From a virus (lineage: Duplodnaviria; Caudoviricetes), in IMG/VR virus record IMGVR_UViG_3300008050_007455, positions 46-64,045 of that record: a DNA stretch of 64,000 bases; one strand, given 5' to 3'. The notes beneath the pieces were generated by a model. That model had not been told where the DNA came from. It made no database searches and saw nothing but the letters and a program-made list of their open reading frames with translations. This document shows, piece after piece, positions 1-64,000 of this stretch. Position 1 is the first letter of the stretch. Each line of letters opens with the position of its first letter. The position numbers and the translations under genes were made by a program.

Positions 1-687
1 CATTAGTTCTTCAATAAATTTATTAATATCAGCTGGATTGCCAATATTCCAAATTCCTTCTTTAACTTCTTCTTTATCCCCTTTAGCTTCATAAGCTGCC
101 TTAACACTTTCTAATGTTGGTAAAGCACCACCAAATTTTCTAGTATCATATCCAGGAGCACTTTCATTTAGTTGAGTTTTATTCAACTCCTTTGCTGCGG
201 CAGCAGCATCTTTATTGAATTGTTTTAGATGTTTATCTGCTGATTTAATATACATGCGATATTCTTTATCATCTTCAACATTATTTACACCAGGAACACC
301 TGCATCTTGTACGAGTTCTACTGCCATATATAATGGATCAACTAATTCATCATACTTGTCATCATTATCTACATTCCAAGCTTCCCAAGCTTGTGTAAGC
401 TTGTATAATCTATCTTCACCATGATCAACGTGGGCTCCTATACTTAATCTAAATAACTTATCAAGTTGACTATCTACTTTACCCTCAGCTAATTTCAATT
501 GATTCTCATCATACTCAACTTCTTCACCATCTGCTTTCTTAACTGTGTAAGCATTTATATCGGATCCAAACATTCTACGTGTTTTAGTAATTTCCATATC
601 TTCACCACCAGATGTCATAGTTACTTTATCTCCAACTTTAAATTGGGATTCGTAGAGAAATTCTCTAAAATTATTTAATTCTTTCAT
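1..687 (-). CDS. Partial hypothetical protein (runs off left edge); possible virion internal/head protein
   Basis: Not in the ORF track; manual translation from ATG at 687: MKELNNFREFLYESQFKVGDKVTMTSGGEDMEIT..., open to position 1; ATATGTATA motif upstream (705-714). Confidence 0.8.
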   Translation of the reverse strand, partial: MKELNNFREFLYESQFKVGDKVTMTSGGEDMEITKTRRMFGSDINAYTVKKADGEEVEYDENQLKLAEGKVDSQLDKLFRLSIGAHVDHGEDRLYKLTQAWEAWNVDNDDKYDELVDPLYMAVELVQDAGVPGVNNVEDDKEYRMYIKSADKHLKQFNKDAAAAAKELNKTQLNESAPGYDTRKFGGALPTLESVKAAYEAKGDKEEVKEGIWNIGNPADINKFIEELM

Positions 688-688
688 C

Positions 689-1180
689 TTATTTGATTGT
701 TTTATTATACATATCGGAAAATACATCAAGTGGCACTCTATGCCCCATTGTTTTAACATGATGTACCTCATACTTCACATACCTATCTCTAACATGATCT
801 TTAAGCCAATCTAACGTTCGTTTACCACTAATAACGGTGTCTTTCTCACCAATTATAACATTAAGATCATCAGGAATGTGGGCATTTACAAATTCAGGGA
901 AATTAGGCTCTAATGTTCTAGAATGTAAAGCAGGATTGAAAGCAACAACTGGAATTTTATAAAGCGCACCTAAAACAAATGCTGAATATCCACCCATTGA
1001 AGATCCAACTATTACATCAGGTTTAAATTCCTCAACTGTGCTAATTAAAAATGAAAAGATATCGCTTCGTGTATAATCTAATTCAGGAGCATGAACAAAT
1101 GAATTTCTTGCAAGGAAGTCAACTTTTTCTCCACCTTGACCACTTTCTAATCCATGCAAATATAATATTTTTTTCTTCAT
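689..1180 (-). CDS. Alpha/beta-hydrolase, YqiA/UPF0227-like esterase
   Basis: LYLHGLES N-terminal motif, GSSMGG nucleophile elbow, NPA motif, C-terminal Asp (EKD) and His (MGHR). Confidence 0.85.
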   Translation of the reverse strand: MKKKILYLHGLESGQGGEKVDFLARNSFVHAPELDYTRSDIFSFLISTVEEFKPDVIVGSSMGGYSAFVLGALYKIPVVAFNPALHSRTLEPNFPEFVNAHIPDDLNVIIGEKDTVISGKRTLDWLKDHVRDRYVKYEVHHVKTMGHRVPLDVFSDMYNKTIK

Positions 1181-1205
1181 AACTGTTTTATTGGGCTTGC
1201 ACCCG

Positions 1206-1247
1206 ATTTACGTCGTAAATATACGAATAATTTCCTGCTTTTCCAAA
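1206..1247 (-). promoter_or_regulatory. Class I (host-sigma-type) promoter with ATTTAC-N3-GTAAAT dyad
   Basis: Minus strand TTTGGAAAAGC...TTCGTATATTTACGACGTAAAT; 17-nt TGG-to-CGTAT spacer. Confidence 0.75.
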
Positions 1248-1263
1248 CTTCTTCGTAGGGATG

Positions 1264-2439
1264 TTACCAATGTGTTTTATATTGGCTATGATACCACAAT
1301 ATTTCAGCTTGAGTGGCATTCAAGTTACCATCCCATATTCTAAACATATTCATATCCCCATCATAATGATATCCACTTGATCCTAATCCACCTATTGTAA
1401 AATCAGCACCAACCTCTCCATATATTGAGCTATTTATTCCATTACTCCATCCAGCCTGACTCCAACCACCACTATTTCCACACCACAAATATGCTGTTTG
1501 TGACTGATAATCTATGGCTAAGGTGGAGTGATTGGGAAGCATGCAATCTGGAGATGTTGCTTGTATTTTAGAGGAAAAATCCCACTCAGTGCCTGCGGGG
1601 TTTTGTCTAAAAAACACACTATTTTCAGTTTGAAAGACATAATTATTATAATTAGTAGCATCTGTAACCTTACCAAGCCACTCATAAGTACATTTAGAAT
1701 TAGTTGTTTCTATATCATTTTGAATCTGAATTTTATTTTGCTTCTGCATGGGAAAAACCCCACAATATGGTGCAGAAGCATCAGCATTCCAAGCAGTCCA
1801 TGCAGGTTCAGTTACTGCACTTATTATTGTTCCAGTATTTCCATTTCCACTTAAATCAAATACTTCTCCTTCTTCACTTGCCCAACATTCTTCCATTTCA
1901 AATTCATAACTTAAGAGACAACTTTGTGTAAGGGGAGGGAGATTATCTCTCCTCCAAATCCAAAATCCATTTTTATATGTCTCCTGTACTAGTTGATCTC
2001 TTGAGTATGTGTCAGAAGAATAGGAATTACCATTTATTTGATTAAATGGTAAAGAATTAATAACTCCAAATAAATCATCATCATCTTCAAAATCCTGCCC
2101 ACACCACCAAGCTGGATTTGTATTATCTAAACTAGCATCATTAGAAATCCCAAGTGTTTCAGTTGTTCCCATTACAGCCCAAGGAGAATCACCTCCTCCT
2201 CCATCAGCTGGAGTTGCCCACTGAAACTCTGGCTCACCTTCTGATAAGGAAATTGTATAAGCACCAGGTACTCTCCATCTAGAAGTAGATAAAGCAGAGT
2301 AAGAATCACCAGGATCCCCATTACTATTAACTACTTGACATATACGGAAGCCATCAAAATAATTATAATACCCGCTTCCAACTGTATCATCATACCACCC
2401 CATTCCATAAGTATAAAATCCTAAAGGTTTATTTATCAT
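1264..2439 (-). CDS. LamG/concanavalin-A-like domain protein (putative virion decoration/receptor-binding protein)
   Basis: DLSGNGNTGT and C-terminal IGG...YDGDMNMFRIWDGNLNATQAEILW LamG signature; ATATTTATA motif upstream. Confidence 0.65.
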   Translation of the reverse strand: MINKPLGFYTYGMGWYDDTVGSGYYNYFDGFRICQVVNSNGDPGDSYSALSTSRWRVPGAYTISLSEGEPEFQWATPADGGGGDSPWAVMGTTETLGISNDASLDNTNPAWWCGQDFEDDDDLFGVINSLPFNQINGNSYSSDTYSRDQLVQETYKNGFWIWRRDNLPPLTQSCLLSYEFEMEECWASEEGEVFDLSGNGNTGTIISAVTEPAWTAWNADASAPYCGVFPMQKQNKIQIQNDIETTNSKCTYEWLGKVTDATNYNNYVFQTENSVFFRQNPAGTEWDFSSKIQATSPDCMLPNHSTLAIDYQSQTAYLWCGNSGGWSQAGWSNGINSSIYGEVGADFTIGGLGSSGYHYDGDMNMFRIWDGNLNATQAEILWYHSQYKTHW

Positions 2440-2471
2440 TATTTTGGTTATAAATATGGAGCCTACAAAAC

Positions 2472-2678
2472 TTACTCCCAGTCTTCCTCAAGACGTGGGC
2501 GCTTCTTCAGAAGCCTCTTCTTTTTTTGGGGTTCTTTTGGGGCTATCAAAGGCTCTCCACATTCTATGCATGTGTAGATATCAGTCTCCCAATTTAATTT
2601 AAATTCTTCAGCACCGCATTTAAGGCAGGGGTGGAAGGGATCCTCCGTCATCCAATCCCGATAATCAACTTTCGACAT
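2472..2678 (-). CDS. Small Zn-ribbon protein
   Basis: CLKC...CIEC pairs, basic then acidic tail; start taken at MSKVDY. Confidence 0.6.
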   Translation of the reverse strand: MSKVDYRDWMTEDPFHPCLKCGAEEFKLNWETDIYTCIECGEPLIAPKEPQKKKRLLKKRPRLEEDWE

Positions 2679-2892
2679 TTTCTTCAATTACTTCCGCTTC
2701 GGGAATGGTTTCACACATTAGAAAGTGTGTTGGGGTTCTTAAGACATGATCGCATCCGAGGTAATCGCGGTATGCTTCTAGTAGTCTCATATTTAATCTA
2801 TTTTCACCTTTTTGCTCAAAGGTATGAATAGGAGTCTCACGTTTAACAATGTAAGCTCTATCATTTACATATTTAATATAATCCAATATCAT
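2665..2892 (-). CDS. Hypothetical protein
   Basis: ORF tightly packed with neighbours, ATACGTATA motif upstream. Confidence 0.65.
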   Translation of the reverse strand: MILDYIKYVNDRAYIVKRETPIHTFEQKGENRLNMRLLEAYRDYLGCDHVLRTPTHFLMCETIPEAEVIEENVES

Positions 2893-2942
2893 TGTATATA
2901 CGTATTAACTGGATATTATTTGTATAAAAGCCTTTTTGATTT

Positions 2943-3293
2943 TTATTTCCATAATACTTGGATGCAAATTAAGATTAATGATATACCTAAACTAATTATT
3001 GTTTTTGGAGATAATGTTTCACCGAAATAATAATTAACTCCAATAGCATAAATTATCATTCCAACCCCAAATCCAACAAATCTAGCAGGCCAAAGCAAAC
3101 CCTCAAATGCATTAACAGTATATTTAGTCCCCCAAATATAAAATAATGATAGAATTATACCCGCTGCTGCTACTAGTAATTCATTTTTCCTAAACCAATC
3201 AATTTTAAAGAATTGACCATTTAATTGAAAGAATGTTAGTATGTGAGCCATACTAAACATAAATATCCCAATTAGCATATCCTTATACAACAT
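2943..3293 (-). CDS. Small 4-TM membrane protein (SMR/DMT-like topology)
   Basis: Four hydrophobic segments; C-terminal FGETLSPKTIISLGISLILI resembles the DMT/EamA end. Confidence 0.6.
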   Translation of the reverse strand: MLYKDMLIGIFMFSMAHILTFFQLNGQFFKIDWFRKNELLVAAAGIILSLFYIWGTKYTVNAFEGLLWPARFVGFGVGMIIYAIGVNYYFGETLSPKTIISLGISLILICIQVLWK

Positions 3294-3296
3294 ATA

Positions 3297-3431
3297 TTAA
3301 ATTTTATTGAATTGAATTCTATGAATTAATTCTTCAAGATGTTGCATTGCTTCACGATTGCTATGATCTTCAACTAATTGAAGAATCAAACTTAACTTAT
3401 TGTATAGTTTTTCTTTTTCGTTTTTATCCAT
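3297..3431 (-). CDS. Small hypothetical protein (44 aa)
   Basis: Manual: MDKNEKEKLYNKLSLILQLVEDHSNREAMQHLEELIHRIQFNKI; fills the gap between two genes exactly. Confidence 0.6.
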   Translation of the reverse strand: MDKNEKEKLYNKLSLILQLVEDHSNREAMQHLEELIHRIQFNKI

Positions 3432-3646
3432 TATAATTTATTATTAAAATAATCAACTAAAAAGTCACTTGGGTAAGTGTAAATTTCACCCGTATAATAA
3501 CTTTCATTTAATTGTCTAACTTTATTTTTAACTCCTGCTTTAAAAGCTGCATAGGCTACTTTTGTACCTAATTCACCACCTGCGGCATGACCTAAATGAT
3601 CAAATAGTGAAATATACTCACCTGTGTATTGTTTTGTAGTTTCCAT
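3431..3646 (-). CDS. Hypothetical protein
   Basis: ORF in packed early operon. Confidence 0.65.
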   Translation of the reverse strand: METTKQYTGEYISLFDHLGHAAGGELGTKVAYAAFKAGVKNKVRQLNESYYTGEIYTYPSDFLVDYFNNKL

Positions 3647-3647
3647 A

Positions 3648-4022
3648 TTATGAATTATATATTTCTGCTTCTAGTTCGTCTAGATCCAATTCGTAAATAT
3701 CTTCTTCAGCTTCTTCTTCAGCTAATCTATCTGCTTCTAAGTCATCTCTCCAAGCAATTTCAGGAAGTAAACCTGCATTTTCTACTAAGGACCATATTCG
3801 TTCTTTCCACAAATCCATCTTTACACCTTCAATAACACAATCCCAACCAAATTGGTGTGTATATTCACCAATAATATCAATAAATTCACGTGTTAACACG
3901 TCTAATTCACCATCAACTTGGAAATTGGTACCATACTTGTCAGAACCATTTGTGTCTTTTTCATACATTTCTTTAACTTCTAACCATTTAGGAGTTAAAA
4001 ATGATTTTTTTACTTTTGCCAT
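3648..4022 (-). CDS. Hypothetical acidic protein
   Basis: ORF; very acidic C-terminus EEEAEEDIYELDLDELEAEIYNS. Confidence 0.7.
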   Translation of the reverse strand: MAKVKKSFLTPKWLEVKEMYEKDTNGSDKYGTNFQVDGELDVLTREFIDIIGEYTHQFGWDCVIEGVKMDLWKERIWSLVENAGLLPEIAWRDDLEADRLAEEEAEEDIYELDLDELEAEIYNS

Positions 4023-4036
4023 AAATTTTATTTATT

Positions 4037-4336
4037 TTAATTAATATATTCTGCTTCTCTTCCACAATCAGGACATTCTTCATCCCCATATAATTCCATC
4101 TCATCACAGTTGTTACAATCTACTGTTTCATATTCTTTACTGGTGTCAATATCGTCTAATGCTTCTATTGCTTCTTCCATTAATTCTTTCATCTCAACCA
4201 CCATATTCTTTAATTCTGAGGATCTAACACAATTATTAATTTCGTATTTATAGCTATCTAAAGATTCAATTTTACTAACCACATCTTTTAGTTCTGGGAT
4301 ACAACCCCAACCATCTTCTTTGGTTTTAATTATCAT
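4037..4336 (-). CDS. Hypothetical protein with C-terminal Zn ribbon
   Basis: CNNC...CPDC. Confidence 0.65.
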   Translation of the reverse strand: MIIKTKEDGWGCIPELKDVVSKIESLDSYKYEINNCVRSSELKNMVVEMKELMEEAIEALDDIDTSKEYETVDCNNCDEMELYGDEECPDCGREAEYIN

Positions 4337-4523
4337 TGTCTTCTTTTTTAATTATTACTTCTAGATTATTACCATCAAATTGAATACCAACAACTTCATG
4401 TCCGTTATCAATTTCTATTTTTTTAAGGAATTTATTTAAGTCAAATGACCTAAACATAAGACCACCTAATGCTTTACCATCAAATCCATCTTTCCAAAAT
4501 ACTTTTTCTTCAAATTTATTCAT
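4326..4523 (-). CDS. Hypothetical protein
   Basis: ORF in packed operon; start taken at MNKFEE. Confidence 0.6.
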   Translation of the reverse strand: MNKFEEKVFWKDGFDGKALGGLMFRSFDLNKFLKKIEIDNGHEVVGIQFDGNNLEVIIKKEDNDN

Positions 4524-4534
4524 AATATTATTTT

Positions 4535-4792
4535 TTAATCCCATTCACTTAAATTAATATCTCTATTTTCAAGCCCACACCTTAATGCTGTAATGATATC
4601 ACAATGGTAATTAATATGATTACCATCCTTAACCATTATAGTATTATGATCTAAAGCACCATCAAACTTTCCAACATTTATATCAGGAAATAGTTGAAGA
4701 ATCTTATCAATTTCTTCAATTATAAAACCCTCCTCATATTTGGTTGGAAAATTATTAACTAAACCTTCTAAACTTCCACTATAATTACTCAT
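4535..4792 (-). CDS. Hypothetical protein
   Basis: ORF in packed operon. Confidence 0.65.
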   Translation of the reverse strand: MSNYSGSLEGLVNNFPTKYEEGFIIEEIDKILQLFPDINVGKFDGALDHNTIMVKDGNHINYHCDIITALRCGLENRDINLSEWD

Positions 4793-4799
4793 GATTATT

Positions 4800-4985
4800 T
4801 TATTTATTTTTTATACACATGAATGAACCAACACCCAAGAAAATAGCACACATAAATGTACCCATTTCATTTAATGGATCTGAAAAGTGAATATATTGTT
4901 GGGCTATACCAGCTACAATAAGATATGCTACTCCTAATGACACCAAACCTCCAATAACTGCTTTATAATTTATTGATTTTAACAT
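4800..4985 (-). CDS. Small 2-TM membrane protein
   Basis: Two hydrophobic helices. Confidence 0.6.
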   Translation of the reverse strand: MLKSINYKAVIGGLVSLGVAYLIVAGIAQQYIHFSDPLNEMGTFMCAIFLGVGSFMCIKNK

Positions 4986-4996
4986 AACTTTTATTT

Positions 4997-5182
4997 TTAT
5001 GAATTAGTTCTTGAAAACTTCCCATTATATTGATACATTATTCCTAATGTTGGGTGTTTAATATTATTACCATACTCTACAAGTTCTTCTAATTTTTTAG
5101 ACATTGATTGAACTTTTAATGCTGTAACAAATACAACTTCATTTATTACTTTTGAATTGGATGGATTTAAATTGATTTTCAT
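4997..5182 (-). CDS. Hypothetical protein, first gene after a strong promoter
   Basis: ORF with GGTTATATG start context. Confidence 0.6.
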   Translation of the reverse strand: MKINLNPSNSKVINEVVFVTALKVQSMSKKLEELVEYGNNIKHPTLGIMYQYNGKFSRTNS

Positions 5183-5226
5183 ATAACCTTTATTAATTTA
5201 TTTGTGTTCTATTGGCTTCATGCCTC

Positions 5227-5268
5227 ATTTACCCCGTAAATATACGAACTATTTTTTGCTTCTCCAAA
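5227..5268 (-). promoter_or_regulatory. Class I promoter with ATTTAC-N3-GTAAAT dyad
   Basis: TTTGGAGAAGC...TTCGTATATTTACGGGGTAAAT. Confidence 0.75.
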
Positions 5269-5271
5269 TTT

Positions 5272-5670
5272 TTACGCAAATATCTTCCAATTTTCTTCTT
5301 CTTCTTTTGCTAGCACTTCATAGGGGTGGGTATTATAATCATATCCTATATTATAATATCGTTTCATCCATGAGGGTGATTGTAAATAATGTTGGTATTC
5401 ATGTATTAAAGACCTAATAATTGTTTCTTTATCAATCATTTTAGGCCAATAAATTACAATAGTATTATCATCCTTATCATATTCAGCATCAGGGTTACAT
5501 TCTGTTTCTGATAGAATATCTTGGTCATAATCAATACCGCTAAGTCTTATATAAATGTTGTGGTGAAGTTCAATATAAGGAGTACAATTATGGTATTTTG
5601 AATTACCATAATATTTTTCTATTTTTGGGTAAGTTTTATTTATTATAGATTGTATCCTCTCTTTATTCAT
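5272..5670 (-). CDS. Zincin-like metallopeptidase domain protein
   Basis: LIHEYQHYLQ (HExxH) plus downstream HPYEVLA third-ligand motif. Confidence 0.7.
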   Translation of the reverse strand: MNKERIQSIINKTYPKIEKYYGNSKYHNCTPYIELHHNIYIRLSGIDYDQDILSETECNPDAEYDKDDNTIVIYWPKMIDKETIIRSLIHEYQHYLQSPSWMKRYYNIGYDYNTHPYEVLAKEEEENWKIFA

Positions 5671-5674
5671 GGTA

Positions 5675-5706
5675 TGAATATACGAATGATTTTTTGCTTC
5701 TCCAAA
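5675..5706 (-). promoter_or_regulatory. Class I promoter (near-leaderless transcript)
   Basis: TTTGGAGAAGC...TTCGTATATTCA only a few nt before ATG at 5670. Confidence 0.7.
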
Positions 5707-5716
5707 TTTTTTACAT

Positions 5717-5741
5717 AAAAAAGAGGCACCGATGGTGCCTC
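5717..5741 (-). terminator. Rho-independent terminator
   Basis: GAGGCACC-N3-GGTGCCTC perfect 8-bp stem followed by T6 on the minus strand. Confidence 0.85.
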
Positions 5742-5770
5742 AATTTTAGGATCAGGGGTGAAAAATAATA

Positions 5771-6397
5771 CTAGAGATCCATTTTATCTGCTATATAATT
5801 ATTAAAATCTTCCTTAAAATCATCTTCACTAAAGTCAATATAATCATCAACTCCGTTTAATCTAATGGCATTAACTAATGATTTTACATACAATGTCCAT
5901 TGGTCATCTATTGCACTGCTTTCAGTAATAAATTGATTCCATTTTGTATTATAGTTTTCATCTAATTCTCCTTTTTTACTTTCATCAATAGGACCAAACA
6001 TGCCAGTAGCTGATGTCATTTGGTTTGCTATTTGATCCATCATACTTCTGATACCAGTATTTTTTATTTGGACCCAATCTCCATCACCTTCCCACCAAAT
6101 ATAACCATAATCACCACCATATTCATCTACTTTACCAGCCATTTCTTCTAATGCATCTTCCCACTCACCATCTAATCTTATTTTATTAGCTGGTTCATCA
6201 TATTTTGAATGTATTTCCCCATCTTCATCTACAGATGAGATATATCCTGTGTTTGCTATTTTTTTAGCTGTATCTTCAGTATCATAATGGTTAAGTAATG
6301 TTTTACCTAAACCTTCTGGGTAACCATCGTAGTGGTTGTATGTGCAAGTGAAGTTTCTATCTTCATCTAAATAGCCTATAAGTGCTCGAGTTGCCAT
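5771..6397 (-). CDS. Conserved phage protein (YxHxDGYP family)
   Basis: MATRALIG...YNHYDGYPEGLGKTLLNHY, a motif common in phage hypothetical proteins. Confidence 0.75.
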   Translation of the reverse strand: MATRALIGYLDEDRNFTCTYNHYDGYPEGLGKTLLNHYDTEDTAKKIANTGYISSVDEDGEIHSKYDEPANKIRLDGEWEDALEEMAGKVDEYGGDYGYIWWEGDGDWVQIKNTGIRSMMDQIANQMTSATGMFGPIDESKKGELDENYNTKWNQFITESSAIDDQWTLYVKSLVNAIRLNGVDDYIDFSEDDFKEDFNNYIADKMDL

Positions 6398-6427
6398 TGT
6401 GTTTAATTTTTTATTCGTTGATAAATA

Positions 6428-6844
6428 TTACAAACTATATTCTAATTGCCATTTTTCAATAAAACTTTCACCTACCCCTAAATGTAGTATAATAGCCCGG
6501 TCAGGAACGCCTGGAAGTTTTTTAGCTGATATAATATAATCTACATTTTCATTCCTCCAAATTTTCATTTTGGTTTTAGCATTTGAACGTTTTGACGTTT
6601 TAAAAACCATAACTACTGGCATTTTATTGTATGACTTACCTTTTTGTGGTTTATCTATTTTTTGTTTTTTTTCATTAGGTCCTGGAAAATGTTCTACTTT
6701 AAAAGGTCCATTTTTATTTATGGATTCATCAAAATGCCACAATGCTCTACCACCTAATTCTGGTTTTGATGGCACATCGATAAATTCTAGAACATACTTT
6801 GTTTTACGTTCTGTTTGCTCTGATGGTCTACCCCTGTTGCTCAT
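6428..6844 (-). CDS. Hypothetical basic protein
   Basis: N-terminal RGRP (AT-hook-like) motif; coupled to upstream gene. Confidence 0.65.
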   Translation of the reverse strand: MSNRGRPSEQTERKTKYVLEFIDVPSKPELGGRALWHFDESINKNGPFKVEHFPGPNEKKQKIDKPQKGKSYNKMPVVMVFKTSKRSNAKTKMKIWRNENVDYIISAKKLPGVPDRAIILHLGVGESFIEKWQLEYSL

Positions 6845-7271
6845 TTCTCATTTGTTTTACATGTTTACAATTTCCTCTAGTCCTCCAAGTACCAGGACAA
6901 TCACAATGACATCTACCTGAATCTGGGTAGTATTTTGTAGTATATTCATCGTCACCACTACTACTTTTATTAATTTTAACTATAGTTTTAGATTTAGTTA
7001 TTTTAACTTTTGGTCTAACCCATTGAATATCATTTAAAGTAGTATTTGGATCAACTTCTTTCCATGTTGGTACAATATATTTTTTACCATTTGATACTAT
7101 CAATGCCGGAGGAATTAATTCGTGTTTATGCTCATATCTAAACCTTTGAACATTAACAAATGGACCAAAACCTTTAGGATTAAACCCAAAAGCTTCACCA
7201 TCAGGTCTATAAATAATCCTAGATCTTGGGTTTCCGTATTTATTTAAATTTGTGAATTTCCAGAGTGCCAT
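6828..7271 (-). CDS. SWIM zinc-finger protein
   Basis: C-terminal CDCPGTWRTRGNCKH = CxC-x(n)-CxH. Confidence 0.75.
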   Translation of the reverse strand: MALWKFTNLNKYGNPRSRIIYRPDGEAFGFNPKGFGPFVNVQRFRYEHKHELIPPALIVSNGKKYIVPTWKEVDPNTTLNDIQWVRPKVKITKSKTIVKINKSSSGDDEYTTKYYPDSGRCHCDCPGTWRTRGNCKHVKQMRNEQQG

Positions 7272-7284
7272 ATGCTTTACCTTT

Positions 7285-7325
7285 ATTTATACGTAAATAT
7301 ACGAATCCTCTCTCGCTTCTCCAAA
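7285..7325 (-). promoter_or_regulatory. Class I promoter
   Basis: TTTGGAGAAGCG...TTCGTATATTTACGTATAAAT. Confidence 0.75.
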
Positions 7326-7328
7326 CAT

Positions 7329-8075
7329 CTATGCGGGAGTCTTTACTCCTCGTTTACTAACGACTTTAGATGCTATTTTATTAGCATATCTAATAGCGTT
7401 TGGAACTGATGGGGATGTTGCATATGATATAGCAAATGCAGCTGTAAATGTATCTCCAGCACCACTAACATCAATTGTTTCTTGTGGATTATCAGATGGA
7501 AATCTTTCTCCCATATACATTGAGCCTTTAGATCCTAAAGTTACAATAATATTACTGGGGTTTACTGTTGGTTGATTTTCCCATTCTTCTTCATTTAATT
7601 TAACAAAATTAAAAGAATTTATAATTCTATCTGTAAGTTTACGTTTGCTATCTAAGATTGATAATTTTGAATATGTAGCAATTTTTATTAAATCCCTGTC
7701 TGTTAAGTATCCTTTATCATAATCGCTTACAATAACAATATCAGCTTCTTTTAAAAAATAGATATAATCATCATTCCATTCAAAGCATTCAATATTATCA
7801 TCACCTTCATCAACCCTTAAAAACATATGGTTTGTTTTCTTTTCTACATACCTTGTTTTTGTTATTTGTTTTAAATTTGAAAAGTGAATAACTTGTGAGT
7901 CTGGTGATAATGCTTTAATATTAGCACAAGTATTACCCGACATGCCCTGGTTTTTTTCAGTATGGGTTGGAATTAATACTGGGACTGGTGCTTCTGGGGA
8001 TAATCTATTTATATTACAGTATATAAATTTATCAACACAAGTCTCCCCTATTATAACGATTTTCATATTTTTCAT
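7329..8075 (-). CDS. PfkB-family kinase, HldE/RfaE heptose-7-phosphate kinase domain only
   Basis: RLSPEAPVPV, KTRY...RVD, VSDYDKG and DVSGAGDTF motifs. Confidence 0.85.
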   Translation of the reverse strand: MKNMKIVIIGETCVDKFIYCNINRLSPEAPVPVLIPTHTEKNQGMSGNTCANIKALSPDSQVIHFSNLKQITKTRYVEKKTNHMFLRVDEGDDNIECFEWNDDYIYFLKEADIVIVSDYDKGYLTDRDLIKIATYSKLSILDSKRKLTDRIINSFNFVKLNEEEWENQPTVNPSNIIVTLGSKGSMYMGERFPSDNPQETIDVSGAGDTFTAAFAISYATSPSVPNAIRYANKIASKVVSKRGVKTPA

Positions 8076-8196
8076 AACGTTCTTTTTCTAATTGTTGATC
8101 TAAACTTATTAACATACACATTTTTCTAAGTTGATCAGGATAATATAAGGACATTTCTAATAAAACATCTTCATCAAAATGTTTAAAATGATCCAT
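8032..8196 (-). CDS. Hypothetical protein
   Basis: ORF track 8032..8286; start at MDHFKH avoids overlap with 8211..8330. Confidence 0.45.
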   Translation of the reverse strand: MDHFKHFDEDVLLEMSLYYPDQLRKMCMLISLDQQLEKERYEKYENRYNRGDLC

Positions 8197-8210
8197 TTCT
8201 TTCTTCTTCT

Positions 8211-8330
8211 TTACTGTATTTTGTATAAAGGTTTGGTTTTCTTCTTTATCTTTAAACTTCCTCTTTTTATCATCCATAGTCTCCATTCTTTGGTTTGTTC
8301 TACCGTTTGTTGTATTGAATTCTTCGACAT
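8211..8330 (-). CDS. Small basic hypothetical protein (39 aa)
   Basis: Manual: MSKNSIQQTVEQTKEWRLWMIKRGSLKIKKKTKPLYKIQ. Confidence 0.4.
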   Translation of the reverse strand: MSKNSIQQTVEQTKEWRLWMIKRGSLKIKKKTKPLYKIQ

Positions 8331-8344
8331 AATCTCACTTCATT

Positions 8345-8482
8345 TTAGGTTTTGCCTTGTCCTCTATAGGCTTTTTTATAATTAACACTGTTTTTCATTT
8401 TTGATGTTTTAGTTTTAGCGTGAACACCAGGACGCTTTTTTCTTCTACTCCCCTTGTGGGTAAAAGATGCCATTTTAGCCAT
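8345..8482 (-). CDS. Small highly basic protein (KKxYRGQG family, 45 aa)
   Basis: Manual: MAKMASFTHKGSRRKKRPGVHAKTKTSKMKNSVNYKKAYRGQGKT. Confidence 0.75.
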   Translation of the reverse strand: MAKMASFTHKGSRRKKRPGVHAKTKTSKMKNSVNYKKAYRGQGKT

Positions 8483-8483
8483 T

Positions 8484-9053
8484 TTATTCGAATTTTTCTT
8501 TTAAGTTATTTATTTTAATTACATGCTGTAACGATGATACATATGCCGTGGCTTCAGCATATTGTTTATCTAACAACTTATATAACTGCTTTTCTGTTTT
8601 ACACTTATAAGCATAGGTTGAATACCATAAAGCATAATCCATTACTGATTCTTCCCAGTTATTGTAATAAGCATGTCCATATTGAGTTCCTTCAGCTAAA
8701 TTAAGTCTTACACGAGCTTCCTTCATACCAAATAAGTTATGATTTTCTACAAAAATTTTAGACTCATAATGTCCTGTTTCTAAAATTGACTGAGCTAATA
8801 TAATATGTGGAAATTTAAAATTTAATTTAGCAATTTTTTCTATTAATTTTTCCTCACTAAATTCATTAGCTTCCTCTATAATTAATATTTTCTCTGTTTC
8901 AGTAATAATTTCAGGATCTCTAGGGGCATGCGTTAATCCTAAAAAGGAAATTGTTAAAAAAAATATTAATGCTATTTTTAAGAAAACTATCCCATAATCT
9001 CGGGTTAGAGGTTCAAATTGTAGTTTATTTGAATTGTATTTAAAAAGTTTCAT
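8484..9053 (-). CDS. GH73 glucosaminidase (FlgJ-like peptidoglycan hydrolase) with N-terminal TM anchor
   Basis: AQSILETG, HNLFGMK, YA motif; hydrophobic segment near residues 22-42. Confidence 0.85.
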   Translation of the reverse strand: MKLFKYNSNKLQFEPLTRDYGIVFLKIALIFFLTISFLGLTHAPRDPEIITETEKILIIEEANEFSEEKLIEKIAKLNFKFPHIILAQSILETGHYESKIFVENHNLFGMKEARVRLNLAEGTQYGHAYYNNWEESVMDYALWYSTYAYKCKTEKQLYKLLDKQYAEATAYVSSLQHVIKINNLKEKFE

Positions 9054-9056
9054 ATG

Positions 9057-9233
9057 TTAAAATTTATCTAAAAAGTTACCTTTAATGTGTTTTAATCTTA
9101 AATTATCTCTCTTTTCTTCATCTTTAAGAATTTTATTTGCTAATCTTTCCAAATGTTTTGATTTAATTTTATCATAATCATTTACTATTTGGTCGTGTTT
9201 TTTTCTCTTAATATTTCTGGTTTTTTTGCTCAT
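9057..9233 (-). CDS. Small basic hypothetical protein (58 aa)
   Basis: Manual: MSKKTRNIKRKKHDQIVNDYDKIKSKHLERLANKILKDEEKRDNLRLKHIKGNFLDKF. Confidence 0.6.
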   Translation of the reverse strand: MSKKTRNIKRKKHDQIVNDYDKIKSKHLERLANKILKDEEKRDNLRLKHIKGNFLDKF

Positions 9234-9251
9234 ATTGTTTAAATGGATTTA

Positions 9252-9503
9252 TCAATCAAGTAATATTTTATATGCCTCAAGATTATTTTCTCTAAACCAA
9301 TCTAACCCCGCTTTAAATTCTTTAATACCCTTTTCAGATATATTACCAGGCATCATTTCAAACAATAACTGACTACCAACTATAAAATCATACATCGATA
9401 GCTCCTCAGCCGTTAATTCAAATTCCTCACCTGAAAATGGGTTTCTAACTGTATCACCCTTATCATATAATATTCCATTAAACCAATCTGGTAATTTATT
9501 CAT
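9252..9503 (-). CDS. Conserved phage hypothetical protein
   Basis: NPFSGE...LSMYDFIVG...GLDWFRENNLEAYKILLD. Confidence 0.7.
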   Translation of the reverse strand: MNKLPDWFNGILYDKGDTVRNPFSGEEFELTAEELSMYDFIVGSQLLFEMMPGNISEKGIKEFKAGLDWFRENNLEAYKILLD

Positions 9504-9506
9504 AAT

Positions 9507-10133
9507 TTATATTCTTGAGATTATATTTAATTCATCTTCACCATCATCACCCAATCCTAATTCTTTTAAACGTTCAAGATGGTAATCATCAACTTCCCAC
9601 TCTACTTTACCCTGATTTACTGGTTTATGATCCTCAATACCTTCAACTTGTTTTTCAGTAAAAATGTCACCTACTGTTAGAAAATAATGGTTATAACATA
9701 GTAGTTCTATATTATCTAATTTATAATTTTTTTTATTATTATCTTTGAAATGTAACAATAAAGGCATTTTATAATCCAATACCCTACGTTCTTGAAACCC
9801 ACACATAGTACATTTTTCTTCTAAATAACCCTCAGTTAAAAGTCTATATTTAATTTTAGCTGGTGTGAATGATGATGCATTAGCCCTACCTTCAATAATA
9901 TCTAATAATGCAGGTTCCTTACCACCAGTTCTTAAAAACTTAGGTATTCCTTTACCTGATTGGTTTTTATGCTGTGCAAATAAACTATCATGTGTATCAC
10001 TTTCATAGAACTTAGCCCACTTTTTATAATGTTGATAAGAGCAATTCAAATATCTAGCTGCTGCCATATTTGATTTTGTCTTAGCCATTGCAGCTAAAAT
10101 ATGTTCTTTAGTAAGGGGTCTTGCTTTAGGCAT
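9507..10133 (-). CDS. HTH plus HNH-like domain protein
   Basis: N-terminal SNMAAARYLNCSYQHYKKW helix-turn-helix; CTMC...LLLHFKDNNKKNYKLDNIELLCYNH HNH-like motif. Confidence 0.7.
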   Translation of the reverse strand: MPKARPLTKEHILAAMAKTKSNMAAARYLNCSYQHYKKWAKFYESDTHDSLFAQHKNQSGKGIPKFLRTGGKEPALLDIIEGRANASSFTPAKIKYRLLTEGYLEEKCTMCGFQERRVLDYKMPLLLHFKDNNKKNYKLDNIELLCYNHYFLTVGDIFTEKQVEGIEDHKPVNQGKVEWEVDDYHLERLKELGLGDDGEDELNIISRI

Positions 10134-10377
10134 CTAAGTTACTATATGAGTCTAATTTTGGTTTTTTATTAATATTTTTATTGTATGACTCCATTTGTTC
10201 AGGCGTCATAATTTGAATATCATTCCATGTATGGTCACCTTCGCCATGTTGTGTACTTACCGCTTTATATGTGCCTATAGTAGAGCAATCTACGCAGTTT
10301 TTATATCCAAATTTAGTTAATCTTAGTTCAGGCATAGGTTTTTTACATGCAATGCATGGTATCATTTTCAACTTCAT
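10126..10377 (-). CDS. C4 zinc-finger protein (DksA/TraR-like finger)
   Basis: CIACKKPMPELRL...CVDCS. Confidence 0.6.
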   Translation of the reverse strand: MKLKMIPCIACKKPMPELRLTKFGYKNCVDCSTIGTYKAVSTQHGEGDHTWNDIQIMTPEQMESYNKNINKKPKLDSYSNLDA

Positions 10378-10419
10378 CAATATCAAATTTAATTTACACT
10401 TACAACACAATTATAAACT

Positions 10420-10460
10420 ATTTATGTGTAAATATACGAAAGGAATGTTAGATACCCAAA
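10420..10460 (-). promoter_or_regulatory. Class I promoter
   Basis: TTTGG-N17-CGTATATTTAC. Confidence 0.7.
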
Positions 10461-10850
10461 TTATTTTGTAAATTTAAATTTTATATAACTCCAAAGATCA
10501 TTTGGATTTCTTAATATAAATAATTTACCATTAGGACCTTCTAGTGGAATGATGCTACCATCTGGGTTAAATCTATCATAAATGTACCATTGAATTAACT
10601 CTGATGATTCAGAACCATATAACATTCTCATTTGGTTTTCTATAACAAACCATAACCCATCTGTTACTTTACTTAAATCAATACCACTAGTTTGAAACAC
10701 TTTATGTTCCATTTGTTCAGATTCTTCAAGTCTTTTAATTAAACTTGCAAATATTACTTCTTCTGTTTGATCAAAATTATCTTTAATATTTACATCAGCT
10801 CCAAGAACCATTTTAAATAATTGTTCCAAACCCTCATTTCTATTATTCAT
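10461..10850 (-). CDS. Hypothetical protein
   Basis: ORF in packed operon. Confidence 0.7.
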   Translation of the reverse strand: MNNRNEGLEQLFKMVLGADVNIKDNFDQTEEVIFASLIKRLEESEQMEHKVFQTSGIDLSKVTDGLWFVIENQMRMLYGSESSELIQWYIYDRFNPDGSIIPLEGPNGKLFILRNPNDLWSYIKFKFTK

Positions 10851-11007
10851 CCTTAATTTCTTCTACTATGAATAATTTTTTGAATTGGGTTAAAGGTAGT
10901 TTTTTAGTTGAAGCTGATATTCGGTATGCTTCATATAATGAGGATGCCTTTACTATCCCCATTGTTTCTTTATCTTTGTTTTTTGGACTGTAGAATTTAT
11001 ATTTCAT
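10843..11007 (-). CDS. Small hypothetical protein (54 aa)
   Basis: Manual: MKYKFYSPKNKDKETMGIVKASSLYEAYRISASTKKLPLTQFKKLFIVEEIKDE; short overlaps with both neighbours. Confidence 0.6.
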   Translation of the reverse strand: MKYKFYSPKNKDKETMGIVKASSLYEAYRISASTKKLPLTQFKKLFIVEEIKDE

Positions 11008-11362
11008 ATTTTTTAATTAATTTTTGTAATTCTGAGCATCTCTCATACTCTTCATTCTTTATTAGCATTTCGGTAATTTTATTTAAAACAATTTTGAATT
11101 GAGATTTTTTTAATTCTATAATAACAGACATATTAAATATATTAAATAGCTCTGCTTTATTTTTATTATTCCTTAAAGCATCAACTATTGCTTTTAAACT
11201 TTCTTCTAGTATAAAATCAACAAATTCTTCATTATCACTTAATCCTATTAAATCTTCTTCATTCTCCCAATCTATTTCTATGTTTATAACCTCTCTCTTA
11301 GATACCTTATTCATTTTATCATTTTCTTCCATTTGTATTATATTTTTGGGGGTTATGGTCAT
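10997..11362 (-). CDS. Hypothetical protein with C-terminal UvrB/UvrC-like motif
   Basis: LIKNEEYERCSELQKL; true start may be 11332. Confidence 0.65.
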   Translation of the reverse strand: MTITPKNIIQMEENDKMNKVSKREVINIEIDWENEEDLIGLSDNEEFVDFILEESLKAIVDALRNNKNKAELFNIFNMSVIIELKKSQFKIVLNKITEMLIKNEEYERCSELQKLIKKYEI

Positions 11363-11368
11363 AAATAT

Positions 11369-12166
11369 TTAAAAATTGATTCCTCTAATAATAGATCCTT
11401 TAGGTCTGTGGGAATTATTTTCAAATAGTTGAGGTGACATACCCCACTTATATATAAACATCTCAGCTGCTGGTCCTTCTGTTGCTCTAAATTTAACCCC
11501 TTCCTTACCATTTTTAGTTGCGGTACTCCCAAAATGATATAAATGTGCTCTATGTGTTCTAATAAATCCAAGTCCTATTAAATCTAATTTTAAAAAGAAA
11601 TCCCAATCACAAATAAAAGGTGATTGGTACATTGTATCAAACCCACCAACAGCCATATAATATTTTTTATGCATTGCAAATGGGAAAATACCACCATCAA
11701 TCGTTAATTCCTCTTTATTAATTGATTGCTCGTACTTAATAAATTCTTCATATTTAAATTCTTTAGGGTTACGTCCTAAATCCTTAACGGGGAAGTTGAA
11801 TATACCTGGACCTGTTGGTTCTATTTGATTTAAAGTTAGTACTGTTCTTGGGAGATGTTTTATCTCCTTTGATATTACTAAATCATAATCCTTACAAAAC
11901 ACATTATCATCATTTACTATAAAGATAATTTCATTTGTAGCATTCATAACCCCCAAATTAAGGGCCTGTTGCATTCCTTGATTTTCCCCTAAATCCAATA
12001 CTTTAATATTATCTTTATACTTATCTAGTATTAATTGGCTTTCTTCAATAAAACCATCTACAACAACTATAATTTCATTTGTAATTGACTGTTGATCAAT
12101 TGCAGATTTTAAACATATGTCTAAATATTCGGGATTTCTATATGTTGGGATTATTATACTAATCAT
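11369..12166 (-). CDS. Glycosyltransferase family 2
   Basis: ISIIIPTY, VVVDG, NDD (DxD-like), GGFD, DWDFF. Confidence 0.9.
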   Translation of the reverse strand: MISIIIPTYRNPEYLDICLKSAIDQQSITNEIIVVVDGFIEESQLILDKYKDNIKVLDLGENQGMQQALNLGVMNATNEIIFIVNDDNVFCKDYDLVISKEIKHLPRTVLTLNQIEPTGPGIFNFPVKDLGRNPKEFKYEEFIKYEQSINKEELTIDGGIFPFAMHKKYYMAVGGFDTMYQSPFICDWDFFLKLDLIGLGFIRTHRAHLYHFGSTATKNGKEGVKFRATEGPAAEMFIYKWGMSPQLFENNSHRPKGSIIRGINF

Positions 12167-12855
12167 ATTTTACTCCATTTTGTTAAAGGTGATAACCAAG
12201 CAGTTTCTCCATGAGTAGCATAACCTGGTATGGGTGTTATTAATAATTCATTTTCTTCTCTTAATTCTAAAAACATATTAAAATCATTTGGGTGGGTAGT
12301 GGAAGTATGTTCACGAAGTATACTTTCATTAGCTCTTAAAGTAGATACTTTAGATGCAAACGTCATTGTAGTTGAATTTGTAATTTTCCAATGACAACTA
12401 TCAGTTAAATACACTCTAGTATCTTCAGCTCCCCCCTCACAAAATGGATTACCTCCTTTATTTGGGGATAAATACTTATCAGGGTGATCATATAATGATA
12501 TGAAAGAGGCTCCTAATGTAAATCCTTCATTTAAAATTTTTAGTGAATTAGGTTTATGTAAATAATCATTTTCTAAAAAATATACTATTTCATCACCATC
12601 ATCCTCCATTATGGCCTCATCTAAAGCTAGATTAAATGTTCTAGCTCCATTCCCTTCATTAACATAATAAATATAATTACGTGGAATATACTTTTGAATC
12701 ATATTATTGGTTTCTTCTGATATTCCATCAGCTATGATTGACCAATCAGCATCATTAAATACCTTAAAAGCATTTGCCAAACACTTTTCATTATTTATAT
12801 AATCTGGTTTTACTTTATTATAACCAGCATCTGATATTCTATATATTACTTTCAT
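12163..12855 (-). CDS. Putative glycosyltransferase (GT-A fold)
   Basis: IIADG, VYFLENDYLH DxD-like motif, located in GT cluster. Confidence 0.65.
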   Translation of the reverse strand: MKVIYRISDAGYNKVKPDYINNEKCLANAFKVFNDADWSIIADGISEETNNMIQKYIPRNYIYYVNEGNGARTFNLALDEAIMEDDGDEIVYFLENDYLHKPNSLKILNEGFTLGASFISLYDHPDKYLSPNKGGNPFCEGGAEDTRVYLTDSCHWKITNSTTMTFASKVSTLRANESILREHTSTTHPNDFNMFLELREENELLITPIPGYATHGETAWLSPLTKWSKI

Positions 12856-13451
12856 TTACGTTTAATAATTGTAAATCCATTATTATTTGTGTACCTTTTA
12901 AATAATTCCCATTTGTCATTATTTTCATCTAAAAACTCAGTAACAGCATCCCATAATCCTTTATTTTTATTTAAATCATTTTCATTCCATTTATCCCCAC
13001 CTTCAGAGCTCATTGCTTCCCCTCGATGTTCATAAGTTGTTGTGTCATGAAAACAAATATATTTTTTTGCTTTATCTGAGTGTCTTGCTAACTCTGATTT
13101 TAATTGGTCATAGTTATGCCAAGTGTCAATAAATAATAAATCAGTTTCTTCAATATCAATTTTTAATACATCCGCTTCTGTAAATTTAAAAGGAATATTA
13201 TAAGCTTCAGCAGTATCATAGACATCTTGAATGTTACCTTGCCATTTAATGGGATTATGAAGATCATAACAATATAAACCATTCTTTGGGAAGCCTGCTA
13301 GCCATCCCCAAGTTGAAATGATTCCTCTTACACCCATTTCTGTAATATGGTCACATTCTTGTGCTAAGTTAATTATTGTAGGGATATGTTCATTAATGTC
13401 TGTTGGAGTTCTGAATATATCATTTACTTTTCTTTCTAGGTCTACTTTCAT
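12852..13451 (-). CDS. Class I SAM-dependent methyltransferase (Methyltransf_24-like)
   Basis: EMGVRGIIST, DLLFIDTWH, ICFHDT. Confidence 0.8.
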   Translation of the reverse strand: MKVDLERKVNDIFRTPTDINEHIPTIINLAQECDHITEMGVRGIISTWGWLAGFPKNGLYCYDLHNPIKWQGNIQDVYDTAEAYNIPFKFTEADVLKIDIEETDLLFIDTWHNYDQLKSELARHSDKAKKYICFHDTTTYEHRGEAMSSEGGDKWNENDLNKNKGLWDAVTEFLDENNDKWELFKRYTNNNGFTIIKRK

Positions 13452-14239
13452 ATAATTAAAACGTTTTGATCAGGATGTTGGAAATGACATATTCCTTCTA
13501 TCATGATATTTTTATGGCTACAATCGTGTATTTGTTGATGTTTTATTGTCTCCAATAATATACGATATTTTTTATGGGAAACCAAATGATATTTGGAGAG
13601 ATCATTTCTAATTACACATTTCTTCAAAAAATCTTCACAAGTCCATCCTTCAATATGTTCCCAAACTCTACCACTATAAACTTCTAAATTTTGAATATAA
13701 TCGTAAGTATCATTAACATATTTTTTGTCATAAAGATAATCAATTTTAGTTGTATCTATAAAATAAAAATTAGTCTGTGGGTAAAAATCCTCCTTAGAGA
13801 TTTTATCTAAATCAAAATTATATTTTTCCATCCCCCCAAAACCAATACCATTCATGTAATAAAAATCACTATCATTGACTTTAATATCTAAAATTGTAGG
13901 TTGGAATACTATATCATGAGAGGATTTACATACCCAATCTATATCATTTTCATGACAATAATCAATTATAGCATTTTCCTGATCGGCAATTCCAAATGAA
14001 TGGCCTCTATTTTCCTCTAAATCTAAAATTACACAATTTGGAAAGTAGTGTCTCCATAATTTAGTATTTTCTTGTTGAAGGGGTGTTGAGTAATTAACAA
14101 CAATTATGTGTTGTTTAAATTCCTTTAGTACTGGGAGGTTATATAAAATATATCTTTCATGTAATTTTAAATCGCTTTCACTATTTACATGGCCTATAGT
14201 ACAATAATAACTTTTATTTATTATGTTTTTTAGTTTCAT
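13448..14239 (-). CDS. Putative glycosyltransferase-like protein
   Basis: NRGHSFG, DWVCKSSHDIVF GT-A-like pattern; start taken at MKLKNI. Confidence 0.5.
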   Translation of the reverse strand: MKLKNIINKSYYCTIGHVNSESDLKLHERYILYNLPVLKEFKQHIIVVNYSTPLQQENTKLWRHYFPNCVILDLEENRGHSFGIADQENAIIDYCHENDIDWVCKSSHDIVFQPTILDIKVNDSDFYYMNGIGFGGMEKYNFDLDKISKEDFYPQTNFYFIDTTKIDYLYDKKYVNDTYDYIQNLEVYSGRVWEHIEGWTCEDFLKKCVIRNDLSKYHLVSHKKYRILLETIKHQQIHDCSHKNIMIEGICHFQHPDQNVLII

Positions 14240-15242
14240 TTTTCCAAAAACTATAAATTCCTTTTTCAACCTCATACTTAGGCCATACAAACCTATCTCT
14301 CATAGGTTGATTTTTAGCCCACTCCCACATTTGTTTTAAACCTGATTTCATATCAGTTTTATATTCAAATCCTAATAAATCAATTGATTTCTGATATGTT
14401 GGTATGGAGTGTTTAACTTCATGTCTGCCTTCTAAATATTGTATTTTAGCATCCTCACCTATTACATCTCTAAGAATTTTACACGCATCATTAATTGATA
14501 TTTCTTCAATACCACCTAAATTAATAATTTCACAGCATGCTTCTTTTCTTACAGCAGCATTCCATAAAGGTTCTAATGAATCATCAATAAAACTAAATGC
14601 TCTGGTTTGTTCACCATCTCCAAATATTGTCATAGGCATGCCATTTAAATGTTGGTACATCCAAATACCTAATACATTTCTATATTTATCCCAAAAGTTT
14701 TGTTTAATACCATATACATTATGTGGTCTAATAATACACCAATCTAATCCATGCTGTTCACCAGCGATCTGAATATCCATTTCACAAGCATATTTAGCTA
14801 CTCCATAAGGATCAATTGGTGATTGTTGTTGATCTTCATCAAATATTCCACCATTGCCATGTCCATATACTGCTAGAGTTGACGTGAATATCAGTCTTTT
14901 AACGTCGTGTTTTATACATTCATTAACTATGCGGGCTGTGGATTTTAAATTATTTTCATAGTTGTAACAACGAATGAATGGAGATAAACCTTCAGCAGCA
15001 TAAGCAGCAAAGTGAAATACATAATCAAAATTATTTACTTCAAAACAATTTTCAATTGGATGTTCTGTAAGATTCATTTGCCAAAAATCTACTTTTGGGT
15101 TAATGTTTTCTTCAAAACCACCACTTAAATCATCAATACCAACTACTTTATATTCTGGTTTGTTTTCAATAACCCAATCTGCTAATCTGCTTCCTAGTAG
15201 TCCTGCTACTCCCGTAATTAATATTGTTTTTTGTTTATTCAT
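14214..15242 (-). CDS. NAD-dependent epimerase/dehydratase (extended SDR)
   Basis: GVAGLLG, DDLSGG, HFAA, YGVAK (YxxxK), RPHNVYG. Confidence 0.92.
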   Translation of the reverse strand: MNKQKTILITGVAGLLGSRLADWVIENKPEYKVVGIDDLSGGFEENINPKVDFWQMNLTEHPIENCFEVNNFDYVFHFAAYAAEGLSPFIRCYNYENNLKSTARIVNECIKHDVKRLIFTSTLAVYGHGNGGIFDEDQQQSPIDPYGVAKYACEMDIQIAGEQHGLDWCIIRPHNVYGIKQNFWDKYRNVLGIWMYQHLNGMPMTIFGDGEQTRAFSFIDDSLEPLWNAAVRKEACCEIINLGGIEEISINDACKILRDVIGEDAKIQYLEGRHEVKHSIPTYQKSIDLLGFEYKTDMKSGLKQMWEWAKNQPMRDRFVWPKYEVEKGIYSFWKNETKKHNK

Positions 15243-15254
15243 TTTTATTAATAA

Positions 15255-16079
15255 TTATAAAATTGCTCTTCCTTTCATATTTTCCCAATCTCTGTTTTCT
15301 CTTACTTGTCTATTTTTATCATCTGTTGCTATCAACATTTGAGGGAGTAAATCATTATCTATAGCTACCTTAATTAATGCCTTTACATCTTTAGGAAAAC
15401 AATGCCCCCCATATCCTCTATCTCCATCTGGGCCTGGAACTGCCCAATGTGATGTTCCTAATCTTTCATCATAACAAGCATATTCAATTACTTTATCATA
15501 ATCCACACCTAACTCTCCACACACATCATACATTTCATTAGCAAATGAAACTTTAGTTGCTAAAAAACAATTAGTAACATATTTAATCATTTCAGCGTAT
15601 GTTGAATCTGTTTTAATTATATGGGCTTTAGGAAATGCTTTAGAAAATAATGGTTTTAATTTTGTAGTTGATTTTCGGGGTCCACCCAATATAATTCGTT
15701 TTTGTCTATTATAATCATCTACAGCATTTGCTTCAGTTAGAAATTCAGGGTTAAATACTATATCTAAATTATTATATAGTTTATTTAATTTTTCAGTAGT
15801 ACCCGGAGGTACTGTTGATTTAATGACTACTATTTTAGATGTGCCAAGTTCAACTACACGTTTGATTGCTTTTTCAACTATATCTGTGTGGCAACTCCCA
15901 TCTTTATTCATTGGGGTTGGTAAACAAATAAATACAACTTCACTATTTAATACTTCTTGCTCATTGCTATTACAATGAATTTTACCTTTTATATCAAATG
16001 TTTTAACATTATAGTAATTTTTAAATTTTTGGTAAACTGCATTACCAACAAAACCTTGTCCTATTATTCCTATTTTCAT
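15255..16079 (-). CDS. UDP-glucose/GDP-mannose dehydrogenase family protein (short form)
   Basis: GQGFVG, CLPTP, KSTVPPG, FNPEFL, GYGGHCFPKD. Confidence 0.9.
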   Translation of the reverse strand: MKIGIIGQGFVGNAVYQKFKNYYNVKTFDIKGKIHCNSNEQEVLNSEVVFICLPTPMNKDGSCHTDIVEKAIKRVVELGTSKIVVIKSTVPPGTTEKLNKLYNNLDIVFNPEFLTEANAVDDYNRQKRIILGGPRKSTTKLKPLFSKAFPKAHIIKTDSTYAEMIKYVTNCFLATKVSFANEMYDVCGELGVDYDKVIEYACYDERLGTSHWAVPGPDGDRGYGGHCFPKDVKALIKVAIDNDLLPQMLIATDDKNRQVRENRDWENMKGRAIL

Positions 16080-16081
16080 TT

Positions 16082-16702
16082 TTAAAGAGTATTATAATAA
16101 TTATTTTGTGCTTCTTGTTTTTTAATATTTTTAGGATGATATAAAGAATATGCTTCATCCTCAGGTAGCTCAGCAAAAGTTTCATGCCCAATAATTTTTT
16201 CATGAACCTTTCCTTCCCATTTAATCTTAGGATTATTTTTATAAATCCTCCACTGTTTATCAGGCCAATTAACCCAATTATTTTCATTTACATTCCATCC
16301 CCATTCTTGTATGTGGTAGGATGTTAAACCTTTTACAGTATTAACTCTAGGAACCCTAATTAAATCTACAGGGTTTGATTCTAATATTATATGAAGAGAT
16401 TTTAATAGATATAAATGTGGATATTCATCAGCATCAATTTGAAATATATAGTCTCCTGTACAGGCACTATTTAATTTATTTTTCCAATCAGCAAAGTGGT
16501 TATTAAATTTTCCTTGTATTAAAACTATTTCATTATTAGATTCTAATTTTGTTAAATAATCTAATATTTTACTGTTTGATTTCGTAGTATCTAATAAAAC
16601 AACTACCTCATCAATATTTCTTTTAGTATTTGATAATATTTCAAGTAATTTTTTAATTTCTTCAAATTCATCACATACTGTTACAGCATAACTTATCTTC
16701 AT
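16082..16702 (-). CDS. Glycosyltransferase family 2
   Basis: FQIDADE DxD motif, WPDKQWRIY, WEGKVHE. Confidence 0.88.
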   Translation of the reverse strand: MKISYAVTVCDEFEEIKKLLEILSNTKRNIDEVVVLLDTTKSNSKILDYLTKLESNNEIVLIQGKFNNHFADWKNKLNSACTGDYIFQIDADEYPHLYLLKSLHIILESNPVDLIRVPRVNTVKGLTSYHIQEWGWNVNENNWVNWPDKQWRIYKNNPKIKWEGKVHEKIIGHETFAELPEDEAYSLYHPKNIKKQEAQNNYYNTL

Positions 16703-17583
16703 TTGATTTTTAAATTATTTATATAATGTAATAATTGATCTTTAGGTTCCCAACCCAAAATTTCCTGAGTGGTAGTATCGTTGCATAAAGTTAATCTGTA
16801 ATTTCCTGGTTGGTCTGTAATGTATTTTATTTTACATCCTGATTTCTTTTGGAACATCTCAGCTAATTCCTTAATTGAATAATTAACTCCTGTTCCTAAT
16901 TCCCAAGCATCAATTGATGATGGTCTTTGGAAATCTGCTTCTCCACTATAGAAATTTGCAAAACCAATTCTATATAAACCATCCACAATATCATCAACAT
17001 GAGTAAAATCTCTTCTTTGTAACCCATCACCGACTATTTCAATTGGAGCTTCTCTATTAATTCTAGATCTCCAGATACCAACTACATTACCATTTTTCTC
17101 ATCTAATGCTTCACCAGGTCCATATACATTATAAAATCTACAAATCTCAATATTTACATCAAATGATTCTTTATATAAATTGCATATACCTTCACCTAAA
17201 TATTTATACATTGCATAAGGGGAGGTAGAGGGATTGTGGTGTTTTGATGATGAACCAGCATATACAACTTTTGCCCCTATATGATTTGCAAATTCACAAA
17301 CTTCTTCTGTTCCCTTTACATTTACTCTAAATGATTCTGAAGGATCATTAAATGAAGGTTGTACTCTAGATTGAGCTGCTAAATGAAATATTAAATCATA
17401 ATCTTTATCAATATCATCTATAGTTGAAATATCACCATGCCAATATTTACAACCCTCAACTTCATTTTCTACAGTACCTGTAGAGTAATTATCTAATGAT
17501 TGAACTTCATGTCCTTCATCTAATAATCGTTTTACTAAGTTACTTCCTATAAATCCAGCTCCGCCGGTTACTAATACTTTCAT
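16699..17583 (-). CDS. NAD-dependent epimerase/dehydratase
   Basis: GGAGFIG, HLAA, YAMYK, RFYNVYGP, RDFTHVDD. Confidence 0.92.
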   Translation of the reverse strand: MKVLVTGGAGFIGSNLVKRLLDEGHEVQSLDNYSTGTVENEVEGCKYWHGDISTIDDIDKDYDLIFHLAAQSRVQPSFNDPSESFRVNVKGTEEVCEFANHIGAKVVYAGSSSKHHNPSTSPYAMYKYLGEGICNLYKESFDVNIEICRFYNVYGPGEALDEKNGNVVGIWRSRINREAPIEIVGDGLQRRDFTHVDDIVDGLYRIGFANFYSGEADFQRPSSIDAWELGTGVNYSIKELAEMFQKKSGCKIKYITDQPGNYRLTLCNDTTTQEILGWEPKDQLLHYINNLKIK

Positions 17584-18044
17584 TAATTCTCAGGTTTAAA
17601 TATTCCAATATAATCTAAAGCTTCAATATAATCTGTTTCGGGAAATTCTTTCATGTTTTCCATATCCATTCTCCATTCATAATATTCACCTTCTTTTCCT
17701 CGGATAGGATAATTTTCCTTTTCTTCATCTTTTACTTTAACTGCTAGTACTGCTGCCCATTTCCAATTTTCAGCATTTTTACCATTTGCAAATATCATTC
17801 CTTTAGTAGGCATATTTACAGTTGAAGGCATCCAAACTTTACCATCATCATCTTCCCCCATTAATTCTTTGTACAAGTTAGGAAGTAATTCCATTTGTTC
17901 TTCAAAAAATTGAGTATCTTTTACTAGTAAACTATTAGTAATAAAACCACAACCATAGCATTGGTAATTTTTAATATTTTCATTTACTTCTTGAATATAG
18001 CAGGCATCTGATCCACATCTATCACATATTTTTAAATCATCCAT
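17583..18044 (-). CDS. Conserved hypothetical protein with N-terminal Zn ribbon
   Basis: CDRC...CYGC; start taken at MDDLKI. Confidence 0.7.
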   Translation of the reverse strand: MDDLKICDRCGSDACYIQEVNENIKNYQCYGCGFITNSLLVKDTQFFEEQMELLPNLYKELMGEDDDGKVWMPSTVNMPTKGMIFANGKNAENWKWAAVLAVKVKDEEKENYPIRGKEGEYYEWRMDMENMKEFPETDYIEALDYIGIFKPEN

Positions 18045-18045
18045 T

Positions 18046-19335
18046 TTATTGTAGTTTTGGTAGTTCAACTCCTTTTATTTCTGGGAGTTTTAATTTTATT
18101 TGTGTTGGAACATCAACATTATTATCTAAAATATCAATTAATACCTTTTTCATACCTTCATAGCTAAAGTTTTTTCTTAATCTACTACCTAATATTTTTG
18201 ATTTCTTATTCCAATCTTTATAATTTTTCTTGACATCAACCATAAAATGACCCAAATGACCATGGTCTACATCAAACCATTCTGCCCCTTCAATTAATAC
18301 ATCTTTTTGTATTGCAGATGGATCTAGTTTACCTAATTTACCCCCCATTATAGGTGCAAATTTAGGATTTAGAAAATCTATATGTCCACTCCACCCAGTT
18401 GCAATTGTTGGTTTGCCTGTTAATGCAAATTCTAATAATGGTCTACCAAATCCTTCTCCTTTAGTAGCACTAATCATAGCTTTAATCTTTGGGTGATTAT
18501 ATAATTCATTAATTTCCCCATCAGATAAATCACCATGAAGTAAATAAACATTTGGTAATTTGTTTGAAGGTGGAAGACTTTTTTTAATTGTATCAATCCT
18601 TTTCATTATTTCTCTCCGATCTATGTGAGATCCTTTTCCAATAGATGTTTTAAGAACTAGTGCAGGTGCATTTGATTTATTTTTCCATACTTCAAAGAAA
18701 GCTTTAATTAATAAACCTACATTTTTTCTATCATGACCTAGTGCACCTTTTAACCAATGTCCAACAAATAAATAAGCAAATTTTTCAGGTATGTCATTTA
18801 TGTGATTATATAATTTTTCATTAGTAAATTCTTTAATTCCTTTATAAACATCTAAATTAGCGCCTTCAAATAATACTTTAACTGGTGTGGTTAATTTTAA
18901 AGGTTGCTTTTGACCTGTTTGTTTATTTTGCATCTCATAAGATGTATTTTCAAATACATTCTTAGAATGGTTAGATGAAGTTAAAATTAAATTCATCCTA
19001 TTACAACCTTCAATCCATTGAGGGGCACATGCTGTAGTTTCGATACCTGCCGTTAAACCAATGTTATATTCGCCTACAGGTTGAAATTCATTGGGTACTG
19101 TGACTTGACACCAAATGTCTGGTTTTGACGTTAAATTAGGTATAAGATATTCTTTCATGAAATTCCATTCTGGGAAATCATCTAAAAATCCCTTTCTAGT
19201 ATCACCCCATCTTTGTGATAGAATTTTAATATCATATTTATCTGATTCTATTAAAGCTTTTACAAAATCTCTAGCTCTTGCTCCATATCCTGAGTAAGTC
19301 TCAACTGGAGCGCTTATAACAAATGTATTTTTCAT
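18046..19335 (-). CDS. Glycosyltransferase, GT-B/GT4-like
   Basis: TYSGYG, RKNVGLLIKAF, TKGEGFGRPLLE. Confidence 0.88.
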   Translation of the reverse strand: MKNTFVISAPVETYSGYGARARDFVKALIESDKYDIKILSQRWGDTRKGFLDDFPEWNFMKEYLIPNLTSKPDIWCQVTVPNEFQPVGEYNIGLTAGIETTACAPQWIEGCNRMNLILTSSNHSKNVFENTSYEMQNKQTGQKQPLKLTTPVKVLFEGANLDVYKGIKEFTNEKLYNHINDIPEKFAYLFVGHWLKGALGHDRKNVGLLIKAFFEVWKNKSNAPALVLKTSIGKGSHIDRREIMKRIDTIKKSLPPSNKLPNVYLLHGDLSDGEINELYNHPKIKAMISATKGEGFGRPLLEFALTGKPTIATGWSGHIDFLNPKFAPIMGGKLGKLDPSAIQKDVLIEGAEWFDVDHGHLGHFMVDVKKNYKDWNKKSKILGSRLRKNFSYEGMKKVLIDILDNNVDVPTQIKLKLPEIKGVELPKLQ

Positions 19336-20766
19336 TTAGTATTCTAATTTATGATTTAATGTTCTTACTTTGAAATCTGTATCTTTCCAAAATGTGAATC
19401 TTTCTCTAGGCATCCAAGTTGAAAATAATTTTTCCATCCCTTCAGTAAAAGTTTTACCCATTTGTTCAGCAGTAAACCCAGCTTCATCTCCTTTAGCCCA
19501 TTCTTTACCTAAATTACCTCTTCTTTTTCTCTCTTCATCACCCATCTTATATAATTCAATGATTCTCCATTTAGCATCTCTAAAATCACATCTACTATCC
19601 CAAATATAAGGGGTTATTGGTGAACCTACCATCCCCATAGCTTTAGGATAAACCGGTAGTGCCCATTCTCCATGTTCTGTGTAAGTACCAAACTGGTTGG
19701 AAGGCATATCAATTGAATTAACATACCAATTACCTTTATGGTCTACAAATCTCATTTGATCTTGCATTCCACCTGTTACATTAGCAATAAAAGGAGTTCC
19801 TGTAAGTAAGGATTCAGTTAATGCTAGTCCCCAACCTTCAGCAGATGATAATAATATAACTCCATCCGCCATATTATAAAGATAATTCATATGGGAGTGT
19901 GGTAATTTATTCTGAGAAATTACTACAGTTTCATCATCCTCTCCCATTAAATATTCTACTACTGCCGGTATATCTGTTCCTGCATCACTAACTATATCAG
20001 TATGTAAGATAAATAATACTTTCTTTTTTTCTTCTTCTGTTAATGTATCTGTAAATAATTTCCAAGCAGAAATAGCATCTGGTATTGATTTTCTTCTAAT
20101 ATTTCTTGAATTAAAAAATAATATAAAGTCTCTTTCAACACCTTTAGTTATTTGTTTTTTAAAATTATCAAATTCTTCATTTGGATCTGTCATTGTGAAG
20201 AATTTTTTAGTATCTAAACCATGAGGAACATATTCAATGACCTTATTTTTAGCTTTATCACCTAAAACAATTTTATTAATTGCTACAGTTTGTTTGGAAA
20301 TACCGAATAAGGCATCACAAGATTCATAAAATTCTTCATTATATTGAGGAGCTGGGAGGTCATCCCAAATGTTGAGGTATACTATTGGAATTTTTGTTCT
20401 GATTTCATCTTCCATTTGAAATACCCATTCAAAATATCTTGGGTCAGTAATTAAAAAAATTGCATCTGGTTTTTCAATTTTTAAAACCTCTCTTAAAATA
20501 TCAGGATTACCATAACCATCTACAGGATATAGCTTTACATAAGCATCCTCAATCCCTTCTGATTTATTTACTTCTTCTGATAGATCTTGGACTTTTCCCT
20601 TGTCTGGGTGTTGGACAGAACCTGCTAATTGACACCAATTATAATGGTGTGAAGTATTAGTAACAATTTCCCTACCAATTTGAGCAACCCCCGAATGTAC
20701 TCTAATATCATCCGTTAATAATAGAATTTTCTTTCTATAACTTTGTTCAATATAACCTTCTTTCAT
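19336..20766 (-). CDS. Glycosyltransferase, GT-B/GT4-like
   Basis: HSGVA, RNIRRK, SSAEGWGLALTES. Confidence 0.88.
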   Translation of the reverse strand: MKEGYIEQSYRKKILLLTDDIRVHSGVAQIGREIVTNTSHHYNWCQLAGSVQHPDKGKVQDLSEEVNKSEGIEDAYVKLYPVDGYGNPDILREVLKIEKPDAIFLITDPRYFEWVFQMEDEIRTKIPIVYLNIWDDLPAPQYNEEFYESCDALFGISKQTVAINKIVLGDKAKNKVIEYVPHGLDTKKFFTMTDPNEEFDNFKKQITKGVERDFILFFNSRNIRRKSIPDAISAWKLFTDTLTEEEKKKVLFILHTDIVSDAGTDIPAVVEYLMGEDDETVVISQNKLPHSHMNYLYNMADGVILLSSAEGWGLALTESLLTGTPFIANVTGGMQDQMRFVDHKGNWYVNSIDMPSNQFGTYTEHGEWALPVYPKAMGMVGSPITPYIWDSRCDFRDAKWRIIELYKMGDEERKRRGNLGKEWAKGDEAGFTAEQMGKTFTEGMEKLFSTWMPRERFTFWKDTDFKVRTLNHKLEY

Positions 20767-20773
20767 TTTTGTT

Positions 20774-20968
20774 TTAGTCTTTAATTTCTAAATTAATTTG
20801 ATTGTTAATTTTTTTTCTAAAATCTTCATCTGTAAGATACAAATAAATTGATCGATCAGCAAGTTTTTGAAAACTAAATTTTCTTTTTACACATTCTATT
20901 TTAAAATTTTCAAATAAATTGCTTTTTACTTTTACACTCGTAAGTGTCATTTCTTTTGTTTGTGACAT
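20774..20968 (-). CDS. Small ribbon-helix-helix-like protein
   Basis: LTSVKV beta strand followed by two amphipathic helices. Confidence 0.55.
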   Translation of the reverse strand: MSQTKEMTLTSVKVKSNLFENFKIECVKRKFSFQKLADRSIYLYLTDEDFRKKINNQINLEIKD

Positions 20969-21010
20969 AATTATTATTTTTTAATATATTTGTCTATACA
21001 TATATGTAGA

Positions 21011-21967
21011 TTATAAAGATTTACCAACTGCACTACATAGTTCTTTATTTTCTTTATAAGGACAAAATGTACAATTCCATTTGCCTGGTTTTGGCATAAA
21101 TGTAGTATCTTTATATGAGCCATCCAAATTAAATGCTCTCTCTATAAAATCATCTAGATTTTTAGTAGCTTTGGATAATTTATTCCTACCAGAAGCAGGA
21201 ACAAATGTTTGTATACGTTTTTGAGGATATTCACCATCTAAATAAACCTTCCTTCTAACAATAAAAAATTCAATTTCTATATTTTCAATTGGAATATTAT
21301 ACTGTTTACTGAAGAAGTACTTGTAAAGTATTAATTGGAATTGTTTGGATTCATCTTTTTTGGTGTATTTATTCCAACCTTTTGTACTTGTTTTTATATC
21401 GATTATTTTAAATGTATTCGTTGGTTCATGGTACATTACGATGTCCAAATAACCCATATATTTAACGCGGTTAAGACGCAAATTAGGCGCCATAACTATT
21501 GGTATTTCACAACCCACCAAATACCATCCTTTTTTAGAAAAATAACCACTTTTTTTCTTTTTAAAGTTATCTAATATAGCTTTCCCATCTTCATAAAATT
21601 CCCTTAATTCCTCGGGTGTACTAAAGTGTTGGTTTTTGTTTTTTTTATAGTCTTTAGCGTAGCATTCTCTTAATGTTTCTTCAAATAATTCATTAATATC
21701 AATCCTATCTGCTTCAGCACCACTTTTAGCATACATTACATCTAAATAATGTTGTAATACCTCATGTAGGGCTGTACCAAAAGTCATATGAATACTTTGT
21801 TCACTAATTTTATGACCATCTCTATATTGGAGAGACCATTTTTTAGGACATTGAGTAAACATTGACAATTGGGAATATGAAATATTCTTTTCAACTGCAA
21901 AATTAACTGGTGAGGGGGGATTTTCCTTTATATCCCTAACTATTATAGGTAATTTCTTTTTTGCCAA
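21011..21967 (-). CDS. PD-(D/E)XK nuclease (RecB/AddB/Cas4-like exonuclease)
   Basis: SYSQL..F.QCP, FGTALH, E...GYLD...IIDIKT, QLILY, CTFCPY...C Fe-S/Zn ligands; TTG start. Confidence 0.88.
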   Translation of the reverse strand: MAKKKLPIIVRDIKENPPSPVNFAVEKNISYSQLSMFTQCPKKWSLQYRDGHKISEQSIHMTFGTALHEVLQHYLDVMYAKSGAEADRIDINELFEETLRECYAKDYKKNKNQHFSTPEELREFYEDGKAILDNFKKKKSGYFSKKGWYLVGCEIPIVMAPNLRLNRVKYMGYLDIVMYHEPTNTFKIIDIKTSTKGWNKYTKKDESKQFQLILYKYFFSKQYNIPIENIEIEFFIVRRKVYLDGEYPQKRIQTFVPASGRNKLSKATKNLDDFIERAFNLDGSYKDTTFMPKPGKWNCTFCPYKENKELCSAVGKSL

Positions 21968-21985
21968 AATAATGTATTTTATAGA

Positions 21986-22019
21986 CGTAAATATACGAAA
22001 TTGGTATGTGGTATCCTAA
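21986..22019 (-). promoter_or_regulatory. Class I promoter
   Basis: TTAGG-N17-CGTATATTTAC. Confidence 0.65.
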
Positions 22020-22733
22020 TTAATTATACCAAACATTATCAGGGTGGTACATTAAAAAATCTGCAGATTTGTGTGATTGATCATCTCTTATTAAATAAGA
22101 ATCTAATATTTCATACCCTAAATTTTTTAAATATTTAATTGCAGCTCCATCACCTATAGGTTTAGTATGATCTTCTAACCATATCAAAGGTTTATCTTTT
22201 GTTATCAATTTCTTAGCACCTTCAAAAGCTGAGTATTCATGACCCTCTATATCAATTTTTATAAATTTAACAGCTTCATGGAAGATTATTGTGTCTAATG
22301 CTACTACCATATTTGAATAAGGTCTAGAAAAACTTTTTTCTTTATCTACTACCTTTGCAGACCCACAATTTTGAGACCATTCATTTCCAAAGTAAACCAT
22401 AGAATTTCCACTACCAACTCCTAAATGAAAACCATGTACATTATCTAACATTTCTATATTTTTAGATAATAATTCATAATTTGGGGGGAAAGGTTCAAAA
22501 GCCCATATTTTTATATTTGGGAAATGGTATTTGAATTGTATACAATGAGAACCTATATTAGCCCCAATGTCTAACATTAATCCTTCTCTTGGAAAATGTT
22601 TTTCCCATTTATCAAATACTTCATATTCCCAAAAATTATTATACTTAACTATATCATCTGATATGCATTCAGGTGCTTCATATATTACCATAGGACACCC
22701 TTTGATACTAATTAATCTTGTATTTCTAGCCAT
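22020..22733 (-). CDS. FkbM-family methyltransferase
   Basis: LDIGANIG, AFEP, IKIDIEGHE. Confidence 0.9.
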   Translation of the reverse strand: MARNTRLISIKGCPMVIYEAPECISDDIVKYNNFWEYEVFDKWEKHFPREGLMLDIGANIGSHCIQFKYHFPNIKIWAFEPFPPNYELLSKNIEMLDNVHGFHLGVGSGNSMVYFGNEWSQNCGSAKVVDKEKSFSRPYSNMVVALDTIIFHEAVKFIKIDIEGHEYSAFEGAKKLITKDKPLIWLEDHTKPIGDGAAIKYLKNLGYEILDSYLIRDDQSHKSADFLMYHPDNVWYN

Positions 22734-23364
22734 GATGTTTTTTATATTTAGATTTCCAAATATTTCTATCTAAATCCATAGGAACATTTTTTAAAGTTGT
22801 ACTCATTTCTGTTTCTATTTTATGGCCTATATAATCCCAATTTTGAAGTTTACTATTTTCTCTATAGAAATTATCACCAAAATAATTTTTTAAATCGTCA
22901 GGGATGAAAACATTATTATTTTTATGGTTAAATATTAAACACCCCCAACCATAATTTTCTGAATTTGGATTGTTTTTCTGAATAGCATACATTTCAGATT
23001 TCTGATAAATGTATGATGTGTGGTGCATACCTACAAAACCCATGTTTGGTTTTGATTGGTAGAAATAAAGGACATCATCAATAATGTTGGTGTTAAAATT
23101 AATATCATCATTACATAAAGCATAAAAATGATTTTTAACTTTACTTACTCCAAAATTCCACACCCCATTACAATATCTTTTTTTAGTAAAGGGATATATA
23201 ATGGTTTTTGTAGTGGTAATATTATCTAACATCCCATCCATATAAATGGAGGGAGTATCCTCAATAAGAAGAATCTCACTAACTAAATTATGTTGCTCTA
23301 AATCCTGGATTAATTTTGGTAATCTCGGGGATTTGTACATTGTAGGGATGATAATACTAATCAT
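22726..23364 (-). CDS. Glycosyltransferase family 2-like
   Basis: ISIIIPT, WNFGV, LCNDDI; start taken at MISIII. Confidence 0.8.
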   Translation of the reverse strand: MISIIIPTMYKSPRLPKLIQDLEQHNLVSEILLIEDTPSIYMDGMLDNITTTKTIIYPFTKKRYCNGVWNFGVSKVKNHFYALCNDDINFNTNIIDDVLYFYQSKPNMGFVGMHHTSYIYQKSEMYAIQKNNPNSENYGWGCLIFNHKNNNVFIPDDLKNYFGDNFYRENSKLQNWDYIGHKIETEMSTTLKNVPMDLDRNIWKSKYKKHHG

Positions 23365-23759
23365 TATTTTTTCCATTTATTACGTCCTACTAGCAAACCA
23401 TTTATACCGTAATTAGCAATAGCAATAAAAGTATCGTCCATCCCTCCTCCTTTAACAAAATTTCTACCATTAAACAAAAGATTTTTTAAACGAGATATTT
23501 TATCTGTAAGTCTAATAGCTAGACCTGTTAATGAAAATTTCTTATCATCTTCACTATTTAATATATCACCTCCTAAAGTAATGTTGTTTAAACCATAATC
23601 CATATGTTTCCTGGCAAACATTTCATACATTTCTTCAGTAATTCTTTTAAATTCTTCAGATAATTCTGGGTATTCATTTTCAAATAACTCTACTGTACTT
23701 GATACAGTTGTACCTTCATTTGGGGGATTTTCATAATATTTTTCTACTGTACTACTCAT
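23364..23759 (-). CDS. Nucleotide modification associated domain 1 (DUF1599/Nmad1-like, all-alpha NTP-PPase related)
   Basis: KHMDYG...IRLTDKISRLKNL...DTFIAIANYG. Confidence 0.75.
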   Translation of the reverse strand: MSSTVEKYYENPPNEGTTVSSTVELFENEYPELSEEFKRITEEMYEMFARKHMDYGLNNITLGGDILNSEDDKKFSLTGLAIRLTDKISRLKNLLFNGRNFVKGGGMDDTFIAIANYGINGLLVGRNKWKK

Positions 23760-23980
23760 TTTATTACTTTTTTATAGTTAAAATAAATTTTTAATGTATT
23801 AAGTCTATCATCAGCATCTACTAACATTGAAAGTGCTTCTTCAGCATTTTTATAAAAATCTTCGGTTGAATGGTCTCCAATACCTACTGATTTATTTCCT
23901 AATAATTCTAATGATAATAATGCCTTAGCTTTATCAGCTTCTGCTGATGTTTTTAGCATTTTTAATAATTCTGGTGTCAT
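23756..23980 (-). CDS. Conserved phage hypothetical protein
   Basis: VGIGDHS motif common in T4-like phages. Confidence 0.7.
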   Translation of the reverse strand: MTPELLKMLKTSAEADKAKALLSLELLGNKSVGIGDHSTEDFYKNAEEALSMLVDADDRLNTLKIYFNYKKVIK

Positions 23981-24390
23981 ATTTTTAATAATTGGGTTAT
24001 TTCTTTTTTTTCTTTTCCTATAGATGATAAAATATTTTTTACTTCATTTTTACCTATGATATCAATATAATGATCTGCTTCATAGGAACCACATTCAAAA
24101 TAATTAGCTATTACTTCAACCAATTCCTTATTTTTTCCTTTAACGCTAGATTTAATATATTTGTTCCATACCTTTTTTCTAGGAATCATATTACAATAAA
24201 AATTGTAAATTCCTATTTTATCTGTTGGTAAAAATCTTTGGGCCATATTAGATATTTCTATATTATTTTTTCCCATAGACATAAACCTATGAACCATATA
24301 AGAATTCCAACTCTCCCAATCTTTTTCACTAAATTGAGAAGCTGGGGTTTTCTTAACTGTTATTTCTTCTAACCAATCCCAGAGCTTCAT
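23977..24390 (-). CDS. Clamp loader small subunit (T4 gp62-like)
   Basis: WNSYMVHRFMSM, FYCNMIPRKK, VIANYFECG..EA..Y; near the gp44-like gene. Confidence 0.75.
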   Translation of the reverse strand: MKLWDWLEEITVKKTPASQFSEKDWESWNSYMVHRFMSMGKNNIEISNMAQRFLPTDKIGIYNFYCNMIPRKKVWNKYIKSSVKGKNKELVEVIANYFECGSYEADHYIDIIGKNEVKNILSSIGKEKKEITQLLKI

Positions 24391-24641
24391 TAGGCAATAG
24401 TATGATCTTTATACTCTTCTCTAAGTTCAGCTGGTATTGTAGCATTTAATATTTTACCTGTTTTAGGGTCAAAAAATATAGGAATAGGCATTAATGCGTC
24501 TTCATCAGCACCTACTACAAATTTAGATACTTTACGAAGCAATACTCCTTGTTGAAAAACTACCCCACCATCTGGGGTTTCAATTTTTGTAGTGTTCTTA
24601 ACATCTACATTCATGTTCATTTGTTGTTTTTGTTCACTCAT
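24390..24641 (-). CDS. Conserved hypothetical protein
   Basis: FQQGVLLRKVSKF...PIPIFF; typical neighbour of clamp-loader genes. Confidence 0.7.
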   Translation of the reverse strand: MSEQKQQMNMNVDVKNTTKIETPDGGVVFQQGVLLRKVSKFVVGADEDALMPIPIFFDPKTGKILNATIPAELREEYKDHTIA

Positions 24642-24661
24642 TTTTATTTAATTTAATTAAT

Positions 24662-25060
24662 TTAAATCCATTTATGTTTTTTAAAATATAACCACATTCC
24701 TACTATTGTTCCTATTGTTAATGCAGCAAATATCCAAAAACCGTGATCATCTGTTATTAAAGGTACGTCATCAAAATTCATTCCCCAAAGTCCAGTATAA
24801 AATGATAAGGGTAAAAATATTGTAGACCAAATAGTTAGTAAATTTATTCTACGATTCATAAGATCGTTGTGTTTTTTTTCAATCATAGATTCTAATACTT
24901 CAAAAATTTGAATTAAGTCTAAATGTTCTTCTTTTAGTAATTCTTTTTTTAAATTATAAAAGTCACTAACATTATAATCTTGATTTTCAAAAATTATAAC
25001 CTCATAATTTTCTAATGTTTGTTTTAATTGTTTTCTTGTTGCCATAAGTCTAGGGTCCAA
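24662..25060 (-). CDS. Mini CorA-family divalent cation transporter (TM/GMN domain)
   Basis: LTIWSTIFLPLSFYTGLWGMNF..P......GFW signature and two TM helices. Confidence 0.85.
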   Translation of the reverse strand: MDPRLMATRKQLKQTLENYEVIIFENQDYNVSDFYNLKKELLKEEHLDLIQIFEVLESMIEKKHNDLMNRRINLLTIWSTIFLPLSFYTGLWGMNFDDVPLITDDHGFWIFAALTIGTIVGMWLYFKKHKWI

Positions 25061-25239
25061 AGTAATGATTCAATAAAATATAAATAACCTACTAATATCA
25101 TACCATAATGCGTCCAAACACCACTATGACCGTAAGTAAAATCTTGATAAATAGAAGGTATTGCTGATCCCATAATAGATATGCTGAATAATAGTTTTAT
25201 ATATTTATTATTTAAAAATTTTTTTATTTTAATTGACAT
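25024..25239 (-). CDS. Small 2-TM membrane protein
   Basis: Two hydrophobic segments; overlaps the start of the CorA-like gene. Confidence 0.55.
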   Translation of the reverse strand: MSIKIKKFLNNKYIKLLFSISIMGSAIPSIYQDFTYGHSGVWTHYGMILVGYLYFIESLLWTLDLWQQENN

Positions 25240-25850
25240 TTAGGAATGAAATAGGTTTTAATATTAGTATCAAAATATTGATGTTTTAAATGTTGGTTAT
25301 AATCATTTGACACTGGAATTTCTATGGGTGTTATATCGAATGATGGTTTTAAAATGTCATAAGATTGTTTTGCTATATTATTAACTACCCCACCATTTGG
25401 GTTATTGAAAAATGAATATATTCCCTTAGGTTTTAATAAGTTTTTAACATTTACATCAAATTCTTTTTGAGATTCTAACCAAGTATCAAAATAAATGCCA
25501 TCAAATTTAGGTAAATATTTTATTACTTCCTGCCAAGGTTTAAATATAACCTTTACATTTTCCTTTTTCAACCACCCATCTTTAATCATTTTTTCTTGTA
25601 CATCAGGGTGTGATTCAATTATCCAATGGTTTTTAATAAGTGTATTATAATTTTGAATATAATTGTCAATAAAACCTAACCCAAACCCAATATTAAGAAT
25701 ATCTCCCCCATTTTTGCAAATTTCAATAGCACTATGTTTCATGATATTTTTTTCCCAACCCATCATAATGGCACTTCCATTAGAATCTAATAAAAGATTA
25801 TCATCTGTATAGGTTAACTTTTCATTGTGATAATCAGGATTAATATTCAT
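25224..25850 (-). CDS. Rmt2/GAMT-like class I SAM methyltransferase
   Basis: MMGWEKNIM, ILNIGFGLG.ID, HWIIESHPDV, WQEV, FDGIYFDT, SFFN. Confidence 0.8.
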   Translation of the reverse strand: MNINPDYHNEKLTYTDDNLLLDSNGSAIMMGWEKNIMKHSAIEICKNGGDILNIGFGLGFIDNYIQNYNTLIKNHWIIESHPDVQEKMIKDGWLKKENVKVIFKPWQEVIKYLPKFDGIYFDTWLESQKEFDVNVKNLLKPKGIYSFFNNPNGGVVNNIAKQSYDILKPSFDITPIEIPVSNDYNQHLKHQYFDTNIKTYFIPKCQLK

Positions 25851-26764
25851 TATAAACTAATTAATTGATTTATTAAAGCCATGCAATTTATTTCCTTATC
25901 AATTCTAAAATTAGATTGATATGAATATTCATTAATATAATATGCTACCATCCCTTCTTTACCAGGAGCAAATTTACTAGCATTATTATAAAGATAACGA
26001 TATAACTCTTCAAAATCTTGAACATTAGCATCTGCTATAATTTGCCTAATACCTTTCCATGATTTTTTACCTACTAATTCCTTAAGCACTTGAGTCATAT
26101 AATTAGATGATACAAGTACTGATTTGTCTATTTGAAGATATCTATCATTGGCTCCCCCATCTAAAATAGATAATTGAATTGTATTAAGACATTTACGTAA
26201 ATCTGGGTAGAATTGATTAACTATAGTTTTTAAATCCTCTATTTCAAATGAACAACTTTCTTCACCCATAACCCAAGCAAGGTGTTTTGCAACATCTGAT
26301 TTTGTTGGGGGAATAACTTTTAATGTTTGACATCTTGACTGTAAAGGATCAATAATACGTTCTACATAATTACAAGTTAAGATAAACCTAGTAGTACGTG
26401 AAAACGTTTCAATGACATTACGGAGAGAAGCTTGCGCTTGTATAGTAAGAAAATCAGCTTCATCCAAAATGACCACTTTAAGTGGTTTAAAACTAGCTGA
26501 TGATGCAAATCCTGACACTTTATCTCTAATCGTTTCAATACCACGTTCATCTGAGGCATTAATATAAAGATGCTCACAATCAAGATTTTTTACTATTATT
26601 TTTGCTAGTGTAGTTTTTCCGGTTCCACTTGGACCATAGAAAATTAAATTTTGTATATCATTTTGATCTAAATATTGAGTAATACTCTTCTTGATATGTT
26701 CATTCCCAACATACCCATCTAATGTATTTGGTCTATAACGCTCAACTAATAAACTATGTTCCAT
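25850..26764 (-). CDS. Clamp loader large subunit (RFC/T4 gp44-like AAA+ ATPase)
   Basis: ERYRP, GPSGTGKT, NASDERG, LDEAD, SRC motif. Confidence 0.95.
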   Translation of the reverse strand: MEHSLLVERYRPNTLDGYVGNEHIKKSITQYLDQNDIQNLIFYGPSGTGKTTLAKIIVKNLDCEHLYINASDERGIETIRDKVSGFASSASFKPLKVVILDEADFLTIQAQASLRNVIETFSRTTRFILTCNYVERIIDPLQSRCQTLKVIPPTKSDVAKHLAWVMGEESCSFEIEDLKTIVNQFYPDLRKCLNTIQLSILDGGANDRYLQIDKSVLVSSNYMTQVLKELVGKKSWKGIRQIIADANVQDFEELYRYLYNNASKFAPGKEGMVAYYINEYSYQSNFRIDKEINCMALINQLISL

Positions 26765-26768
26765 AACC

Positions 26769-26800
26769 ATAATATAATAACTTTTATTTAAATAACCAAA
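26769..26800 (-). promoter_or_regulatory. Class I promoter (variant)
   Basis: TTTGG-N17-ATTATATTA. Confidence 0.55.
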
Positions 26801-27073
26801 TTAAATTCCTTGCCTAAATTCACCATACATACCATACATTTTAGGAGTATCTTTTTTAACTTCAATTTCAGAAGATTGAACAGCATATAATTTATTATCT
26901 AAAGGATCTAGTCTATAAGCCCCCTGGAATCCTGTTTGGTGGAAAAAGGCTTCTAAAGAATCTGTTAAATTTGTAAATACTTCTTTTTTAGGATCACCAA
27001 CCAGAGTCCACCTATCTCCAGGTGGTACTCTAGTAGCAATTAATTCATTATGTTCTATAACTTTTTTTTCCAT
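26801..27073 (-). CDS. Hypothetical protein
   Basis: RVPPGDRW motif; ORF in operon. Confidence 0.7.
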   Translation of the reverse strand: MEKKVIEHNELIATRVPPGDRWTLVGDPKKEVFTNLTDSLEAFFHQTGFQGAYRLDPLDNKLYAVQSSEIEVKKDTPKMYGMYGEFRQGI

Positions 27074-27076
27074 AGG

Positions 27077-28711
27077 TTAAAAATTAGTTACTCCATCTGG
27101 AGTTGGTTCTTTTTGTTCTGGGTGATCAACAACTACACATTCTGTTAAAAGTATAGTACCTGCTACGGATGCTGCATTTTGTAATGCTGTAATTGTAACT
27201 TTTGAAGGATCAATAATACCTTCTTCTTCCATATTAACAATTGATTCATTTTTAACATCATAACCTGCCCAATAATCATCTCCAGATTCAATTAATTTAT
27301 TTGCAATGATTTCTGCTTCTGTTTGTTCGTGGCCTGCATTAACTAAAATTTGAGTAAATGGTTTTCTACATGCTTTTTTAACAATTGAATTACCTAAATT
27401 ATTATTATCTAATCCATTAGAAGCATAAAGTAATGCTGTTCCTCCTCCTGGTACTACTCCAGCTTCTAAAGCCGCTTTTGTAGCATGAAGTGCATCATCA
27501 ACTCTATCCTTCTTTTCTCTAGCTTCAGTTTCAGTAAATCCACCTACATGAATAATAGACACTCCACCTACCATTTTAGCCAATCTATTTTGTAAATGTT
27601 CAATAATATAAGGTGTATCTTCTTTATCAATTTGAGATTGTAATTCAGATACTCTAGCTTCAATATCTTCAGCTACCCCTTTACCATCAACAATTGTAGT
27701 TTGTTCTTTAGTAATAGTAACAGTACGAGCTTCTCCAAACCAATCATAAGAGAATTTATCAAGTTTCATTCCTTTATCTTTATCAAATACAGTACCACCT
27801 GTTAATGTAGCAATATCTTCTAATGATAATTTTTTTCTCTCTCCAAAATCAGGAGCTTTAATAGCACATACTTTAAGTATTCCTCTTGCTTTATTTACAA
27901 TAAGGGTTGCTAACGCTTCACCATCAATATCATCAGTAATAAGAAGTAATGAACGATTTTGGTTAGAAACACTTTCTAAAATAGGGAGTAATTCTTTTAC
28001 TTGTGTAAATTTATGATCAGCAATTAATACAAAAGGATTATCTAATGTACAACTCATATCTGAATTGTTAGTAACAAAGAAATGGGATTTATATCCTCTG
28101 TCAAATTGCATACCTTCAACAGTTTCAAGATAAGTATCTCCTGATTTTGATTCCTCAATATGAACTACTCCATCTTGTCCTACTTTTTCAATTGCAGTTG
28201 CAATAAGTTTTCCAATTTCAATATCATTGTTTGCTGATATTGTTGCTATTTGTTGCAGTTGTTCTTCAGATGAAATTTCTTTACTAATATTATTTTTAAT
28301 AACAGAAACTACTTCGTTTACAGCTGCTTCAATATTTCTTTTAATTTCAACAGCATTTTCACCATTATTAAGATGAGATAACCCAGCTTTTACTAATTCG
28401 CGAGCTAATAAAGTTGAAGTAGTAGTACCATCCCCAGCCTTATCAGCAGTTTTCGTAGCTGCTGTTTTAATCATTTGTGCTCCTAAATTAGGAACTAAAC
28501 CATCAACAGTAATATTCTTAGCAACAGTTACACCATCTTTTGTGTGTGTTGGAGGAGCTTTTGCACCATAACCACTGTTATCAATTAATACATTTCTTCC
28601 ATTAGGTCCTAATGTGCAGACAACAGCATCCGCTAAAATATTAATACCTTTCATTAACTCTTCCCTTGCTTCAGGGCCAAATTCAATTTGTTTTTTATAA
28701 TCCATTCCCAT
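27077..28711 (-). CDS. groL: Chaperonin GroEL (Cpn60)
   Basis: TLGPNGRNV, TKDGVTVAK, AGDGTTT, VEGMQFDRGY, GVVPGGG. Confidence 0.97.
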   Translation of the reverse strand: MGMDYKKQIEFGPEAREELMKGINILADAVVCTLGPNGRNVLIDNSGYGAKAPPTHTKDGVTVAKNITVDGLVPNLGAQMIKTAATKTADKAGDGTTTSTLLARELVKAGLSHLNNGENAVEIKRNIEAAVNEVVSVIKNNISKEISSEEQLQQIATISANNDIEIGKLIATAIEKVGQDGVVHIEESKSGDTYLETVEGMQFDRGYKSHFFVTNNSDMSCTLDNPFVLIADHKFTQVKELLPILESVSNQNRSLLLITDDIDGEALATLIVNKARGILKVCAIKAPDFGERKKLSLEDIATLTGGTVFDKDKGMKLDKFSYDWFGEARTVTITKEQTTIVDGKGVAEDIEARVSELQSQIDKEDTPYIIEHLQNRLAKMVGGVSIIHVGGFTETEAREKKDRVDDALHATKAALEAGVVPGGGTALLYASNGLDNNNLGNSIVKKACRKPFTQILVNAGHEQTEAEIIANKLIESGDDYWAGYDVKNESIVNMEEEGIIDPSKVTITALQNAASVAGTILLTECVVVDHPEQKEPTPDGVTNF

Positions 28712-28715
28712 TTTT

Positions 28716-29006
28716 TTATTTATTAATTTTTGCTAAGATTTGATTTTCAGGACCAACCCAATATTCCTCACCATCATGAGGTAATTTTGTAAAACCTTGG
28801 GTGGGTAATACCACTACATCACCTACCTTACTAATAGTTTTAATAAACTCACCAGTAATTGTGTTTTGTCCTGGGCCCACAGATATAATTTCTCCTGTTT
28901 GGTTTTTCTCATTTCCCATGTCAGGAACAATAATGTTACCTCGTTGGGTTTCTTCTGCTTCAATAGGTTTTACTATAACAGCATTAAATAGTGCTTCTAA
29001 TTTCAT
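28716..29006 (-). CDS. groS: Co-chaperonin GroES
   Basis: VIVKP...GNIIVPD...GEIISVGPG...VGDVV; adjacent to GroEL. Confidence 0.92.
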   Translation of the reverse strand: MKLEALFNAVIVKPIEAEETQRGNIIVPDMGNEKNQTGEIISVGPGQNTITGEFIKTISKVGDVVVLPTQGFTKLPHDGEEYWVGPENQILAKINK

Positions 29007-29299
29007 ATTTTGTTGTAATTTAATATTTCACTTAATTCATTTTTAATTTTATCCCATTCTTTAATATATTCTTTTATACTAGTATAATGTTCATCCTTAC
29101 TATTAAGTTTTTCTTTCATAACTTTTTCAAGAGCATTAGAAAAATTAGTATAATGAGCTACTGGTTTTTCATAATCTTTACCTTCACTACCTTTTTCTAG
29201 ATATTTTGCTTGTGGGGTTACTACTTCATACACTGTGTAACAGTGAGAATCTCTCCCTATATAGTAGGGATCCATCTTGGGGTCTGTGATTTTTGACAT
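29003..29299 (-). CDS. Hypothetical protein
   Basis: ORF coupled to groES by ATGA overlap. Confidence 0.7.
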   Translation of the reverse strand: MSKITDPKMDPYYIGRDSHCYTVYEVVTPQAKYLEKGSEGKDYEKPVAHYTNFSNALEKVMKEKLNSKDEHYTSIKEYIKEWDKIKNELSEILNYNKI

Positions 29300-29321
29300 A
29301 TAACTTTTTGTTTTTTATTAT

Positions 29322-29356
29322 GCGTAAATATACGAAAATAATTCATATAAACCAAC
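29322..29356 (-). promoter_or_regulatory. Class I promoter for the groES/groEL unit
   Basis: GTTGG-N17-CGTATATTTAC. Confidence 0.7.
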
Positions 29357-29376
29357 CTAAGGGCGCTTTTTAGGTT
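29354..29376 (-). terminator. Stem-loop immediately after the hsp20 stop codon
   Basis: AACCTAA-N9-TTAGGTT 7-bp stem; no clean U tract. Confidence 0.45.
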
Positions 29377-29794
29377 ACTTAATTTTAATTGCTTTTGGTT
29401 TAGCTTCTTTAGAAAGAGGAATATTTATTTTTAATAATCCATTTTCCATTTCAGCATTAACTTTAGTTAAGTCAAACTTAGGAGCAATTTTATATCCTAA
29501 GCTAAATGACTTTCTAGACAGACCATGGTAAATATACCCTGATAGGTCTTTTTTCTCCTCATCTTTAGGTTTAGCATAAGAAATACGTAAAACATCAGAT
29601 TCAATCTCAATGTTAATATCTTCTTTTGTAAGACCTGTACATGCAATCTCGAAGTAAATGCCTTCTTGATCGTAATAAATGTCTAGAGGATGGGGTTGTT
29701 TGGAATTTAATGCAGGAGCAAATTGCTCATCTGATTTGAAAAGATTTCGATATAAAATATCGAATGGGGTGTGTTCATAAAATAATGTACTCAT
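29375..29794 (-). CDS. Small heat-shock protein Hsp20/IbpA family
   Basis: IACTGLTKEDINI, YIYHGLSRKSF, AEMENGLLKI, KPKAIKI. Confidence 0.93.
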   Translation of the reverse strand: MSTLFYEHTPFDILYRNLFKSDEQFAPALNSKQPHPLDIYYDQEGIYFEIACTGLTKEDINIEIESDVLRISYAKPKDEEKKDLSGYIYHGLSRKSFSLGYKIAPKFDLTKVNAEMENGLLKINIPLSKEAKPKAIKIK

Positions 29795-29876
29795 ATCATT
29801 TGGTTTTGTGATGTCTTTCGATCATCGATTAATAAAAATAAAACGTGCGCCCTAGGGTCAATTTATTATACGTATG

Positions 29877-30611
29877 TTAAAATTCAGTTTCTGCTTTCCT
29901 TACCATGTAATATTTTGAAGAAATATCATCTAATTCAAAATCTAATCTTATTAATCCCATACTACTTAGTAATAATTTACCACCATCCATATCTTTATTA
30001 GCTTGGAGAATGGTTTTAAATGTATCTGAATTAAATGGTAATTTTATATCTGTTTCTTTAATATCTCCTAATACTTGGTAGGTGATTTTATTATTGTGTC
30101 CTGATTCATCTCCAAAAACAAATTCAACAACATTCTCCCCATCTAAATTAGTTGTAGTTGTTACTAACATATTATCAATTTGGGCTAATGCACTTTTTGC
30201 TTTAATAATATTAACAACATCTTCTTGAGTTAAATTTAATTCAACAACCCACTCAGCTTCATTAACTTCTCCTACTTTATTTATAAGTAATGGGTCTGAT
30301 AATGCATAATTAAGATTAAAATTAAGATCTGATATTTTTAGTTTTGTATAAATTGCATTATTTTTTTCTAATTCTAGAAGTAAATCACCATTACAAATAC
30401 TAATTAAACTATTTAATTTTTTAGTATCATAAATAGCTAATTTACTATCTTCTAGTTGGAAATTATTGCAAGTTACATTACCAATAACATCTTTAGTAGG
30501 AGTCATAAAATCAATATTAAGGGTATTATTTTCAATATTCCATTTTACTGATTCATTTGTTCCAAGATAGTATTTATCTATTATACTTTGTACCGTTAAT
30601 TTATTTATCAT
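29877..30611 (-). CDS. DNA polymerase sliding clamp (gp45/PCNA-like)
   Basis: 244 aa, AIYDTKKL, F....FKTILQANKD, terminal YYMV; lies between polymerase and clamp loader. Confidence 0.7.
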   Translation of the reverse strand: MINKLTVQSIIDKYYLGTNESVKWNIENNTLNIDFMTPTKDVIGNVTCNNFQLEDSKLAIYDTKKLNSLISICNGDLLLELEKNNAIYTKLKISDLNFNLNYALSDPLLINKVGEVNEAEWVVELNLTQEDVVNIIKAKSALAQIDNMLVTTTTNLDGENVVEFVFGDESGHNNKITYQVLGDIKETDIKLPFNSDTFKTILQANKDMDGGKLLLSSMGLIRLDFELDDISSKYYMVRKAETEF

Positions 30612-32209
30612 TTTTTAAAATATATTTTATCATTAATTACTAAGATATCCACTATATTGTTATCCAAATGTACGAAAGCTTCTTTGGGGTGACAAACTAT
30701 AGGTTCACCATGTATATTAAAACTTGTATTTAATAAAACAGGGATATTAGTAATATCATTAAACTTATTTATTAAATTATAGAACTTAGGATTACTATTT
30801 TCAGTTACAATTTGAATTCTTGCTGTTTTATCAATTGGGTGAACCACTGCTGGTATTTTATTAATCCATTCTTCCCTAGTATCATAAAGCATGGTCATAA
30901 ACTCAGCTGTGTATTTAGATTTATTTACATTAAACACTTTATCAGCGTATTCATCAATAACAACGGGGGCAAAGGGCATAAAATCATTCCGTTGTAATCT
31001 ATCATTTATTTTTTTGTAGGTGCCTGGTATACTAGGGTCTGCTATAATACTTCTATTACATAAAGCTCTAGGACCATGCTCGTACCTTCCTTGAAACCAT
31101 CCTACTACTTTTCCCTCTTTTAATTCATAAGCTATTTGATTTGGGGAGTAAGGTCTTATATTATATTTACTTTCATCTATATCAAATTCATCATCAGTAT
31201 AAGAAGTACCTAAAAAAACATTATCTAATTTAAAAGGTTTAAAGGATGGATTTTTTAATTTATGGGCTGCTAAGGCTGATCCCAAAGGTAAGCCTTCATC
31301 CCCCATTGGAGGGGCAATAAATACTTCTTCTACCCATGAAAGATCATTAATTTTTTTATTAAGTTTAACATTAGCAAATACCCCACCAGCTGCTGCTACA
31401 TTTTTCACAGTTGGGTATGTTAGGTGCATATTATTAATTAATTGAAGTATTTTTTCTTCAAATACTAATTGTCCATTAAATGCTATATCATCTTCTTTAT
31501 GCTTACAATATTCACTTCCAAATTCTTTAAACCAGAGACTATAAAACTCTTCATATACCCCTCCTAATATCTTATTTCCATTATCTCTATCAGTTTTTAA
31601 TCCTTCAATTGTAATACATTTATTAAAAATATTATATATTTTTTCATTATAAACCCCATGTGAAGCTCTACCAACAACCTTACCTTCATCTTTTAGTCTT
31701 TTAAAACCTAAAAACTCAGTAAGCATAGCATAATAATGTCCTAAAGATTTGTATTCCAAAGAAATATTTGAAATTTCCTTAAGATCCCCCTCAATTCCTA
31801 CATACACCCTGCAAGAATATTCTTCACCTGATGCATCAATAGATATTACAAAGGTATCTTCTTTAAACCCACTACAATAATAAGCTAAAGCACAATGGCC
31901 TAAGTGATGATTTATTTTAATATATTTTTCTTCAGGTAGAGGACCTAACCCAGTACCCCTCCAAATTGCATCCATCTGTTTTATGGTGAAATGGGAGGTG
32001 ATAAAATCAATTCCCTCCCAACTAAACTCTTTAAACCTTAAAACATTTTTTGCAGAATTATAAGGGAATCTAAAGAAGTCCTGTTGGAAGTCTTTATATG
32101 TTCTAATTCTATTAAATCTTTCTTCTTCAAATGCAAATATAGGTTGTCCATCTTCTAAATAAGCTAAACCACAACTATGCATTCCTCCTGTTATTCCTAG
32201 TATTTTCAT
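30608..32209 (-). CDS. Carbamoyltransferase (CmcH/NodU/TobZ family)
   Basis: EEERFNR, HHLGH, DASGE, EGKVVG, GGVFANVKLN, GDEG, EHGPRALCNRS, FMPFAP, LLNTSFNIHGEPIV. Confidence 0.93.
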   Translation of the reverse strand: MKILGITGGMHSCGLAYLEDGQPIFAFEEERFNRIRTYKDFQQDFFRFPYNSAKNVLRFKEFSWEGIDFITSHFTIKQMDAIWRGTGLGPLPEEKYIKINHHLGHCALAYYCSGFKEDTFVISIDASGEEYSCRVYVGIEGDLKEISNISLEYKSLGHYYAMLTEFLGFKRLKDEGKVVGRASHGVYNEKIYNIFNKCITIEGLKTDRDNGNKILGGVYEEFYSLWFKEFGSEYCKHKEDDIAFNGQLVFEEKILQLINNMHLTYPTVKNVAAAGGVFANVKLNKKINDLSWVEEVFIAPPMGDEGLPLGSALAAHKLKNPSFKPFKLDNVFLGTSYTDDEFDIDESKYNIRPYSPNQIAYELKEGKVVGWFQGRYEHGPRALCNRSIIADPSIPGTYKKINDRLQRNDFMPFAPVVIDEYADKVFNVNKSKYTAEFMTMLYDTREEWINKIPAVVHPIDKTARIQIVTENSNPKFYNLINKFNDITNIPVLLNTSFNIHGEPIVCHPKEAFVHLDNNIVDILVINDKIYFKK

Positions 32210-32213
32210 ATAT

Positions 32214-33146
32214 TTAAAATTTAAAAAACATTTCTTTATAAGGGTTTAAATTTAAAGTCCACCCTAAATCATTATAAAATCCTTCTAGTTTATTAAGTAA
32301 TATTGATTCAAAAATCTTCTTCCTATCTGCGTTTTGCTCAATGAATTTGTGGATTTTTTCAGGTAAATCCCACTCTAAAAAAGCAAGGGCATCAATTTGA
32401 TATGGGTTAGGTTTCAAATAAATCCATTTAATTTTATCACCTTGACCAATTTGACTGTGTGATTTATTTAAACCCCAAAAATTAAGTAAATCATTATATC
32501 TAATAACTGCTCTTACAGCTGCTGGGGCTCCTTTAGCTACTACAGTAAACATTTCACCCGCTCTTGCTTTTCGTTCAGTATATTTATTTAATGTTTTTAC
32601 TGATGTTGGATTACCTAATTCTGTAAGAGGAATAGTACCATCTAATATCTGAGTTTTAAATTCCTTTAATCTTTTATCTATTTCACTTTGTTCTTCTCCT
32701 TTTAAAACATCAACTAAAGTTTTATGAAAAAACTTACCTAACACAGGTGGAAAATTTGCTTTTTTAAATTCAAGACCTTTAACATCAAGTGATTCTTTTA
32801 CAATTCCTTCCTGTTTAGTAATCCATTGGGCATATCTTCTTGTTGCTCTAAAATAAGCTGATCTAATAACACATTCAGTTTTCATTTCTAATCTATGTTG
32901 GCCCTTAGCATTAAAACAATCTGTAGCTAAATCACTATAGGAATCAGTAATAATATCTTGATACTTTAAAGCAGCTTCTTCTAAAATATTATCCTTTTCC
33001 TCACTTGACATTTCTTCAAAGTTAGGGTATAAATGTCTAAGTAAAGGTTCAGCATGTATATAAATTGAATCTGTGTCAGAATAAGCTACATAATTTGTAT
33101 CTTCAGGATCACAAATCCACCAAGGAGTATCTTCTAAATGTTTCAT
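32214..33146 (-). CDS. Family B DNA polymerase, C-terminal subunit (palm motif C and thumb)
   Basis: YSDTDSIY, RRYA, VKGLE. Confidence 0.92.
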   Translation of the reverse strand: MKHLEDTPWWICDPEDTNYVAYSDTDSIYIHAEPLLRHLYPNFEEMSSEEKDNILEEAALKYQDIITDSYSDLATDCFNAKGQHRLEMKTECVIRSAYFRATRRYAQWITKQEGIVKESLDVKGLEFKKANFPPVLGKFFHKTLVDVLKGEEQSEIDKRLKEFKTQILDGTIPLTELGNPTSVKTLNKYTERKARAGEMFTVVAKGAPAAVRAVIRYNDLLNFWGLNKSHSQIGQGDKIKWIYLKPNPYQIDALAFLEWDLPEKIHKFIEQNADRKKIFESILLNKLEGFYNDLGWTLNLNPYKEMFFKF

Positions 33147-34825
33147 AATTCTACTTCATTTTTCATTACTTTATTCATGTGTCTGTTAGCAGCCAATGCA
33201 GATTCTTGTATAATACGTTGTCCACTAAGCGTTATAGCTTCAGATAATATAACATTCCCATAACGGAATGATCCCAGTGCTGTTGCACCATACAACGAAT
33301 TAAGTAAAATCTTCATTGTATATTGTTTCATGTGAAATGTAGCACCTAATTCATCATTCCCGGATTTAAATGCTTTTTTCATTTCATTTTTATATAAAAC
33401 TCTTTCATCAAACCACTTTTTTAATATAGTTGATAATACTGATTCACGATTTGTATTAAATAAAACCCCATTAGCTGATATAGATAATTCATTTTGTTCT
33501 ACCATAGCTACTAATCTACCAGCATTAACTTTAGTTCTACTGCGTTTGATATTTTCAACTATAAATTCTTCATCAGGATCTTTACGTTTTAAATCATTTA
33601 ATCCTAAACGATTATTTCTATCATCAGCATCTATAATTCTTCCAACCATAGTTTCTTTACCAATGTTAATAGTCATAATAATTGAAGGATATAGTGAAGT
33701 TAAATCCTCATCAAATACATAATTATAAATTCCAGCTTTAGGGCAGAATAAATAACCACCAGCATAATTCTTTTTAGATAAAGGATTACGATCTTTAGCA
33801 GGTGGTACTATTTTTTTACTTAATAAATAAGCTGAAATAGCTCCATCTTGAGTTTTAGTATTTGCATATACTTCACTATAATTGTGTTTACCTTTGTGAG
33901 CCAAATTCTTTACTAGTGATAGATACTCTAACTTTTCATCTAATACTTTTAAAATCTCAACATCCCTAAAGTTATACTGAATGAATTTAAGAGGATCATC
34001 ATCAAATAATTTATCTAAATTACCATCATATTCAATTTTATTTAATCCAGCATATTTTTCACCAATAGCATCTAGTTTAAATGAAGGTTCATCTTTCCAA
34101 CTAAATTTCTTATGCAATCTCATATAATCTAAAGACTCAACTCCTGCAATTTGTATATATTGATCTTTAAACCAAGGTGTTTCTCGAACATAACCTATTG
34201 GAGATAAATAACGTGCAACCTCTTGTCCTAACACATTACACATTCTGTAATATAAGTAGGGAATATCAAAATAATCACTATTCCACCCTACTACAATGTC
34301 AGGATCAATTTCTCTAAATCGTTCTAGAAATTTAAGTAATAATTCTTCCTCAGTTTTACAAGGAATAATTTCTTTAGTTTTTGCTTTTGTTCTTTTAAGG
34401 TTAGATTTAGGATCTAAAATTAAAATAGCCCATTCATCTACTTGTTTATCATACCAAGCAATTGATGTTACTTTTTTAGGGGCTGATTTGATATAATCTT
34501 CTGTAAGAGCATCCCCCATTTCAGTCTCAATATCAAAAAATAATTCTCTTTGAGTCTGTGAGGGTTCATCATTTATCCCATATTTTTCAACTAGAAATTT
34601 TTGATATGGAGTCATATCATGGAAATGAAGATTGTAATTATCTGATTTCCAATTAGATACTTTCTTTAAAGACTCTCCATTTAGGCCAATATGTGTAGCT
34701 TGTGAGTCATCACATTCAATATAAGCTTGATTAACCCATTCAACTTTTTGATAACCCTCATCATCCCAAAGGTGAATTAGGAATTCATTTCCTTTTTTCC
34801 TTTGTGCAAAACATTTTTTATACAA
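33143..34825 (-). CDS. Family B DNA polymerase, N-terminal subunit (3'-5' exonuclease plus motifs A and B)
   Basis: FDIET, GWNSDYFDIPY, YNFRDV, DLTSLYPS, KILLNSLYG. Confidence 0.95.
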   Translation of the reverse strand: MYKKCFAQRKKGNEFLIHLWDDEGYQKVEWVNQAYIECDDSQATHIGLNGESLKKVSNWKSDNYNLHFHDMTPYQKFLVEKYGINDEPSQTQRELFFDIETEMGDALTEDYIKSAPKKVTSIAWYDKQVDEWAILILDPKSNLKRTKAKTKEIIPCKTEEELLLKFLERFREIDPDIVVGWNSDYFDIPYLYYRMCNVLGQEVARYLSPIGYVRETPWFKDQYIQIAGVESLDYMRLHKKFSWKDEPSFKLDAIGEKYAGLNKIEYDGNLDKLFDDDPLKFIQYNFRDVEILKVLDEKLEYLSLVKNLAHKGKHNYSEVYANTKTQDGAISAYLLSKKIVPPAKDRNPLSKKNYAGGYLFCPKAGIYNYVFDEDLTSLYPSIIMTINIGKETMVGRIIDADDRNNRLGLNDLKRKDPDEEFIVENIKRSRTKVNAGRLVAMVEQNELSISANGVLFNTNRESVLSTILKKWFDERVLYKNEMKKAFKSGNDELGATFHMKQYTMKILLNSLYGATALGSFRYGNVILSEAITLSGQRIIQESALAANRHMNKVMKNEVEL

Positions 34826-34830
34826 AACTT

Positions 34831-35346
34831 TTATTTATTTTTATTGTTTTTAATTTCCTCTTCTGTAAAAAACTGCTTAAGATCAGGTCTATAGTAATTA
34901 ATATTTTTCATTACTTTCCTATCACGTGTTCTATAGACAATATAATACTCACCAACCTTCTCATAATGACACGGTTCTTTTTGTTCGGCGGAGCGTTTTT
35001 CCACGGTTGCTTGTGCATCCTCTTCGCTTGAACAAGCCTTCGACATATTCGAACCTTGTACTTCTTGATAGGCTGGCCATATCTTATCCTTAAGACCATG
35101 TAACATAGTTCCGTTACCCAACGAAACATAGGCAATGTCACATAAAGCATCAAGAACCTCAACAATATCTCCTCTTTCACAGGCATGTTTATACTCCTCA
35201 AGTTCTTCGAGGATGAAATCATAAACAAACTGCCATTCTTTCTTTTCGGGAATTGTAGGTTCATAATTATTTGGTTTACCCATAGTGGAATTAAATTCCT
35301 CTACTTCATTTACAAATGGTACATTAAAATCTTTTTCTCTACTCAT
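34831..35346 (-). CDS. MazG-like / PRA-PH-like nucleoside triphosphate pyrophosphohydrolase
   Basis: FILEELEEY...EVLDALCDIAYV...EVQGSNMSK. Confidence 0.85.
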   Translation of the reverse strand: MSREKDFNVPFVNEVEEFNSTMGKPNNYEPTIPEKKEWQFVYDFILEELEEYKHACERGDIVEVLDALCDIAYVSLGNGTMLHGLKDKIWPAYQEVQGSNMSKACSSEEDAQATVEKRSAEQKEPCHYEKVGEYYIVYRTRDRKVMKNINYYRPDLKQFFTEEEIKNNKNK

Positions 35347-35359
35347 AACTATTATTTAT

Positions 35360-36055
35360 TTAAATATTATGTCCTCCGTTATTAATCTTCAGACTATCAA
35401 AAAATTCTACTCTTGCTAAATTATCATTATCTCTAAATACTCCTGATGCTTTAGTTGTTACCATAGCTGCTCCTTCATGTTTTACACCTCTACAGCTTAC
35501 ACAATTATGAGTTCCAACAATAGTAACAATTACACCTCTATTACCTTCAGTAATTTTACATACTGCATTATGTATTGCTGATGTTAATTGCTCTTGGATA
35601 GCTCCTCTACGACCAAATAATTCAACAATTCTATTTAATTTAGATAATCCAATTACTTGACCCTCTTCTCCTGCAACATAACCAATATGAACTACTCCTC
35701 CAATTGTTTGGTGGTGATGTGAACACATTGATGTTAATGGAATATTTCTTTCAATTATAATACCATCATAACCATCGGAAGGAAATGAAGTAATAGGGGA
35801 CATTGCTGTGTATCTACCAGCCCATAAATCATTTACATATGCTTTAGCTACACGACGTGGTGTTTCCATTGAATTGGGATCATTTCTCCAATCGCATTTT
35901 AAAGCATCTAAAAACTTACCATAAGCTTCTTCTGCTTCGTCTATCATTTTATCTTTATCTACTTGTTCTAGGGGGAATCCTTCAGCAACTCCATTTGCAT
36001 AACCTGTTTGTACTACTTCTAATTCTTTGTGAATTTTTCTTCGTTTATTTTCCAT
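35360..36055 (-). CDS. folE: GTP cyclohydrolase I
   Basis: ETPRRVAK, SMCSHH, GLSKLNRIV, IQEQLT, HNCVSCRG. Confidence 0.95.
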   Translation of the reverse strand: MENKRRKIHKELEVVQTGYANGVAEGFPLEQVDKDKMIDEAEEAYGKFLDALKCDWRNDPNSMETPRRVAKAYVNDLWAGRYTAMSPITSFPSDGYDGIIIERNIPLTSMCSHHHQTIGGVVHIGYVAGEEGQVIGLSKLNRIVELFGRRGAIQEQLTSAIHNAVCKITEGNRGVIVTIVGTHNCVSCRGVKHEGAAMVTTKASGVFRDNDNLARVEFFDSLKINNGGHNI

Positions 36056-36079
36056 TTATTATAACTTTTTATTTGATTC

Positions 36080-36109
36080 AATATACTAATTAATTTGGAT
36101 AACTCCAAA
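36080..36109 (-). promoter_or_regulatory. Class I promoter for folE-mazG-pol
   Basis: TTTGG-N17-AGTATATTG. Confidence 0.65.
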
Positions 36110-36121
36110 CTAAATTTAAAT

Positions 36122-36364
36122 TTATGCATGAGGATCTGGATCAGTCCACTCTGGTGTAGCCATTATTGTTAATATTTCTGAATGTGTATAAGGCCCATCG
36201 TATGAACTTAAATTAGCAACAAATGAAGGTTCACTACCATCCCATTTAATAACGGTTTGGGTTTCATCAAGTGACAATCTTAGTGTTTCTTCGGATGTTT
36301 CTAAAACTTCATTGAAGTCAACTAATCCTACTTCTGCTATGTTTATAATAATATATGTTTTCAT
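36122..36364 (-). CDS. Conserved phage protein often following LamG/fiber genes
   Basis: VDFNEVLETSEETLRLSLD...YTHSEILTIMATPEW. Confidence 0.75.
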   Translation of the reverse strand: MKTYIIINIAEVGLVDFNEVLETSEETLRLSLDETQTVIKWDGSEPSFVANLSSYDGPYTHSEILTIMATPEWTDPDPHA

Positions 36365-38010
36365 AATCCAAATCTTGTTTTTTGTGCGTTGTAGTTTTGG
36401 AGGACTTCTGAATCGGATAATGTTTTATTATAGGCCTTAACATTAGCTATTTTCCCAGGAAAGTATTGTGAATTAGCATCCCTACCTATATAAACCTTTG
36501 TGTTATTACTTGCTGGGTTGGTGGTTTGGGATTTTGTGTTTACTTGGACCCCATTTTCATAAAGCTTCATTGTACTTCCATCTAAAGTTGCAACTATATG
36601 TAAGTATTCATCTGTAGCTCTATTGGCAATATAAACAGTTCTGACTGTTGAACCATTTCTTATACCAAATCCCCAGCTTTTATTTCCAGCAGAAGGCCAG
36701 TCTCTAAAACCAAACAGTGCCCAACCATCCGAATCCCAGCCTGCTGTAGCACCCTTACTTACTAGGTTAGGGTACTTGGACCCTCCGGTCCAACTACTTG
36801 GGAAGTATACCCAACATTCTATGGAGAATACCCCATTTGTAAAATCTAAAGATGATTGGTCTCCTAAATCTATATGATCATCACTACCATCAAAATCCCA
36901 AATACCACCATAGTTACTATTAAACCCAACCCCATTATTTAAAGCTCCCTCTAAAGATCCTGTCATTGAATAAGTAGTAGTAGAACCACTTTCATATGAT
37001 ACTAAATTACCAGGATCAAAAGCTCCAACTAAACCATCTGTTACAATATTACTACCATAGTAATTTTGATTAACATTTTCTTGAGAATATTCCCCATAAG
37101 AAAGTCTAGCTAAAGCTATACTACCTGAAAAGAAATCATTGGGGTTATTACTTTTATAATCAAACCCTAAACTAAAAGGTTGATCATTCATACCATTTCC
37201 AGTATTAGCATTATTTTCTCCTATAAATTGACCATTAACATAAAACTGTAAATAAGTTTGATCTGTTGAAGATTTATTTTCCCCCGGTTGGACATTTAAT
37301 ACTGCATAATACCATCTTCCTACTTCTATATTACTTGTTTGTACACTAGTATATGCTGCTCCTCTTAAAGTATTATCACTATAAATCCATATACCATATT
37401 CAGGACCCCAATTATCTGAAAATATGGCTTGTTGGCGACTACCAAGATCCATAGGTTTAAATAAAACTTCCATTACATTAGGGGCACTATCAGGATTAAA
37501 ACTACTAACAGTATCTTGCATATATGAAGTAGTCCCATTAAATTCAAAGGATTGTCCATTAAAGGTTACATCAGTAAGAGGAGTCCAATTATTATTATAA
37601 CCACTTAAATCATAAAAAGTATTTCCTGTTGTTGGGTATGAACTTACCACCCCGGCGTTTAATACAAGTCTTAAACCCTCTGTAATCCTATTCCTGGGGG
37701 TATTATGTAATATCCAAGTACTAGTACGACCCGCTAAATAATTTAAAGCATCACTTTTAGTTGAAACACTTCCTCCTAAAGTATTGGCTGCTCTAATTAC
37801 TTCATCATCAGTAGTAACAATCATAGCAATTGGTCTATTATTTAATCCTAAGGAATAAATAGCATATCCACCTGCTGGGGGTTTAATAGTATTATAATAT
37901 CCAGTTTCAGATGTAGGTCCTAGATTTTCAGTAGGATTTACAGCAAGTGCTAAATCACCTCTTCTTAAAGCATCTTTAGTAGGTTGTGAAGTTTTATAAG
38001 CGTAGGGCAT
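36361..38010 (-). CDS. Tandem LamG-domain virion protein (fiber/decoration)
   Basis: GPTSETGYY..I.PP.GGY N-terminus, two ITxGL...SY...DLSG-type LamG repeats, YNKTLSDSEVLQNYNAQKTRFGL end; start MPYAY after the ATATTTATA motif. Confidence 0.8.
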   Translation of the reverse strand: MPYAYKTSQPTKDALRRGDLALAVNPTENLGPTSETGYYNTIKPPAGGYAIYSLGLNNRPIAMIVTTDDEVIRAANTLGGSVSTKSDALNYLAGRTSTWILHNTPRNRITEGLRLVLNAGVVSSYPTTGNTFYDLSGYNNNWTPLTDVTFNGQSFEFNGTTSYMQDTVSSFNPDSAPNVMEVLFKPMDLGSRQQAIFSDNWGPEYGIWIYSDNTLRGAAYTSVQTSNIEVGRWYYAVLNVQPGENKSSTDQTYLQFYVNGQFIGENNANTGNGMNDQPFSLGFDYKSNNPNDFFSGSIALARLSYGEYSQENVNQNYYGSNIVTDGLVGAFDPGNLVSYESGSTTTYSMTGSLEGALNNGVGFNSNYGGIWDFDGSDDHIDLGDQSSLDFTNGVFSIECWVYFPSSWTGGSKYPNLVSKGATAGWDSDGWALFGFRDWPSAGNKSWGFGIRNGSTVRTVYIANRATDEYLHIVATLDGSTMKLYENGVQVNTKSQTTNPASNNTKVYIGRDANSQYFPGKIANVKAYNKTLSDSEVLQNYNAQKTRFGL

Positions 38011-38026
38011 TTTTTGATTATAAATA

Positions 38027-38533
38027 TTAGAGGGAATAGATAGCAGGCAAATTTCTACAATAGCCTTTATCATTATCCATTCCAAACCCAACTAACCACT
38101 CATCCCCAATTTCAAAAGCATTAAAAAATGGTGCTTTTGGTTTTGGGCTTGTTTTTCTAGTAATTAAACTTACAATTGAAATTGACTTTGGATGTTTTAC
38201 CTCTAAATATTCTATAACAGCCGCCATAGTATTTCCTGTGTCGTAAATATCATCTACAATATAAACATGCTTACCTTTTATTGGGGTTTCTAAATCTTTA
38301 GTGATTTGGATATCACCCTGTTTATTCTTGCTTAAATACGATTTAACGCGCATAAAATCACACTCCACATCAATTGGCATAGCCCGCACTAAATCGCTGT
38401 AAAATGCAAAACAACCATTAAGTAAGCCAACCATTACCACGGGGGTACGGTCATCTCTATGCTCAGCTGATATTTGTTTTGCTACTATTTTTGTTTGGAT
38501 ATCTATATCCCTAGATCCTATTAACTCTATCAT
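38027..38533 (-). CDS. hpt: Hypoxanthine/guanine phosphoribosyltransferase
   Basis: GLLNGCFAFYSDL, VKSY, VYIVDDIYDTGNT PRPP-binding loop, LVGFGMD...RNLP. Confidence 0.88.
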   Translation of the reverse strand: MIELIGSRDIDIQTKIVAKQISAEHRDDRTPVVMVGLLNGCFAFYSDLVRAMPIDVECDFMRVKSYLSKNKQGDIQITKDLETPIKGKHVYIVDDIYDTGNTMAAVIEYLEVKHPKSISIVSLITRKTSPKPKAPFFNAFEIGDEWLVGFGMDNDKGYCRNLPAIYSL

Positions 38534-38535
38534 AT

Positions 38536-39381
38536 TTAAACACATCTTTCTGTATTAAAAGCCATAATGTGGCTTCTACCTGTAAATCTCCATCCTTTAT
38601 CTCTTACAAAATTCATTACTACCGGATAAGATTCCATTAAACTTTCTCTATCATCCCCAGCAGGCATAGCCCATATTTTAGTTGGAAGATAATTCATTAA
38701 TTCTTCTTTTGTAGGTTGGTCTAAACCATAAAAATTACAAAAACCCTTTTCAAGTAATTTATCTGCGAGTTGGTCAATAAATTCTTCTACTTCTTCTACC
38801 ATAGATAATTTATTATCTAATACAGGTTTAAGATGAAAATCAGAGTGATGTATAATTGAATCTGCAATAGCTTCAACATTTAACCTTAAACGATTATGAG
38901 TTTTAACCATTTTTTCATCTGTTACCTTTCCCGAAGGAGTGAGAGCACCCACAACGGGGACACTATTACTAAACTTAGGACTAATGCTAAGCAAATTAAT
39001 AGGATAATCGGTAGGAAGAAAATGAGATCCCTCAGTTTCAATAGTAATAAAGATATTGTTTTCATAGGCAAAGTGTGTTAACTCATTAACTAATTTAGGA
39101 TGCATTGTTGGTGATCCCCCAGTTAACATCATTTCCTTAATATGAGGATTTTCCTCATACATTTTGACAATATCATTAAAATTAAATATTCCCTTTTCTG
39201 GGTGGATACTAGTGTACCAACTATCGCACCATCCTCCCTCACCAAAATAACATCTATGGGTGCAACCTGTTGTTCTAACTACAATAGTAGGGTAACCTTG
39301 ACGGCTACCCTCACTTTGTACTGCAGTATAAATTTCTAATACTGGTAGTCTTTTACTATAATCTTCTATTCTTTTTAACAT
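38536..39381 (-). CDS. queE: 7-carboxy-7-deazaguanine synthase (radical SAM)
   Basis: EIYTAVQSEG, RTTGCTHRC...WCDS, LTGGSP, IETEG, ISPK. Confidence 0.9.
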   Translation of the reverse strand: MLKRIEDYSKRLPVLEIYTAVQSEGSRQGYPTIVVRTTGCTHRCYFGEGGWCDSWYTSIHPEKGIFNFNDIVKMYEENPHIKEMMLTGGSPTMHPKLVNELTHFAYENNIFITIETEGSHFLPTDYPINLLSISPKFSNSVPVVGALTPSGKVTDEKMVKTHNRLRLNVEAIADSIIHHSDFHLKPVLDNKLSMVEEVEEFIDQLADKLLEKGFCNFYGLDQPTKEELMNYLPTKIWAMPAGDDRESLMESYPVVMNFVRDKGWRFTGRSHIMAFNTERCV

Positions 39382-39409
39382 ATAATTTTTTTAAGTGGTT
39401 TTTTATTCA

Positions 39410-39440
39410 CTATAATACGCAGCATTTTCCAATGCTCCAT
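39410..39440 (-). promoter_or_regulatory. Class I promoter with hairpin in the spacer (queE)
   Basis: ATGG-N17-CGTATTATAG; spacer contains AGCATT-GGAA-AATGCT. Confidence 0.55.
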
Positions 39441-39441
39441 A

Positions 39442-39933
39442 TTATTCTTCGTATATTGATGAATTTTTGTCAGCTTCCCAACATTCTACTTTTACACATT
39501 TACATCTACCTCCATCGGTAAGTGCTAAACGTTCATTAAATTTATCATAGACTAATTTAGCACATGATTCTGCTCCCATTTTATCCATAATTCTTAAAGC
39601 ACAAAGTCCTTCCATAGCAGCTCCCTCGAAAAAATCTAAATATGGATCATCTTTTTCAATTAATAATGTATGATCCCACATAAAATCCATCCATGTTTTT
39701 AAACCATTACCAGGTGTAGGTTCTGCATTTATTGCTTTAAATCCTCCATAATCAACAATCCAATTCATATCATCCAAACCATCATTGTCATCTAAAGGAG
39801 TGTTTGATTCAAACCATACTTTAAATTTTAGAGCATATCCATGTAAAAGTTTACAATGTGAGTGTTGTGCTTTGTGCTGTCTAAGAGCTACCGAGTAGTT
39901 ATCGAATACTTTTGTTGATTTATATTTACCCAT
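39442..39933 (-). CDS. queD: 6-carboxy-5,6,7,8-tetrahydropterin synthase (6-PTPS family)
   Basis: HCKLLHGY, WIVDYG, WDHTLL, GAE, ECWE. Confidence 0.9.
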   Translation of the reverse strand: MGKYKSTKVFDNYSVALRQHKAQHSHCKLLHGYALKFKVWFESNTPLDDNDGLDDMNWIVDYGGFKAINAEPTPGNGLKTWMDFMWDHTLLIEKDDPYLDFFEGAAMEGLCALRIMDKMGAESCAKLVYDKFNERLALTDGGRCKCVKVECWEADKNSSIYEE

Positions 39934-40183
39934 TGTACCAATCTAAAATTTGTTGTTCTGAAAGTTGTCCTACTTTTCTTGAAATTTCCTTACCATCTAA
40001 ATCTGTTAAGACCATAGTAGGAACACTTTTAATATTATACTGTTGAGGTAGTTGAGCATCATAATCAACATTTACTTTTCTAACATTAATTCTACCTTGT
40101 TTCCCCATTTGCTCAATTAGGGGAGTCATTACTTTACAAGGCCCACACCAAGGAGCGCTGAAATATAAAATTCCTTTATTCAT
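39926..40183 (-). CDS. Thioredoxin
   Basis: WCGPC, SVPT. Confidence 0.95.
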   Translation of the reverse strand: MNKGILYFSAPWCGPCKVMTPLIEQMGKQGRINVRKVNVDYDAQLPQQYNIKSVPTMVLTDLDGKEISRKVGQLSEQQILDWYNG

Positions 40184-40200
40184 ATTTTATTATTTTTAAT

Positions 40201-40479
40201 TTATACTAATTCTTCGATTATACCTATTACTTCACTCAATATAAGTAAAATAGTTGCAAAAACCAAATTAAAGGGAAGGAAGATGTATCCTAATATCCTA
40301 ACCCCAGATTTGATAAAACTTATTTTTTGATGTAAGTAAGCATCAGGTAATTCTTTAATATTAGCCCCTGCTAATTGACTAACTATCTTATTTACTTCTT
40401 TTTCCACTTTTGGATCATTTAATGGTACAGAAGTGTTAATTGTGGATCTTTTAGCGTCCATTATTTCTCTATCACTCAT
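40201..40479 (-). CDS. Hypothetical membrane protein
   Basis: HQKISFIKSGVRILG...AILLILSEVIGIIEELV-type C-terminal hydrophobic hairpin. Confidence 0.7.
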   Translation of the reverse strand: MSDREIMDAKRSTINTSVPLNDPKVEKEVNKIVSQLAGANIKELPDAYLHQKISFIKSGVRILGYIFLPFNLVFATILLILSEVIGIIEELV

Positions 40480-40481
40480 AA

Positions 40482-41330
40482 TTATTTAATATTTAATTGT
40501 TCCTTCTCATATTCTGAAAGAACTTGTTCGACATATATTTTAGCTGTTTCAAAATCAACAGGACCTGTTTCATCAGCATATTGTACTGGGTCAGGTCTAC
40601 CCAATTTTATAAAGGCTTCAACACGTTCTACAGATGATGCTGATTTATAATCAGACCACCCTTCAGGTGTTGGTTTATATGAAGTATTTGTTCTAGCATA
40701 AACTTCGTCAAAATCTATTTTTAATTTTTCACATAATTTTTCCCCATCTTGTAAAATAGTAAATTTATCACCTTTAAGATAAGGTGTATAGTACCCTACT
40801 CTTTCAGCATCCCAATTACCCTCTCTAAAAGCATGATCATCGGCATCTCTAAATTCTTGCCTACAATCAGGATAGATATCATGATCACCTGCATGAATCC
40901 CTAAAGCAATTGATGTTGATTCTTCTGTTCTATTTGCTACGGATAATGCTACTGCTTGAGTAATTGATGAGAATATTTTATTTCTATTAGGCACTACTGT
41001 GGCTTTCATATTTTCAGCAGCATAATGTCCTTCTGGGACTTCATCTCCCCCTTCAACTAAAGCTGAGTCGAGAAGTTCTACTAGACCATATAATGTAATT
41101 ACTTGAAAAGTTACATTATGACCATTTCTTTTTAAATAATCTACTAATGCTCTTGCTCTTTTGAGTTCAACCTTATGTTTTTGGCCATAATCAAAAGACA
41201 AAGCTGTTACAGTTTGAAATTTATCAAGACATTTAAGTAATAATGTACTTGAATCCATACCACCTGAAAGTGATACTACTGCATGTTTTGGACGTTGTGA
41301 GTCTTTAAAATTTAATTCCAATTGTGTCAT
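40482..41330 (-). CDS. queC: 7-cyano-7-deazaguanine synthase
   Basis: SLSGGMDSST, FDYGQKH, VPNRN, YPDCR. Confidence 0.95.
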   Translation of the reverse strand: MTQLELNFKDSQRPKHAVVSLSGGMDSSTLLLKCLDKFQTVTALSFDYGQKHKVELKRARALVDYLKRNGHNVTFQVITLYGLVELLDSALVEGGDEVPEGHYAAENMKATVVPNRNKIFSSITQAVALSVANRTEESTSIALGIHAGDHDIYPDCRQEFRDADDHAFREGNWDAERVGYYTPYLKGDKFTILQDGEKLCEKLKIDFDEVYARTNTSYKPTPEGWSDYKSASSVERVEAFIKLGRPDPVQYADETGPVDFETAKIYVEQVLSEYEKEQLNIK

Positions 41331-41348
41331 TTTTATTTATTTATATTT

Positions 41349-41379
41349 GCCAGGTATTTTAAGCGTATAGGCTAACGCT
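41349..41379 (-). ncRNA. Candidate cis-regulatory pseudoknot in the queC leader
   Basis: AGCGT-TAGCCTAT-ACGCT-TAAAATACC-TGGC: 5-bp stem, loop GCC complementary to downstream GGC, A-rich linker. Confidence 0.35.
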
Positions 41380-41380
41380 A

Positions 41381-41602
41381 TTACATATCAATTAATCTAT
41401 GTTGTTTTTGTTCAGTAACCACATCAAAATGAGTACCTTGTATTTTTACACTTCCTCCCTGTTTGAGAATTTTTCTAAATAATCCTTCTTCTCTATCAGT
41501 CCAAAATTCACTAAGGGCAATAACTTCATCTTTACTTGCAGGTCTTTTATTTTTATTAATAAATATTTTTTGGTTAGACCTTATTGATTGTTTTTTTAAC
41601 AT
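41381..41602 (-). CDS. Hypothetical protein
   Basis: ORF in the dpdA-queC operon. Confidence 0.65.
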   Translation of the reverse strand: MLKKQSIRSNQKIFINKNKRPASKDEVIALSEFWTDREEGLFRKILKQGGSVKIQGTHFDVVTEQKQHRLIDM

Positions 41603-41606
41603 ATCT

Positions 41607-41801
41607 TTATTCTTCTACAAATTCAACATCACCATAATCATCAATTGGTTTATCTCTTACTAATTCCCAATCGGCATCATCTATAATTTCTTGTTGGATA
41701 TCTTCATCGCCTGTTTTCCATTGTGCTAGTTGTTCATCTGTTAACACATACTCTTCCCATCTGTAGTTTGCGTAATTTACTGTTCTTGTTAATTTTGCCA
41801 T
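41607..41801 (-). CDS. Hypothetical acidic protein
   Basis: ORF, D/E-rich. Confidence 0.65.
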   Translation of the reverse strand: MAKLTRTVNYANYRWEEYVLTDEQLAQWKTGDEDIQQEIIDDADWELVRDKPIDDYGDVEFVEE

Positions 41802-41802
41802 A

Positions 41803-41982
41803 TTACATGAATTTTGGTATTCTAAATTTTAAAATTGGAGTACCATTAATGGTGGGTTGACCCATTTCATCAATTCCAATTTCTTTTACTTTTACTGGTT
41901 TGTTCCTAAATCTTCCAGTCATTATAGTATCACCTATTTTTATGGGGATTTTGAAATAATCTTCTATATATGTTGCTTTCAT
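41803..41982 (-). CDS. Small SH3-like phage protein
   Basis: IKIGDTIMTGRFRNK.VKVKEIG.DE.GQPTING; ATGA-coupled to upstream gene. Confidence 0.65.
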   Translation of the reverse strand: MKATYIEDYFKIPIKIGDTIMTGRFRNKPVKVKEIGIDEMGQPTINGTPILKFRIPKFM

Positions 41983-42770
41983 ATGCAATTAATTTTTCTA
42001 AATTTATCAATATTATATTCTAATAGATCATAATCAACCTGGCTATCTAACATATAGAAATAATCATTCATATTTGCTTTTGGTTTTTTAAATAAACCTG
42101 AGTGAGTATATTGAATGTTTTCTAAAGTTGCCATTACGGGGTTTGATGTGTCAATTGATTCAATACAATTTATATCTTTATACCACCCAAATTCTTGGGG
42201 AACCGCACAACCTAATAAATGAACTCTATCATCTTGTTTTAATTCTCCAGTTTTAAGTAAAGTAGATATTACAAATAATCTTCCTAAAGCTTTTCCTAAA
42301 TCTTTGTTGGGGTGAGTACAAATATCATTATAATAATTAGCTCCATAAGAAAAACATATTTTACCATACCCCAAATTTTTATAAGCTTTAACACATTGAG
42401 CTGCTTCATGTAGTGTTTTTGCTTGAACTACTGCTACTTTTTCTGTATTTTTGGGGAAATCATATAAATTCCAAATTTCAGCATTTTGAATTGACTCTAT
42501 ACAGTTTTCCCAAACATCAGGTACTATAAATTCATTAGGTTCTAATTCATTAACCCAATGTATAAGACGTTCATGTGTATAAGCTTCACCCAATTCATGA
42601 AGTGAATTATCCATTATAATATAACGACCCTGTCTTTTAGATTCTAAAAAATATTCTAAATAACCAGGTTCTTCATCCAATAAATGAGGAAGACAGTAGT
42701 CATAATCATTAAAACGTCTACTATCGTTTAGGAGGCATAAGGGTGTTTCATGACTTATTTTTATTACCAT
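41979..42770 (-). CDS. TGT-fold protein, DpdA-like 7-deazaguanine insertion enzyme (possibly DpdA3-type)
   Basis: IIMDNSLHE, IVPDV, VAVVQ, VHLLGC, SIDTSNPV: the TGT/DpdA TIM-barrel motif order; heads the que operon. Confidence 0.7.
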   Translation of the reverse strand: MVIKISHETPLCLLNDSRRFNDYDYCLPHLLDEEPGYLEYFLESKRQGRYIIMDNSLHELGEAYTHERLIHWVNELEPNEFIVPDVWENCIESIQNAEIWNLYDFPKNTEKVAVVQAKTLHEAAQCVKAYKNLGYGKICFSYGANYYNDICTHPNKDLGKALGRLFVISTLLKTGELKQDDRVHLLGCAVPQEFGWYKDINCIESIDTSNPVMATLENIQYTHSGLFKKPKANMNDYFYMLDSQVDYDLLEYNIDKFRKINCI

Positions 42771-42788
42771 AACTGTTTAATTTGTATT

Positions 42789-42818
42789 TAATATATGAAA
42801 GGGGAGCTGATAATCCAA
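42789..42818 (-). promoter_or_regulatory. Class I promoter for the dpdA-que operon
   Basis: TTGG-N17-CATATATTA. Confidence 0.6.
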
Positions 42819-42836
42819 GCCCACCTAAAAACCATT

Positions 42837-43238
42837 TTAAAAATTAATTACTTCCGAGTGTTTTTTTGTTGGCCAATAATCATCCCCATAGTTGGTGCAT
42901 ATTTCTTCTCCAACTCTAATATCTTTTAAAGCAATAAAATCAAAATGATATGGAATATCTTCTGTATTATACCAAGTTGCATTATCATTTCTATCGTGAT
43001 TGTATATACATCCAAAACCTAAAGGTAATACATGCTCTGCCCCATCTTCCATTGAAACTCCTCTAGGATAATTAAATACATAATCCTGTAATTCAAAACT
43101 AACATGATTTTTTGGGCTACCGGTTTTTATACAATAACACCTTTCAATAAGTTCTCCCTTTTTAATAGGTTTATCTGTGAAAACCCCATAACCTTTTTCA
43201 CCAGTCCACTTTACATATAAATTATTTGGAACTTTCAT
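42837..43238 (-). CDS. SET-domain protein (putative protein lysine methyltransferase)
   Basis: KGYGVF...IKKGELIE, IYNHD..N, ALKDIRVGEEICTNYG. Confidence 0.9.
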   Translation of the reverse strand: MKVPNNLYVKWTGEKGYGVFTDKPIKKGELIERCYCIKTGSPKNHVSFELQDYVFNYPRGVSMEDGAEHVLPLGFGCIYNHDRNDNATWYNTEDIPYHFDFIALKDIRVGEEICTNYGDDYWPTKKHSEVINF

Positions 43239-43239
43239 A

Positions 43240-43377
43240 TTAAAATGGTAGACCGTCTTCTTCTTCTTCTTCAGAGATAATAATACCTGGGTTTTCTAAT
43301 AATTCTTCTTGTAATTCAGCAAGTAATTCTTGCTCTAATTCCCACTGATCTGCTAATACTTCAATGTCTATAAACAT
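43240..43377 (-). CDS. Small acidic peptide with SSB-like C-terminal tail (45 aa)
   Basis: Manual: MFIDIEVLADQWELEQELLAELQEELLENPGIIISEEEEEDGLPF; fills the gap between two genes exactly. Confidence 0.7.
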   Translation of the reverse strand: MFIDIEVLADQWELEQELLAELQEELLENPGIIISEEEEEDGLPF

Positions 43378-43381
43378 ATCT

Positions 43382-43657
43382 TTATTTATTTTGATTAATA
43401 ATTTCTATTTCCTTATAATTAATTTTACCTACTGATTTTTTACCTAACATATTAAATGTATATAATGTAACACAGGTAGGACCCCATTTTTTAACATTCA
43501 TCCCTCCATACTCAGCATTAATAGCTCCAGCATCTGTACTTACTTTAAATATTTTAGGATAATCACCCCAAACACCTTTTTCATTATAACTGTAGGTTGT
43601 TAGACCTTTAACTGTGAATTTAACATCACCTTTTTGTAATTGTTCTTTAATATTCAT
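43382..43657 (-). CDS. Hypothetical protein
   Basis: GMNVKKWGPTCVTLYTFNMLG; start MNIKEQ with GGTTATATG context. Confidence 0.7.
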   Translation of the reverse strand: MNIKEQLQKGDVKFTVKGLTTYSYNEKGVWGDYPKIFKVSTDAGAINAEYGGMNVKKWGPTCVTLYTFNMLGKKSVGKINYKEIEIINQNK

Positions 43658-43682
43658 ATAACCTTTATTTGTTTTTAACCTC

Positions 43683-43724
43683 ATTTACGTCGTAAATATA
43701 CGAACCCTCTTTCGCTTCTCCAAA
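43683..43724 (-). promoter_or_regulatory. Class I promoter with ATTTAC-N3-GTAAAT dyad
   Basis: TTTGGAGAAGCG...TTCGTATATTTACGACGTAAAT. Confidence 0.75.
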
Positions 43725-43741
43725 TTTTTTTACATAGAAAT

Positions 43742-43768
43742 AAAAAAGACGCCGATTAAGGCGCCTTT
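43742..43768 (-). terminator. Rho-independent terminator
   Basis: GGCGCC-TTAATC-GGCGTC stem followed by T6 on the minus strand. Confidence 0.75.
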
Positions 43769-43788
43769 CTCACTTATATAGCTTGAGC

Positions 43789-44016
43789 TTATTTCTTATT
43801 AATAAAGAATTGAGCTAAAATAACCAGTGCTACTAAACCAACAAATCCACCCTCACCAAAGCTTGAGATTAAACTTGTTAAGTTACCAACTACATCCATT
43901 CCGAATATAGTTTGACCAGTTAAAACATTCCATAGGATCGCTACTGGAAGTACTGCCATCATAATTGATAACAAACCTCCAAAAAATCCAGTTACATACT
44001 TAATTGCATTTTCCAT
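43789..44016 (-). CDS. Small hydrophobic membrane protein
   Basis: Two long hydrophobic segments, GFVGLVALVIL. Confidence 0.75.
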   Translation of the reverse strand: MENAIKYVTGFFGGLLSIMMAVLPVAILWNVLTGQTIFGMDVVGNLTSLISSFGEGGFVGLVALVILAQFFINKK

Positions 44017-44044
44017 TTTTAAATAATTTTTAGTTAAACAATAA

Positions 44045-44470
44045 TTAAAACTTCAGCCCAAACCCTAACTGTAAGTTAGTTGTTTTAGCTTCTGTATCGT
44101 ATACAACTTTTGGATCAAGGAACATTCCTCCTTTATGAAAGGAAAACATTCTACCAACTCCTAATTTCATACCATCTGTGTTTAGTCCGTTTGTAGCTAC
44201 ATATGCGAAATATCCATTATAGAAATATCTTGCATGTAGATCAAAACTTAAGTCCTCAGAAGAATCTGCTTGAGAAACATTTGTCCCTATCATAAGGTCA
44301 TCTGTTACAGCATACCCTACTGTTGGGCTTAAAGACCATTCAGTCCATGATACATTTGCAATGTTACCAGTACCTACGTACCAGTCACCTTTTGCGTTTT
44401 GCACTTCTTGTGCGTTAGCTCCAACCGTAATAAACAGTCCCAAAGCTAGTGTTAAAATCACTTTTTTCAT
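44045..44470 (-). CDS. Outer-membrane beta-barrel protein (Bacteroidota-type, ~8 strands)
   Basis: Sec signal peptide ending ANA-Q, alternating beta strands, C-terminal LGFGLKF beta-signal. Confidence 0.8.
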   Translation of the reverse strand: MKKVILTLALGLFITVGANAQEVQNAKGDWYVGTGNIANVSWTEWSLSPTVGYAVTDDLMIGTNVSQADSSEDLSFDLHARYFYNGYFAYVATNGLNTDGMKLGVGRMFSFHKGGMFLDPKVVYDTEAKTTNLQLGFGLKF

Positions 44471-44629
44471 TTTTTTGATTTTGGTTAATAAATAATTTAA
44501 TTTGAAAACGTAGTGGCCAGCTACTTTGGATAACTTATCGTGACCATTCCTACATTTTGCAAATGTCGAACCGGAACGATAATAAAATTGACCAGTATAT
44601 CCAACCTAAAGTAAATATTTGGATATTTT

Positions 44630-45790
44630 TTAATAACGAATAACTAAATCGTCATCATTATTATTTTTTCCTTTTAGTTCTTTCAACTTTTTATTTAAAG
44701 CTACTAAACCTCTAGGACCTCTTTTGTTTGCTTTTGAGGTATTTTTTATTCTTTCTTCTATTTCTCTAACCTCAGATGAGTACCCTTCAGGTAACCCGCG
44801 TTCTTCTTTGATAGGAGATTTATAAGCGTGTTCATACATATTAGATGATTCTTCCTCATCGATAATAGATTTGTCCCAAGATTCTGGTTTATCCCAAAGA
44901 TTTTCCTCTATTTCTTCTTTAATGCTATCCCCCGCATCTTCTTCAATTTTTACTTTTTCCCCGTAAAGGTTTTTTTTTGTATTTGGTCTTATTTTTTCAA
45001 AAGCATAATTAGCGGCTATTACAAGTGCTATTGCTAGAGGATCAAATACAAATATAATAGTTAATAATAAATAGTTAATAATTCTATCCATTGGGATTCC
45101 TGTTAATCCTGATAGATATTTTAAGGGTCCTAATTCACTTGTTATAGCATCACTTGTTTTTATTTCTACTATTTCCGTTTCATATTTAAATAAATCTTCA
45201 TTTAAATCATCTACTTTAGAATTTATCTCAGTTTGTCTTCCAATAGCTTGATCTAATTGTTTTTCTAAAGCTCTACGTGTTGATGAAGATGTTGTTGTAA
45301 TTACATTACCTAATGTGTCTGTATATTGTATTTTATTCGTAGATAAACCATTTCGCAAACTAGCCACAGCCTCATTAATAGATGATTTCTCTTCATTATA
45401 TATAAGTAATTGACCTTTAACATTATCTCTTTTTACTTCTACTAATGCAATTTGGGCATCAATTGTTCCTGCTTTAGCTGCTGTTTCCTGGTATGCTGCT
45501 GATAAAAAACCATAAATCCCCATTGACGTTATTAATATTAAAATAACACAAGCTATAGATAAATAATATTTTAGAAATTTTGGTAATCCTTTTCGGTATT
45601 GATATAGAAGAGATGCTATTACTAACTTTGCAATCTCTAATGAAGCAGCCATTATAATAACTGCAAAGGCAGCTCCTGCAAATAGTTTACTAAGGCCACT
45701 TATTGAATAAAAAGCAGCAGAGGCACTTACTGACAAAGCAGAAAATGCAATTAATAATGGAAATAATTTTTGTTGGAAGTTCTTGAACAT
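44630..45790 (-). CDS. Membrane-anchored coiled-coil protein
   Basis: Three N-terminal TMs (SAAFYSISGL...LEIAKLV...TSMGIYGFLS), coiled coil, ELGPLKYL...IIFVFDPLAI. Confidence 0.8.
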   Translation of the reverse strand: MFKNFQQKLFPLLIAFSALSVSASAAFYSISGLSKLFAGAAFAVIIMAASLEIAKLVIASLLYQYRKGLPKFLKYYLSIACVILILITSMGIYGFLSAAYQETAAKAGTIDAQIALVEVKRDNVKGQLLIYNEEKSSINEAVASLRNGLSTNKIQYTDTLGNVITTTSSSTRRALEKQLDQAIGRQTEINSKVDDLNEDLFKYETEIVEIKTSDAITSELGPLKYLSGLTGIPMDRIINYLLLTIIFVFDPLAIALVIAANYAFEKIRPNTKKNLYGEKVKIEEDAGDSIKEEIEENLWDKPESWDKSIIDEEESSNMYEHAYKSPIKEERGLPEGYSSEVREIEERIKNTSKANKRGPRGLVALNKKLKELKGKNNNDDDLVIRY

Positions 45791-45800
45791 ATTTTGGGGT

Positions 45801-46214
45801 TTAGTTTCTAAATCCCTTGTGCTTATCTATTCGGTCTAATATTTTATTTAAGAGTTCGTTGTGAATCAAACCCGCCATAGATGCATTTTTAAGGGCACTT
45901 ATCAACTGCATTATCATAAACGGTACAATAATTACCTCTGATAGCCAACCTGATCCTGTAAATCCTTTTTCTATCATTAGGATAACAGTAAGAATTGCTA
46001 ACCACACGAATGTGTTTCTTGTTATTCTTAACGCTTTATAAGTTTTAAATCCTTCTCTTTTTACTCCGGCCCAAATGCCGAAAATCCCGTCTAACCATAA
46101 TACAGCTACAACCGCTAAGTATTGTTCTGCATTGTCCATTGATAGATTTAGAAAATATGTACATAGGTATGTACAAAATGATGTTATTCCCACTATTGTA
46201 ATTTTTGTTTGCAT
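45801..46214 (-). CDS. Putative holin (phage holin family 4-like)
   Basis: 3-4 TMs, LDGIFGIWAG, SALKNA; adjacent to endolysin. Confidence 0.7.
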   Translation of the reverse strand: MQTKITIVGITSFCTYLCTYFLNLSMDNAEQYLAVVAVLWLDGIFGIWAGVKREGFKTYKALRITRNTFVWLAILTVILMIEKGFTGSGWLSEVIIVPFMIMQLISALKNASMAGLIHNELLNKILDRIDKHKGFRN

Positions 46215-46218
46215 TTAT

Positions 46219-47097
46219 TTATAAATTTATCAACATTTCTAATAATTCTGGTTGAGGGGACATATCAAATTTATCTTTTCTAGTATTTGTGTGTGTCCAT
46301 AAACCTTTTACCCTACCATAATAAGCATCAGAATTAAATTCAAAAGCCTTTGCGCCATATTGTTTAATTAATGATGGTAGACCTGCTCTAACATCAATAT
46401 TATCTCTATTGGCAATATATATGATGAGTTTTCGTAAAGATTCAATTTGTTCACTTGAGTACTTATGCCACGTTTTATATCCTCTAAACTCTTCATCTAA
46501 CTCAATAATTTGAGACTCATCAGCTATTGTTCCCGCATAAGTTTTACCATCTTTTAAATAACCAAAATTGTTAACTTCAATACCTACAGAATTTACATGC
46601 ATAGATCTTGAACCATTTTTACCTAAATGCCAACCAAAATTTCCTTCAGGAAAAGCTTGAACTACTTCACCATCATATTGGTTGTCATTACCTTTAATTG
46701 ATTGTCCACCTACTACAAATTCTGTAGCTACACAACCCCTATTATCTCGTCCCCAATGTTCAATTGTTCTATAAGGATTATTCCATCCTGCAGTGTGATG
46801 TAAAAATAAATATTCTGGGTGGACTGGGCCTTCTTTATACTCTCCTTTTGGTAAATAGAATTTATTAATTGTTAAGTCAGATTCACTATATATTGTTTCT
46901 GAATTATCGGTACTAATTAGACCTATAAATTCTAAAGTGATAGGACCTACTACCCCATCAATAACTAACTTATTTTCTTTTTGAAATTTTTTAACTGCTT
47001 TTTCTGTTCCTTTACCAAAAATACCATCAGCTCCAATTTTTAAAAATTCTTGTAAATCTTTAACATCTCTTCCTTTTGAACCTAGCCTTAATACCAT
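46219..47097 (-). CDS. Endolysin: peptidoglycan-binding domain plus N-acetylmuramoyl-L-alanine amidase
   Basis: LRLGSKG..V..LQ...ADGIFGKGTEKAVKKFQ...DGVVGP; LHHTAG, WHLG, SVGIEV, THTN.RKDK.D. Confidence 0.9.
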   Translation of the reverse strand: MVLRLGSKGRDVKDLQEFLKIGADGIFGKGTEKAVKKFQKENKLVIDGVVGPITLEFIGLISTDNSETIYSESDLTINKFYLPKGEYKEGPVHPEYLFLHHTAGWNNPYRTIEHWGRDNRGCVATEFVVGGQSIKGNDNQYDGEVVQAFPEGNFGWHLGKNGSRSMHVNSVGIEVNNFGYLKDGKTYAGTIADESQIIELDEEFRGYKTWHKYSSEQIESLRKLIIYIANRDNIDVRAGLPSLIKQYGAKAFEFNSDAYYGRVKGLWTHTNTRKDKFDMSPQPELLEMLINL

Positions 47098-47098
47098 C

Positions 47099-47332
47099 CT
47101 ATTTTGTTTCAGTTTTTTTGAAAATTTTAGTGGCCCCATCAATTCCAAAACTTCCTAAAGTCATTATTAAAAAGGAATTGAAGATTGTATCACTAATAAT
47201 TAATTCTTTACCCCACACACCTGTTATAATATCTACAATCGCAAAAACTGTCATTACTGCGAATGAAGAAAAACCTACAATTGTTTTTTCATTGTAAGTA
47301 TTATCATCTTTAAATATTTTTGTAAAAGACAT
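47099..47332 (-). CDS. Small 2-TM membrane protein (holin-like)
   Basis: IFKDDNTYNEKTIVGFSSF...TLGSFGI; start MSFTKI (47359 possible). Confidence 0.65.
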   Translation of the reverse strand: MSFTKIFKDDNTYNEKTIVGFSSFAVMTVFAIVDIITGVWGKELIISDTIFNSFLIMTLGSFGIDGATKIFKKTETK

Positions 47333-47397
47333 AATCTGATTTTTTAATTTTTGCACCATTTTGCAACATTTTAGGGAAACTATTCGTGTATAAATAT

Positions 47398-47425
47398 AGA
47401 GGGATACATTAATATGCACCCCTCT
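47398..47425. terminator. Stem-loop, possible terminator
   Basis: AGAGGG...CCCTCT inverted repeat. Confidence 0.45.
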
Positions 47426-47453
47426 TTTAATTGTTTTTATTGTAAAAATTACA

Positions 47454-47684
47454 CTACTTAATTAATTTTAAAATTGATGATTTAGCTAGATCCCAATTTC
47501 GTGTAGCAAATACACCAAACGCGAATCCTGCGTATACTTTGTATCCAAAAGACCAAAGTAATAATCCTAAAACTAATCCTAAGATTCCTTCAATTCCATT
47601 TCCAACAATCCAATCTTTAATTACATTGAATGTTCTTTTTAACCAACTTGGAGAGGGTTTTGCTGTTTTTGTTTTTTTTGCCAT
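47454..47684 (-). CDS. Small membrane protein
   Basis: Hydrophobic central segment; ATATTTATA motif upstream (47712-47720). Confidence 0.7.
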   Translation of the reverse strand: MAKKTKTAKPSPSWLKRTFNVIKDWIVGNGIEGILGLVLGLLLWSFGYKVYAGFAFGVFATRNWDLAKSSILKLIK

Positions 47685-47737
47685 TTTTTATTTAATTTTT
47701 ATGGGTTTTGTTATAAATATGTATTAAAATTCTCTAT

Positions 47738-48430
47738 TTAATGAGCTTGGGTTAAAATATCAAATTCTTCCTCTTCTAGGTCTTTATTATTCATTTTTAA
47801 TTTTTCTTCCCATGCATATAACATCATTATATTACGTTGTTTATGAATATGCTCTAATGCTATACTAAATCCATTTGTTGAAAATTTATCCATTATATAA
47901 AGTAATTTGCTGGTATTATGATGATGAAAATCTGGGCCATGTTCCCAAATCTTACCATCCCTTAACCAATTTAAATGGATTTCTATAGCCCATTTTTTAA
48001 CTTTATTTAATGTTGAATCTTTCATGTTCATTAAAACAGGATACTCCGCCCATTCTATATCCATTTTAACAAAATCAACATATTTAAGATTATTATCTTC
48101 TATAATTCCTTCTACACTATATAAATTTTTGCCATTATGTCTATCAGATACTTCCCCTAAAAACGTTTTAATTTCTGGGGTTGTATTAGTATTTTCTACT
48201 AAGCACTTATAATGTTCAGGATTAATTTCTACACTGTATATTTTAGATGCTCCTCTTGTTAAAGCAAAATGTGAAAACATCCCAACAAAAGCACCTAAAT
48301 CTATACAAATATCACCAGCTTGAACTTTAGCACCATGTCTATTGTATTCATTATCATAAAAAATCTCTTTATAGAAATCATCGATAACTCCCTCTTCAAC
48401 TTTTGGGTATTTAAATAATTCTTTTTTCAT
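47738..48430 (-). CDS. FkbM-like methyltransferase
   Basis: IDLGAFVGMF, SVEIN, VKMDIEWAEY, IEIH. Confidence 0.82.
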   Translation of the reverse strand: MKKELFKYPKVEEGVIDDFYKEIFYDNEYNRHGAKVQAGDICIDLGAFVGMFSHFALTRGASKIYSVEINPEHYKCLVENTNTTPEIKTFLGEVSDRHNGKNLYSVEGIIEDNNLKYVDFVKMDIEWAEYPVLMNMKDSTLNKVKKWAIEIHLNWLRDGKIWEHGPDFHHHNTSKLLYIMDKFSTNGFSIALEHIHKQRNIMMLYAWEEKLKMNNKDLEEEEFDILTQAH

Positions 48431-48433
48431 TTT

Positions 48434-50149
48434 TTATCCTTCACAACTTACACACTCAGCCATTCTACTTCCTAAATCACCTTTAATTACTGAGTCAGTT
48501 CTTAGGTAATAAAATGTTTTGATTCCTAATTTCCATCCTTCTAAATGTACTTGATTAATCCATTTTGGAGAATCATTCACATCAAAAGATAAATTCAATG
48601 ATTGGGTTTGATCTATGTATCTTTGTCTAATAGCTGCTTGTCTAACTAATTCTAATTGGTTTACCTCAGGAAATGTTAAAAATAATTCTTTTTCATCTGG
48701 GTTTAAAACACTATCAGGTAAGCCTTGTACTGATCCATCATCTTGAAGCATTTGCTCCCACCATTTATCTTTATCTTCACCTTTTTCTTTTAATATAGTT
48801 TGTAGTGATTTATTTTTTCTAATAAATGTACCTTTTGCCCCATTAAAAGTGTAAATATTTGCTGGTAAGGGTTCAATACCTGCACTAATACCACCTACAA
48901 TAACTGAATTTGATACTGTTGGTGCTACTGCTAATAAATGGGTATTTCTCATTCCTGTTCCTTTACACCAAAGTGGCTCTCCATATTCTTTAGCTAAATC
49001 CATAGAAGCTTTTTCAGCTTTTCCTCTAATATTACTAAAAATTGTATGTGTCCAAGCTGTTGAAGCAATTGAGTTAAATGGTAATCCTTTTTGTTGTAAA
49101 AAAGTATGCCAACCCATTACACCTAAACCTAATGCTCTACCTTTTTTAGCATGGAAGTGAGTTCTTCTTAATGAATCTTTACCATTTGATTTATCAATAA
49201 ATTCTTGCATTACACCATCTAAAAACCAAGTTGCTAATTCAACAGCATCTGTGTCTTTCCATTCATCATATTTTGCTAAATTCATTGATGATAAACAACA
49301 AATAAATGAATGTTCTTCATCTGTAAATAATGTAATTTCAGAGCAAATGTTTGTCATACTTACATCTAAATTATTTAATCTATAGGCAATAGGATTATCT
49401 TTATTAACATTATCCTTATACATTATATAAGGTTCTCCAGTTTCCATTCTTGCTTTTAAAACTGTAGCCCACCTATTCATTGCATCTGAATCTCTAGCTT
49501 CTAATTTTCTCATAAATGAATCTCCTACAACTACACATTGGTGTAAGTTTAAACATTGTCTGTTTGGATCACCTTTAGGTCTACGAATTTGTAAAAATTC
49601 ATCTATATCTCCATGTTCAATATCTAAGTTAACGGATGCTGCTCCTCTTCTAACATTTCCTTGATTAGTAGCAATAATTGATGAATCATAAATTTTAGCC
49701 CAAGGAACTACACCTTCAGATTTACCATTTCCTGCTATTTCTTCACCACGTTGTCTAATGCGATTTAATGAAATCCCTACACCTCCACCGGATGCTGTTA
49801 ACTTCATTAGTTCTGCGTTTGTTAGACCTATACCACGTATAGAATCCGGTGTATCTATACCAAAGCATGATATAGGTAAGCCTCTATCAGTACCCATATT
49901 TGATATTACAGGTGAAGCTAAACCTAACCAACCATTCCACATAAGTCTCATGAATTTAGGTCCTAATTCTGGCTTTTTTAATCTTATAGCAGATGCATTT
50001 GCAACTCTTCTATAAGCTGATTTAACTGTTTCTCCAGGAAGTAAATATCCTTTAGAGATTGTTGCTAATGAAATTTCATCCATCCATTCTGGGTATTGTT
50101 TACCAGCTTCCCAATTGCTGTAGTCTACTTGTAATGCGTTATTTTCCAT
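48434..50149 (-). CDS. nrdA: Ribonucleotide reductase class I alpha subunit (no ATP cone)
   Basis: PISCF, RRGA, GEPY, TNICSEI, CCLSS, APTVS, YYLR, C-terminal CVSC; start MENNAL. Confidence 0.95.
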   Translation of the reverse strand: MENNALQVDYSNWEAGKQYPEWMDEISLATISKGYLLPGETVKSAYRRVANASAIRLKKPELGPKFMRLMWNGWLGLASPVISNMGTDRGLPISCFGIDTPDSIRGIGLTNAELMKLTASGGGVGISLNRIRQRGEEIAGNGKSEGVVPWAKIYDSSIIATNQGNVRRGAASVNLDIEHGDIDEFLQIRRPKGDPNRQCLNLHQCVVVGDSFMRKLEARDSDAMNRWATVLKARMETGEPYIMYKDNVNKDNPIAYRLNNLDVSMTNICSEITLFTDEEHSFICCLSSMNLAKYDEWKDTDAVELATWFLDGVMQEFIDKSNGKDSLRRTHFHAKKGRALGLGVMGWHTFLQQKGLPFNSIASTAWTHTIFSNIRGKAEKASMDLAKEYGEPLWCKGTGMRNTHLLAVAPTVSNSVIVGGISAGIEPLPANIYTFNGAKGTFIRKNKSLQTILKEKGEDKDKWWEQMLQDDGSVQGLPDSVLNPDEKELFLTFPEVNQLELVRQAAIRQRYIDQTQSLNLSFDVNDSPKWINQVHLEGWKLGIKTFYYLRTDSVIKGDLGSRMAECVSCEG

Positions 50150-50150
50150 A

Positions 50151-51143
50151 TTAAAATAATTCTGCAGCATCCCAATTTTGAACGCCTTTGCTATAATTAG
50201 TAACTCTATTTGCGAAGAAGTCTGTATGTTGTTTACCTGCTGATAAACTATCAAACCATTTCATTCTTTGAACTGCATCTTCATCAATACCATTCACTAT
50301 TGGGTCATAACCTAAATCACTCATTTTAGTATTAACCCTATTTTTAATAAATGATACTAAATCATATTTGTTGCATGTATCTAAATCACCTAACTCATAT
50401 ACTTTATCAATAAAATCTAATTCTAATTTTAATGAAAGTAAAGCTGCTTTCTTAACATCTTCTTCTAACTCCGGTGTATTAATTTCAGGATTTTCGGCTA
50501 CTAAAGTTCTAAATAACCAACATCCAGCATCTGAGTGCATTGATTCGTCTCTAATACTCCATTCAACAATTTGACCTACTCCTTTTAATTTATTTTCTAA
50601 TTTAAAAGATAATAAAATAGCAAATGATGAGAATAAATTAACACCTTCTGTAAATGCAGAGAAAATAGCTAATGATCTTGCTATTTCATGGAGTGAATGG
50701 TCTCCAGTTTGCATGTCAGCATTTACTTCCATTAGACCTCCAATTTTAGCCATTGTAGTTTCATCTTCTAGAAACTCACTAAAATCATCTAAACCTAATT
50801 CTTCATTAAGTAAAGAATAAGCTTCAGCATGAATTGTTTCATTAGCACCAAAACCAATAGCCATCATTTTTACTTCTGGTTTTGGAAACCATTTTGTTAC
50901 TAATGTCGACCAATATTCCTCTACTACAGTTTCAGTTTGGGCAAATCCTTTCAGGATAGATCCAATTATATTTTTTTCTGTTTCTGATAAGTTTTGCTTC
51001 CAATCATTAACATCAGACATCATTGGTACTTCTGTATGTAACCAATGAGCTTGTTGTTGTGCTAACCAAAAGTCAAATGCTGTTTGGTATTCGAAAGGTT
51101 TGTAAACTATCCTTTCTTCAAGGAGGGAGGTCTTTTTTGCCAT
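50151..51143 (-). CDS. nrdB: Ribonucleotide reductase class Ia beta subunit
   Basis: ETIHAEAYS (radical Tyr), EGVNLFSSF, RDESMH, DFFANRVTNY. Confidence 0.95.
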   Translation of the reverse strand: MAKKTSLLEERIVYKPFEYQTAFDFWLAQQQAHWLHTEVPMMSDVNDWKQNLSETEKNIIGSILKGFAQTETVVEEYWSTLVTKWFPKPEVKMMAIGFGANETIHAEAYSLLNEELGLDDFSEFLEDETTMAKIGGLMEVNADMQTGDHSLHEIARSLAIFSAFTEGVNLFSSFAILLSFKLENKLKGVGQIVEWSIRDESMHSDAGCWLFRTLVAENPEINTPELEEDVKKAALLSLKLELDFIDKVYELGDLDTCNKYDLVSFIKNRVNTKMSDLGYDPIVNGIDEDAVQRMKWFDSLSAGKQHTDFFANRVTNYSKGVQNWDAAELF

Positions 51144-51162
51144 ATTATTTTTTTATTATTAA

Positions 51163-52527
51163 TTAAGAATTTAGTTCGAAAAATTTATTTTTCAACATTT
51201 TTTTATCAAATGTATCAAAATCACTATAACCTTGATTTTGTTGAGGTTGTGAATCATCCTCATAATCCTCAGCATTATAATCATGTACCTCAAAATGACC
51301 TGTTGCGGTATCTGCTTTTACCCCAAATGTTAAACCATCCATCCCGTATCTATTTTTCATAATGTGAAATCTACCTGTACCATTAACTTTATCTTTTGCT
51401 TTTCTTGAAAGAGATAGACAAAAATCTGTAATCATAATTTTATCATATGATCCAGCAGCTTTGTCTCCTTCAATTACATTATCTTTTGCACCTGCACGAT
51501 TTACTTGAGAAACTGACCAAATAGGTACATTTAATTCACGAGCAAGTCCTTTAGTGCTTGTATAAATATCATCAATTTCTCCCTTGCGATCAGCTGTTCG
51601 TTTTTTTGTTGAAAGAAGATCTACATAATCAATTATAATTAAATCTGCTTTAATCCCTAAATCTTCTACTTTACGGATATGTGATTCTACTGTTGAGATT
51701 GTAGCTCTTCCTGTAGGAAATTCTTTAATAATTAATTCACCAGGTAATTCCGGAATAATATCTTCAATTTTATCTCTATTTTTTAATATTTTATCAACTG
51801 GTATCTTACTAAAGAAAGCATCATATCTTCTCCCTACATACTGTTCACCTAATTCTAATGTATAATGTAAAACATTATAACCCATTCTTACAGCATAACC
51901 CCCCAAAGCAACTAAACTCCATGATTTACCACCTCCTGGATTACCAAATATAAGACCAAAATCTCCATTTCCGAGGCCTCCTTGCAGTATATCATTAACT
52001 CTCTCCCAAGGAGTAGCAATAGTTGATCTTGCATCTTCTCTAAACCTTGATTCAATATCTTTATTATATTCATGCCCTACATTTTTATCATTTCCTGCTT
52101 TTAATGCTGATTCTACCAAATGTTTAATACCATCAAAATCACCAGCTTTAAGTAAGTCTACACTATTGAGTAGTGCTCTTTTAAGTTGTTGATTTTTACA
52201 AAATGTTGAAAACTCTTCTTGAACATACTCTAAATCTTCATCTGATGATTCATATGCTGATTTTAATTGTTCTCTTACTGAAAGTTTTAGTACTTCATTT
52301 TCTATTTTTTGGAGTTCTACTTTAAGAGTATCCATTGAAGGTGTAGTATGATATTTGTCATAGTACCTAAGAATTTCTTTGATAATCCATTGGTGGGCTT
52401 GGTTATCAAAATATTCATCACTTAAAATATCATGGATATTAGTTAAAAACTCTTTATGTGTTAAAAGAGATGATAATATTTTAATTTGGAAATGGTTTCC
52501 ATATTGGTTTAAACTTGTTAACGTCAT
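51163..52527 (-). CDS. Replicative helicase (DnaB/T4 gp41-like)
   Basis: GNPGGGKS, YTLEL, IIIDYVD, SQVNR, KNRYG. Confidence 0.93.
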   Translation of the reverse strand: MTLTSLNQYGNHFQIKILSSLLTHKEFLTNIHDILSDEYFDNQAHQWIIKEILRYYDKYHTTPSMDTLKVELQKIENEVLKLSVREQLKSAYESSDEDLEYVQEEFSTFCKNQQLKRALLNSVDLLKAGDFDGIKHLVESALKAGNDKNVGHEYNKDIESRFREDARSTIATPWERVNDILQGGLGNGDFGLIFGNPGGGKSWSLVALGGYAVRMGYNVLHYTLELGEQYVGRRYDAFFSKIPVDKILKNRDKIEDIIPELPGELIIKEFPTGRATISTVESHIRKVEDLGIKADLIIIDYVDLLSTKKRTADRKGEIDDIYTSTKGLARELNVPIWSVSQVNRAGAKDNVIEGDKAAGSYDKIMITDFCLSLSRKAKDKVNGTGRFHIMKNRYGMDGLTFGVKADTATGHFEVHDYNAEDYEDDSQPQQNQGYSDFDTFDKKMLKNKFFELNS

Positions 52528-52539
52528 ATAACTTTTTAT

Positions 52540-53565
52540 TTATAACTTGAATTTTTCAAAAATATCTTTTACCCAAAAATTTACATTGCGTATCATTCCT
52601 CCTAATTTATCTTCATTATAGAATGCCACGAATTGATCAGGAAGATAATTATAATCATTAGTATTAACAACCTGAGTTAGATATTTTTTATCATTTTCAT
52701 CTAGCATAGGATTAGATAAATCCATTATTTTGTAATTTTTTTCTAAATCATCTATATGTTGGATTACTCTGGCATATATAACATTCTCTTTGAATTTAGA
52801 TTCACAAATACTATAGATATCATCTAATGACATATCTTTCTTACTTAATTCTGGGAATAGTTTATATAATTTTTTCTCTCCTAATCCTTTTATACCCTTA
52901 ACACTATCCGAGTTATCACCCATTAATGTTTTATAAAGGATGAAATTGTGAGGTGACATTTTAAATTTTTCAGCTACCGTTTCTTTAGTATAAAATTCTT
53001 TTTCCATAGGACGATATACAATAACATTGTCATTTATTAGTTGTAAAAAATCTTTATCAGAAGAAACAATAAATACTTTATCTTTGGGGGATTGTGGAAT
53101 AATATCTGATAGGTACGCAATAACATCATCTGCTTCAACTTTAGGGATCCCTATAGTTTTTACAGGCAATGTTTTTAAATATTGAATAATTCTTACTATT
53201 TGATCAACTTTAGCATCATCTTCATCTTCCTTATTATCGAAAGCATCCCAATTAGTGATTCGTTGTAGATCTCTCCCTGATTTATATTCTGGTAGGAGAT
53301 TTTTTCTAGCATTAGCTGATCCGGCTCCATCAAATACTATATAAACTTGAGTAGGATCAACCCTACGAATCTCAGCACCTAAAGAACGAAAAAAACCACC
53401 TAAACCCCCAATATGAACCCCATCTGGATTTACCATATTCATCATTGCGAAGTTTCTAAAAAATAGATTTAAACCATCTATTACTAGTATTCTTTCTCCT
53501 TCTACAGTCTCTTCTCCATGCTCATCAAGATTATTGAGGAGACTTAATAATTCCTTTTGTTTCAT
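52540..53565 (-). CDS. 5'-3' exonuclease / flap endonuclease (T4 RNase H / Pol I N-terminal-like)
   Basis: IDGLNL, VFDG, EYK..R, EADD, SSDKDFLQL, GDNSD...GIKGLGEK. Confidence 0.93.
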   Translation of the reverse strand: MKQKELLSLLNNLDEHGEETVEGERILVIDGLNLFFRNFAMMNMVNPDGVHIGGLGGFFRSLGAEIRRVDPTQVYIVFDGAGSANARKNLLPEYKSGRDLQRITNWDAFDNKEDEDDAKVDQIVRIIQYLKTLPVKTIGIPKVEADDVIAYLSDIIPQSPKDKVFIVSSDKDFLQLINDNVIVYRPMEKEFYTKETVAEKFKMSPHNFILYKTLMGDNSDSVKGIKGLGEKKLYKLFPELSKKDMSLDDIYSICESKFKENVIYARVIQHIDDLEKNYKIMDLSNPMLDENDKKYLTQVVNTNDYNYLPDQFVAFYNEDKLGGMIRNVNFWVKDIFEKFKL

Positions 53566-53577
53566 CTTGTTTGGTTT

Positions 53578-53616
53578 TATACCCGGAATATACGAAAGAT
53601 ACTTCGGGTATCAAAA
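53578..53616 (-). promoter_or_regulatory. Class I promoter embedded in an inverted repeat
   Basis: TTTG-N17-CGTATATT inside an ATACCCG...CGGGTAT stem. Confidence 0.6.
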
Positions 53617-53617
53617 T

Positions 53618-54694
53618 TTATTGTGGCTCGTCTGTATGGGTTGTGATGTCTGTATATGCTTGATCTTCCTCAGCAATTATAAAATCACCACCACCTAGAA
53701 TTTTTTTCCATTCATCCTTCATTTCTTCTTTATAAGATTTTAATGATTTATCATTATCAAGTATAAAGCCATGAGGAGTCATTACAATTTTACCTCTAGT
53801 GGTAACACCATTAATATGGTTTTTATCAACTTGTAAATTTACTCTTTTAGCAAATTCAACTTGTTTACCATCCTTAATTGCCTTAATTTTTGAAGTTCCA
53901 GCTGACATAATATTACCAAATGTTACTACAAATGTAGAATCAAACCACATAGCATATCCTCCTTTATTCATTAATTTAGGTTTACCCATTGGTGATTCTG
54001 CTTTTAAAGTCCAAACTTTATTAATACACACAAGTGTATTAGTATATGGGCTGCTTTCTTTACGTGATAATACTATGCGTTGGTTTACATTATTACCAAA
54101 TTGGGTGGCCATAGCACCTGCATTCCATTCGTTATTATTTTTATTGGATTTAAGAGACATTTCACAAGGTATTGACCCTATTGAATCCCATAGGAATAAT
54201 AAATCATAAGGTAAATTACCTCCTTTTTGCTCATCAACCAAATCTAAAATAAATCCAGCTACATCTTCAATTGAATTAATTGATTCTCTATCAACATAAA
54301 TAAAATTACCCTTATAATCTAGAACTTCACCTGTTTCTTCATCAATAACTTCCTCAACTTCTAATCCCATTTGAATAGCATGCTCCCAATTCCATTTCAT
54401 CTCTGTAATAATAAATACAGGAAGTACTTTACGTTTTTGGGCTTCAACTGCTGCTTCTAATAGGGCTGTTGTTTTACCTGTATCTGAGTGGCCTCTAAGT
54501 AAAACAATATGTCCCATTGGAATTCCTGGCACTGATGTAATCTCTTGATAAGCTTTAGAAAGGGGTATCCATTCTTGTTCTTTAAATTTAGCTTTGGATG
54601 TTAAACCTTTTTTCTGTTTAAAACCATCTAAATTAAATTTTGATTTTATTTCTGAGGAGACTGCCTCCGATAGTGATTTTTTCTTTCTGGCCAT
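53618..54694 (-). CDS. RecA/UvsX-like recombinase
   Basis: GIPMG, GHSDTGKT Walker A, WDSIGS Walker B, KGG. Confidence 0.9.
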   Translation of the reverse strand: MARKKKSLSEAVSSEIKSKFNLDGFKQKKGLTSKAKFKEQEWIPLSKAYQEITSVPGIPMGHIVLLRGHSDTGKTTALLEAAVEAQKRKVLPVFIITEMKWNWEHAIQMGLEVEEVIDEETGEVLDYKGNFIYVDRESINSIEDVAGFILDLVDEQKGGNLPYDLLFLWDSIGSIPCEMSLKSNKNNNEWNAGAMATQFGNNVNQRIVLSRKESSPYTNTLVCINKVWTLKAESPMGKPKLMNKGGYAMWFDSTFVVTFGNIMSAGTSKIKAIKDGKQVEFAKRVNLQVDKNHINGVTTRGKIVMTPHGFILDNDKSLKSYKEEMKDEWKKILGGGDFIIAEEDQAYTDITTHTDEPQ

Positions 54695-54704
54695 ATAATT
54701 TTAA

Positions 54705-55547
54705 TTAAAATGGTAAATCATCATCTGATTTTTTATCATCAGAAAATAAATCATCAAATTGAGCTGCTTTTGTCTTTTTTACATTAGTTGATGTTGTATC
54801 TAATGAATAATTAGACTTTTTTTCATCACTATCAAATGCAACCGCAGGCTCTGAAGAAATAGATCCTTCTTCACCTTCACCCTCTGGTGTTAGAAATTCT
54901 TGAAGAGCTTCCTTCATTTCATCATAAGAAAGTGGTTTAAATACCTTCATTGGGTCAGCTTGATCATTTATTAGTTTTTCAACTAATGCTGCATCTTTAT
55001 GAATTGGAGATGTTTTAAGTGATGGACCAATTGATGTTTTATTATATGGTGTTCCAGTTGTTTCTGGTCCTACCGTAGATAATTTAATATCTCTACCACC
55101 AGCAATGTCTGTAAAATCACCAATTTCATCATCAGCAGCCATATTTAAAAATTCTTGATAAACTTCTTTACCAAACTGCCATAATTTAACTCCTTCATCT
55201 TCTTGACCACGAACTACTACAGGTGCAAAAATACGAGTTTTTGGGTCTAATTTCTTAGCTAATCTCCAATTTTCTCTATCATTAGTACCACGAAGTTGTT
55301 TAGCAAATTCCATAATTGGATCTTTCTCACCCCAATTTGAAGGAGAAGCCATTACTCGTTTACTACCAATTCCATAATAGAATCTCATTTCTGTAAATGG
55401 GAAGTCTTTGTTGTATTTGTTAGGTACAACTCTAATTAGTTGTTTACCTACTGAGGGTTTCCAGAATAGTTGTCTTTGACCACTTCCTGAATTGTTGGCC
55501 TGTTTTTGAAAATCATTCAGGCGCTTTTTAATTGCGTTTAAATCCAT
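54705..55547 (-). CDS. Single-stranded DNA-binding protein (T4 gp32-like)
   Basis: FWKP...IRVVP, LWQFGK, GRDIKL, acidic tail DDDLPF. Confidence 0.88.
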   Translation of the reverse strand: MDLNAIKKRLNDFQKQANNSGSGQRQLFWKPSVGKQLIRVVPNKYNKDFPFTEMRFYYGIGSKRVMASPSNWGEKDPIMEFAKQLRGTNDRENWRLAKKLDPKTRIFAPVVVRGQEDEGVKLWQFGKEVYQEFLNMAADDEIGDFTDIAGGRDIKLSTVGPETTGTPYNKTSIGPSLKTSPIHKDAALVEKLINDQADPMKVFKPLSYDEMKEALQEFLTPEGEGEEGSISSEPAVAFDSDEKKSNYSLDTTSTNVKKTKAAQFDDLFSDDKKSDDDLPF

Positions 55548-55582
55548 GTTTTATAACTTTTAATTTTAATTTAATAACTGTG

Positions 55583-55613
55583 TTAATATAAGAACTAATT
55601 TTCAGATTACCAA
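55583..55613 (-). promoter_or_regulatory. Class I promoter
   Basis: TTGG-N17-CTTATATTA. Confidence 0.6.
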
Positions 55614-55614
55614 C

Positions 55615-56067
55615 CTAAAGTTCAATAATCTTGAAAATCTTTGTTTTGAGTTGCTTTAACTCATCATGTTGTGTCAACAAAACTGTATTTTTGTAATGCT
55701 GCCAATCAATAGGAAATTTAGTATCAACTACTCCCCCATTTAATTTTTTAATTAATTCATTTAAGGCATTAATAGTATATAAAGTATTAGTATCTTTTTT
55801 CCTATGTACCATTATAGTATTAGTAGGTAAAGTATCTCTATCTAAGTATGCTGTGTTGCCTTGATCTATGTTGTATGTACAAACATACTCATCATTACTT
55901 TTAATATGTAAAACAAATATTTTGTTATACATTATAGAGTAGCTAGATGTTATGTGGTCTAAAAGGCCATCTAATTCTGCTAAAGTTGTAAATGTGCAAA
56001 ATAATTTATTGTTCAAATCGCTTATCTTTAAGTTATTCAACTCCTGGAAGTCGTCTATCTTATACAT
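55615..56067 (-). CDS. Conserved phage hypothetical protein
   Basis: KLFCTF, HRKKDTNTLYTINALNELI; start uncertain. Confidence 0.75.
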   Translation of the reverse strand: MYKIDDFQELNNLKISDLNNKLFCTFTTLAELDGLLDHITSSYSIMYNKIFVLHIKSNDEYVCTYNIDQGNTAYLDRDTLPTNTIMVHRKKDTNTLYTINALNELIKKLNGGVVDTKFPIDWQHYKNTVLLTQHDELKQLKTKIFKIIEL

Positions 56068-56077
56068 ATTAGCAGAT

Positions 56078-57337
56078 TTATTTAAAATTGTATGTGTTGC
56101 CATAATTGAATTTTATGTTTAATTTATAATCTTTAAATATATTTAATATCTCCTCAATTTTTCCCCTTTCACTTCTATCTAAATCAAACAAAAAAGAATC
56201 ATAAGTATATAGTATTAGTTTAGTTTTTGCATTATTTAATATCTTAAATATTTCCCACAATATACAAATATTATATGAGGTCTCCAAGTTTTGGAGTAAA
56301 TAATTCAATAGCTTTTGGGGTTTCATATCTTCCAACTCACCCCTATAAAATATTTTTTTAGAAATAGGACATTCGATGTAACCTTCACTTTGGAAGCGAG
56401 CCCACAAGTCATCAGTATATATTTGGACTTTTTTAAAGAACTCTAAATCTTTATACTTATCAAATACTCCTCCATATAGTTGTTTAAATGTCAGCTCCTT
56501 AGCTTTTTGGTAATCCACACCATACATTTCTGCAAAGGCAGTATGAATATCTTCATCACCAAAATCATAGTCGACCAACTTAGCCAAAAGAGTAGGATGA
56601 TAAGCACCAATGTCAAGCTCAAGCAAGCAATCATTACTTGCGATAAAACTTTCTCTACTGCCGTTGTCTTTAGGTATTGCGGCATAATTTACTCCTTTGA
56701 ATTTATTACTTGGTCTTCCTGTGAGGGTTTTGAAGTTGAATTGGGTGTAGACGTAATCTCCATCGACATCGTGAAAGTGCGATTGGAATTTTTCTCTATC
56801 AATTCGTAAACCACTTCGCTCCACGGCGTTGAATACCACTGAGGCTTTTGTGTTGTAAAAGTCGTTGATTGGCTCATTTATTTTTAATTTTAAGTTATTA
56901 AATAGATTTTCACAATACTCATAATGTTTAACTATAGGTATTATTCTGTTTATATCTTTTTTATCACCCATCTTGCTGTAGAAGTAAGAGTGGGTTTGTG
57001 TTGTCTCGCGTATATACGTATGAGAATTAAGTGTTATGTCATAAAGAGTTTTTAGTGGAAAATAATGTAAGAATTCTTTCTTATCACGCACATACAACGC
57101 ATCATAATTTGATAATATGTGTTTTATATTGTCAATACTAGCATTAATCGTTTCACTATGCGAAATGGGCAACATAAATCCTTTCGTTGATACTAACGGA
57201 CGAATATAAATAGCACAAACTTTATTTTGGGTAGGGTGAATAGTATCATTATATGGAATTACTTCTACAAATGCTTCCTTATAACCACTTTGCCAAAACC
57301 TTTTTATTTGATCCTCAGATTCTACTAACCAAAACAT
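56078..57337 (-). CDS. Family A DNA polymerase-like protein (compact, divergent)
   Basis: TLTGRPS..NY..IPK, LELDIGAYHP (motif A), AKELTFKQLYG (motif B), YTYDSFLFD (motif C variant). Confidence 0.8.
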   Translation of the reverse strand: MFWLVESEDQIKRFWQSGYKEAFVEVIPYNDTIHPTQNKVCAIYIRPLVSTKGFMLPISHSETINASIDNIKHILSNYDALYVRDKKEFLHYFPLKTLYDITLNSHTYIRETTQTHSYFYSKMGDKKDINRIIPIVKHYEYCENLFNNLKLKINEPINDFYNTKASVVFNAVERSGLRIDREKFQSHFHDVDGDYVYTQFNFKTLTGRPSNKFKGVNYAAIPKDNGSRESFIASNDCLLELDIGAYHPTLLAKLVDYDFGDEDIHTAFAEMYGVDYQKAKELTFKQLYGGVFDKYKDLEFFKKVQIYTDDLWARFQSEGYIECPISKKIFYRGELEDMKPQKLLNYLLQNLETSYNICILWEIFKILNNAKTKLILYTYDSFLFDLDRSERGKIEEILNIFKDYKLNIKFNYGNTYNFK

Positions 57338-57350
57338 AACTTTATTTTTG

Positions 57351-57383
57351 ATTAATATACAAACTAAAAATCAAACAACCAAA
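57351..57383 (-). promoter_or_regulatory. Class I promoter
   Basis: TTTGG-N17-TGTATATTA. Confidence 0.6.
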
Positions 57384-57390
57384 TTGTAAT

Positions 57391-58050
57391 TTAAACTTCT
57401 TTGTAAAACTTTAACCAATTGCCTCTTAGAAATTTATTTAGGCCTACTACTTTATTTCTTTTTTCAGCTAATAATATAATATTTCTATTTGTATTAGCTA
57501 CATATTTTTTTTCTCCTACTAAAACCCACTGTAAAGTTACTAGTTGGTAAGGTTGCCACAACCACTCACCACTTCTACTATCTAATTTCATAAAAGTTTC
57601 AGGTGAAATTTCAAGCCAAATTGGTTGGTTGATTTTAACACAAAAATATCTAGTAAAACTACCAATAGCATACTCCTCTTCCCCTGGATTAGGGTGAAAT
57701 TGGGTCGGCATATTAATTAATGTGGATTGGGTTAAATCTACTTCTTGTAAAGTAGCATATTTTACTACCATTCTTTCTGAATATCCTGGAGTGTTTATGT
57801 CATCAAAAATAGTTGGTGCATCACTATAGGCTATTGAGTTTTGGGGAGTTTCAGTTGATGGAAGAGAATTTATATCTTCTACTTCTATTAATTCTTCATT
57901 TGGGGGATCATTTTGGGTTTTACCTGTAAAATATTTACCTTCAAAAGTTTTATAGTAAAAACCGGTATAACTTTCCTCATTGCTTTTATACACTAATTTA
58001 TTATCGTTAGTATATTGGTTTGTTAGTATTCTACTTTTTGGAATATACAT
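57391..58050 (-). CDS. Putative virion structural protein
   Basis: Follows baseplate genes; YTGFYY...YFTG, FTRYF; start MYIPKS. Confidence 0.65.
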   Translation of the reverse strand: MYIPKSRILTNQYTNDNKLVYKSNEESYTGFYYKTFEGKYFTGKTQNDPPNEELIEVEDINSLPSTETPQNSIAYSDAPTIFDDINTPGYSERMVVKYATLQEVDLTQSTLINMPTQFHPNPGEEEYAIGSFTRYFCVKINQPIWLEISPETFMKLDSRSGEWLWQPYQLVTLQWVLVGEKKYVANTNRNIILLAEKRNKVVGLNKFLRGNWLKFYKEV

Positions 58051-58052
58051 AA

Positions 58053-61004
58053 TTATGATGTTGAGGGTGCTGTAAATATTAAATACGTCCAATTATCTCC
58101 CACCCTTGATCTATAAGGGAAATCAGTATTATAGTTGGTTTGGGTTGATGTTGTCCATTTAGTAGAATTAATATCCCCTACATAAACTTGTGTGTGGCCA
58201 TATTTTACATGACTCATATTTGTAGGACCATCATTACAATAATAAGCTACTATATCTCCATAACCCCAAGTACGAGTAGCTAATGAATTTAATAATTGTG
58301 ATTTAGTTACAACTGATTGAGTTTTAGTATATCCTAAAGCTGTTAAATTATTATAATATTCTTGATTATTATTAGCATTACCACCAGCTGCTAGTTGTCT
58401 TTTTTCAGGGTTGTAACCTTTTAAATATTTTACATAGTTTAAAGCTAAATTATAAGACCATCTAGCACACATCGATTTAACTTCACCATCTCTACTAAAT
58501 ACCCAATTATATGATGACTGCATTGCATTAAATCTTGTAATTGATTCCGGATCTTGGGAAGCTGGGGCTTCTGTGTTTGATAAAGGTAAAGAATTAGATA
58601 GGTTAGATGATTGTTGGGTTGTAGCAGTTGATACCAATTCAGCTGGTCTTGCTACGGTTGTCATAGTTTCAGCTGCTACACTTTGTGTGGTTAATTCTGT
58701 AATCCAAGCATCTTTATCTATCTTATGGTTTATACCTGTAATTTGTAAATCAACCCCATCATTAGCATATGTTGTGGGTAAAATATCATTAGTCATTAAA
58801 AACTTTTGATATAATTTCATACCTGAAAGTCCATCCATTTCTAATGAAAAGTTAAAAGGTAAAAAGAATGGGGATTGGATCTGGTTTTCTTTAGTTAATT
58901 TTCCTACAATTAAACTAGCATGAGTTTTATTGTGGTTTATTAAAGAATCTATATTTTCTGAAAGGAATCTTTTCTTTCCGTAAATTGTTATAAATAAACT
59001 ATTTTCTTTACTTGTATTTATATTATCTTCAAAATTGGTTTTAATTGTTATTTCTTCTTCTTCTTCTACCCCGTTCGCATTTGGTTTTGGGTAAACACTT
59101 TCTTTTACTTCAATAATTCTATCTTTTAACCCCATATTATAATTTGAAAAGGAAGTTGCGTTTTCAGAAATTTGATTTGCGTTATTTTGGGCTCCAATAG
59201 ATATCATAGAGGCAAAATTTGATGGAATTGAAGCATTTAAATTTACACTCCTAATAAAACTACCCTCAATCCCAGGTTTTACCCCATATACATTAAACCT
59301 AGTATATTCAGATATAGAAAACACCTTTTCTCTTCTTTGGGGGATATTTTCATTAAATATCATTTTAGTACCATCATCGGATAGCTTAATTGTAAATTCA
59401 TTTATATCACCTAAGGCTTTTATTATTCCTGAGTTGATAATTTTAAGGTAATTAATAATGTTAATATTACCTTTATCATCTTCCCCATCTATTAAACAAG
59501 TAGCTAAATAATTAATATTAACCATAATGTTACCTATTCTACCTAAATATGTTTCATAATCCCACTTAGTTCTAGATAAAACTTTATTAAGACCTGTGTT
59601 AGGAAGTTTTACATTTTCGTCAGATAAACCACTAAGGGTATTGTGGTCTTTAAAATTAGTATTTGTATAAGGGATTAAACAAACTCTAGGATCAGAAGAA
59701 AATTGTCCCGGGACCTTTAATATGACATTTTCATCTTCGTCAAGATTGAAAAAATCCATATCAAAAACAACATAGGGAGTTGATTTTTTATTATTATATA
59801 GTAAAACTTTTGATTGTAAATAAGCTAAAAAGGCTCCGTATTTTATATAAACTTGAGGTGATTCATTTTCCTTTAAATCTGTTACAGTTGAAGGAATAGC
59901 AAGTAATCCTTTTTTAAACATTAGATATCCTGGTTTGGTTGGTTTTCCTGTTTTTTTATTTACTCCCATAAAATCTAAAAGTTTATAATCTATAAGAGTG
60001 GGTATTTCAAGTTCTGTAGGATGCCCTTTGCAACAAAATTGAGCTGTTTGGTAGATACCATATAACTCTCTATTTATTACTGTTTTATTTGCATTTGCTA
60101 CTAATGGGGGTTGTTGGGCAGGGTCTGGATCTGTTGTCCATAATTTTTGCCACCATCCTCTGTCATCTGTTTTAATATCAACTAAACTAGGATCAGTAAT
60201 ATTACATTTTAAAGATGAAATAACATCACCTATAGAAGTTAATTGAACTTGACAATCATAACTACCATCACTATTGAATTGCCAATTAAAATTACTTATT
60301 TTACCATAAACAGCTTCATAATTATAATCATATTCTTTTCTTGCTTCTTCAATGGCTTTATATATCTGATATTGATTTGCTCCATTAGGATTAAGGAATT
60401 TAGACATGGGTTCTGTTAGAAAGTTATCCATAGATTGGAGCTTCTCCTCATTATCTAACCATACAGAATGTCCAAATTCTAATAATAAAGTATAACCTGG
60501 TCTTAAGTAAAGTATATCTATTAATTGGAATTGAGCTTTATTATAACATTTTATATTTATAGTAGTTTTTGATAAAGCCCCATTATTATAATAAGTTACA
60601 TCAGCATTTGTAATACCCGGCATAGGAACATATCCTCTTTCTGATGTTCCTCCCCACCCATAAGCGCCATTAAATATACTACTACCATTATTTAAACCAG
60701 CTTGTAAACCAAAACTATCATTTTCACTGACTACTCCTCCTTGTAAAATAACATTTTTTGCTAAATAATCTCCATCCCATGTTCCAACATCATATCCTAA
60801 ATTTTTTAATTGTTTAGGGACTCCTTTTAATGGGTTATAAAATTCTAAATCAACTGAGCTTGCTAATCTTAAGAATGGGGTTTTAGTAGTGTAGTATTGA
60901 AGATCTTTAGAAGGAATATTAGTATACTTTCCTAATGAATTTTGTCTTACTTCTACTTGTTTTTTTACCTCTGGATCAAAGGGAGTTCCTAAAAAATTAC
61001 TCAT
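58053..61004 (-). CDS. Baseplate hub-like protein with C-terminal CHAP/NlpC-like cysteine amidase domain
   Basis: PMPGIT, LYLRPGYTLLLEFG, G..NF.W....DGSYDC, LEMDGLSG..ITGINH.I...W.T; C-terminal CARW...GDIV...YGHTQVY. Confidence 0.7.
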   Translation of the reverse strand: MSNFLGTPFDPEVKKQVEVRQNSLGKYTNIPSKDLQYYTTKTPFLRLASSVDLEFYNPLKGVPKQLKNLGYDVGTWDGDYLAKNVILQGGVVSENDSFGLQAGLNNGSSIFNGAYGWGGTSERGYVPMPGITNADVTYYNNGALSKTTINIKCYNKAQFQLIDILYLRPGYTLLLEFGHSVWLDNEEKLQSMDNFLTEPMSKFLNPNGANQYQIYKAIEEARKEYDYNYEAVYGKISNFNWQFNSDGSYDCQVQLTSIGDVISSLKCNITDPSLVDIKTDDRGWWQKLWTTDPDPAQQPPLVANANKTVINRELYGIYQTAQFCCKGHPTELEIPTLIDYKLLDFMGVNKKTGKPTKPGYLMFKKGLLAIPSTVTDLKENESPQVYIKYGAFLAYLQSKVLLYNNKKSTPYVVFDMDFFNLDEDENVILKVPGQFSSDPRVCLIPYTNTNFKDHNTLSGLSDENVKLPNTGLNKVLSRTKWDYETYLGRIGNIMVNINYLATCLIDGEDDKGNINIINYLKIINSGIIKALGDINEFTIKLSDDGTKMIFNENIPQRREKVFSISEYTRFNVYGVKPGIEGSFIRSVNLNASIPSNFASMISIGAQNNANQISENATSFSNYNMGLKDRIIEVKESVYPKPNANGVEEEEEITIKTNFEDNINTSKENSLFITIYGKKRFLSENIDSLINHNKTHASLIVGKLTKENQIQSPFFLPFNFSLEMDGLSGMKLYQKFLMTNDILPTTYANDGVDLQITGINHKIDKDAWITELTTQSVAAETMTTVARPAELVSTATTQQSSNLSNSLPLSNTEAPASQDPESITRFNAMQSSYNWVFSRDGEVKSMCARWSYNLALNYVKYLKGYNPEKRQLAAGGNANNNQEYYNNLTALGYTKTQSVVTKSQLLNSLATRTWGYGDIVAYYCNDGPTNMSHVKYGHTQVYVGDINSTKWTTSTQTNYNTDFPYRSRVGDNWTYLIFTAPSTS

Positions 61005-61008
61005 AACT

Positions 61009-61329
61009 TTACCTATTTAATACATTATAACTATCTACTATTTGAACTATGTTTGTTGGGATTCTTATTTGAGTGCCTGGGTTTAAGTATAAAGAGCCCA
61101 TATTTATTTTATTTGGATTTGCAATAGATATTACCCAATATAAAGTAACATCATTATAAAATTGAAATGCTAATGAATCTAACCTATCCCCAAATTCAGT
61201 TTCAACCCAAATATCATTTTCATTTGGTAGAACTTCAGGATAAGTGTTGTTAGTATAATATAGAGTACCAATAGTACCCACAAACTCATTTGTATTTCTT
61301 ATTTCTTTTACGTTAGAATATCTATTCAT
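61009..61329 (-). CDS. Baseplate wedge protein (gp53/tail X, LysM-like)
   Basis: GDRLDSLAFQFYNDVTLYWVISIAN...GTQIRIP. Confidence 0.85.
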   Translation of the reverse strand: MNRYSNVKEIRNTNEFVGTIGTLYYTNNTYPEVLPNENDIWVETEFGDRLDSLAFQFYNDVTLYWVISIANPNKINMGSLYLNPGTQIRIPTNIVQIVDSYNVLNR

Positions 61330-63449
61330 TAGGTTTGATTATTGTTATCTCCACCACTTCCTTTTGTTGGTTGATATGTTAAATACTCATCATTGTAATT
61401 ATTATTTACACCATTACTTAATGCAATAAATTTACTATTTGGATTATTTGATTTGTTTGGCTTTTCAGGTAGGAATGTATGAATAGGAGTAAACTGAAAC
61501 CCGCTTACTTTAATAACATGCGGAAGTTCTTTAACACTACCATCTGATCCTCCTTCTGCATCAATAGCTATTTCCCAAGGAGTATCTTCACCAATATCAT
61601 ATGTTAAGGATGTTATAAAACCTGGTTGTTCATATAAATAACCTCCTATAGTTAGTCTTACTAAATTACCTCGCATAAATCCAGCTGCTGTATAATCTGG
61701 TGCTAGGGTTGAAGCTAGATAATTTAATTTCTTATACATAGGAATAAGTTCTGCTTTTGATTGGGCAGCAACTGTGAATCCCAAACTAATAGTTCTATCA
61801 AACCCTCCATAATTATGTAATGTATCTCCTCTTCCTACATAATTAACAGCATTCCAAGTAGCGCTATAATTATCTGTTATATTATCTAAAAAAGCTCTAA
61901 AATGCATATAAACAGCTTCACCATTGGTTTTATCATTATTTATAGCTGCTATTCTAAATTTAACTAAATCATTAATGGGTTGGTTTGTATCTGGCCCTGT
62001 ACCATCGTACATAGGCATTGATGTTATTTTATCTAATGCTTGTAATTTATTTGCTGGTAAGCCATAATTCCATATATTTTTCTTCCCTAAGTAATTTTCT
62101 CTTAATTCTCCTCCTTCTTTTCCAGGCATCCCCATATTAAGTCTTTCGTCTCTGTTTTTATCTCTATAATTAGGAGATAAACTTATTACTGATGATTGTT
62201 TTGTTTGTTCTAAATTAGTACCATTAACATCATATAATTCTTTTCTAAAATCTGTGGGGTATAAACCTGTTTGTTGTCCCTCAATTATATTATCTTTACC
62301 TATTATTTGTGGTAGTGTAAATGTTCTTGAATTATTTTTATATAATACATTACTATTTACAATAAATTTTTGGGAAACCCATGTTGTTACTTTTCCAGTT
62401 TCATCATCAGTAAATGAATTTATTTCATCTATTAACCCATCTACTTTATAATTAAAAGTTTGATAAGGACCATTTATTCCCTTTTCAATAGCTTTGGGTG
62501 CTGTTGAGAATGGATCCTCAAATAAAAATTCTCTATCCCTTTGATATTTGAATTTTTCGGGGGAGGATGTTAAGTATAATTGACCATATTTAGAGGTTGC
62601 ATTATTTTGTATTGATAGTTGGTATTGGAATTTGGATGAATCATCAGTTTGGTATGCTCTATTACTAATACCTCCTAAATAAAATTGTCCTGGGTTTGAA
62701 ACAGATTGGGCATTCGCAACTCCTGTTCTTTGATCTGCAAATCTAATATTTGTTGAACCTATTCCTAATACAGCTCCAGGACCCCCACTATAAGAAAATA
62801 TGTTTTGATCTTCATTAGTTCCTACCTCTGTAGCTCTATTATAGAAATTAACTAATCTATTACCATCAGAAGTTTCATTAAATACTTTAGTAGCAGCTTC
62901 ATAAGTATTTAAACCTAAATCACCCCCAAATAACGATCCTTCTACTACACCACTCATAGGTGAAAAAGGATCTAAACCTAATAAATTAGCATGTAATCCT
63001 AAACCATTACCTAAAGCTGTTGCTAAAGTTCCTATAGGTGTATAAACTCCCTGATTAATATTTCCACCCCCAGCCGCTTTCAATCCTCCTGGTCCTTCTT
63101 CCCATTTATAAGGTGTTGCCCCTGCATATCCTAAACCAAATGAAGCTGGGGTTTTAACTGATGTTCTAGATAATATATTTTGTTTAGCTATAAATCCTAA
63201 ACCTGCTGATGGATTTTTAGTATCGATAAACATTTGTGTTAATCGACTTACATCATCTAAAGCATTTGAAACTGATTTTAATCCTCCTCTAACAATAAAA
63301 TCAGGGCCTGATCTTACAGGAAGGTCATCAGATTCTAACCCTGATGGAATTTCAGAAGTAATGTAGGGTTGATTGCTATCAGCCCCATCACGTCTATCTC
63401 TTCCCCAAGGCAGATTAGTTAAATCTGTTTGGAAATTTATTAGAGGCAT
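61329..63449 (-). CDS. Baseplate/tail-tube initiator-like protein
   Basis: C-terminal FRAFLD...W....YVGRG...YGGFDRTISLGF...LTIG...PGFITSL. Confidence 0.7.
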   Translation of the reverse strand: MPLINFQTDLTNLPWGRDRRDGADSNQPYITSEIPSGLESDDLPVRSGPDFIVRGGLKSVSNALDDVSRLTQMFIDTKNPSAGLGFIAKQNILSRTSVKTPASFGLGYAGATPYKWEEGPGGLKAAGGGNINQGVYTPIGTLATALGNGLGLHANLLGLDPFSPMSGVVEGSLFGGDLGLNTYEAATKVFNETSDGNRLVNFYNRATEVGTNEDQNIFSYSGGPGAVLGIGSTNIRFADQRTGVANAQSVSNPGQFYLGGISNRAYQTDDSSKFQYQLSIQNNATSKYGQLYLTSSPEKFKYQRDREFLFEDPFSTAPKAIEKGINGPYQTFNYKVDGLIDEINSFTDDETGKVTTWVSQKFIVNSNVLYKNNSRTFTLPQIIGKDNIIEGQQTGLYPTDFRKELYDVNGTNLEQTKQSSVISLSPNYRDKNRDERLNMGMPGKEGGELRENYLGKKNIWNYGLPANKLQALDKITSMPMYDGTGPDTNQPINDLVKFRIAAINNDKTNGEAVYMHFRAFLDNITDNYSATWNAVNYVGRGDTLHNYGGFDRTISLGFTVAAQSKAELIPMYKKLNYLASTLAPDYTAAGFMRGNLVRLTIGGYLYEQPGFITSLTYDIGEDTPWEIAIDAEGGSDGSVKELPHVIKVSGFQFTPIHTFLPEKPNKSNNPNSKFIALSNGVNNNYNDEYLTYQPTKGSGGDNNNQT

Positions 63450-63458
63450 AGTTTATTT

Positions 63459-63758
63459 TTAGATTCCTGCTGCTCCGTCAGGTAATTTATTTGCGTATCT
63501 GTTTACTGGTTCTTGGTATGCTTGAGTTTGTTCACCTAATTGTGATGTTGATGGGTTTGTGTACCCCATAGCTCCTGCTCCAAAATTATCATACGCCGGG
63601 TTAGTTAGAGTAGGATCACCTAAATTAGAATATTGATTGTGGAGTAATGAATTACCTACAACACTAACAGCATCTGGTGCTTGTGGACTCGCTGGTGATA
63701 CTGGAACTCCTAAAGCCGAACCGTCTGTTTTAAACATTTTTTCAATTGAATTTGCCAT
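63459..63758 (-). CDS. Hypothetical (likely virion) protein
   Basis: ATATTTATA motif upstream (63789-63797); SLLHNQYS..G.P. Confidence 0.7.
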   Translation of the reverse strand: MANSIEKMFKTDGSALGVPVSPASPQAPDAVSVVGNSLLHNQYSNLGDPTLTNPAYDNFGAGAMGYTNPSTSQLGEQTQAYQEPVNRYANKLPDGAAGI

Positions 63759-63799
63759 AATTTTTAAATTTTTAAGTTGTTGTTTTATTATAAATATTA

Positions 63800-64000
63800 T
63801 TAAATATTGGAAGTCGCCATAACCATAGATTTACCTGCCTTAGCTCCATCAATATAAACGTCCCCACCACTTTTAACGGCTGTTATTAATTCTTTTAATA
63901 GAGTTACTACTTGAGTATTATCACCACCTCCTGTAAGGTTAGTTCCTCCCATTATAATATCATCAGCTCTAAACTTTTGAATAGGTTGTCCTGGTCTTGA
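63800..64000 (-). CDS. C-terminal end of a tape-measure-like protein (partial)
   Basis: Manual: ...DDIIMGGTNLTGGGDNTQVVTLLKELITAVKSGGDVYIDGAKAGKSMVMATSNI*; V.IDG..VG-type end typical of tape measures. Confidence 0.6.
   Translation of the reverse strand, partial: SRPGQPIQKFRADDIIMGGTNLTGGGDNTQVVTLLKELITAVKSGGDVYIDGAKAGKSMVMATSNI

What the first reader, a model, noticed from the sequence alone, without database searches (positions are those of the whole stretch)
29877..42770. 7-deazaguanine pathway built into the replisome operon with HPRT, a MazG-like pyrophosphatase, split PolB and a carbamoyltransferase: candidate pre-replicative G-substitution system
Seen: co-oriented order dpdA-like, queC, trx, queD, queE, hpt, (LamG insert), folE, mazG-like, polB-N, polB-C, carbamoyltransferase, clamp. 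Established: FolE/QueD/QueE/QueC make preQ0 from GTP; canonical DpdA swaps it into DNA after replication; divergent DpdA3-type proteins have been linked to full G replacement in some Bacteroidota phages; Z-genome phages pair a base-synthesis enzyme with a canonical-dNTP-removing enzyme and a dedicated polymerase. Inference: the purine phosphoribosyltransferase directly behind queE could activate preQ0 (or recycle guanine), the MazG-like enzyme could deplete dGTP, and the adjacent polymerase could incorporate the analogue. None of the known tailoring genes (QueF, ArcS, Gat-QueC, DpdC, DpdL, DpdM, DpdN) is recognisable here, so the final base may be preQ0 or a new derivative.
Basis: partly seen in the sequence, partly recalled or inferred. 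Interest (0 to 1): 0.8.

Follow-up and report, generated by a model that had tools for sequence, protein, structure and literature searches.

The report
Phage guanine-replacement gene cluster, DpdA3 type
An uncultured marine phage carries a known kind of gene set that probably swaps the guanine in its DNA for a 7-deazaguanine base, and a guanine-salvage enzyme travels with it, but nothing here shows that the swap happens before replication.

Summary
The gene order is real. All genes lie on the minus strand in a tight array: DpdA3-like, QueC, thioredoxin, QueD, QueE, Hpt, LamG protein, FolE, MazG-like, split PolB, carbamoyltransferase, probable clamp.

It is a member of the published DpdA3-type 7-deazaguanine DNA system (Cui et al. 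2023). It belongs to an abundant marine clade of about 160 kb phages related to Flavobacterium phage immuto. No QueF or DpdN was found in the window or in two near-complete relatives, so the base is probably preQ0 or a close derivative.

A purine phosphoribosyltransferase is a conserved companion. It occurs in 38 of 44 dereplicated near-clade loci, in two non-orthologous forms, and in all three phages shown to replace every G. The MazG-like enzyme behaves like a dUTPase stand-in. The carbamoyltransferase and the LamG gene are indels. Other DpdA3 phages use other polymerase families.

I lean to base exchange on DNA with guanine recycling. A nucleotide-level swap by DpdA3 with a tightly linked kinase stays a serious rival.

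This scan has noted the same cluster type before, in at least 32 other genomes.

The parts
41979..42770 (-). DpdA3-family transglycosylase (263 aa), the predicted base-swapping enzyme
   Evidence: PHROG 19058, E 4.5e-45. 38% identity to immuto DpdA and to Firehammervirus homologues, 24% to phiST. AF2 model pLDDT 97 with TGT/DpdA fold, E about 1e-7, TMq 0.60-0.68, including 7ui4. Profile A1 hits DpdA 7ui4 at E 0.0044. Invariant D54, D85, D207 in 45 sequences.
41381..41988 (-). Three small ORFs (61, 64, 73 aa), function unknown
   Evidence: No Pfam or PHROG hit. Homologues are present in part of the related loci.
40482..41330 (-). QueC (7-cyano-7-deazaguanine synthase), divergent
   Evidence: PF06508, E 4.8e-37. 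TIGR00364 at 123.7 bits, below its cut-off of 150.3. Present in 28 of 28 full-flank near-clade loci.
40201..40479 (-). Conserved 92-aa ORF with a hydrophobic C-terminus, function unknown
   Evidence: No family hit. Conserved between QueC and Trx in most near-clade loci.
39926..40183 (-). Thioredoxin
   Evidence: PF00085, E 2.1e-17. Present in 27 of 28 full-flank near-clade loci.
39442..39933 (-). QueD (6-carboxytetrahydropterin synthase, PTPS fold)
   Evidence: PF01242, E 3.8e-11. TIGR03367, E 6.6e-5.
38536..39381 (-). QueE (radical-SAM 7-carboxy-7-deazaguanine synthase)
   Evidence: PF04055. TIGR03365, E 3.9e-14.
38027..38545 (-). Hpt-type 6-oxopurine phosphoribosyltransferase with phage-specific base-pocket residues
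   Evidence: TIGR01203 at 149.7 bits against a cut-off of 150. E 2e-29 to E. coli Hpt structures. D98, D99 and D102 in 37 of 37 phage copies, R130 in 36 of 37, W150 in 32 of 37. 9 of 9 cellular Hpt rows have E-D, K and F at those places.
36361..38091 (-). Laminin_G_3 (concanavalin-like) protein; variable insert, not part of the pathway
   Evidence: PF13385, E 1.6e-31. Only 28-43% identical or absent in related loci.
36122..36364 (-). 80-aa ORF, function unknown
   Evidence: No family hit.
35360..36055 (-). FolE (GTP cyclohydrolase I), first pathway step
   Evidence: PF01227, E 9.1e-41. NF006826, E 5e-40.
34831..35346 (-). MazG-like all-alpha NTP pyrophosphohydrolase, probably a dUTPase-type house-cleaning enzyme
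   Evidence: PF01503, E 4e-10. PHROG 671. 78% identical to the immuto NTP-PPase. Mutually exclusive with trimeric dUTPase in 5 of 5 genomes. Nearest fold is DR2231 in dUMP/dUMPNPP complexes; weak match, E 0.04, TMq about 0.4.
33143..34825 (-). Family B DNA polymerase, N part (exonuclease, motifs A and B)
   Evidence: PF00136 and PF03104. Motif A at residue 374 and motif B at residue 505. The same split recurs in many independent contigs.
32214..33146 (-). Family B DNA polymerase, C part (motif C, DTDS at residue 24)
   Evidence: PF20286 and PF00136, weak. Motif found. 4-nt overlap with the N part. Unsplit in distant relatives such as L051, 915 aa.
30608..32209 (-). NodU/CmcH-type carbamoyltransferase; accessory indel, not part of the pathway
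   Evidence: PF16861, E 1.3e-59, and PF02543. PHROG 1601. Absent from collinear relative G001, where polB-C abuts the clamp gene. Present in 4 of 28 full-flank near-clade loci.
29877..30611 (-). Probable sliding clamp (weak)
   Evidence: NF002222, E 0.0046. Atlas neighbours partly labelled gp45-slide_C/PCNA_N. Follows PolB in relatives. No PDB sequence match.

Best explanation
This is a DpdA3-type 7-deazaguanine DNA-replacement module of an uncultured marine phage. The phage has a genome of about 160 kb and is related to Flavobacterium phage immuto.

Proposed steps, each marked as shown or inferred:
- FolE, QueD, QueE and QueC make preQ0 from GTP. The families are shown; the chemistry is inferred from those families.
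- No QueF or DpdN homologue was found in the window or in two near-complete close relatives. The base that is installed is therefore probably preQ0 or a close derivative such as the amide ADG (inferred).
- The compact TGT-fold enzyme DpdA3 puts the base in place of guanine (inferred from family membership). By analogy with the three characterised DpdA3 phages it probably does so at most or all G positions.
- My lean is that the exchange happens on DNA after replication, as Cui et al. 2023 propose.
- The Hpt-type phosphoribosyltransferase would then convert the expelled guanine to GMP. That removes a competing product and feeds GTP back into FolE (inferred).
- The MazG-like enzyme is a dUTPase-type house-cleaning enzyme and not a dGTPase (inferred from distribution and fold).
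- The carbamoyltransferase and the LamG protein are accessory insertions.
- The split PolB is this lineage's ordinary replicase.
For: Membership of the DpdA3 family:
- Homology to the immuto, CP220 and phiST DpdA3 proteins.
- TGT/DpdA fold at pLDDT 97.
- Invariant Asp residues in the family alignment.
- Cui et al. 2023 (PMC10516641, passages read) report complete replacement in CP220, phiST and immuto and propose a post-replicative mechanism.

Conserved order: DpdA3-QueC-Trx-QueD-QueE-PRT-FolE-MazG-PolB recurs in the related IMG/VR loci.

No QueF or DpdN homologue:
- A Pfam QueF search found nothing in G001 or G002, both at least 97% complete.
- tblastn with immuto QueF and DpdN found nothing in the window or in G001.
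- 0 of 28 near-clade loci carry either gene.

The phosphoribosyltransferase is conserved:
- 38 of 44 dereplicated near-clade loci that hold FolE and QueE have one. It is either Hpt-type or a non-orthologous Gpt-type enzyme, in the same slot.
- The Gpt-type occurs in only 16 of 50,697 phage records. Of these, 14 belong to DpdA3-encoding lineages. One more, Synechococcus phage BUCT-ZZ01, has it between queE and queD.
- CP220, phiST and immuto all have one.
- Both types belong to 6-oxopurine (guanine-class) families.

MazG-like as a dUTPase stand-in:
- It is mutually exclusive with trimeric dUTPase in 5 of 5 genomes, and the dUTPase sits in the same slot in L051/L052.
- Its nearest fold is DR2231 in dUMP complexes.
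- No HD phosphohydrolase scores above the cut-off in G001, G002, G003, immuto or phiST. G003 therefore has DpdA3 and que genes but no candidate dGTPase.

The carbamoyltransferase is an indel.
Against: - No DpdA3 enzyme has been shown to act on DNA. Cui et al. report that their E. coli tests of DpdA3 failed.
- DpdA3 is much smaller than its fold matches: 263 aa against target lengths of 337-413 aa for TGT and DpdA.
- The family is mostly acidic, with median pI 5.3 and only 2 of 127 above pI 7. This is weak evidence.
- A nucleoside/nucleotide-kinase-like gene is the tightest neighbour of DpdA3 in the wider family, in 24 of 26 full-flank loci. Its profile matches kinases in the PDB. Exchange on DNA gives that gene no role.
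- The phage Hpt clade differs from cellular Hpt at motif positions that I recall as contacting the base. This could mean a substrate other than guanine.
- 6 of 44 near-clade loci have no phosphoribosyltransferase, and neither does the complete genome G003. The enzyme is therefore dispensable.
- The level of modification in this phage is unknown.
Confidence: 0.45

Rival explanations
1. Base swap at the nucleotide or nucleoside level. DpdA3 exchanges guanine for the 7-deazaguanine base on dGMP or deoxyguanosine, not on DNA. A dedicated kinase of the nucleoside/nucleotide-kinase fold phosphorylates the product. Cellular NDK makes the triphosphate and the phage polymerase incorporates it. The phosphoribosyltransferase recycles the released guanine into GTP for more base. 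The logic resembles the T4 trio of dCTPase, dCMP hydroxymethylase and dNMP kinase (recalled).
For: - In 61 dereplicated distant DpdA3 loci the core order is DpdA3-(DpdN)-kinase-QueF. The kinase is present in 24 of 26 loci with at least 8 kb on both sides.
- Other P-loop genes sit directly beside DpdA3 in several phages. These are AAA_18 in phiST (E 1e-6) and in Chryseobacterium phage MA9V-3 (E 1.5e-7), a weak P-loop ORF in Bacillus phage BSTP12, and an HD/P-loop protein plus a 'thymidylate kinase' in CP220. A T4-type dNMP kinase lies beside GCHI and XPRT in Brevundimonas phage MaInes.
- The kinase profile A4 matches the NadR ribosylnicotinamide-kinase domain (E 1.6e-7), a deoxynucleoside kinase (3.8e-6), thymidylate kinase over its full length (2.7e-5) and deoxyguanosine kinase (6e-5).
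- Homologues of the kinase exist in G001, G003, G005 and, as a partial copy, G004.
- Cui et al. cite the detection of the ADG nucleoside in the cytoplasm of CP220-infected cells, and report failed DpdA3 tests in E. coli.
- Complete replacement is typical of pre-replicative systems (recalled).
Against: - In the window's own clade the kinase is never adjacent to DpdA3 (0 of 28). It was not found in G002, which is 97% complete.
- No dGTP-removing enzyme is evident. The MazG-like gene looks dUTPase-like, and G003 has neither a MazG-like gene nor an HD protein above the cut-off.
- TGT-family enzymes are known to act only on polynucleotides (established knowledge).
- The P-loop neighbour could instead be an ATPase helper, as DpdB is for bacterial DpdA (recalled from Gedara et al. 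2023; only the search listing was seen).
- The kinase family also occurs in 89 Streptomyces phage records. I did not look for DpdA3 in those.
Confidence: 0.3
2. Hpt attaches preQ0 to PRPP to give a ribonucleotide. The phage ribonucleotide reductase and kinases turn it into the dNTP. The MazG-like enzyme depletes dGTP. The adjacent PolB is a dedicated polymerase that incorporates the analogue.
For: - There is a biochemical precedent. TubE is a PRPP-dependent phosphoribosyltransferase specific for 7-carboxy-7-deazaguanine, encoded in a cluster with FolE, QueD and QueE homologues. ToyH is proposed to play the same role in toyocamycin synthesis (PMC6112128, passages read).
- A phosphoribosyltransferase sits between queE and folE in most near-clade loci.
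- The phage Hpt clade has a consistent Lys-to-Arg change (36 of 37 copies), Phe-to-Trp change (32 of 37) and Glu-to-Asp change (37 of 37) at motif positions, against K, F and E in 9 of 9 cellular rows.
- The phage encodes both RNR subunits at 48434-51143.
- Hutinet et al. 2019 note that a modified-dGTP route had been proposed for Campylobacter phages.
Against: - This route leaves DpdA3, the signature gene of complete replacement, without a role.
- The phosphoribosyltransferase is missing from 6 of 44 near-clade loci, from the complete genome G003 and from about half of the distant loci.
- Both phosphoribosyltransferase types keep the Asp of the D-x-G motif (37 of 37 Hpt copies; 7 of 7 Gpt-type copies). 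In HGPRT this Asp is recalled to act on N7, an atom that 7-deazaguanines lack.
- The MazG-like gene is interchangeable with a dUTPase.
- Polymerase families differ among DpdA3 phages.
- A ribonucleotide route would also feed the analogue into RNA.
Confidence: 0.1
3. The que genes serve RNA, not DNA. The phage boosts or alters the queuosine-type modification of host or phage tRNA, and the DpdA3-like protein is a tRNA transglycosylase.
For: The fold is shared with tRNA-guanine transglycosylases. The pathway enzymes are the same as in queuosine synthesis.
Against: - The protein groups with DpdA3 of phages whose DNA was measured as fully modified.
- It lacks the C-terminal part of TGT: 263 aa against about 340-370 aa for the TGT targets.
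- No tRNA genes are in the window.
- The cluster is embedded in the replication module.
Confidence: 0.03

Closest known systems
[quoted passage not shown] 2023, PMC10516641)
   Same: - DpdA3 is 38% identical.
- FolE, QueD, QueE and QueC are shared.
- A phosphoribosyltransferase lies between queE and folE.
- The MazG-like NTP-PPase is 78% identical and follows folE.
- Genome size, GroES/GroEL, holin and PD-(D/E)XK nuclease are similar.
   Different: - Immuto has QueF, DpdN and an adjacent kinase. The window's clade has no QueF or DpdN homologue, and its kinase lies elsewhere in the genome.
- Immuto's phosphoribosyltransferase is Gpt-type; the window's is Hpt-type.
- Immuto replicates with PolA; the window has a split PolB.
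dADG system of Campylobacter Firehammervirus phages (CP220; Crippen et al. 2019, not readable here; summarised in Cui et al. 2023)
   Same: - DpdA3 is 38% identical.
- CP220 has a Gpt-type phosphoribosyltransferase.
- Its kinase is homologous to the one in G001.
- I saw no QueF or DpdN annotated in the 30.8 kb of CP220 that I read.
   Different: - The genes are scattered in CP220. DpdA3 sits between an HD/P-loop protein and the kinase, and the phosphoribosyltransferase is about 108 kb away.
- The host phylum differs.
dDG system of Cellulophaga phage phiST (FolE, QueD, QueE, DpdL, DpdA3)
   Same: - The order folE, then MazG-like, then DpdA3, lies next to a split replicative polymerase.
- A phosphoribosyltransferase is present in the genome.
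- The host is a marine member of the Bacteroidota.
   Different: - phiST has no QueC and has DpdL.
- An AAA_18 P-loop gene lies beside DpdA3.
- The polymerase is PolIII alpha.
- DpdA3 is only 24% identical.
TubE/ToyH phosphoribosyltransferases of tubercidin and toyocamycin biosynthesis (PMC6112128)
   Same: A purine phosphoribosyltransferase is encoded together with FolE, QueD and QueE homologues. TubE is shown to join CDG to PRPP.
   Different: - These are secondary-metabolite clusters of Streptomyces, without a DpdA/TGT enzyme.
- I could not obtain the TubE or ToyH sequences, so no comparison of sequence or active site was made.
Z-genome (2-aminoadenine) systems: PurZ, MazZ, DatZ, DpoZ
   Same: In concept only: complete replacement of one base, and an NTP pyrophosphohydrolase encoded near a polymerase.
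   Different: - Nothing here was shown to remove dGTP.
- No polymerase family co-varies with the pathway.
- The MazG-like protein has no sequence match to any PDB chain.

Membership tests
DpdA3 subfamily of DNA/tRNA guanine transglycosylases | Sequence homology to the founding members (phiST CGPG_00065, CP220 and immuto DpdA3) | tested here: met
   tblastn gives 38% identity to immuto (6e-51), 38% to CP220-like phages (about 1e-41) and 24% to phiST (4e-5). PHROG 19058, E 4.5e-45.
DpdA3 subfamily of DNA/tRNA guanine transglycosylases | TGT-type TIM-barrel fold with conserved acidic residues | tested here: met
   AF2 model pLDDT 97. Foldseek finds TGT at E 3.6e-8 and DpdA 7ui4 at 5.5e-7. D54, D85 and D207 are invariant in 45 sequences. 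Their equivalence to the catalytic Asp residues of TGT is inferred; no residue-level alignment was made.
DpdA3 subfamily of DNA/tRNA guanine transglycosylases | Encoded together with 7-deazaguanine base synthesis genes | tested here: met
   FolE, QueD, QueE and QueC lie in the same co-oriented array. They are present in 25-28 of 28 full-flank near-clade loci.
DpdA3 subfamily of DNA/tRNA guanine transglycosylases | Complete replacement of G in virion DNA | not testable with these tools
   All 24 runs that hold the stretch are kept as Illumina-derived contigs. No nucleoside or long-read signal data were available.
Hypoxanthine phosphoribosyltransferase (TIGR01203) | Score at or above the curated cut-off and a full-length match | tested here: inconclusive
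   149.7 bits against a cut-off of 150, with residues 8-171 matching profile positions 2-165 of 167. E 2e-29 to E. coli Hpt structures.
Hypoxanthine phosphoribosyltransferase (TIGR01203) | Canonical motif residues: the E-D dyad, the Lys after the fourth strand, and the stacking Phe. Their roles are recalled and come from no call. | tested here: not met
   The window and the phage clade have D-D (37 of 37), Arg (36 of 37) and Trp (32 of 37). 9 of 9 cellular rows and E. coli Hpt have E-D, Lys and Phe. The Asp of the D-x-G motif is retained in 37 of 37.
MazG / all-alpha NTP pyrophosphohydrolase superfamily | Helical NTP-PPase domain | tested here: met
   PF01503, E 4e-10. PHROG 671 'nucleotide pyrophosphohydrolase', E 8e-28. 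The fold's nearest neighbour is the MazG-like DR2231. The model is of only moderate quality, pLDDT 73.7.
dGTP-specific pyrophosphohydrolase (MazZ-like role) | Specificity for dGTP, or kinship with MazZ | tested here: not met
   No PDB sequence hit, either with the single sequence or with a profile. The nearest fold is in dUMP complexes. The gene is exclusive with trimeric dUTPase in 5 of 5 genomes. Substrate specificity itself cannot be tested here.
Pre-replicative base-replacement system (T4 hmC or Z-genome logic) | An enzyme that removes the canonical dNTP | tested here: inconclusive
   The MazG-like gene is the only candidate. No HD protein scores above the cut-off in G001, G002, G003, immuto or phiST.
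Pre-replicative base-replacement system (T4 hmC or Z-genome logic) | A kinase dedicated to the modified nucleotide | tested here: inconclusive
   A kinase-fold gene is linked to DpdA3 in 24 of 26 distant loci but in 0 of 28 near-clade loci. A homologue lies elsewhere in G001, G003, G005 and, as a partial copy, G004; none was found in G002. None is in the 64 kb window.
Pre-replicative base-replacement system (T4 hmC or Z-genome logic) | A polymerase that co-varies with the pathway | tested here: not met
   PolB here, PolA in immuto, PolIII alpha in phiST and Pol I in BSTP12.
NodU/CmcH carbamoyltransferase as a part of the pathway | Conserved presence with the que and DpdA3 genes | tested here: not met
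   Present in 4 of 28 full-flank loci and 7 of 66 near-clade loci overall. Absent from G001 at the same junction.

The most novel reading that the evidence does not exclude
DpdA3 may not be a DNA transglycosylase. It may instead swap guanine for the 7-deazaguanine base on a free deoxynucleotide or deoxynucleoside. A tightly linked nucleoside/nucleotide-kinase-like protein would then phosphorylate the product. A purine phosphoribosyltransferase with an altered base pocket would close the loop by returning guanine to GTP. That would be a new pre-replicative pathway to a non-canonical dGTP. It would explain how these phages reach 100% replacement, and it would make this marine clade a candidate for fully preQ0-substituted DNA.
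Probability: 0.3. Interest if true: 0.85.

Novelty: new member of a known kind. Interest (0 to 1): 0.5.

Why it matters
How DpdA3 phages replace every guanine is unsolved. The enzyme has not been reconstituted, and both pre-replicative and post-replicative routes have been proposed in print.

This locus belongs to a very abundant marine clade. At least 592 IMG/VR stretches encode relatives, and the family has 1,473 clusters at 50% identity. The clade shows which genes really travel with DpdA3:
- a guanine-class phosphoribosyltransferase, in two non-orthologous forms;
- in the wider family, a nucleoside/nucleotide-kinase-like protein.

Neither companion is mentioned in the passages of Cui et al. 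2023 that I read, where the word counts were 0 for 'phosphoribosyl' and 0 for 'kinase'. Two full-text searches found no paper that links a phosphoribosyltransferase to phage 7-deazaguanine DNA. Supplementary tables and Crippen et al. 2019 could not be read.

This gives concrete experiments: co-express DpdA3 with the kinase and the phosphoribosyltransferase.

The clade also has QueC but no QueF or DpdN homologue. That predicts preQ0-level DNA, a combination not among the three DpdA3 phages measured so far.

Tried and rejected
Searches that found nothing or could not run:
- Megablast of the whole region against 50,697 phage records gave no match.
- Crippen et al. 2019 is not held, by DOI or by PMC id. 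What that paper proposes is known to me only through citations.
- Three single distant DpdA3 representatives found nothing in IMG/VR.

Weak matches that I set aside:
- The Pfam thymidylate-kinase search of five relatives gave only sub-threshold P-loop matches in ORFs of about 310 aa. I read these as the clamp loader.
- The weak QueF matches in G003-G005 lie at the FolE-like ORF. I read them as cross-matches between related folds.

Tests that did not discriminate:
- DpdA3 fusion proteins were examined for a telling partner. They carry homing-endonuclease modules or a DpdN-type formyltransferase, which does not separate the models.
- The pI of DpdA3 is too weak to use, because the clamp and other DNA proteins here are acidic too.
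- I looked for raw long reads that could show G-specific miscalls. All 24 runs are kept as contigs.
- Contigs from four marine RNA libraries lie on hpt, queD-trx, folE, dpdA3 and polB at 90-99% likeness. DNA carry-over cannot be excluded, so this is not counted as expression. Parts without cover mean nothing.

Readings considered and rejected:
- The carbamoyltransferase as a tailoring enzyme for the base: it is an indel.
- The LamG protein as part of the pathway: it is variable.

Full report
**What is in the window.** The window has about 30% G+C, and every sizeable ORF lies on the minus strand. The held genome is a single virus contig of 64,045 bases, so 'the rest of the genome' is not available.

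Between 42770 and 29877 the ORFs follow each other with gaps of 66 nt or less, or with short overlaps. Pfam, NCBIfam and PHROGs identify the following genes:
- QueC, thioredoxin, QueD, a radical-SAM QueE and an Hpt-type phosphoribosyltransferase;
- a Laminin_G_3 protein;
- FolE and a MazG-like/PRA-PH pyrophosphohydrolase;
- a family B polymerase in two ORFs;
- a NodU-type carbamoyltransferase.

The polymerase N part carries motifs A and B, and the C part carries motif C. The last ORF is only weakly clamp-like. The flanks hold a T4-like replication set and chaperones: gp32, a RecA/UvsX-like protein, DnaB, a flap nuclease, both RNR subunits, clamp-loader subunits, GroES/GroEL and Hsp20. A sugar-nucleotide and glycosyltransferase cluster lies downstream.

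**The DpdA-like protein.** It has no Pfam or NCBIfam hit. It is 38% identical to the annotated DpdA of Flavobacterium phage immuto and to the homologues in Campylobacter Firehammervirus phages, and 24% identical to the phiST protein. These are the founding DpdA3 members of Cui et al. 2023 (passages read). That paper reports complete G replacement in CP220, phiST and immuto. It proposes a post-replicative mechanism and states that tests of DpdA3 in E. coli failed.

An AlphaFold model built on 45 sequences has pLDDT 97. It matches tRNA-guanine transglycosylases and the bacterial DNA preQ0 insertase DpdA. The sequence profile also reaches DpdA 7ui4, at E 0.0044. The family is large, with 1,473 clusters at 50% identity at E of 1e-3 or better and 3,689 clusters at 90% identity near the query.

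**Relatives.** I obtained 60 IMG/VR loci with the window protein, then 57 more with the family alignment, then 80 more distant ones by putting a distant member first. At least 592 stretches in IMG/VR encode relatives.

The contig G001 (163,571 bases, rated 100% complete) is collinear with the window at 80-89% nucleotide identity.

This gave 127 representatives of 198 loci, the window included. They fall into two groups:

| Group | Definition | Representatives | With at least 8 kb on both sides |
|---|---|---|---|
| Near clade | at least 50% DpdA3 identity to the window | 66 | 28 |
| Far group | below 50% | 61 | 26 |

**The phosphoribosyltransferase.**
- Among the 34 non-dereplicated first-round loci that span queE to folE, 19 have the Hpt type, 7 have a small Gpt-type enzyme in the same slot, and 8 have none.
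- After dereplication, 38 of 44 near-clade loci that hold FolE and QueE have one or the other.
- The small enzyme is homologous to immuto gp211. Its profile matches archaeal and bacterial 6-oxopurine enzymes, including E. coli XGPRT.
- In 50,697 phage records the small enzyme occurs in only 16: immuto (4 records), phiST-like phages (5), Firehammervirus (3), two Brevundimonas phages, Synechococcus phage BUCT-ZZ01 and one fecal fragment.
- Where annotation exists, the gene sits beside que genes. The DpdA3 profile also finds a homologue in the Brevundimonas phage MaInes.
- CP220 has the small enzyme at 163875-164273. All three phages measured as fully substituted therefore encode one.
- It is not universal. 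The complete genome G003, Bacillus phage BSTP12 and Chryseobacterium phage MA9V-3 lack it.
- Bona fide hpt is rare in phage records: 19 records, mostly unannotated fragments.

**A signature in the Hpt type.** In 37 distinct phage copies the acidic dyad is D-D in all 37. The position aligned to the Lys of E. coli Hpt is Arg in 36. The stacking aromatic is Trp in 32. Nine cellular Hpt rows recovered from bacterial genomes have E-D, Lys and Phe. Two of the nine rows come from one MAG and are identical in the segments I compared.

That these positions contact the base is recalled, not tested. The Asp of the D-x-G motif is kept in all 37. The signature may reflect tuning towards guanine or a different substrate; I cannot tell which.

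TubE shows that a phosphoribosyltransferase can take a 7-deazaguanine base. I could not obtain its sequence for comparison.

**The MazG-like enzyme.**
- It is the best conserved protein of the cluster, 78% identical to the immuto enzyme, and it follows folE in 19 of 28 full-flank near-clade loci.
- In L051/L052 a trimeric dUTPase sits in its place.
- In five genomes exactly one of the two is present. G001, G002, G004 and immuto have the MazG-like gene. G003 has the dUTPase.
- The model is of moderate quality (pLDDT 73.7). Its nearest solved structure is the MazG-like DR2231 in dUMP and dUMPNPP complexes, a weak match at E 0.04.
- No HD phosphohydrolase scores above the cut-off in G001, G002, G003, immuto or phiST.

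These results favour a dUTP-cleaning role and leave G003 without any candidate dGTPase.

**Accessory genes.**
- The carbamoyltransferase gene is missing from G001 exactly between polB-C and the clamp gene. It occurs in 4 of 28 full-flank near-clade loci, and in L032 and L049 a 35% identical one sits elsewhere in the array.
- The LamG gene is variable.
- The polymerase split recurs in many independent contigs, but distant relatives have one ORF.

**Tailoring genes.** A Pfam QueF search found nothing in G001 or G002. tblastn with immuto QueF and DpdN found nothing in the window or in G001. None of the 28 full-flank near-clade loci has either gene. Of the other tailoring genes, only a single-seed profile of phiST gp040, which I take to be DpdL, was run. 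ArcS, Gat-QueC, DpdC and DpdM were not searched for by name. The Pfam scans of 70 window ORFs showed none of the families I associate with them.

**The kinase.**
- In the far group the order DpdA3-(DpdN)-kinase-QueF is nearly constant. The kinase is present in 24 of 26 full-flank loci and QueF in 25 of 26. Roughly a third of these loci have no base-synthesis genes within 10 kb.
- The kinase profile matches the NadR ribosylnicotinamide-kinase domain, deoxynucleoside kinases, thymidylate kinase and deoxyguanosine kinase.
- Unrelated P-loop genes flank DpdA3 in phiST, MA9V-3, BSTP12 and CP220.
- In the window's clade the kinase is never adjacent. A homologue lies elsewhere in G001, G003, G005 and, as a partial copy, G004; none was found in G002.
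- The family also occurs in 89 Streptomyces phage records.

Exchange on DNA does not explain this linkage. It is the main support for a nucleotide-level swap.

**Weighing the models.** For exchange on DNA:
- the family precedent, and the proposal of Cui et al.;
- the lack of any dGTP-removing candidate in G003;
- a simple role for the phosphoribosyltransferase as a guanine sink and recycler.

For a nucleotide-level swap:
- the kinase linkage;
- the ADG nucleoside reported in infected cells, and the failed reconstitution (both cited);
- the small size of DpdA3.

But it leaves DpdA3 idle and rests on a MazG-like enzyme that looks like a dUTPase.

The remainder is unassigned.

**Novelty and earlier notes.**
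- The kind is published. This locus is a new member, from an uncharacterised and abundant marine clade, with a gene complement that differs from the three measured phages.
- This scan has noted the same cluster type at least 34 times, in at least 32 genomes. Those notes reached similar readings: a guanine-recycling phosphoribosyltransferase, MazG as a dUTPase stand-in, and in one note a swap on free nucleotides.
- I had reached the phosphoribosyltransferase counts and the dUTPase idea before reading them (notes). I tested the rest myself.

**Habitat.** All 24 runs that hold the stretch are marine or seawater metagenomes, from 21 studies. Only one run holds more than half of the sampled words. 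A 90%-identity cluster of the DpdA3 protein carries a name from a Flavobacteriales MAG, and a phage-type hpt lies on a 3.6 kb contig binned to Lacinutrix. These are weak host hints only.

Noticed in passing
window 23364-23759 (-), with neighbours 22020-23376: A 131-aa ORF matches DUF1599, 'Nucleotide modification associated domain 1' (E 3e-5, 24.7 bits against a cut-off of 25). It lies directly beside a family-2 glycosyltransferase and an FkbM-type methyltransferase. A second nucleic-acid or sugar modification function may be present.
   Followed up: no
window 11369-20766 (-): A sugar-nucleotide and glycan cluster: four glycosyltransferases, two NAD-dependent epimerases/dehydratases and a UDP-glucose/GDP-mannose dehydrogenase. 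G001 has the same block at about 83% identity.
   Followed up: partly
window 42837-43238 (-): A SET-domain protein (E 1.3e-12) lies immediately upstream of dpdA3. It is 80% conserved in the closest relatives and lies inside the que array in L040 and L044.
   Followed up: partly
L156-L235 (IMG/VR loci of distant DpdA3 relatives): Many loci carry only DpdA3, the kinase and QueF within 10 kb on either side, with no FolE, QueD, QueE or QueC. This suggests phages that take preQ0 from the host. DpdA3 fused to a DpdN-type formyltransferase also exists (P0200, P0214).
   Followed up: partly
L013 6679-7203; L006 14016-14742: Near-clade relatives carry extra genes between queE and the phosphoribosyltransferase. 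By eye these are a flavodoxin-like ORF (a possible reductant for QueE), a staphylococcal-nuclease-like 112-aa ORF and a hotdog-fold thioesterase-like ORF. No family search was run on them.
   Followed up: no
window 40482-41330 (-): The QueC scores below the NCBIfam cut-off. By eye it lacks the C-terminal cysteine cluster that I recall as the zinc site of canonical QueC; serines stand there. Immuto's QueC is 70% identical in the 133-aa stretch that my locus held.
   Followed up: no
window 24662-25060 (-); 7329-8075 (-): There is a CorA-like Mg2+ transporter C-terminal fragment (E 3.6e-20). There is also an ORF that matches only the C-terminal end of PfkB carbohydrate kinases.
   Followed up: no
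L241 (contig of 114,848 bases binned as a Microbacteriaceae MAG); L240 (3.6 kb contig binned as Lacinutrix): Phage-type hpt, 66% and 78% identical to the window's and with the phage motif signature, sits on contigs assigned to bacterial MAGs. These are probably phage contigs that were binned with bacteria.
   Followed up: no
L086 (Synechococcus phage BUCT-ZZ01, 69843-72623 of the record): A cyanophage has queE, XGPRT, a hypothetical gene, queD and GCHI in a row, but the DpdA3 profile finds nothing in its genome. This may be a DpdA3-less 7-deazaguanine pathway.
   Followed up: partly
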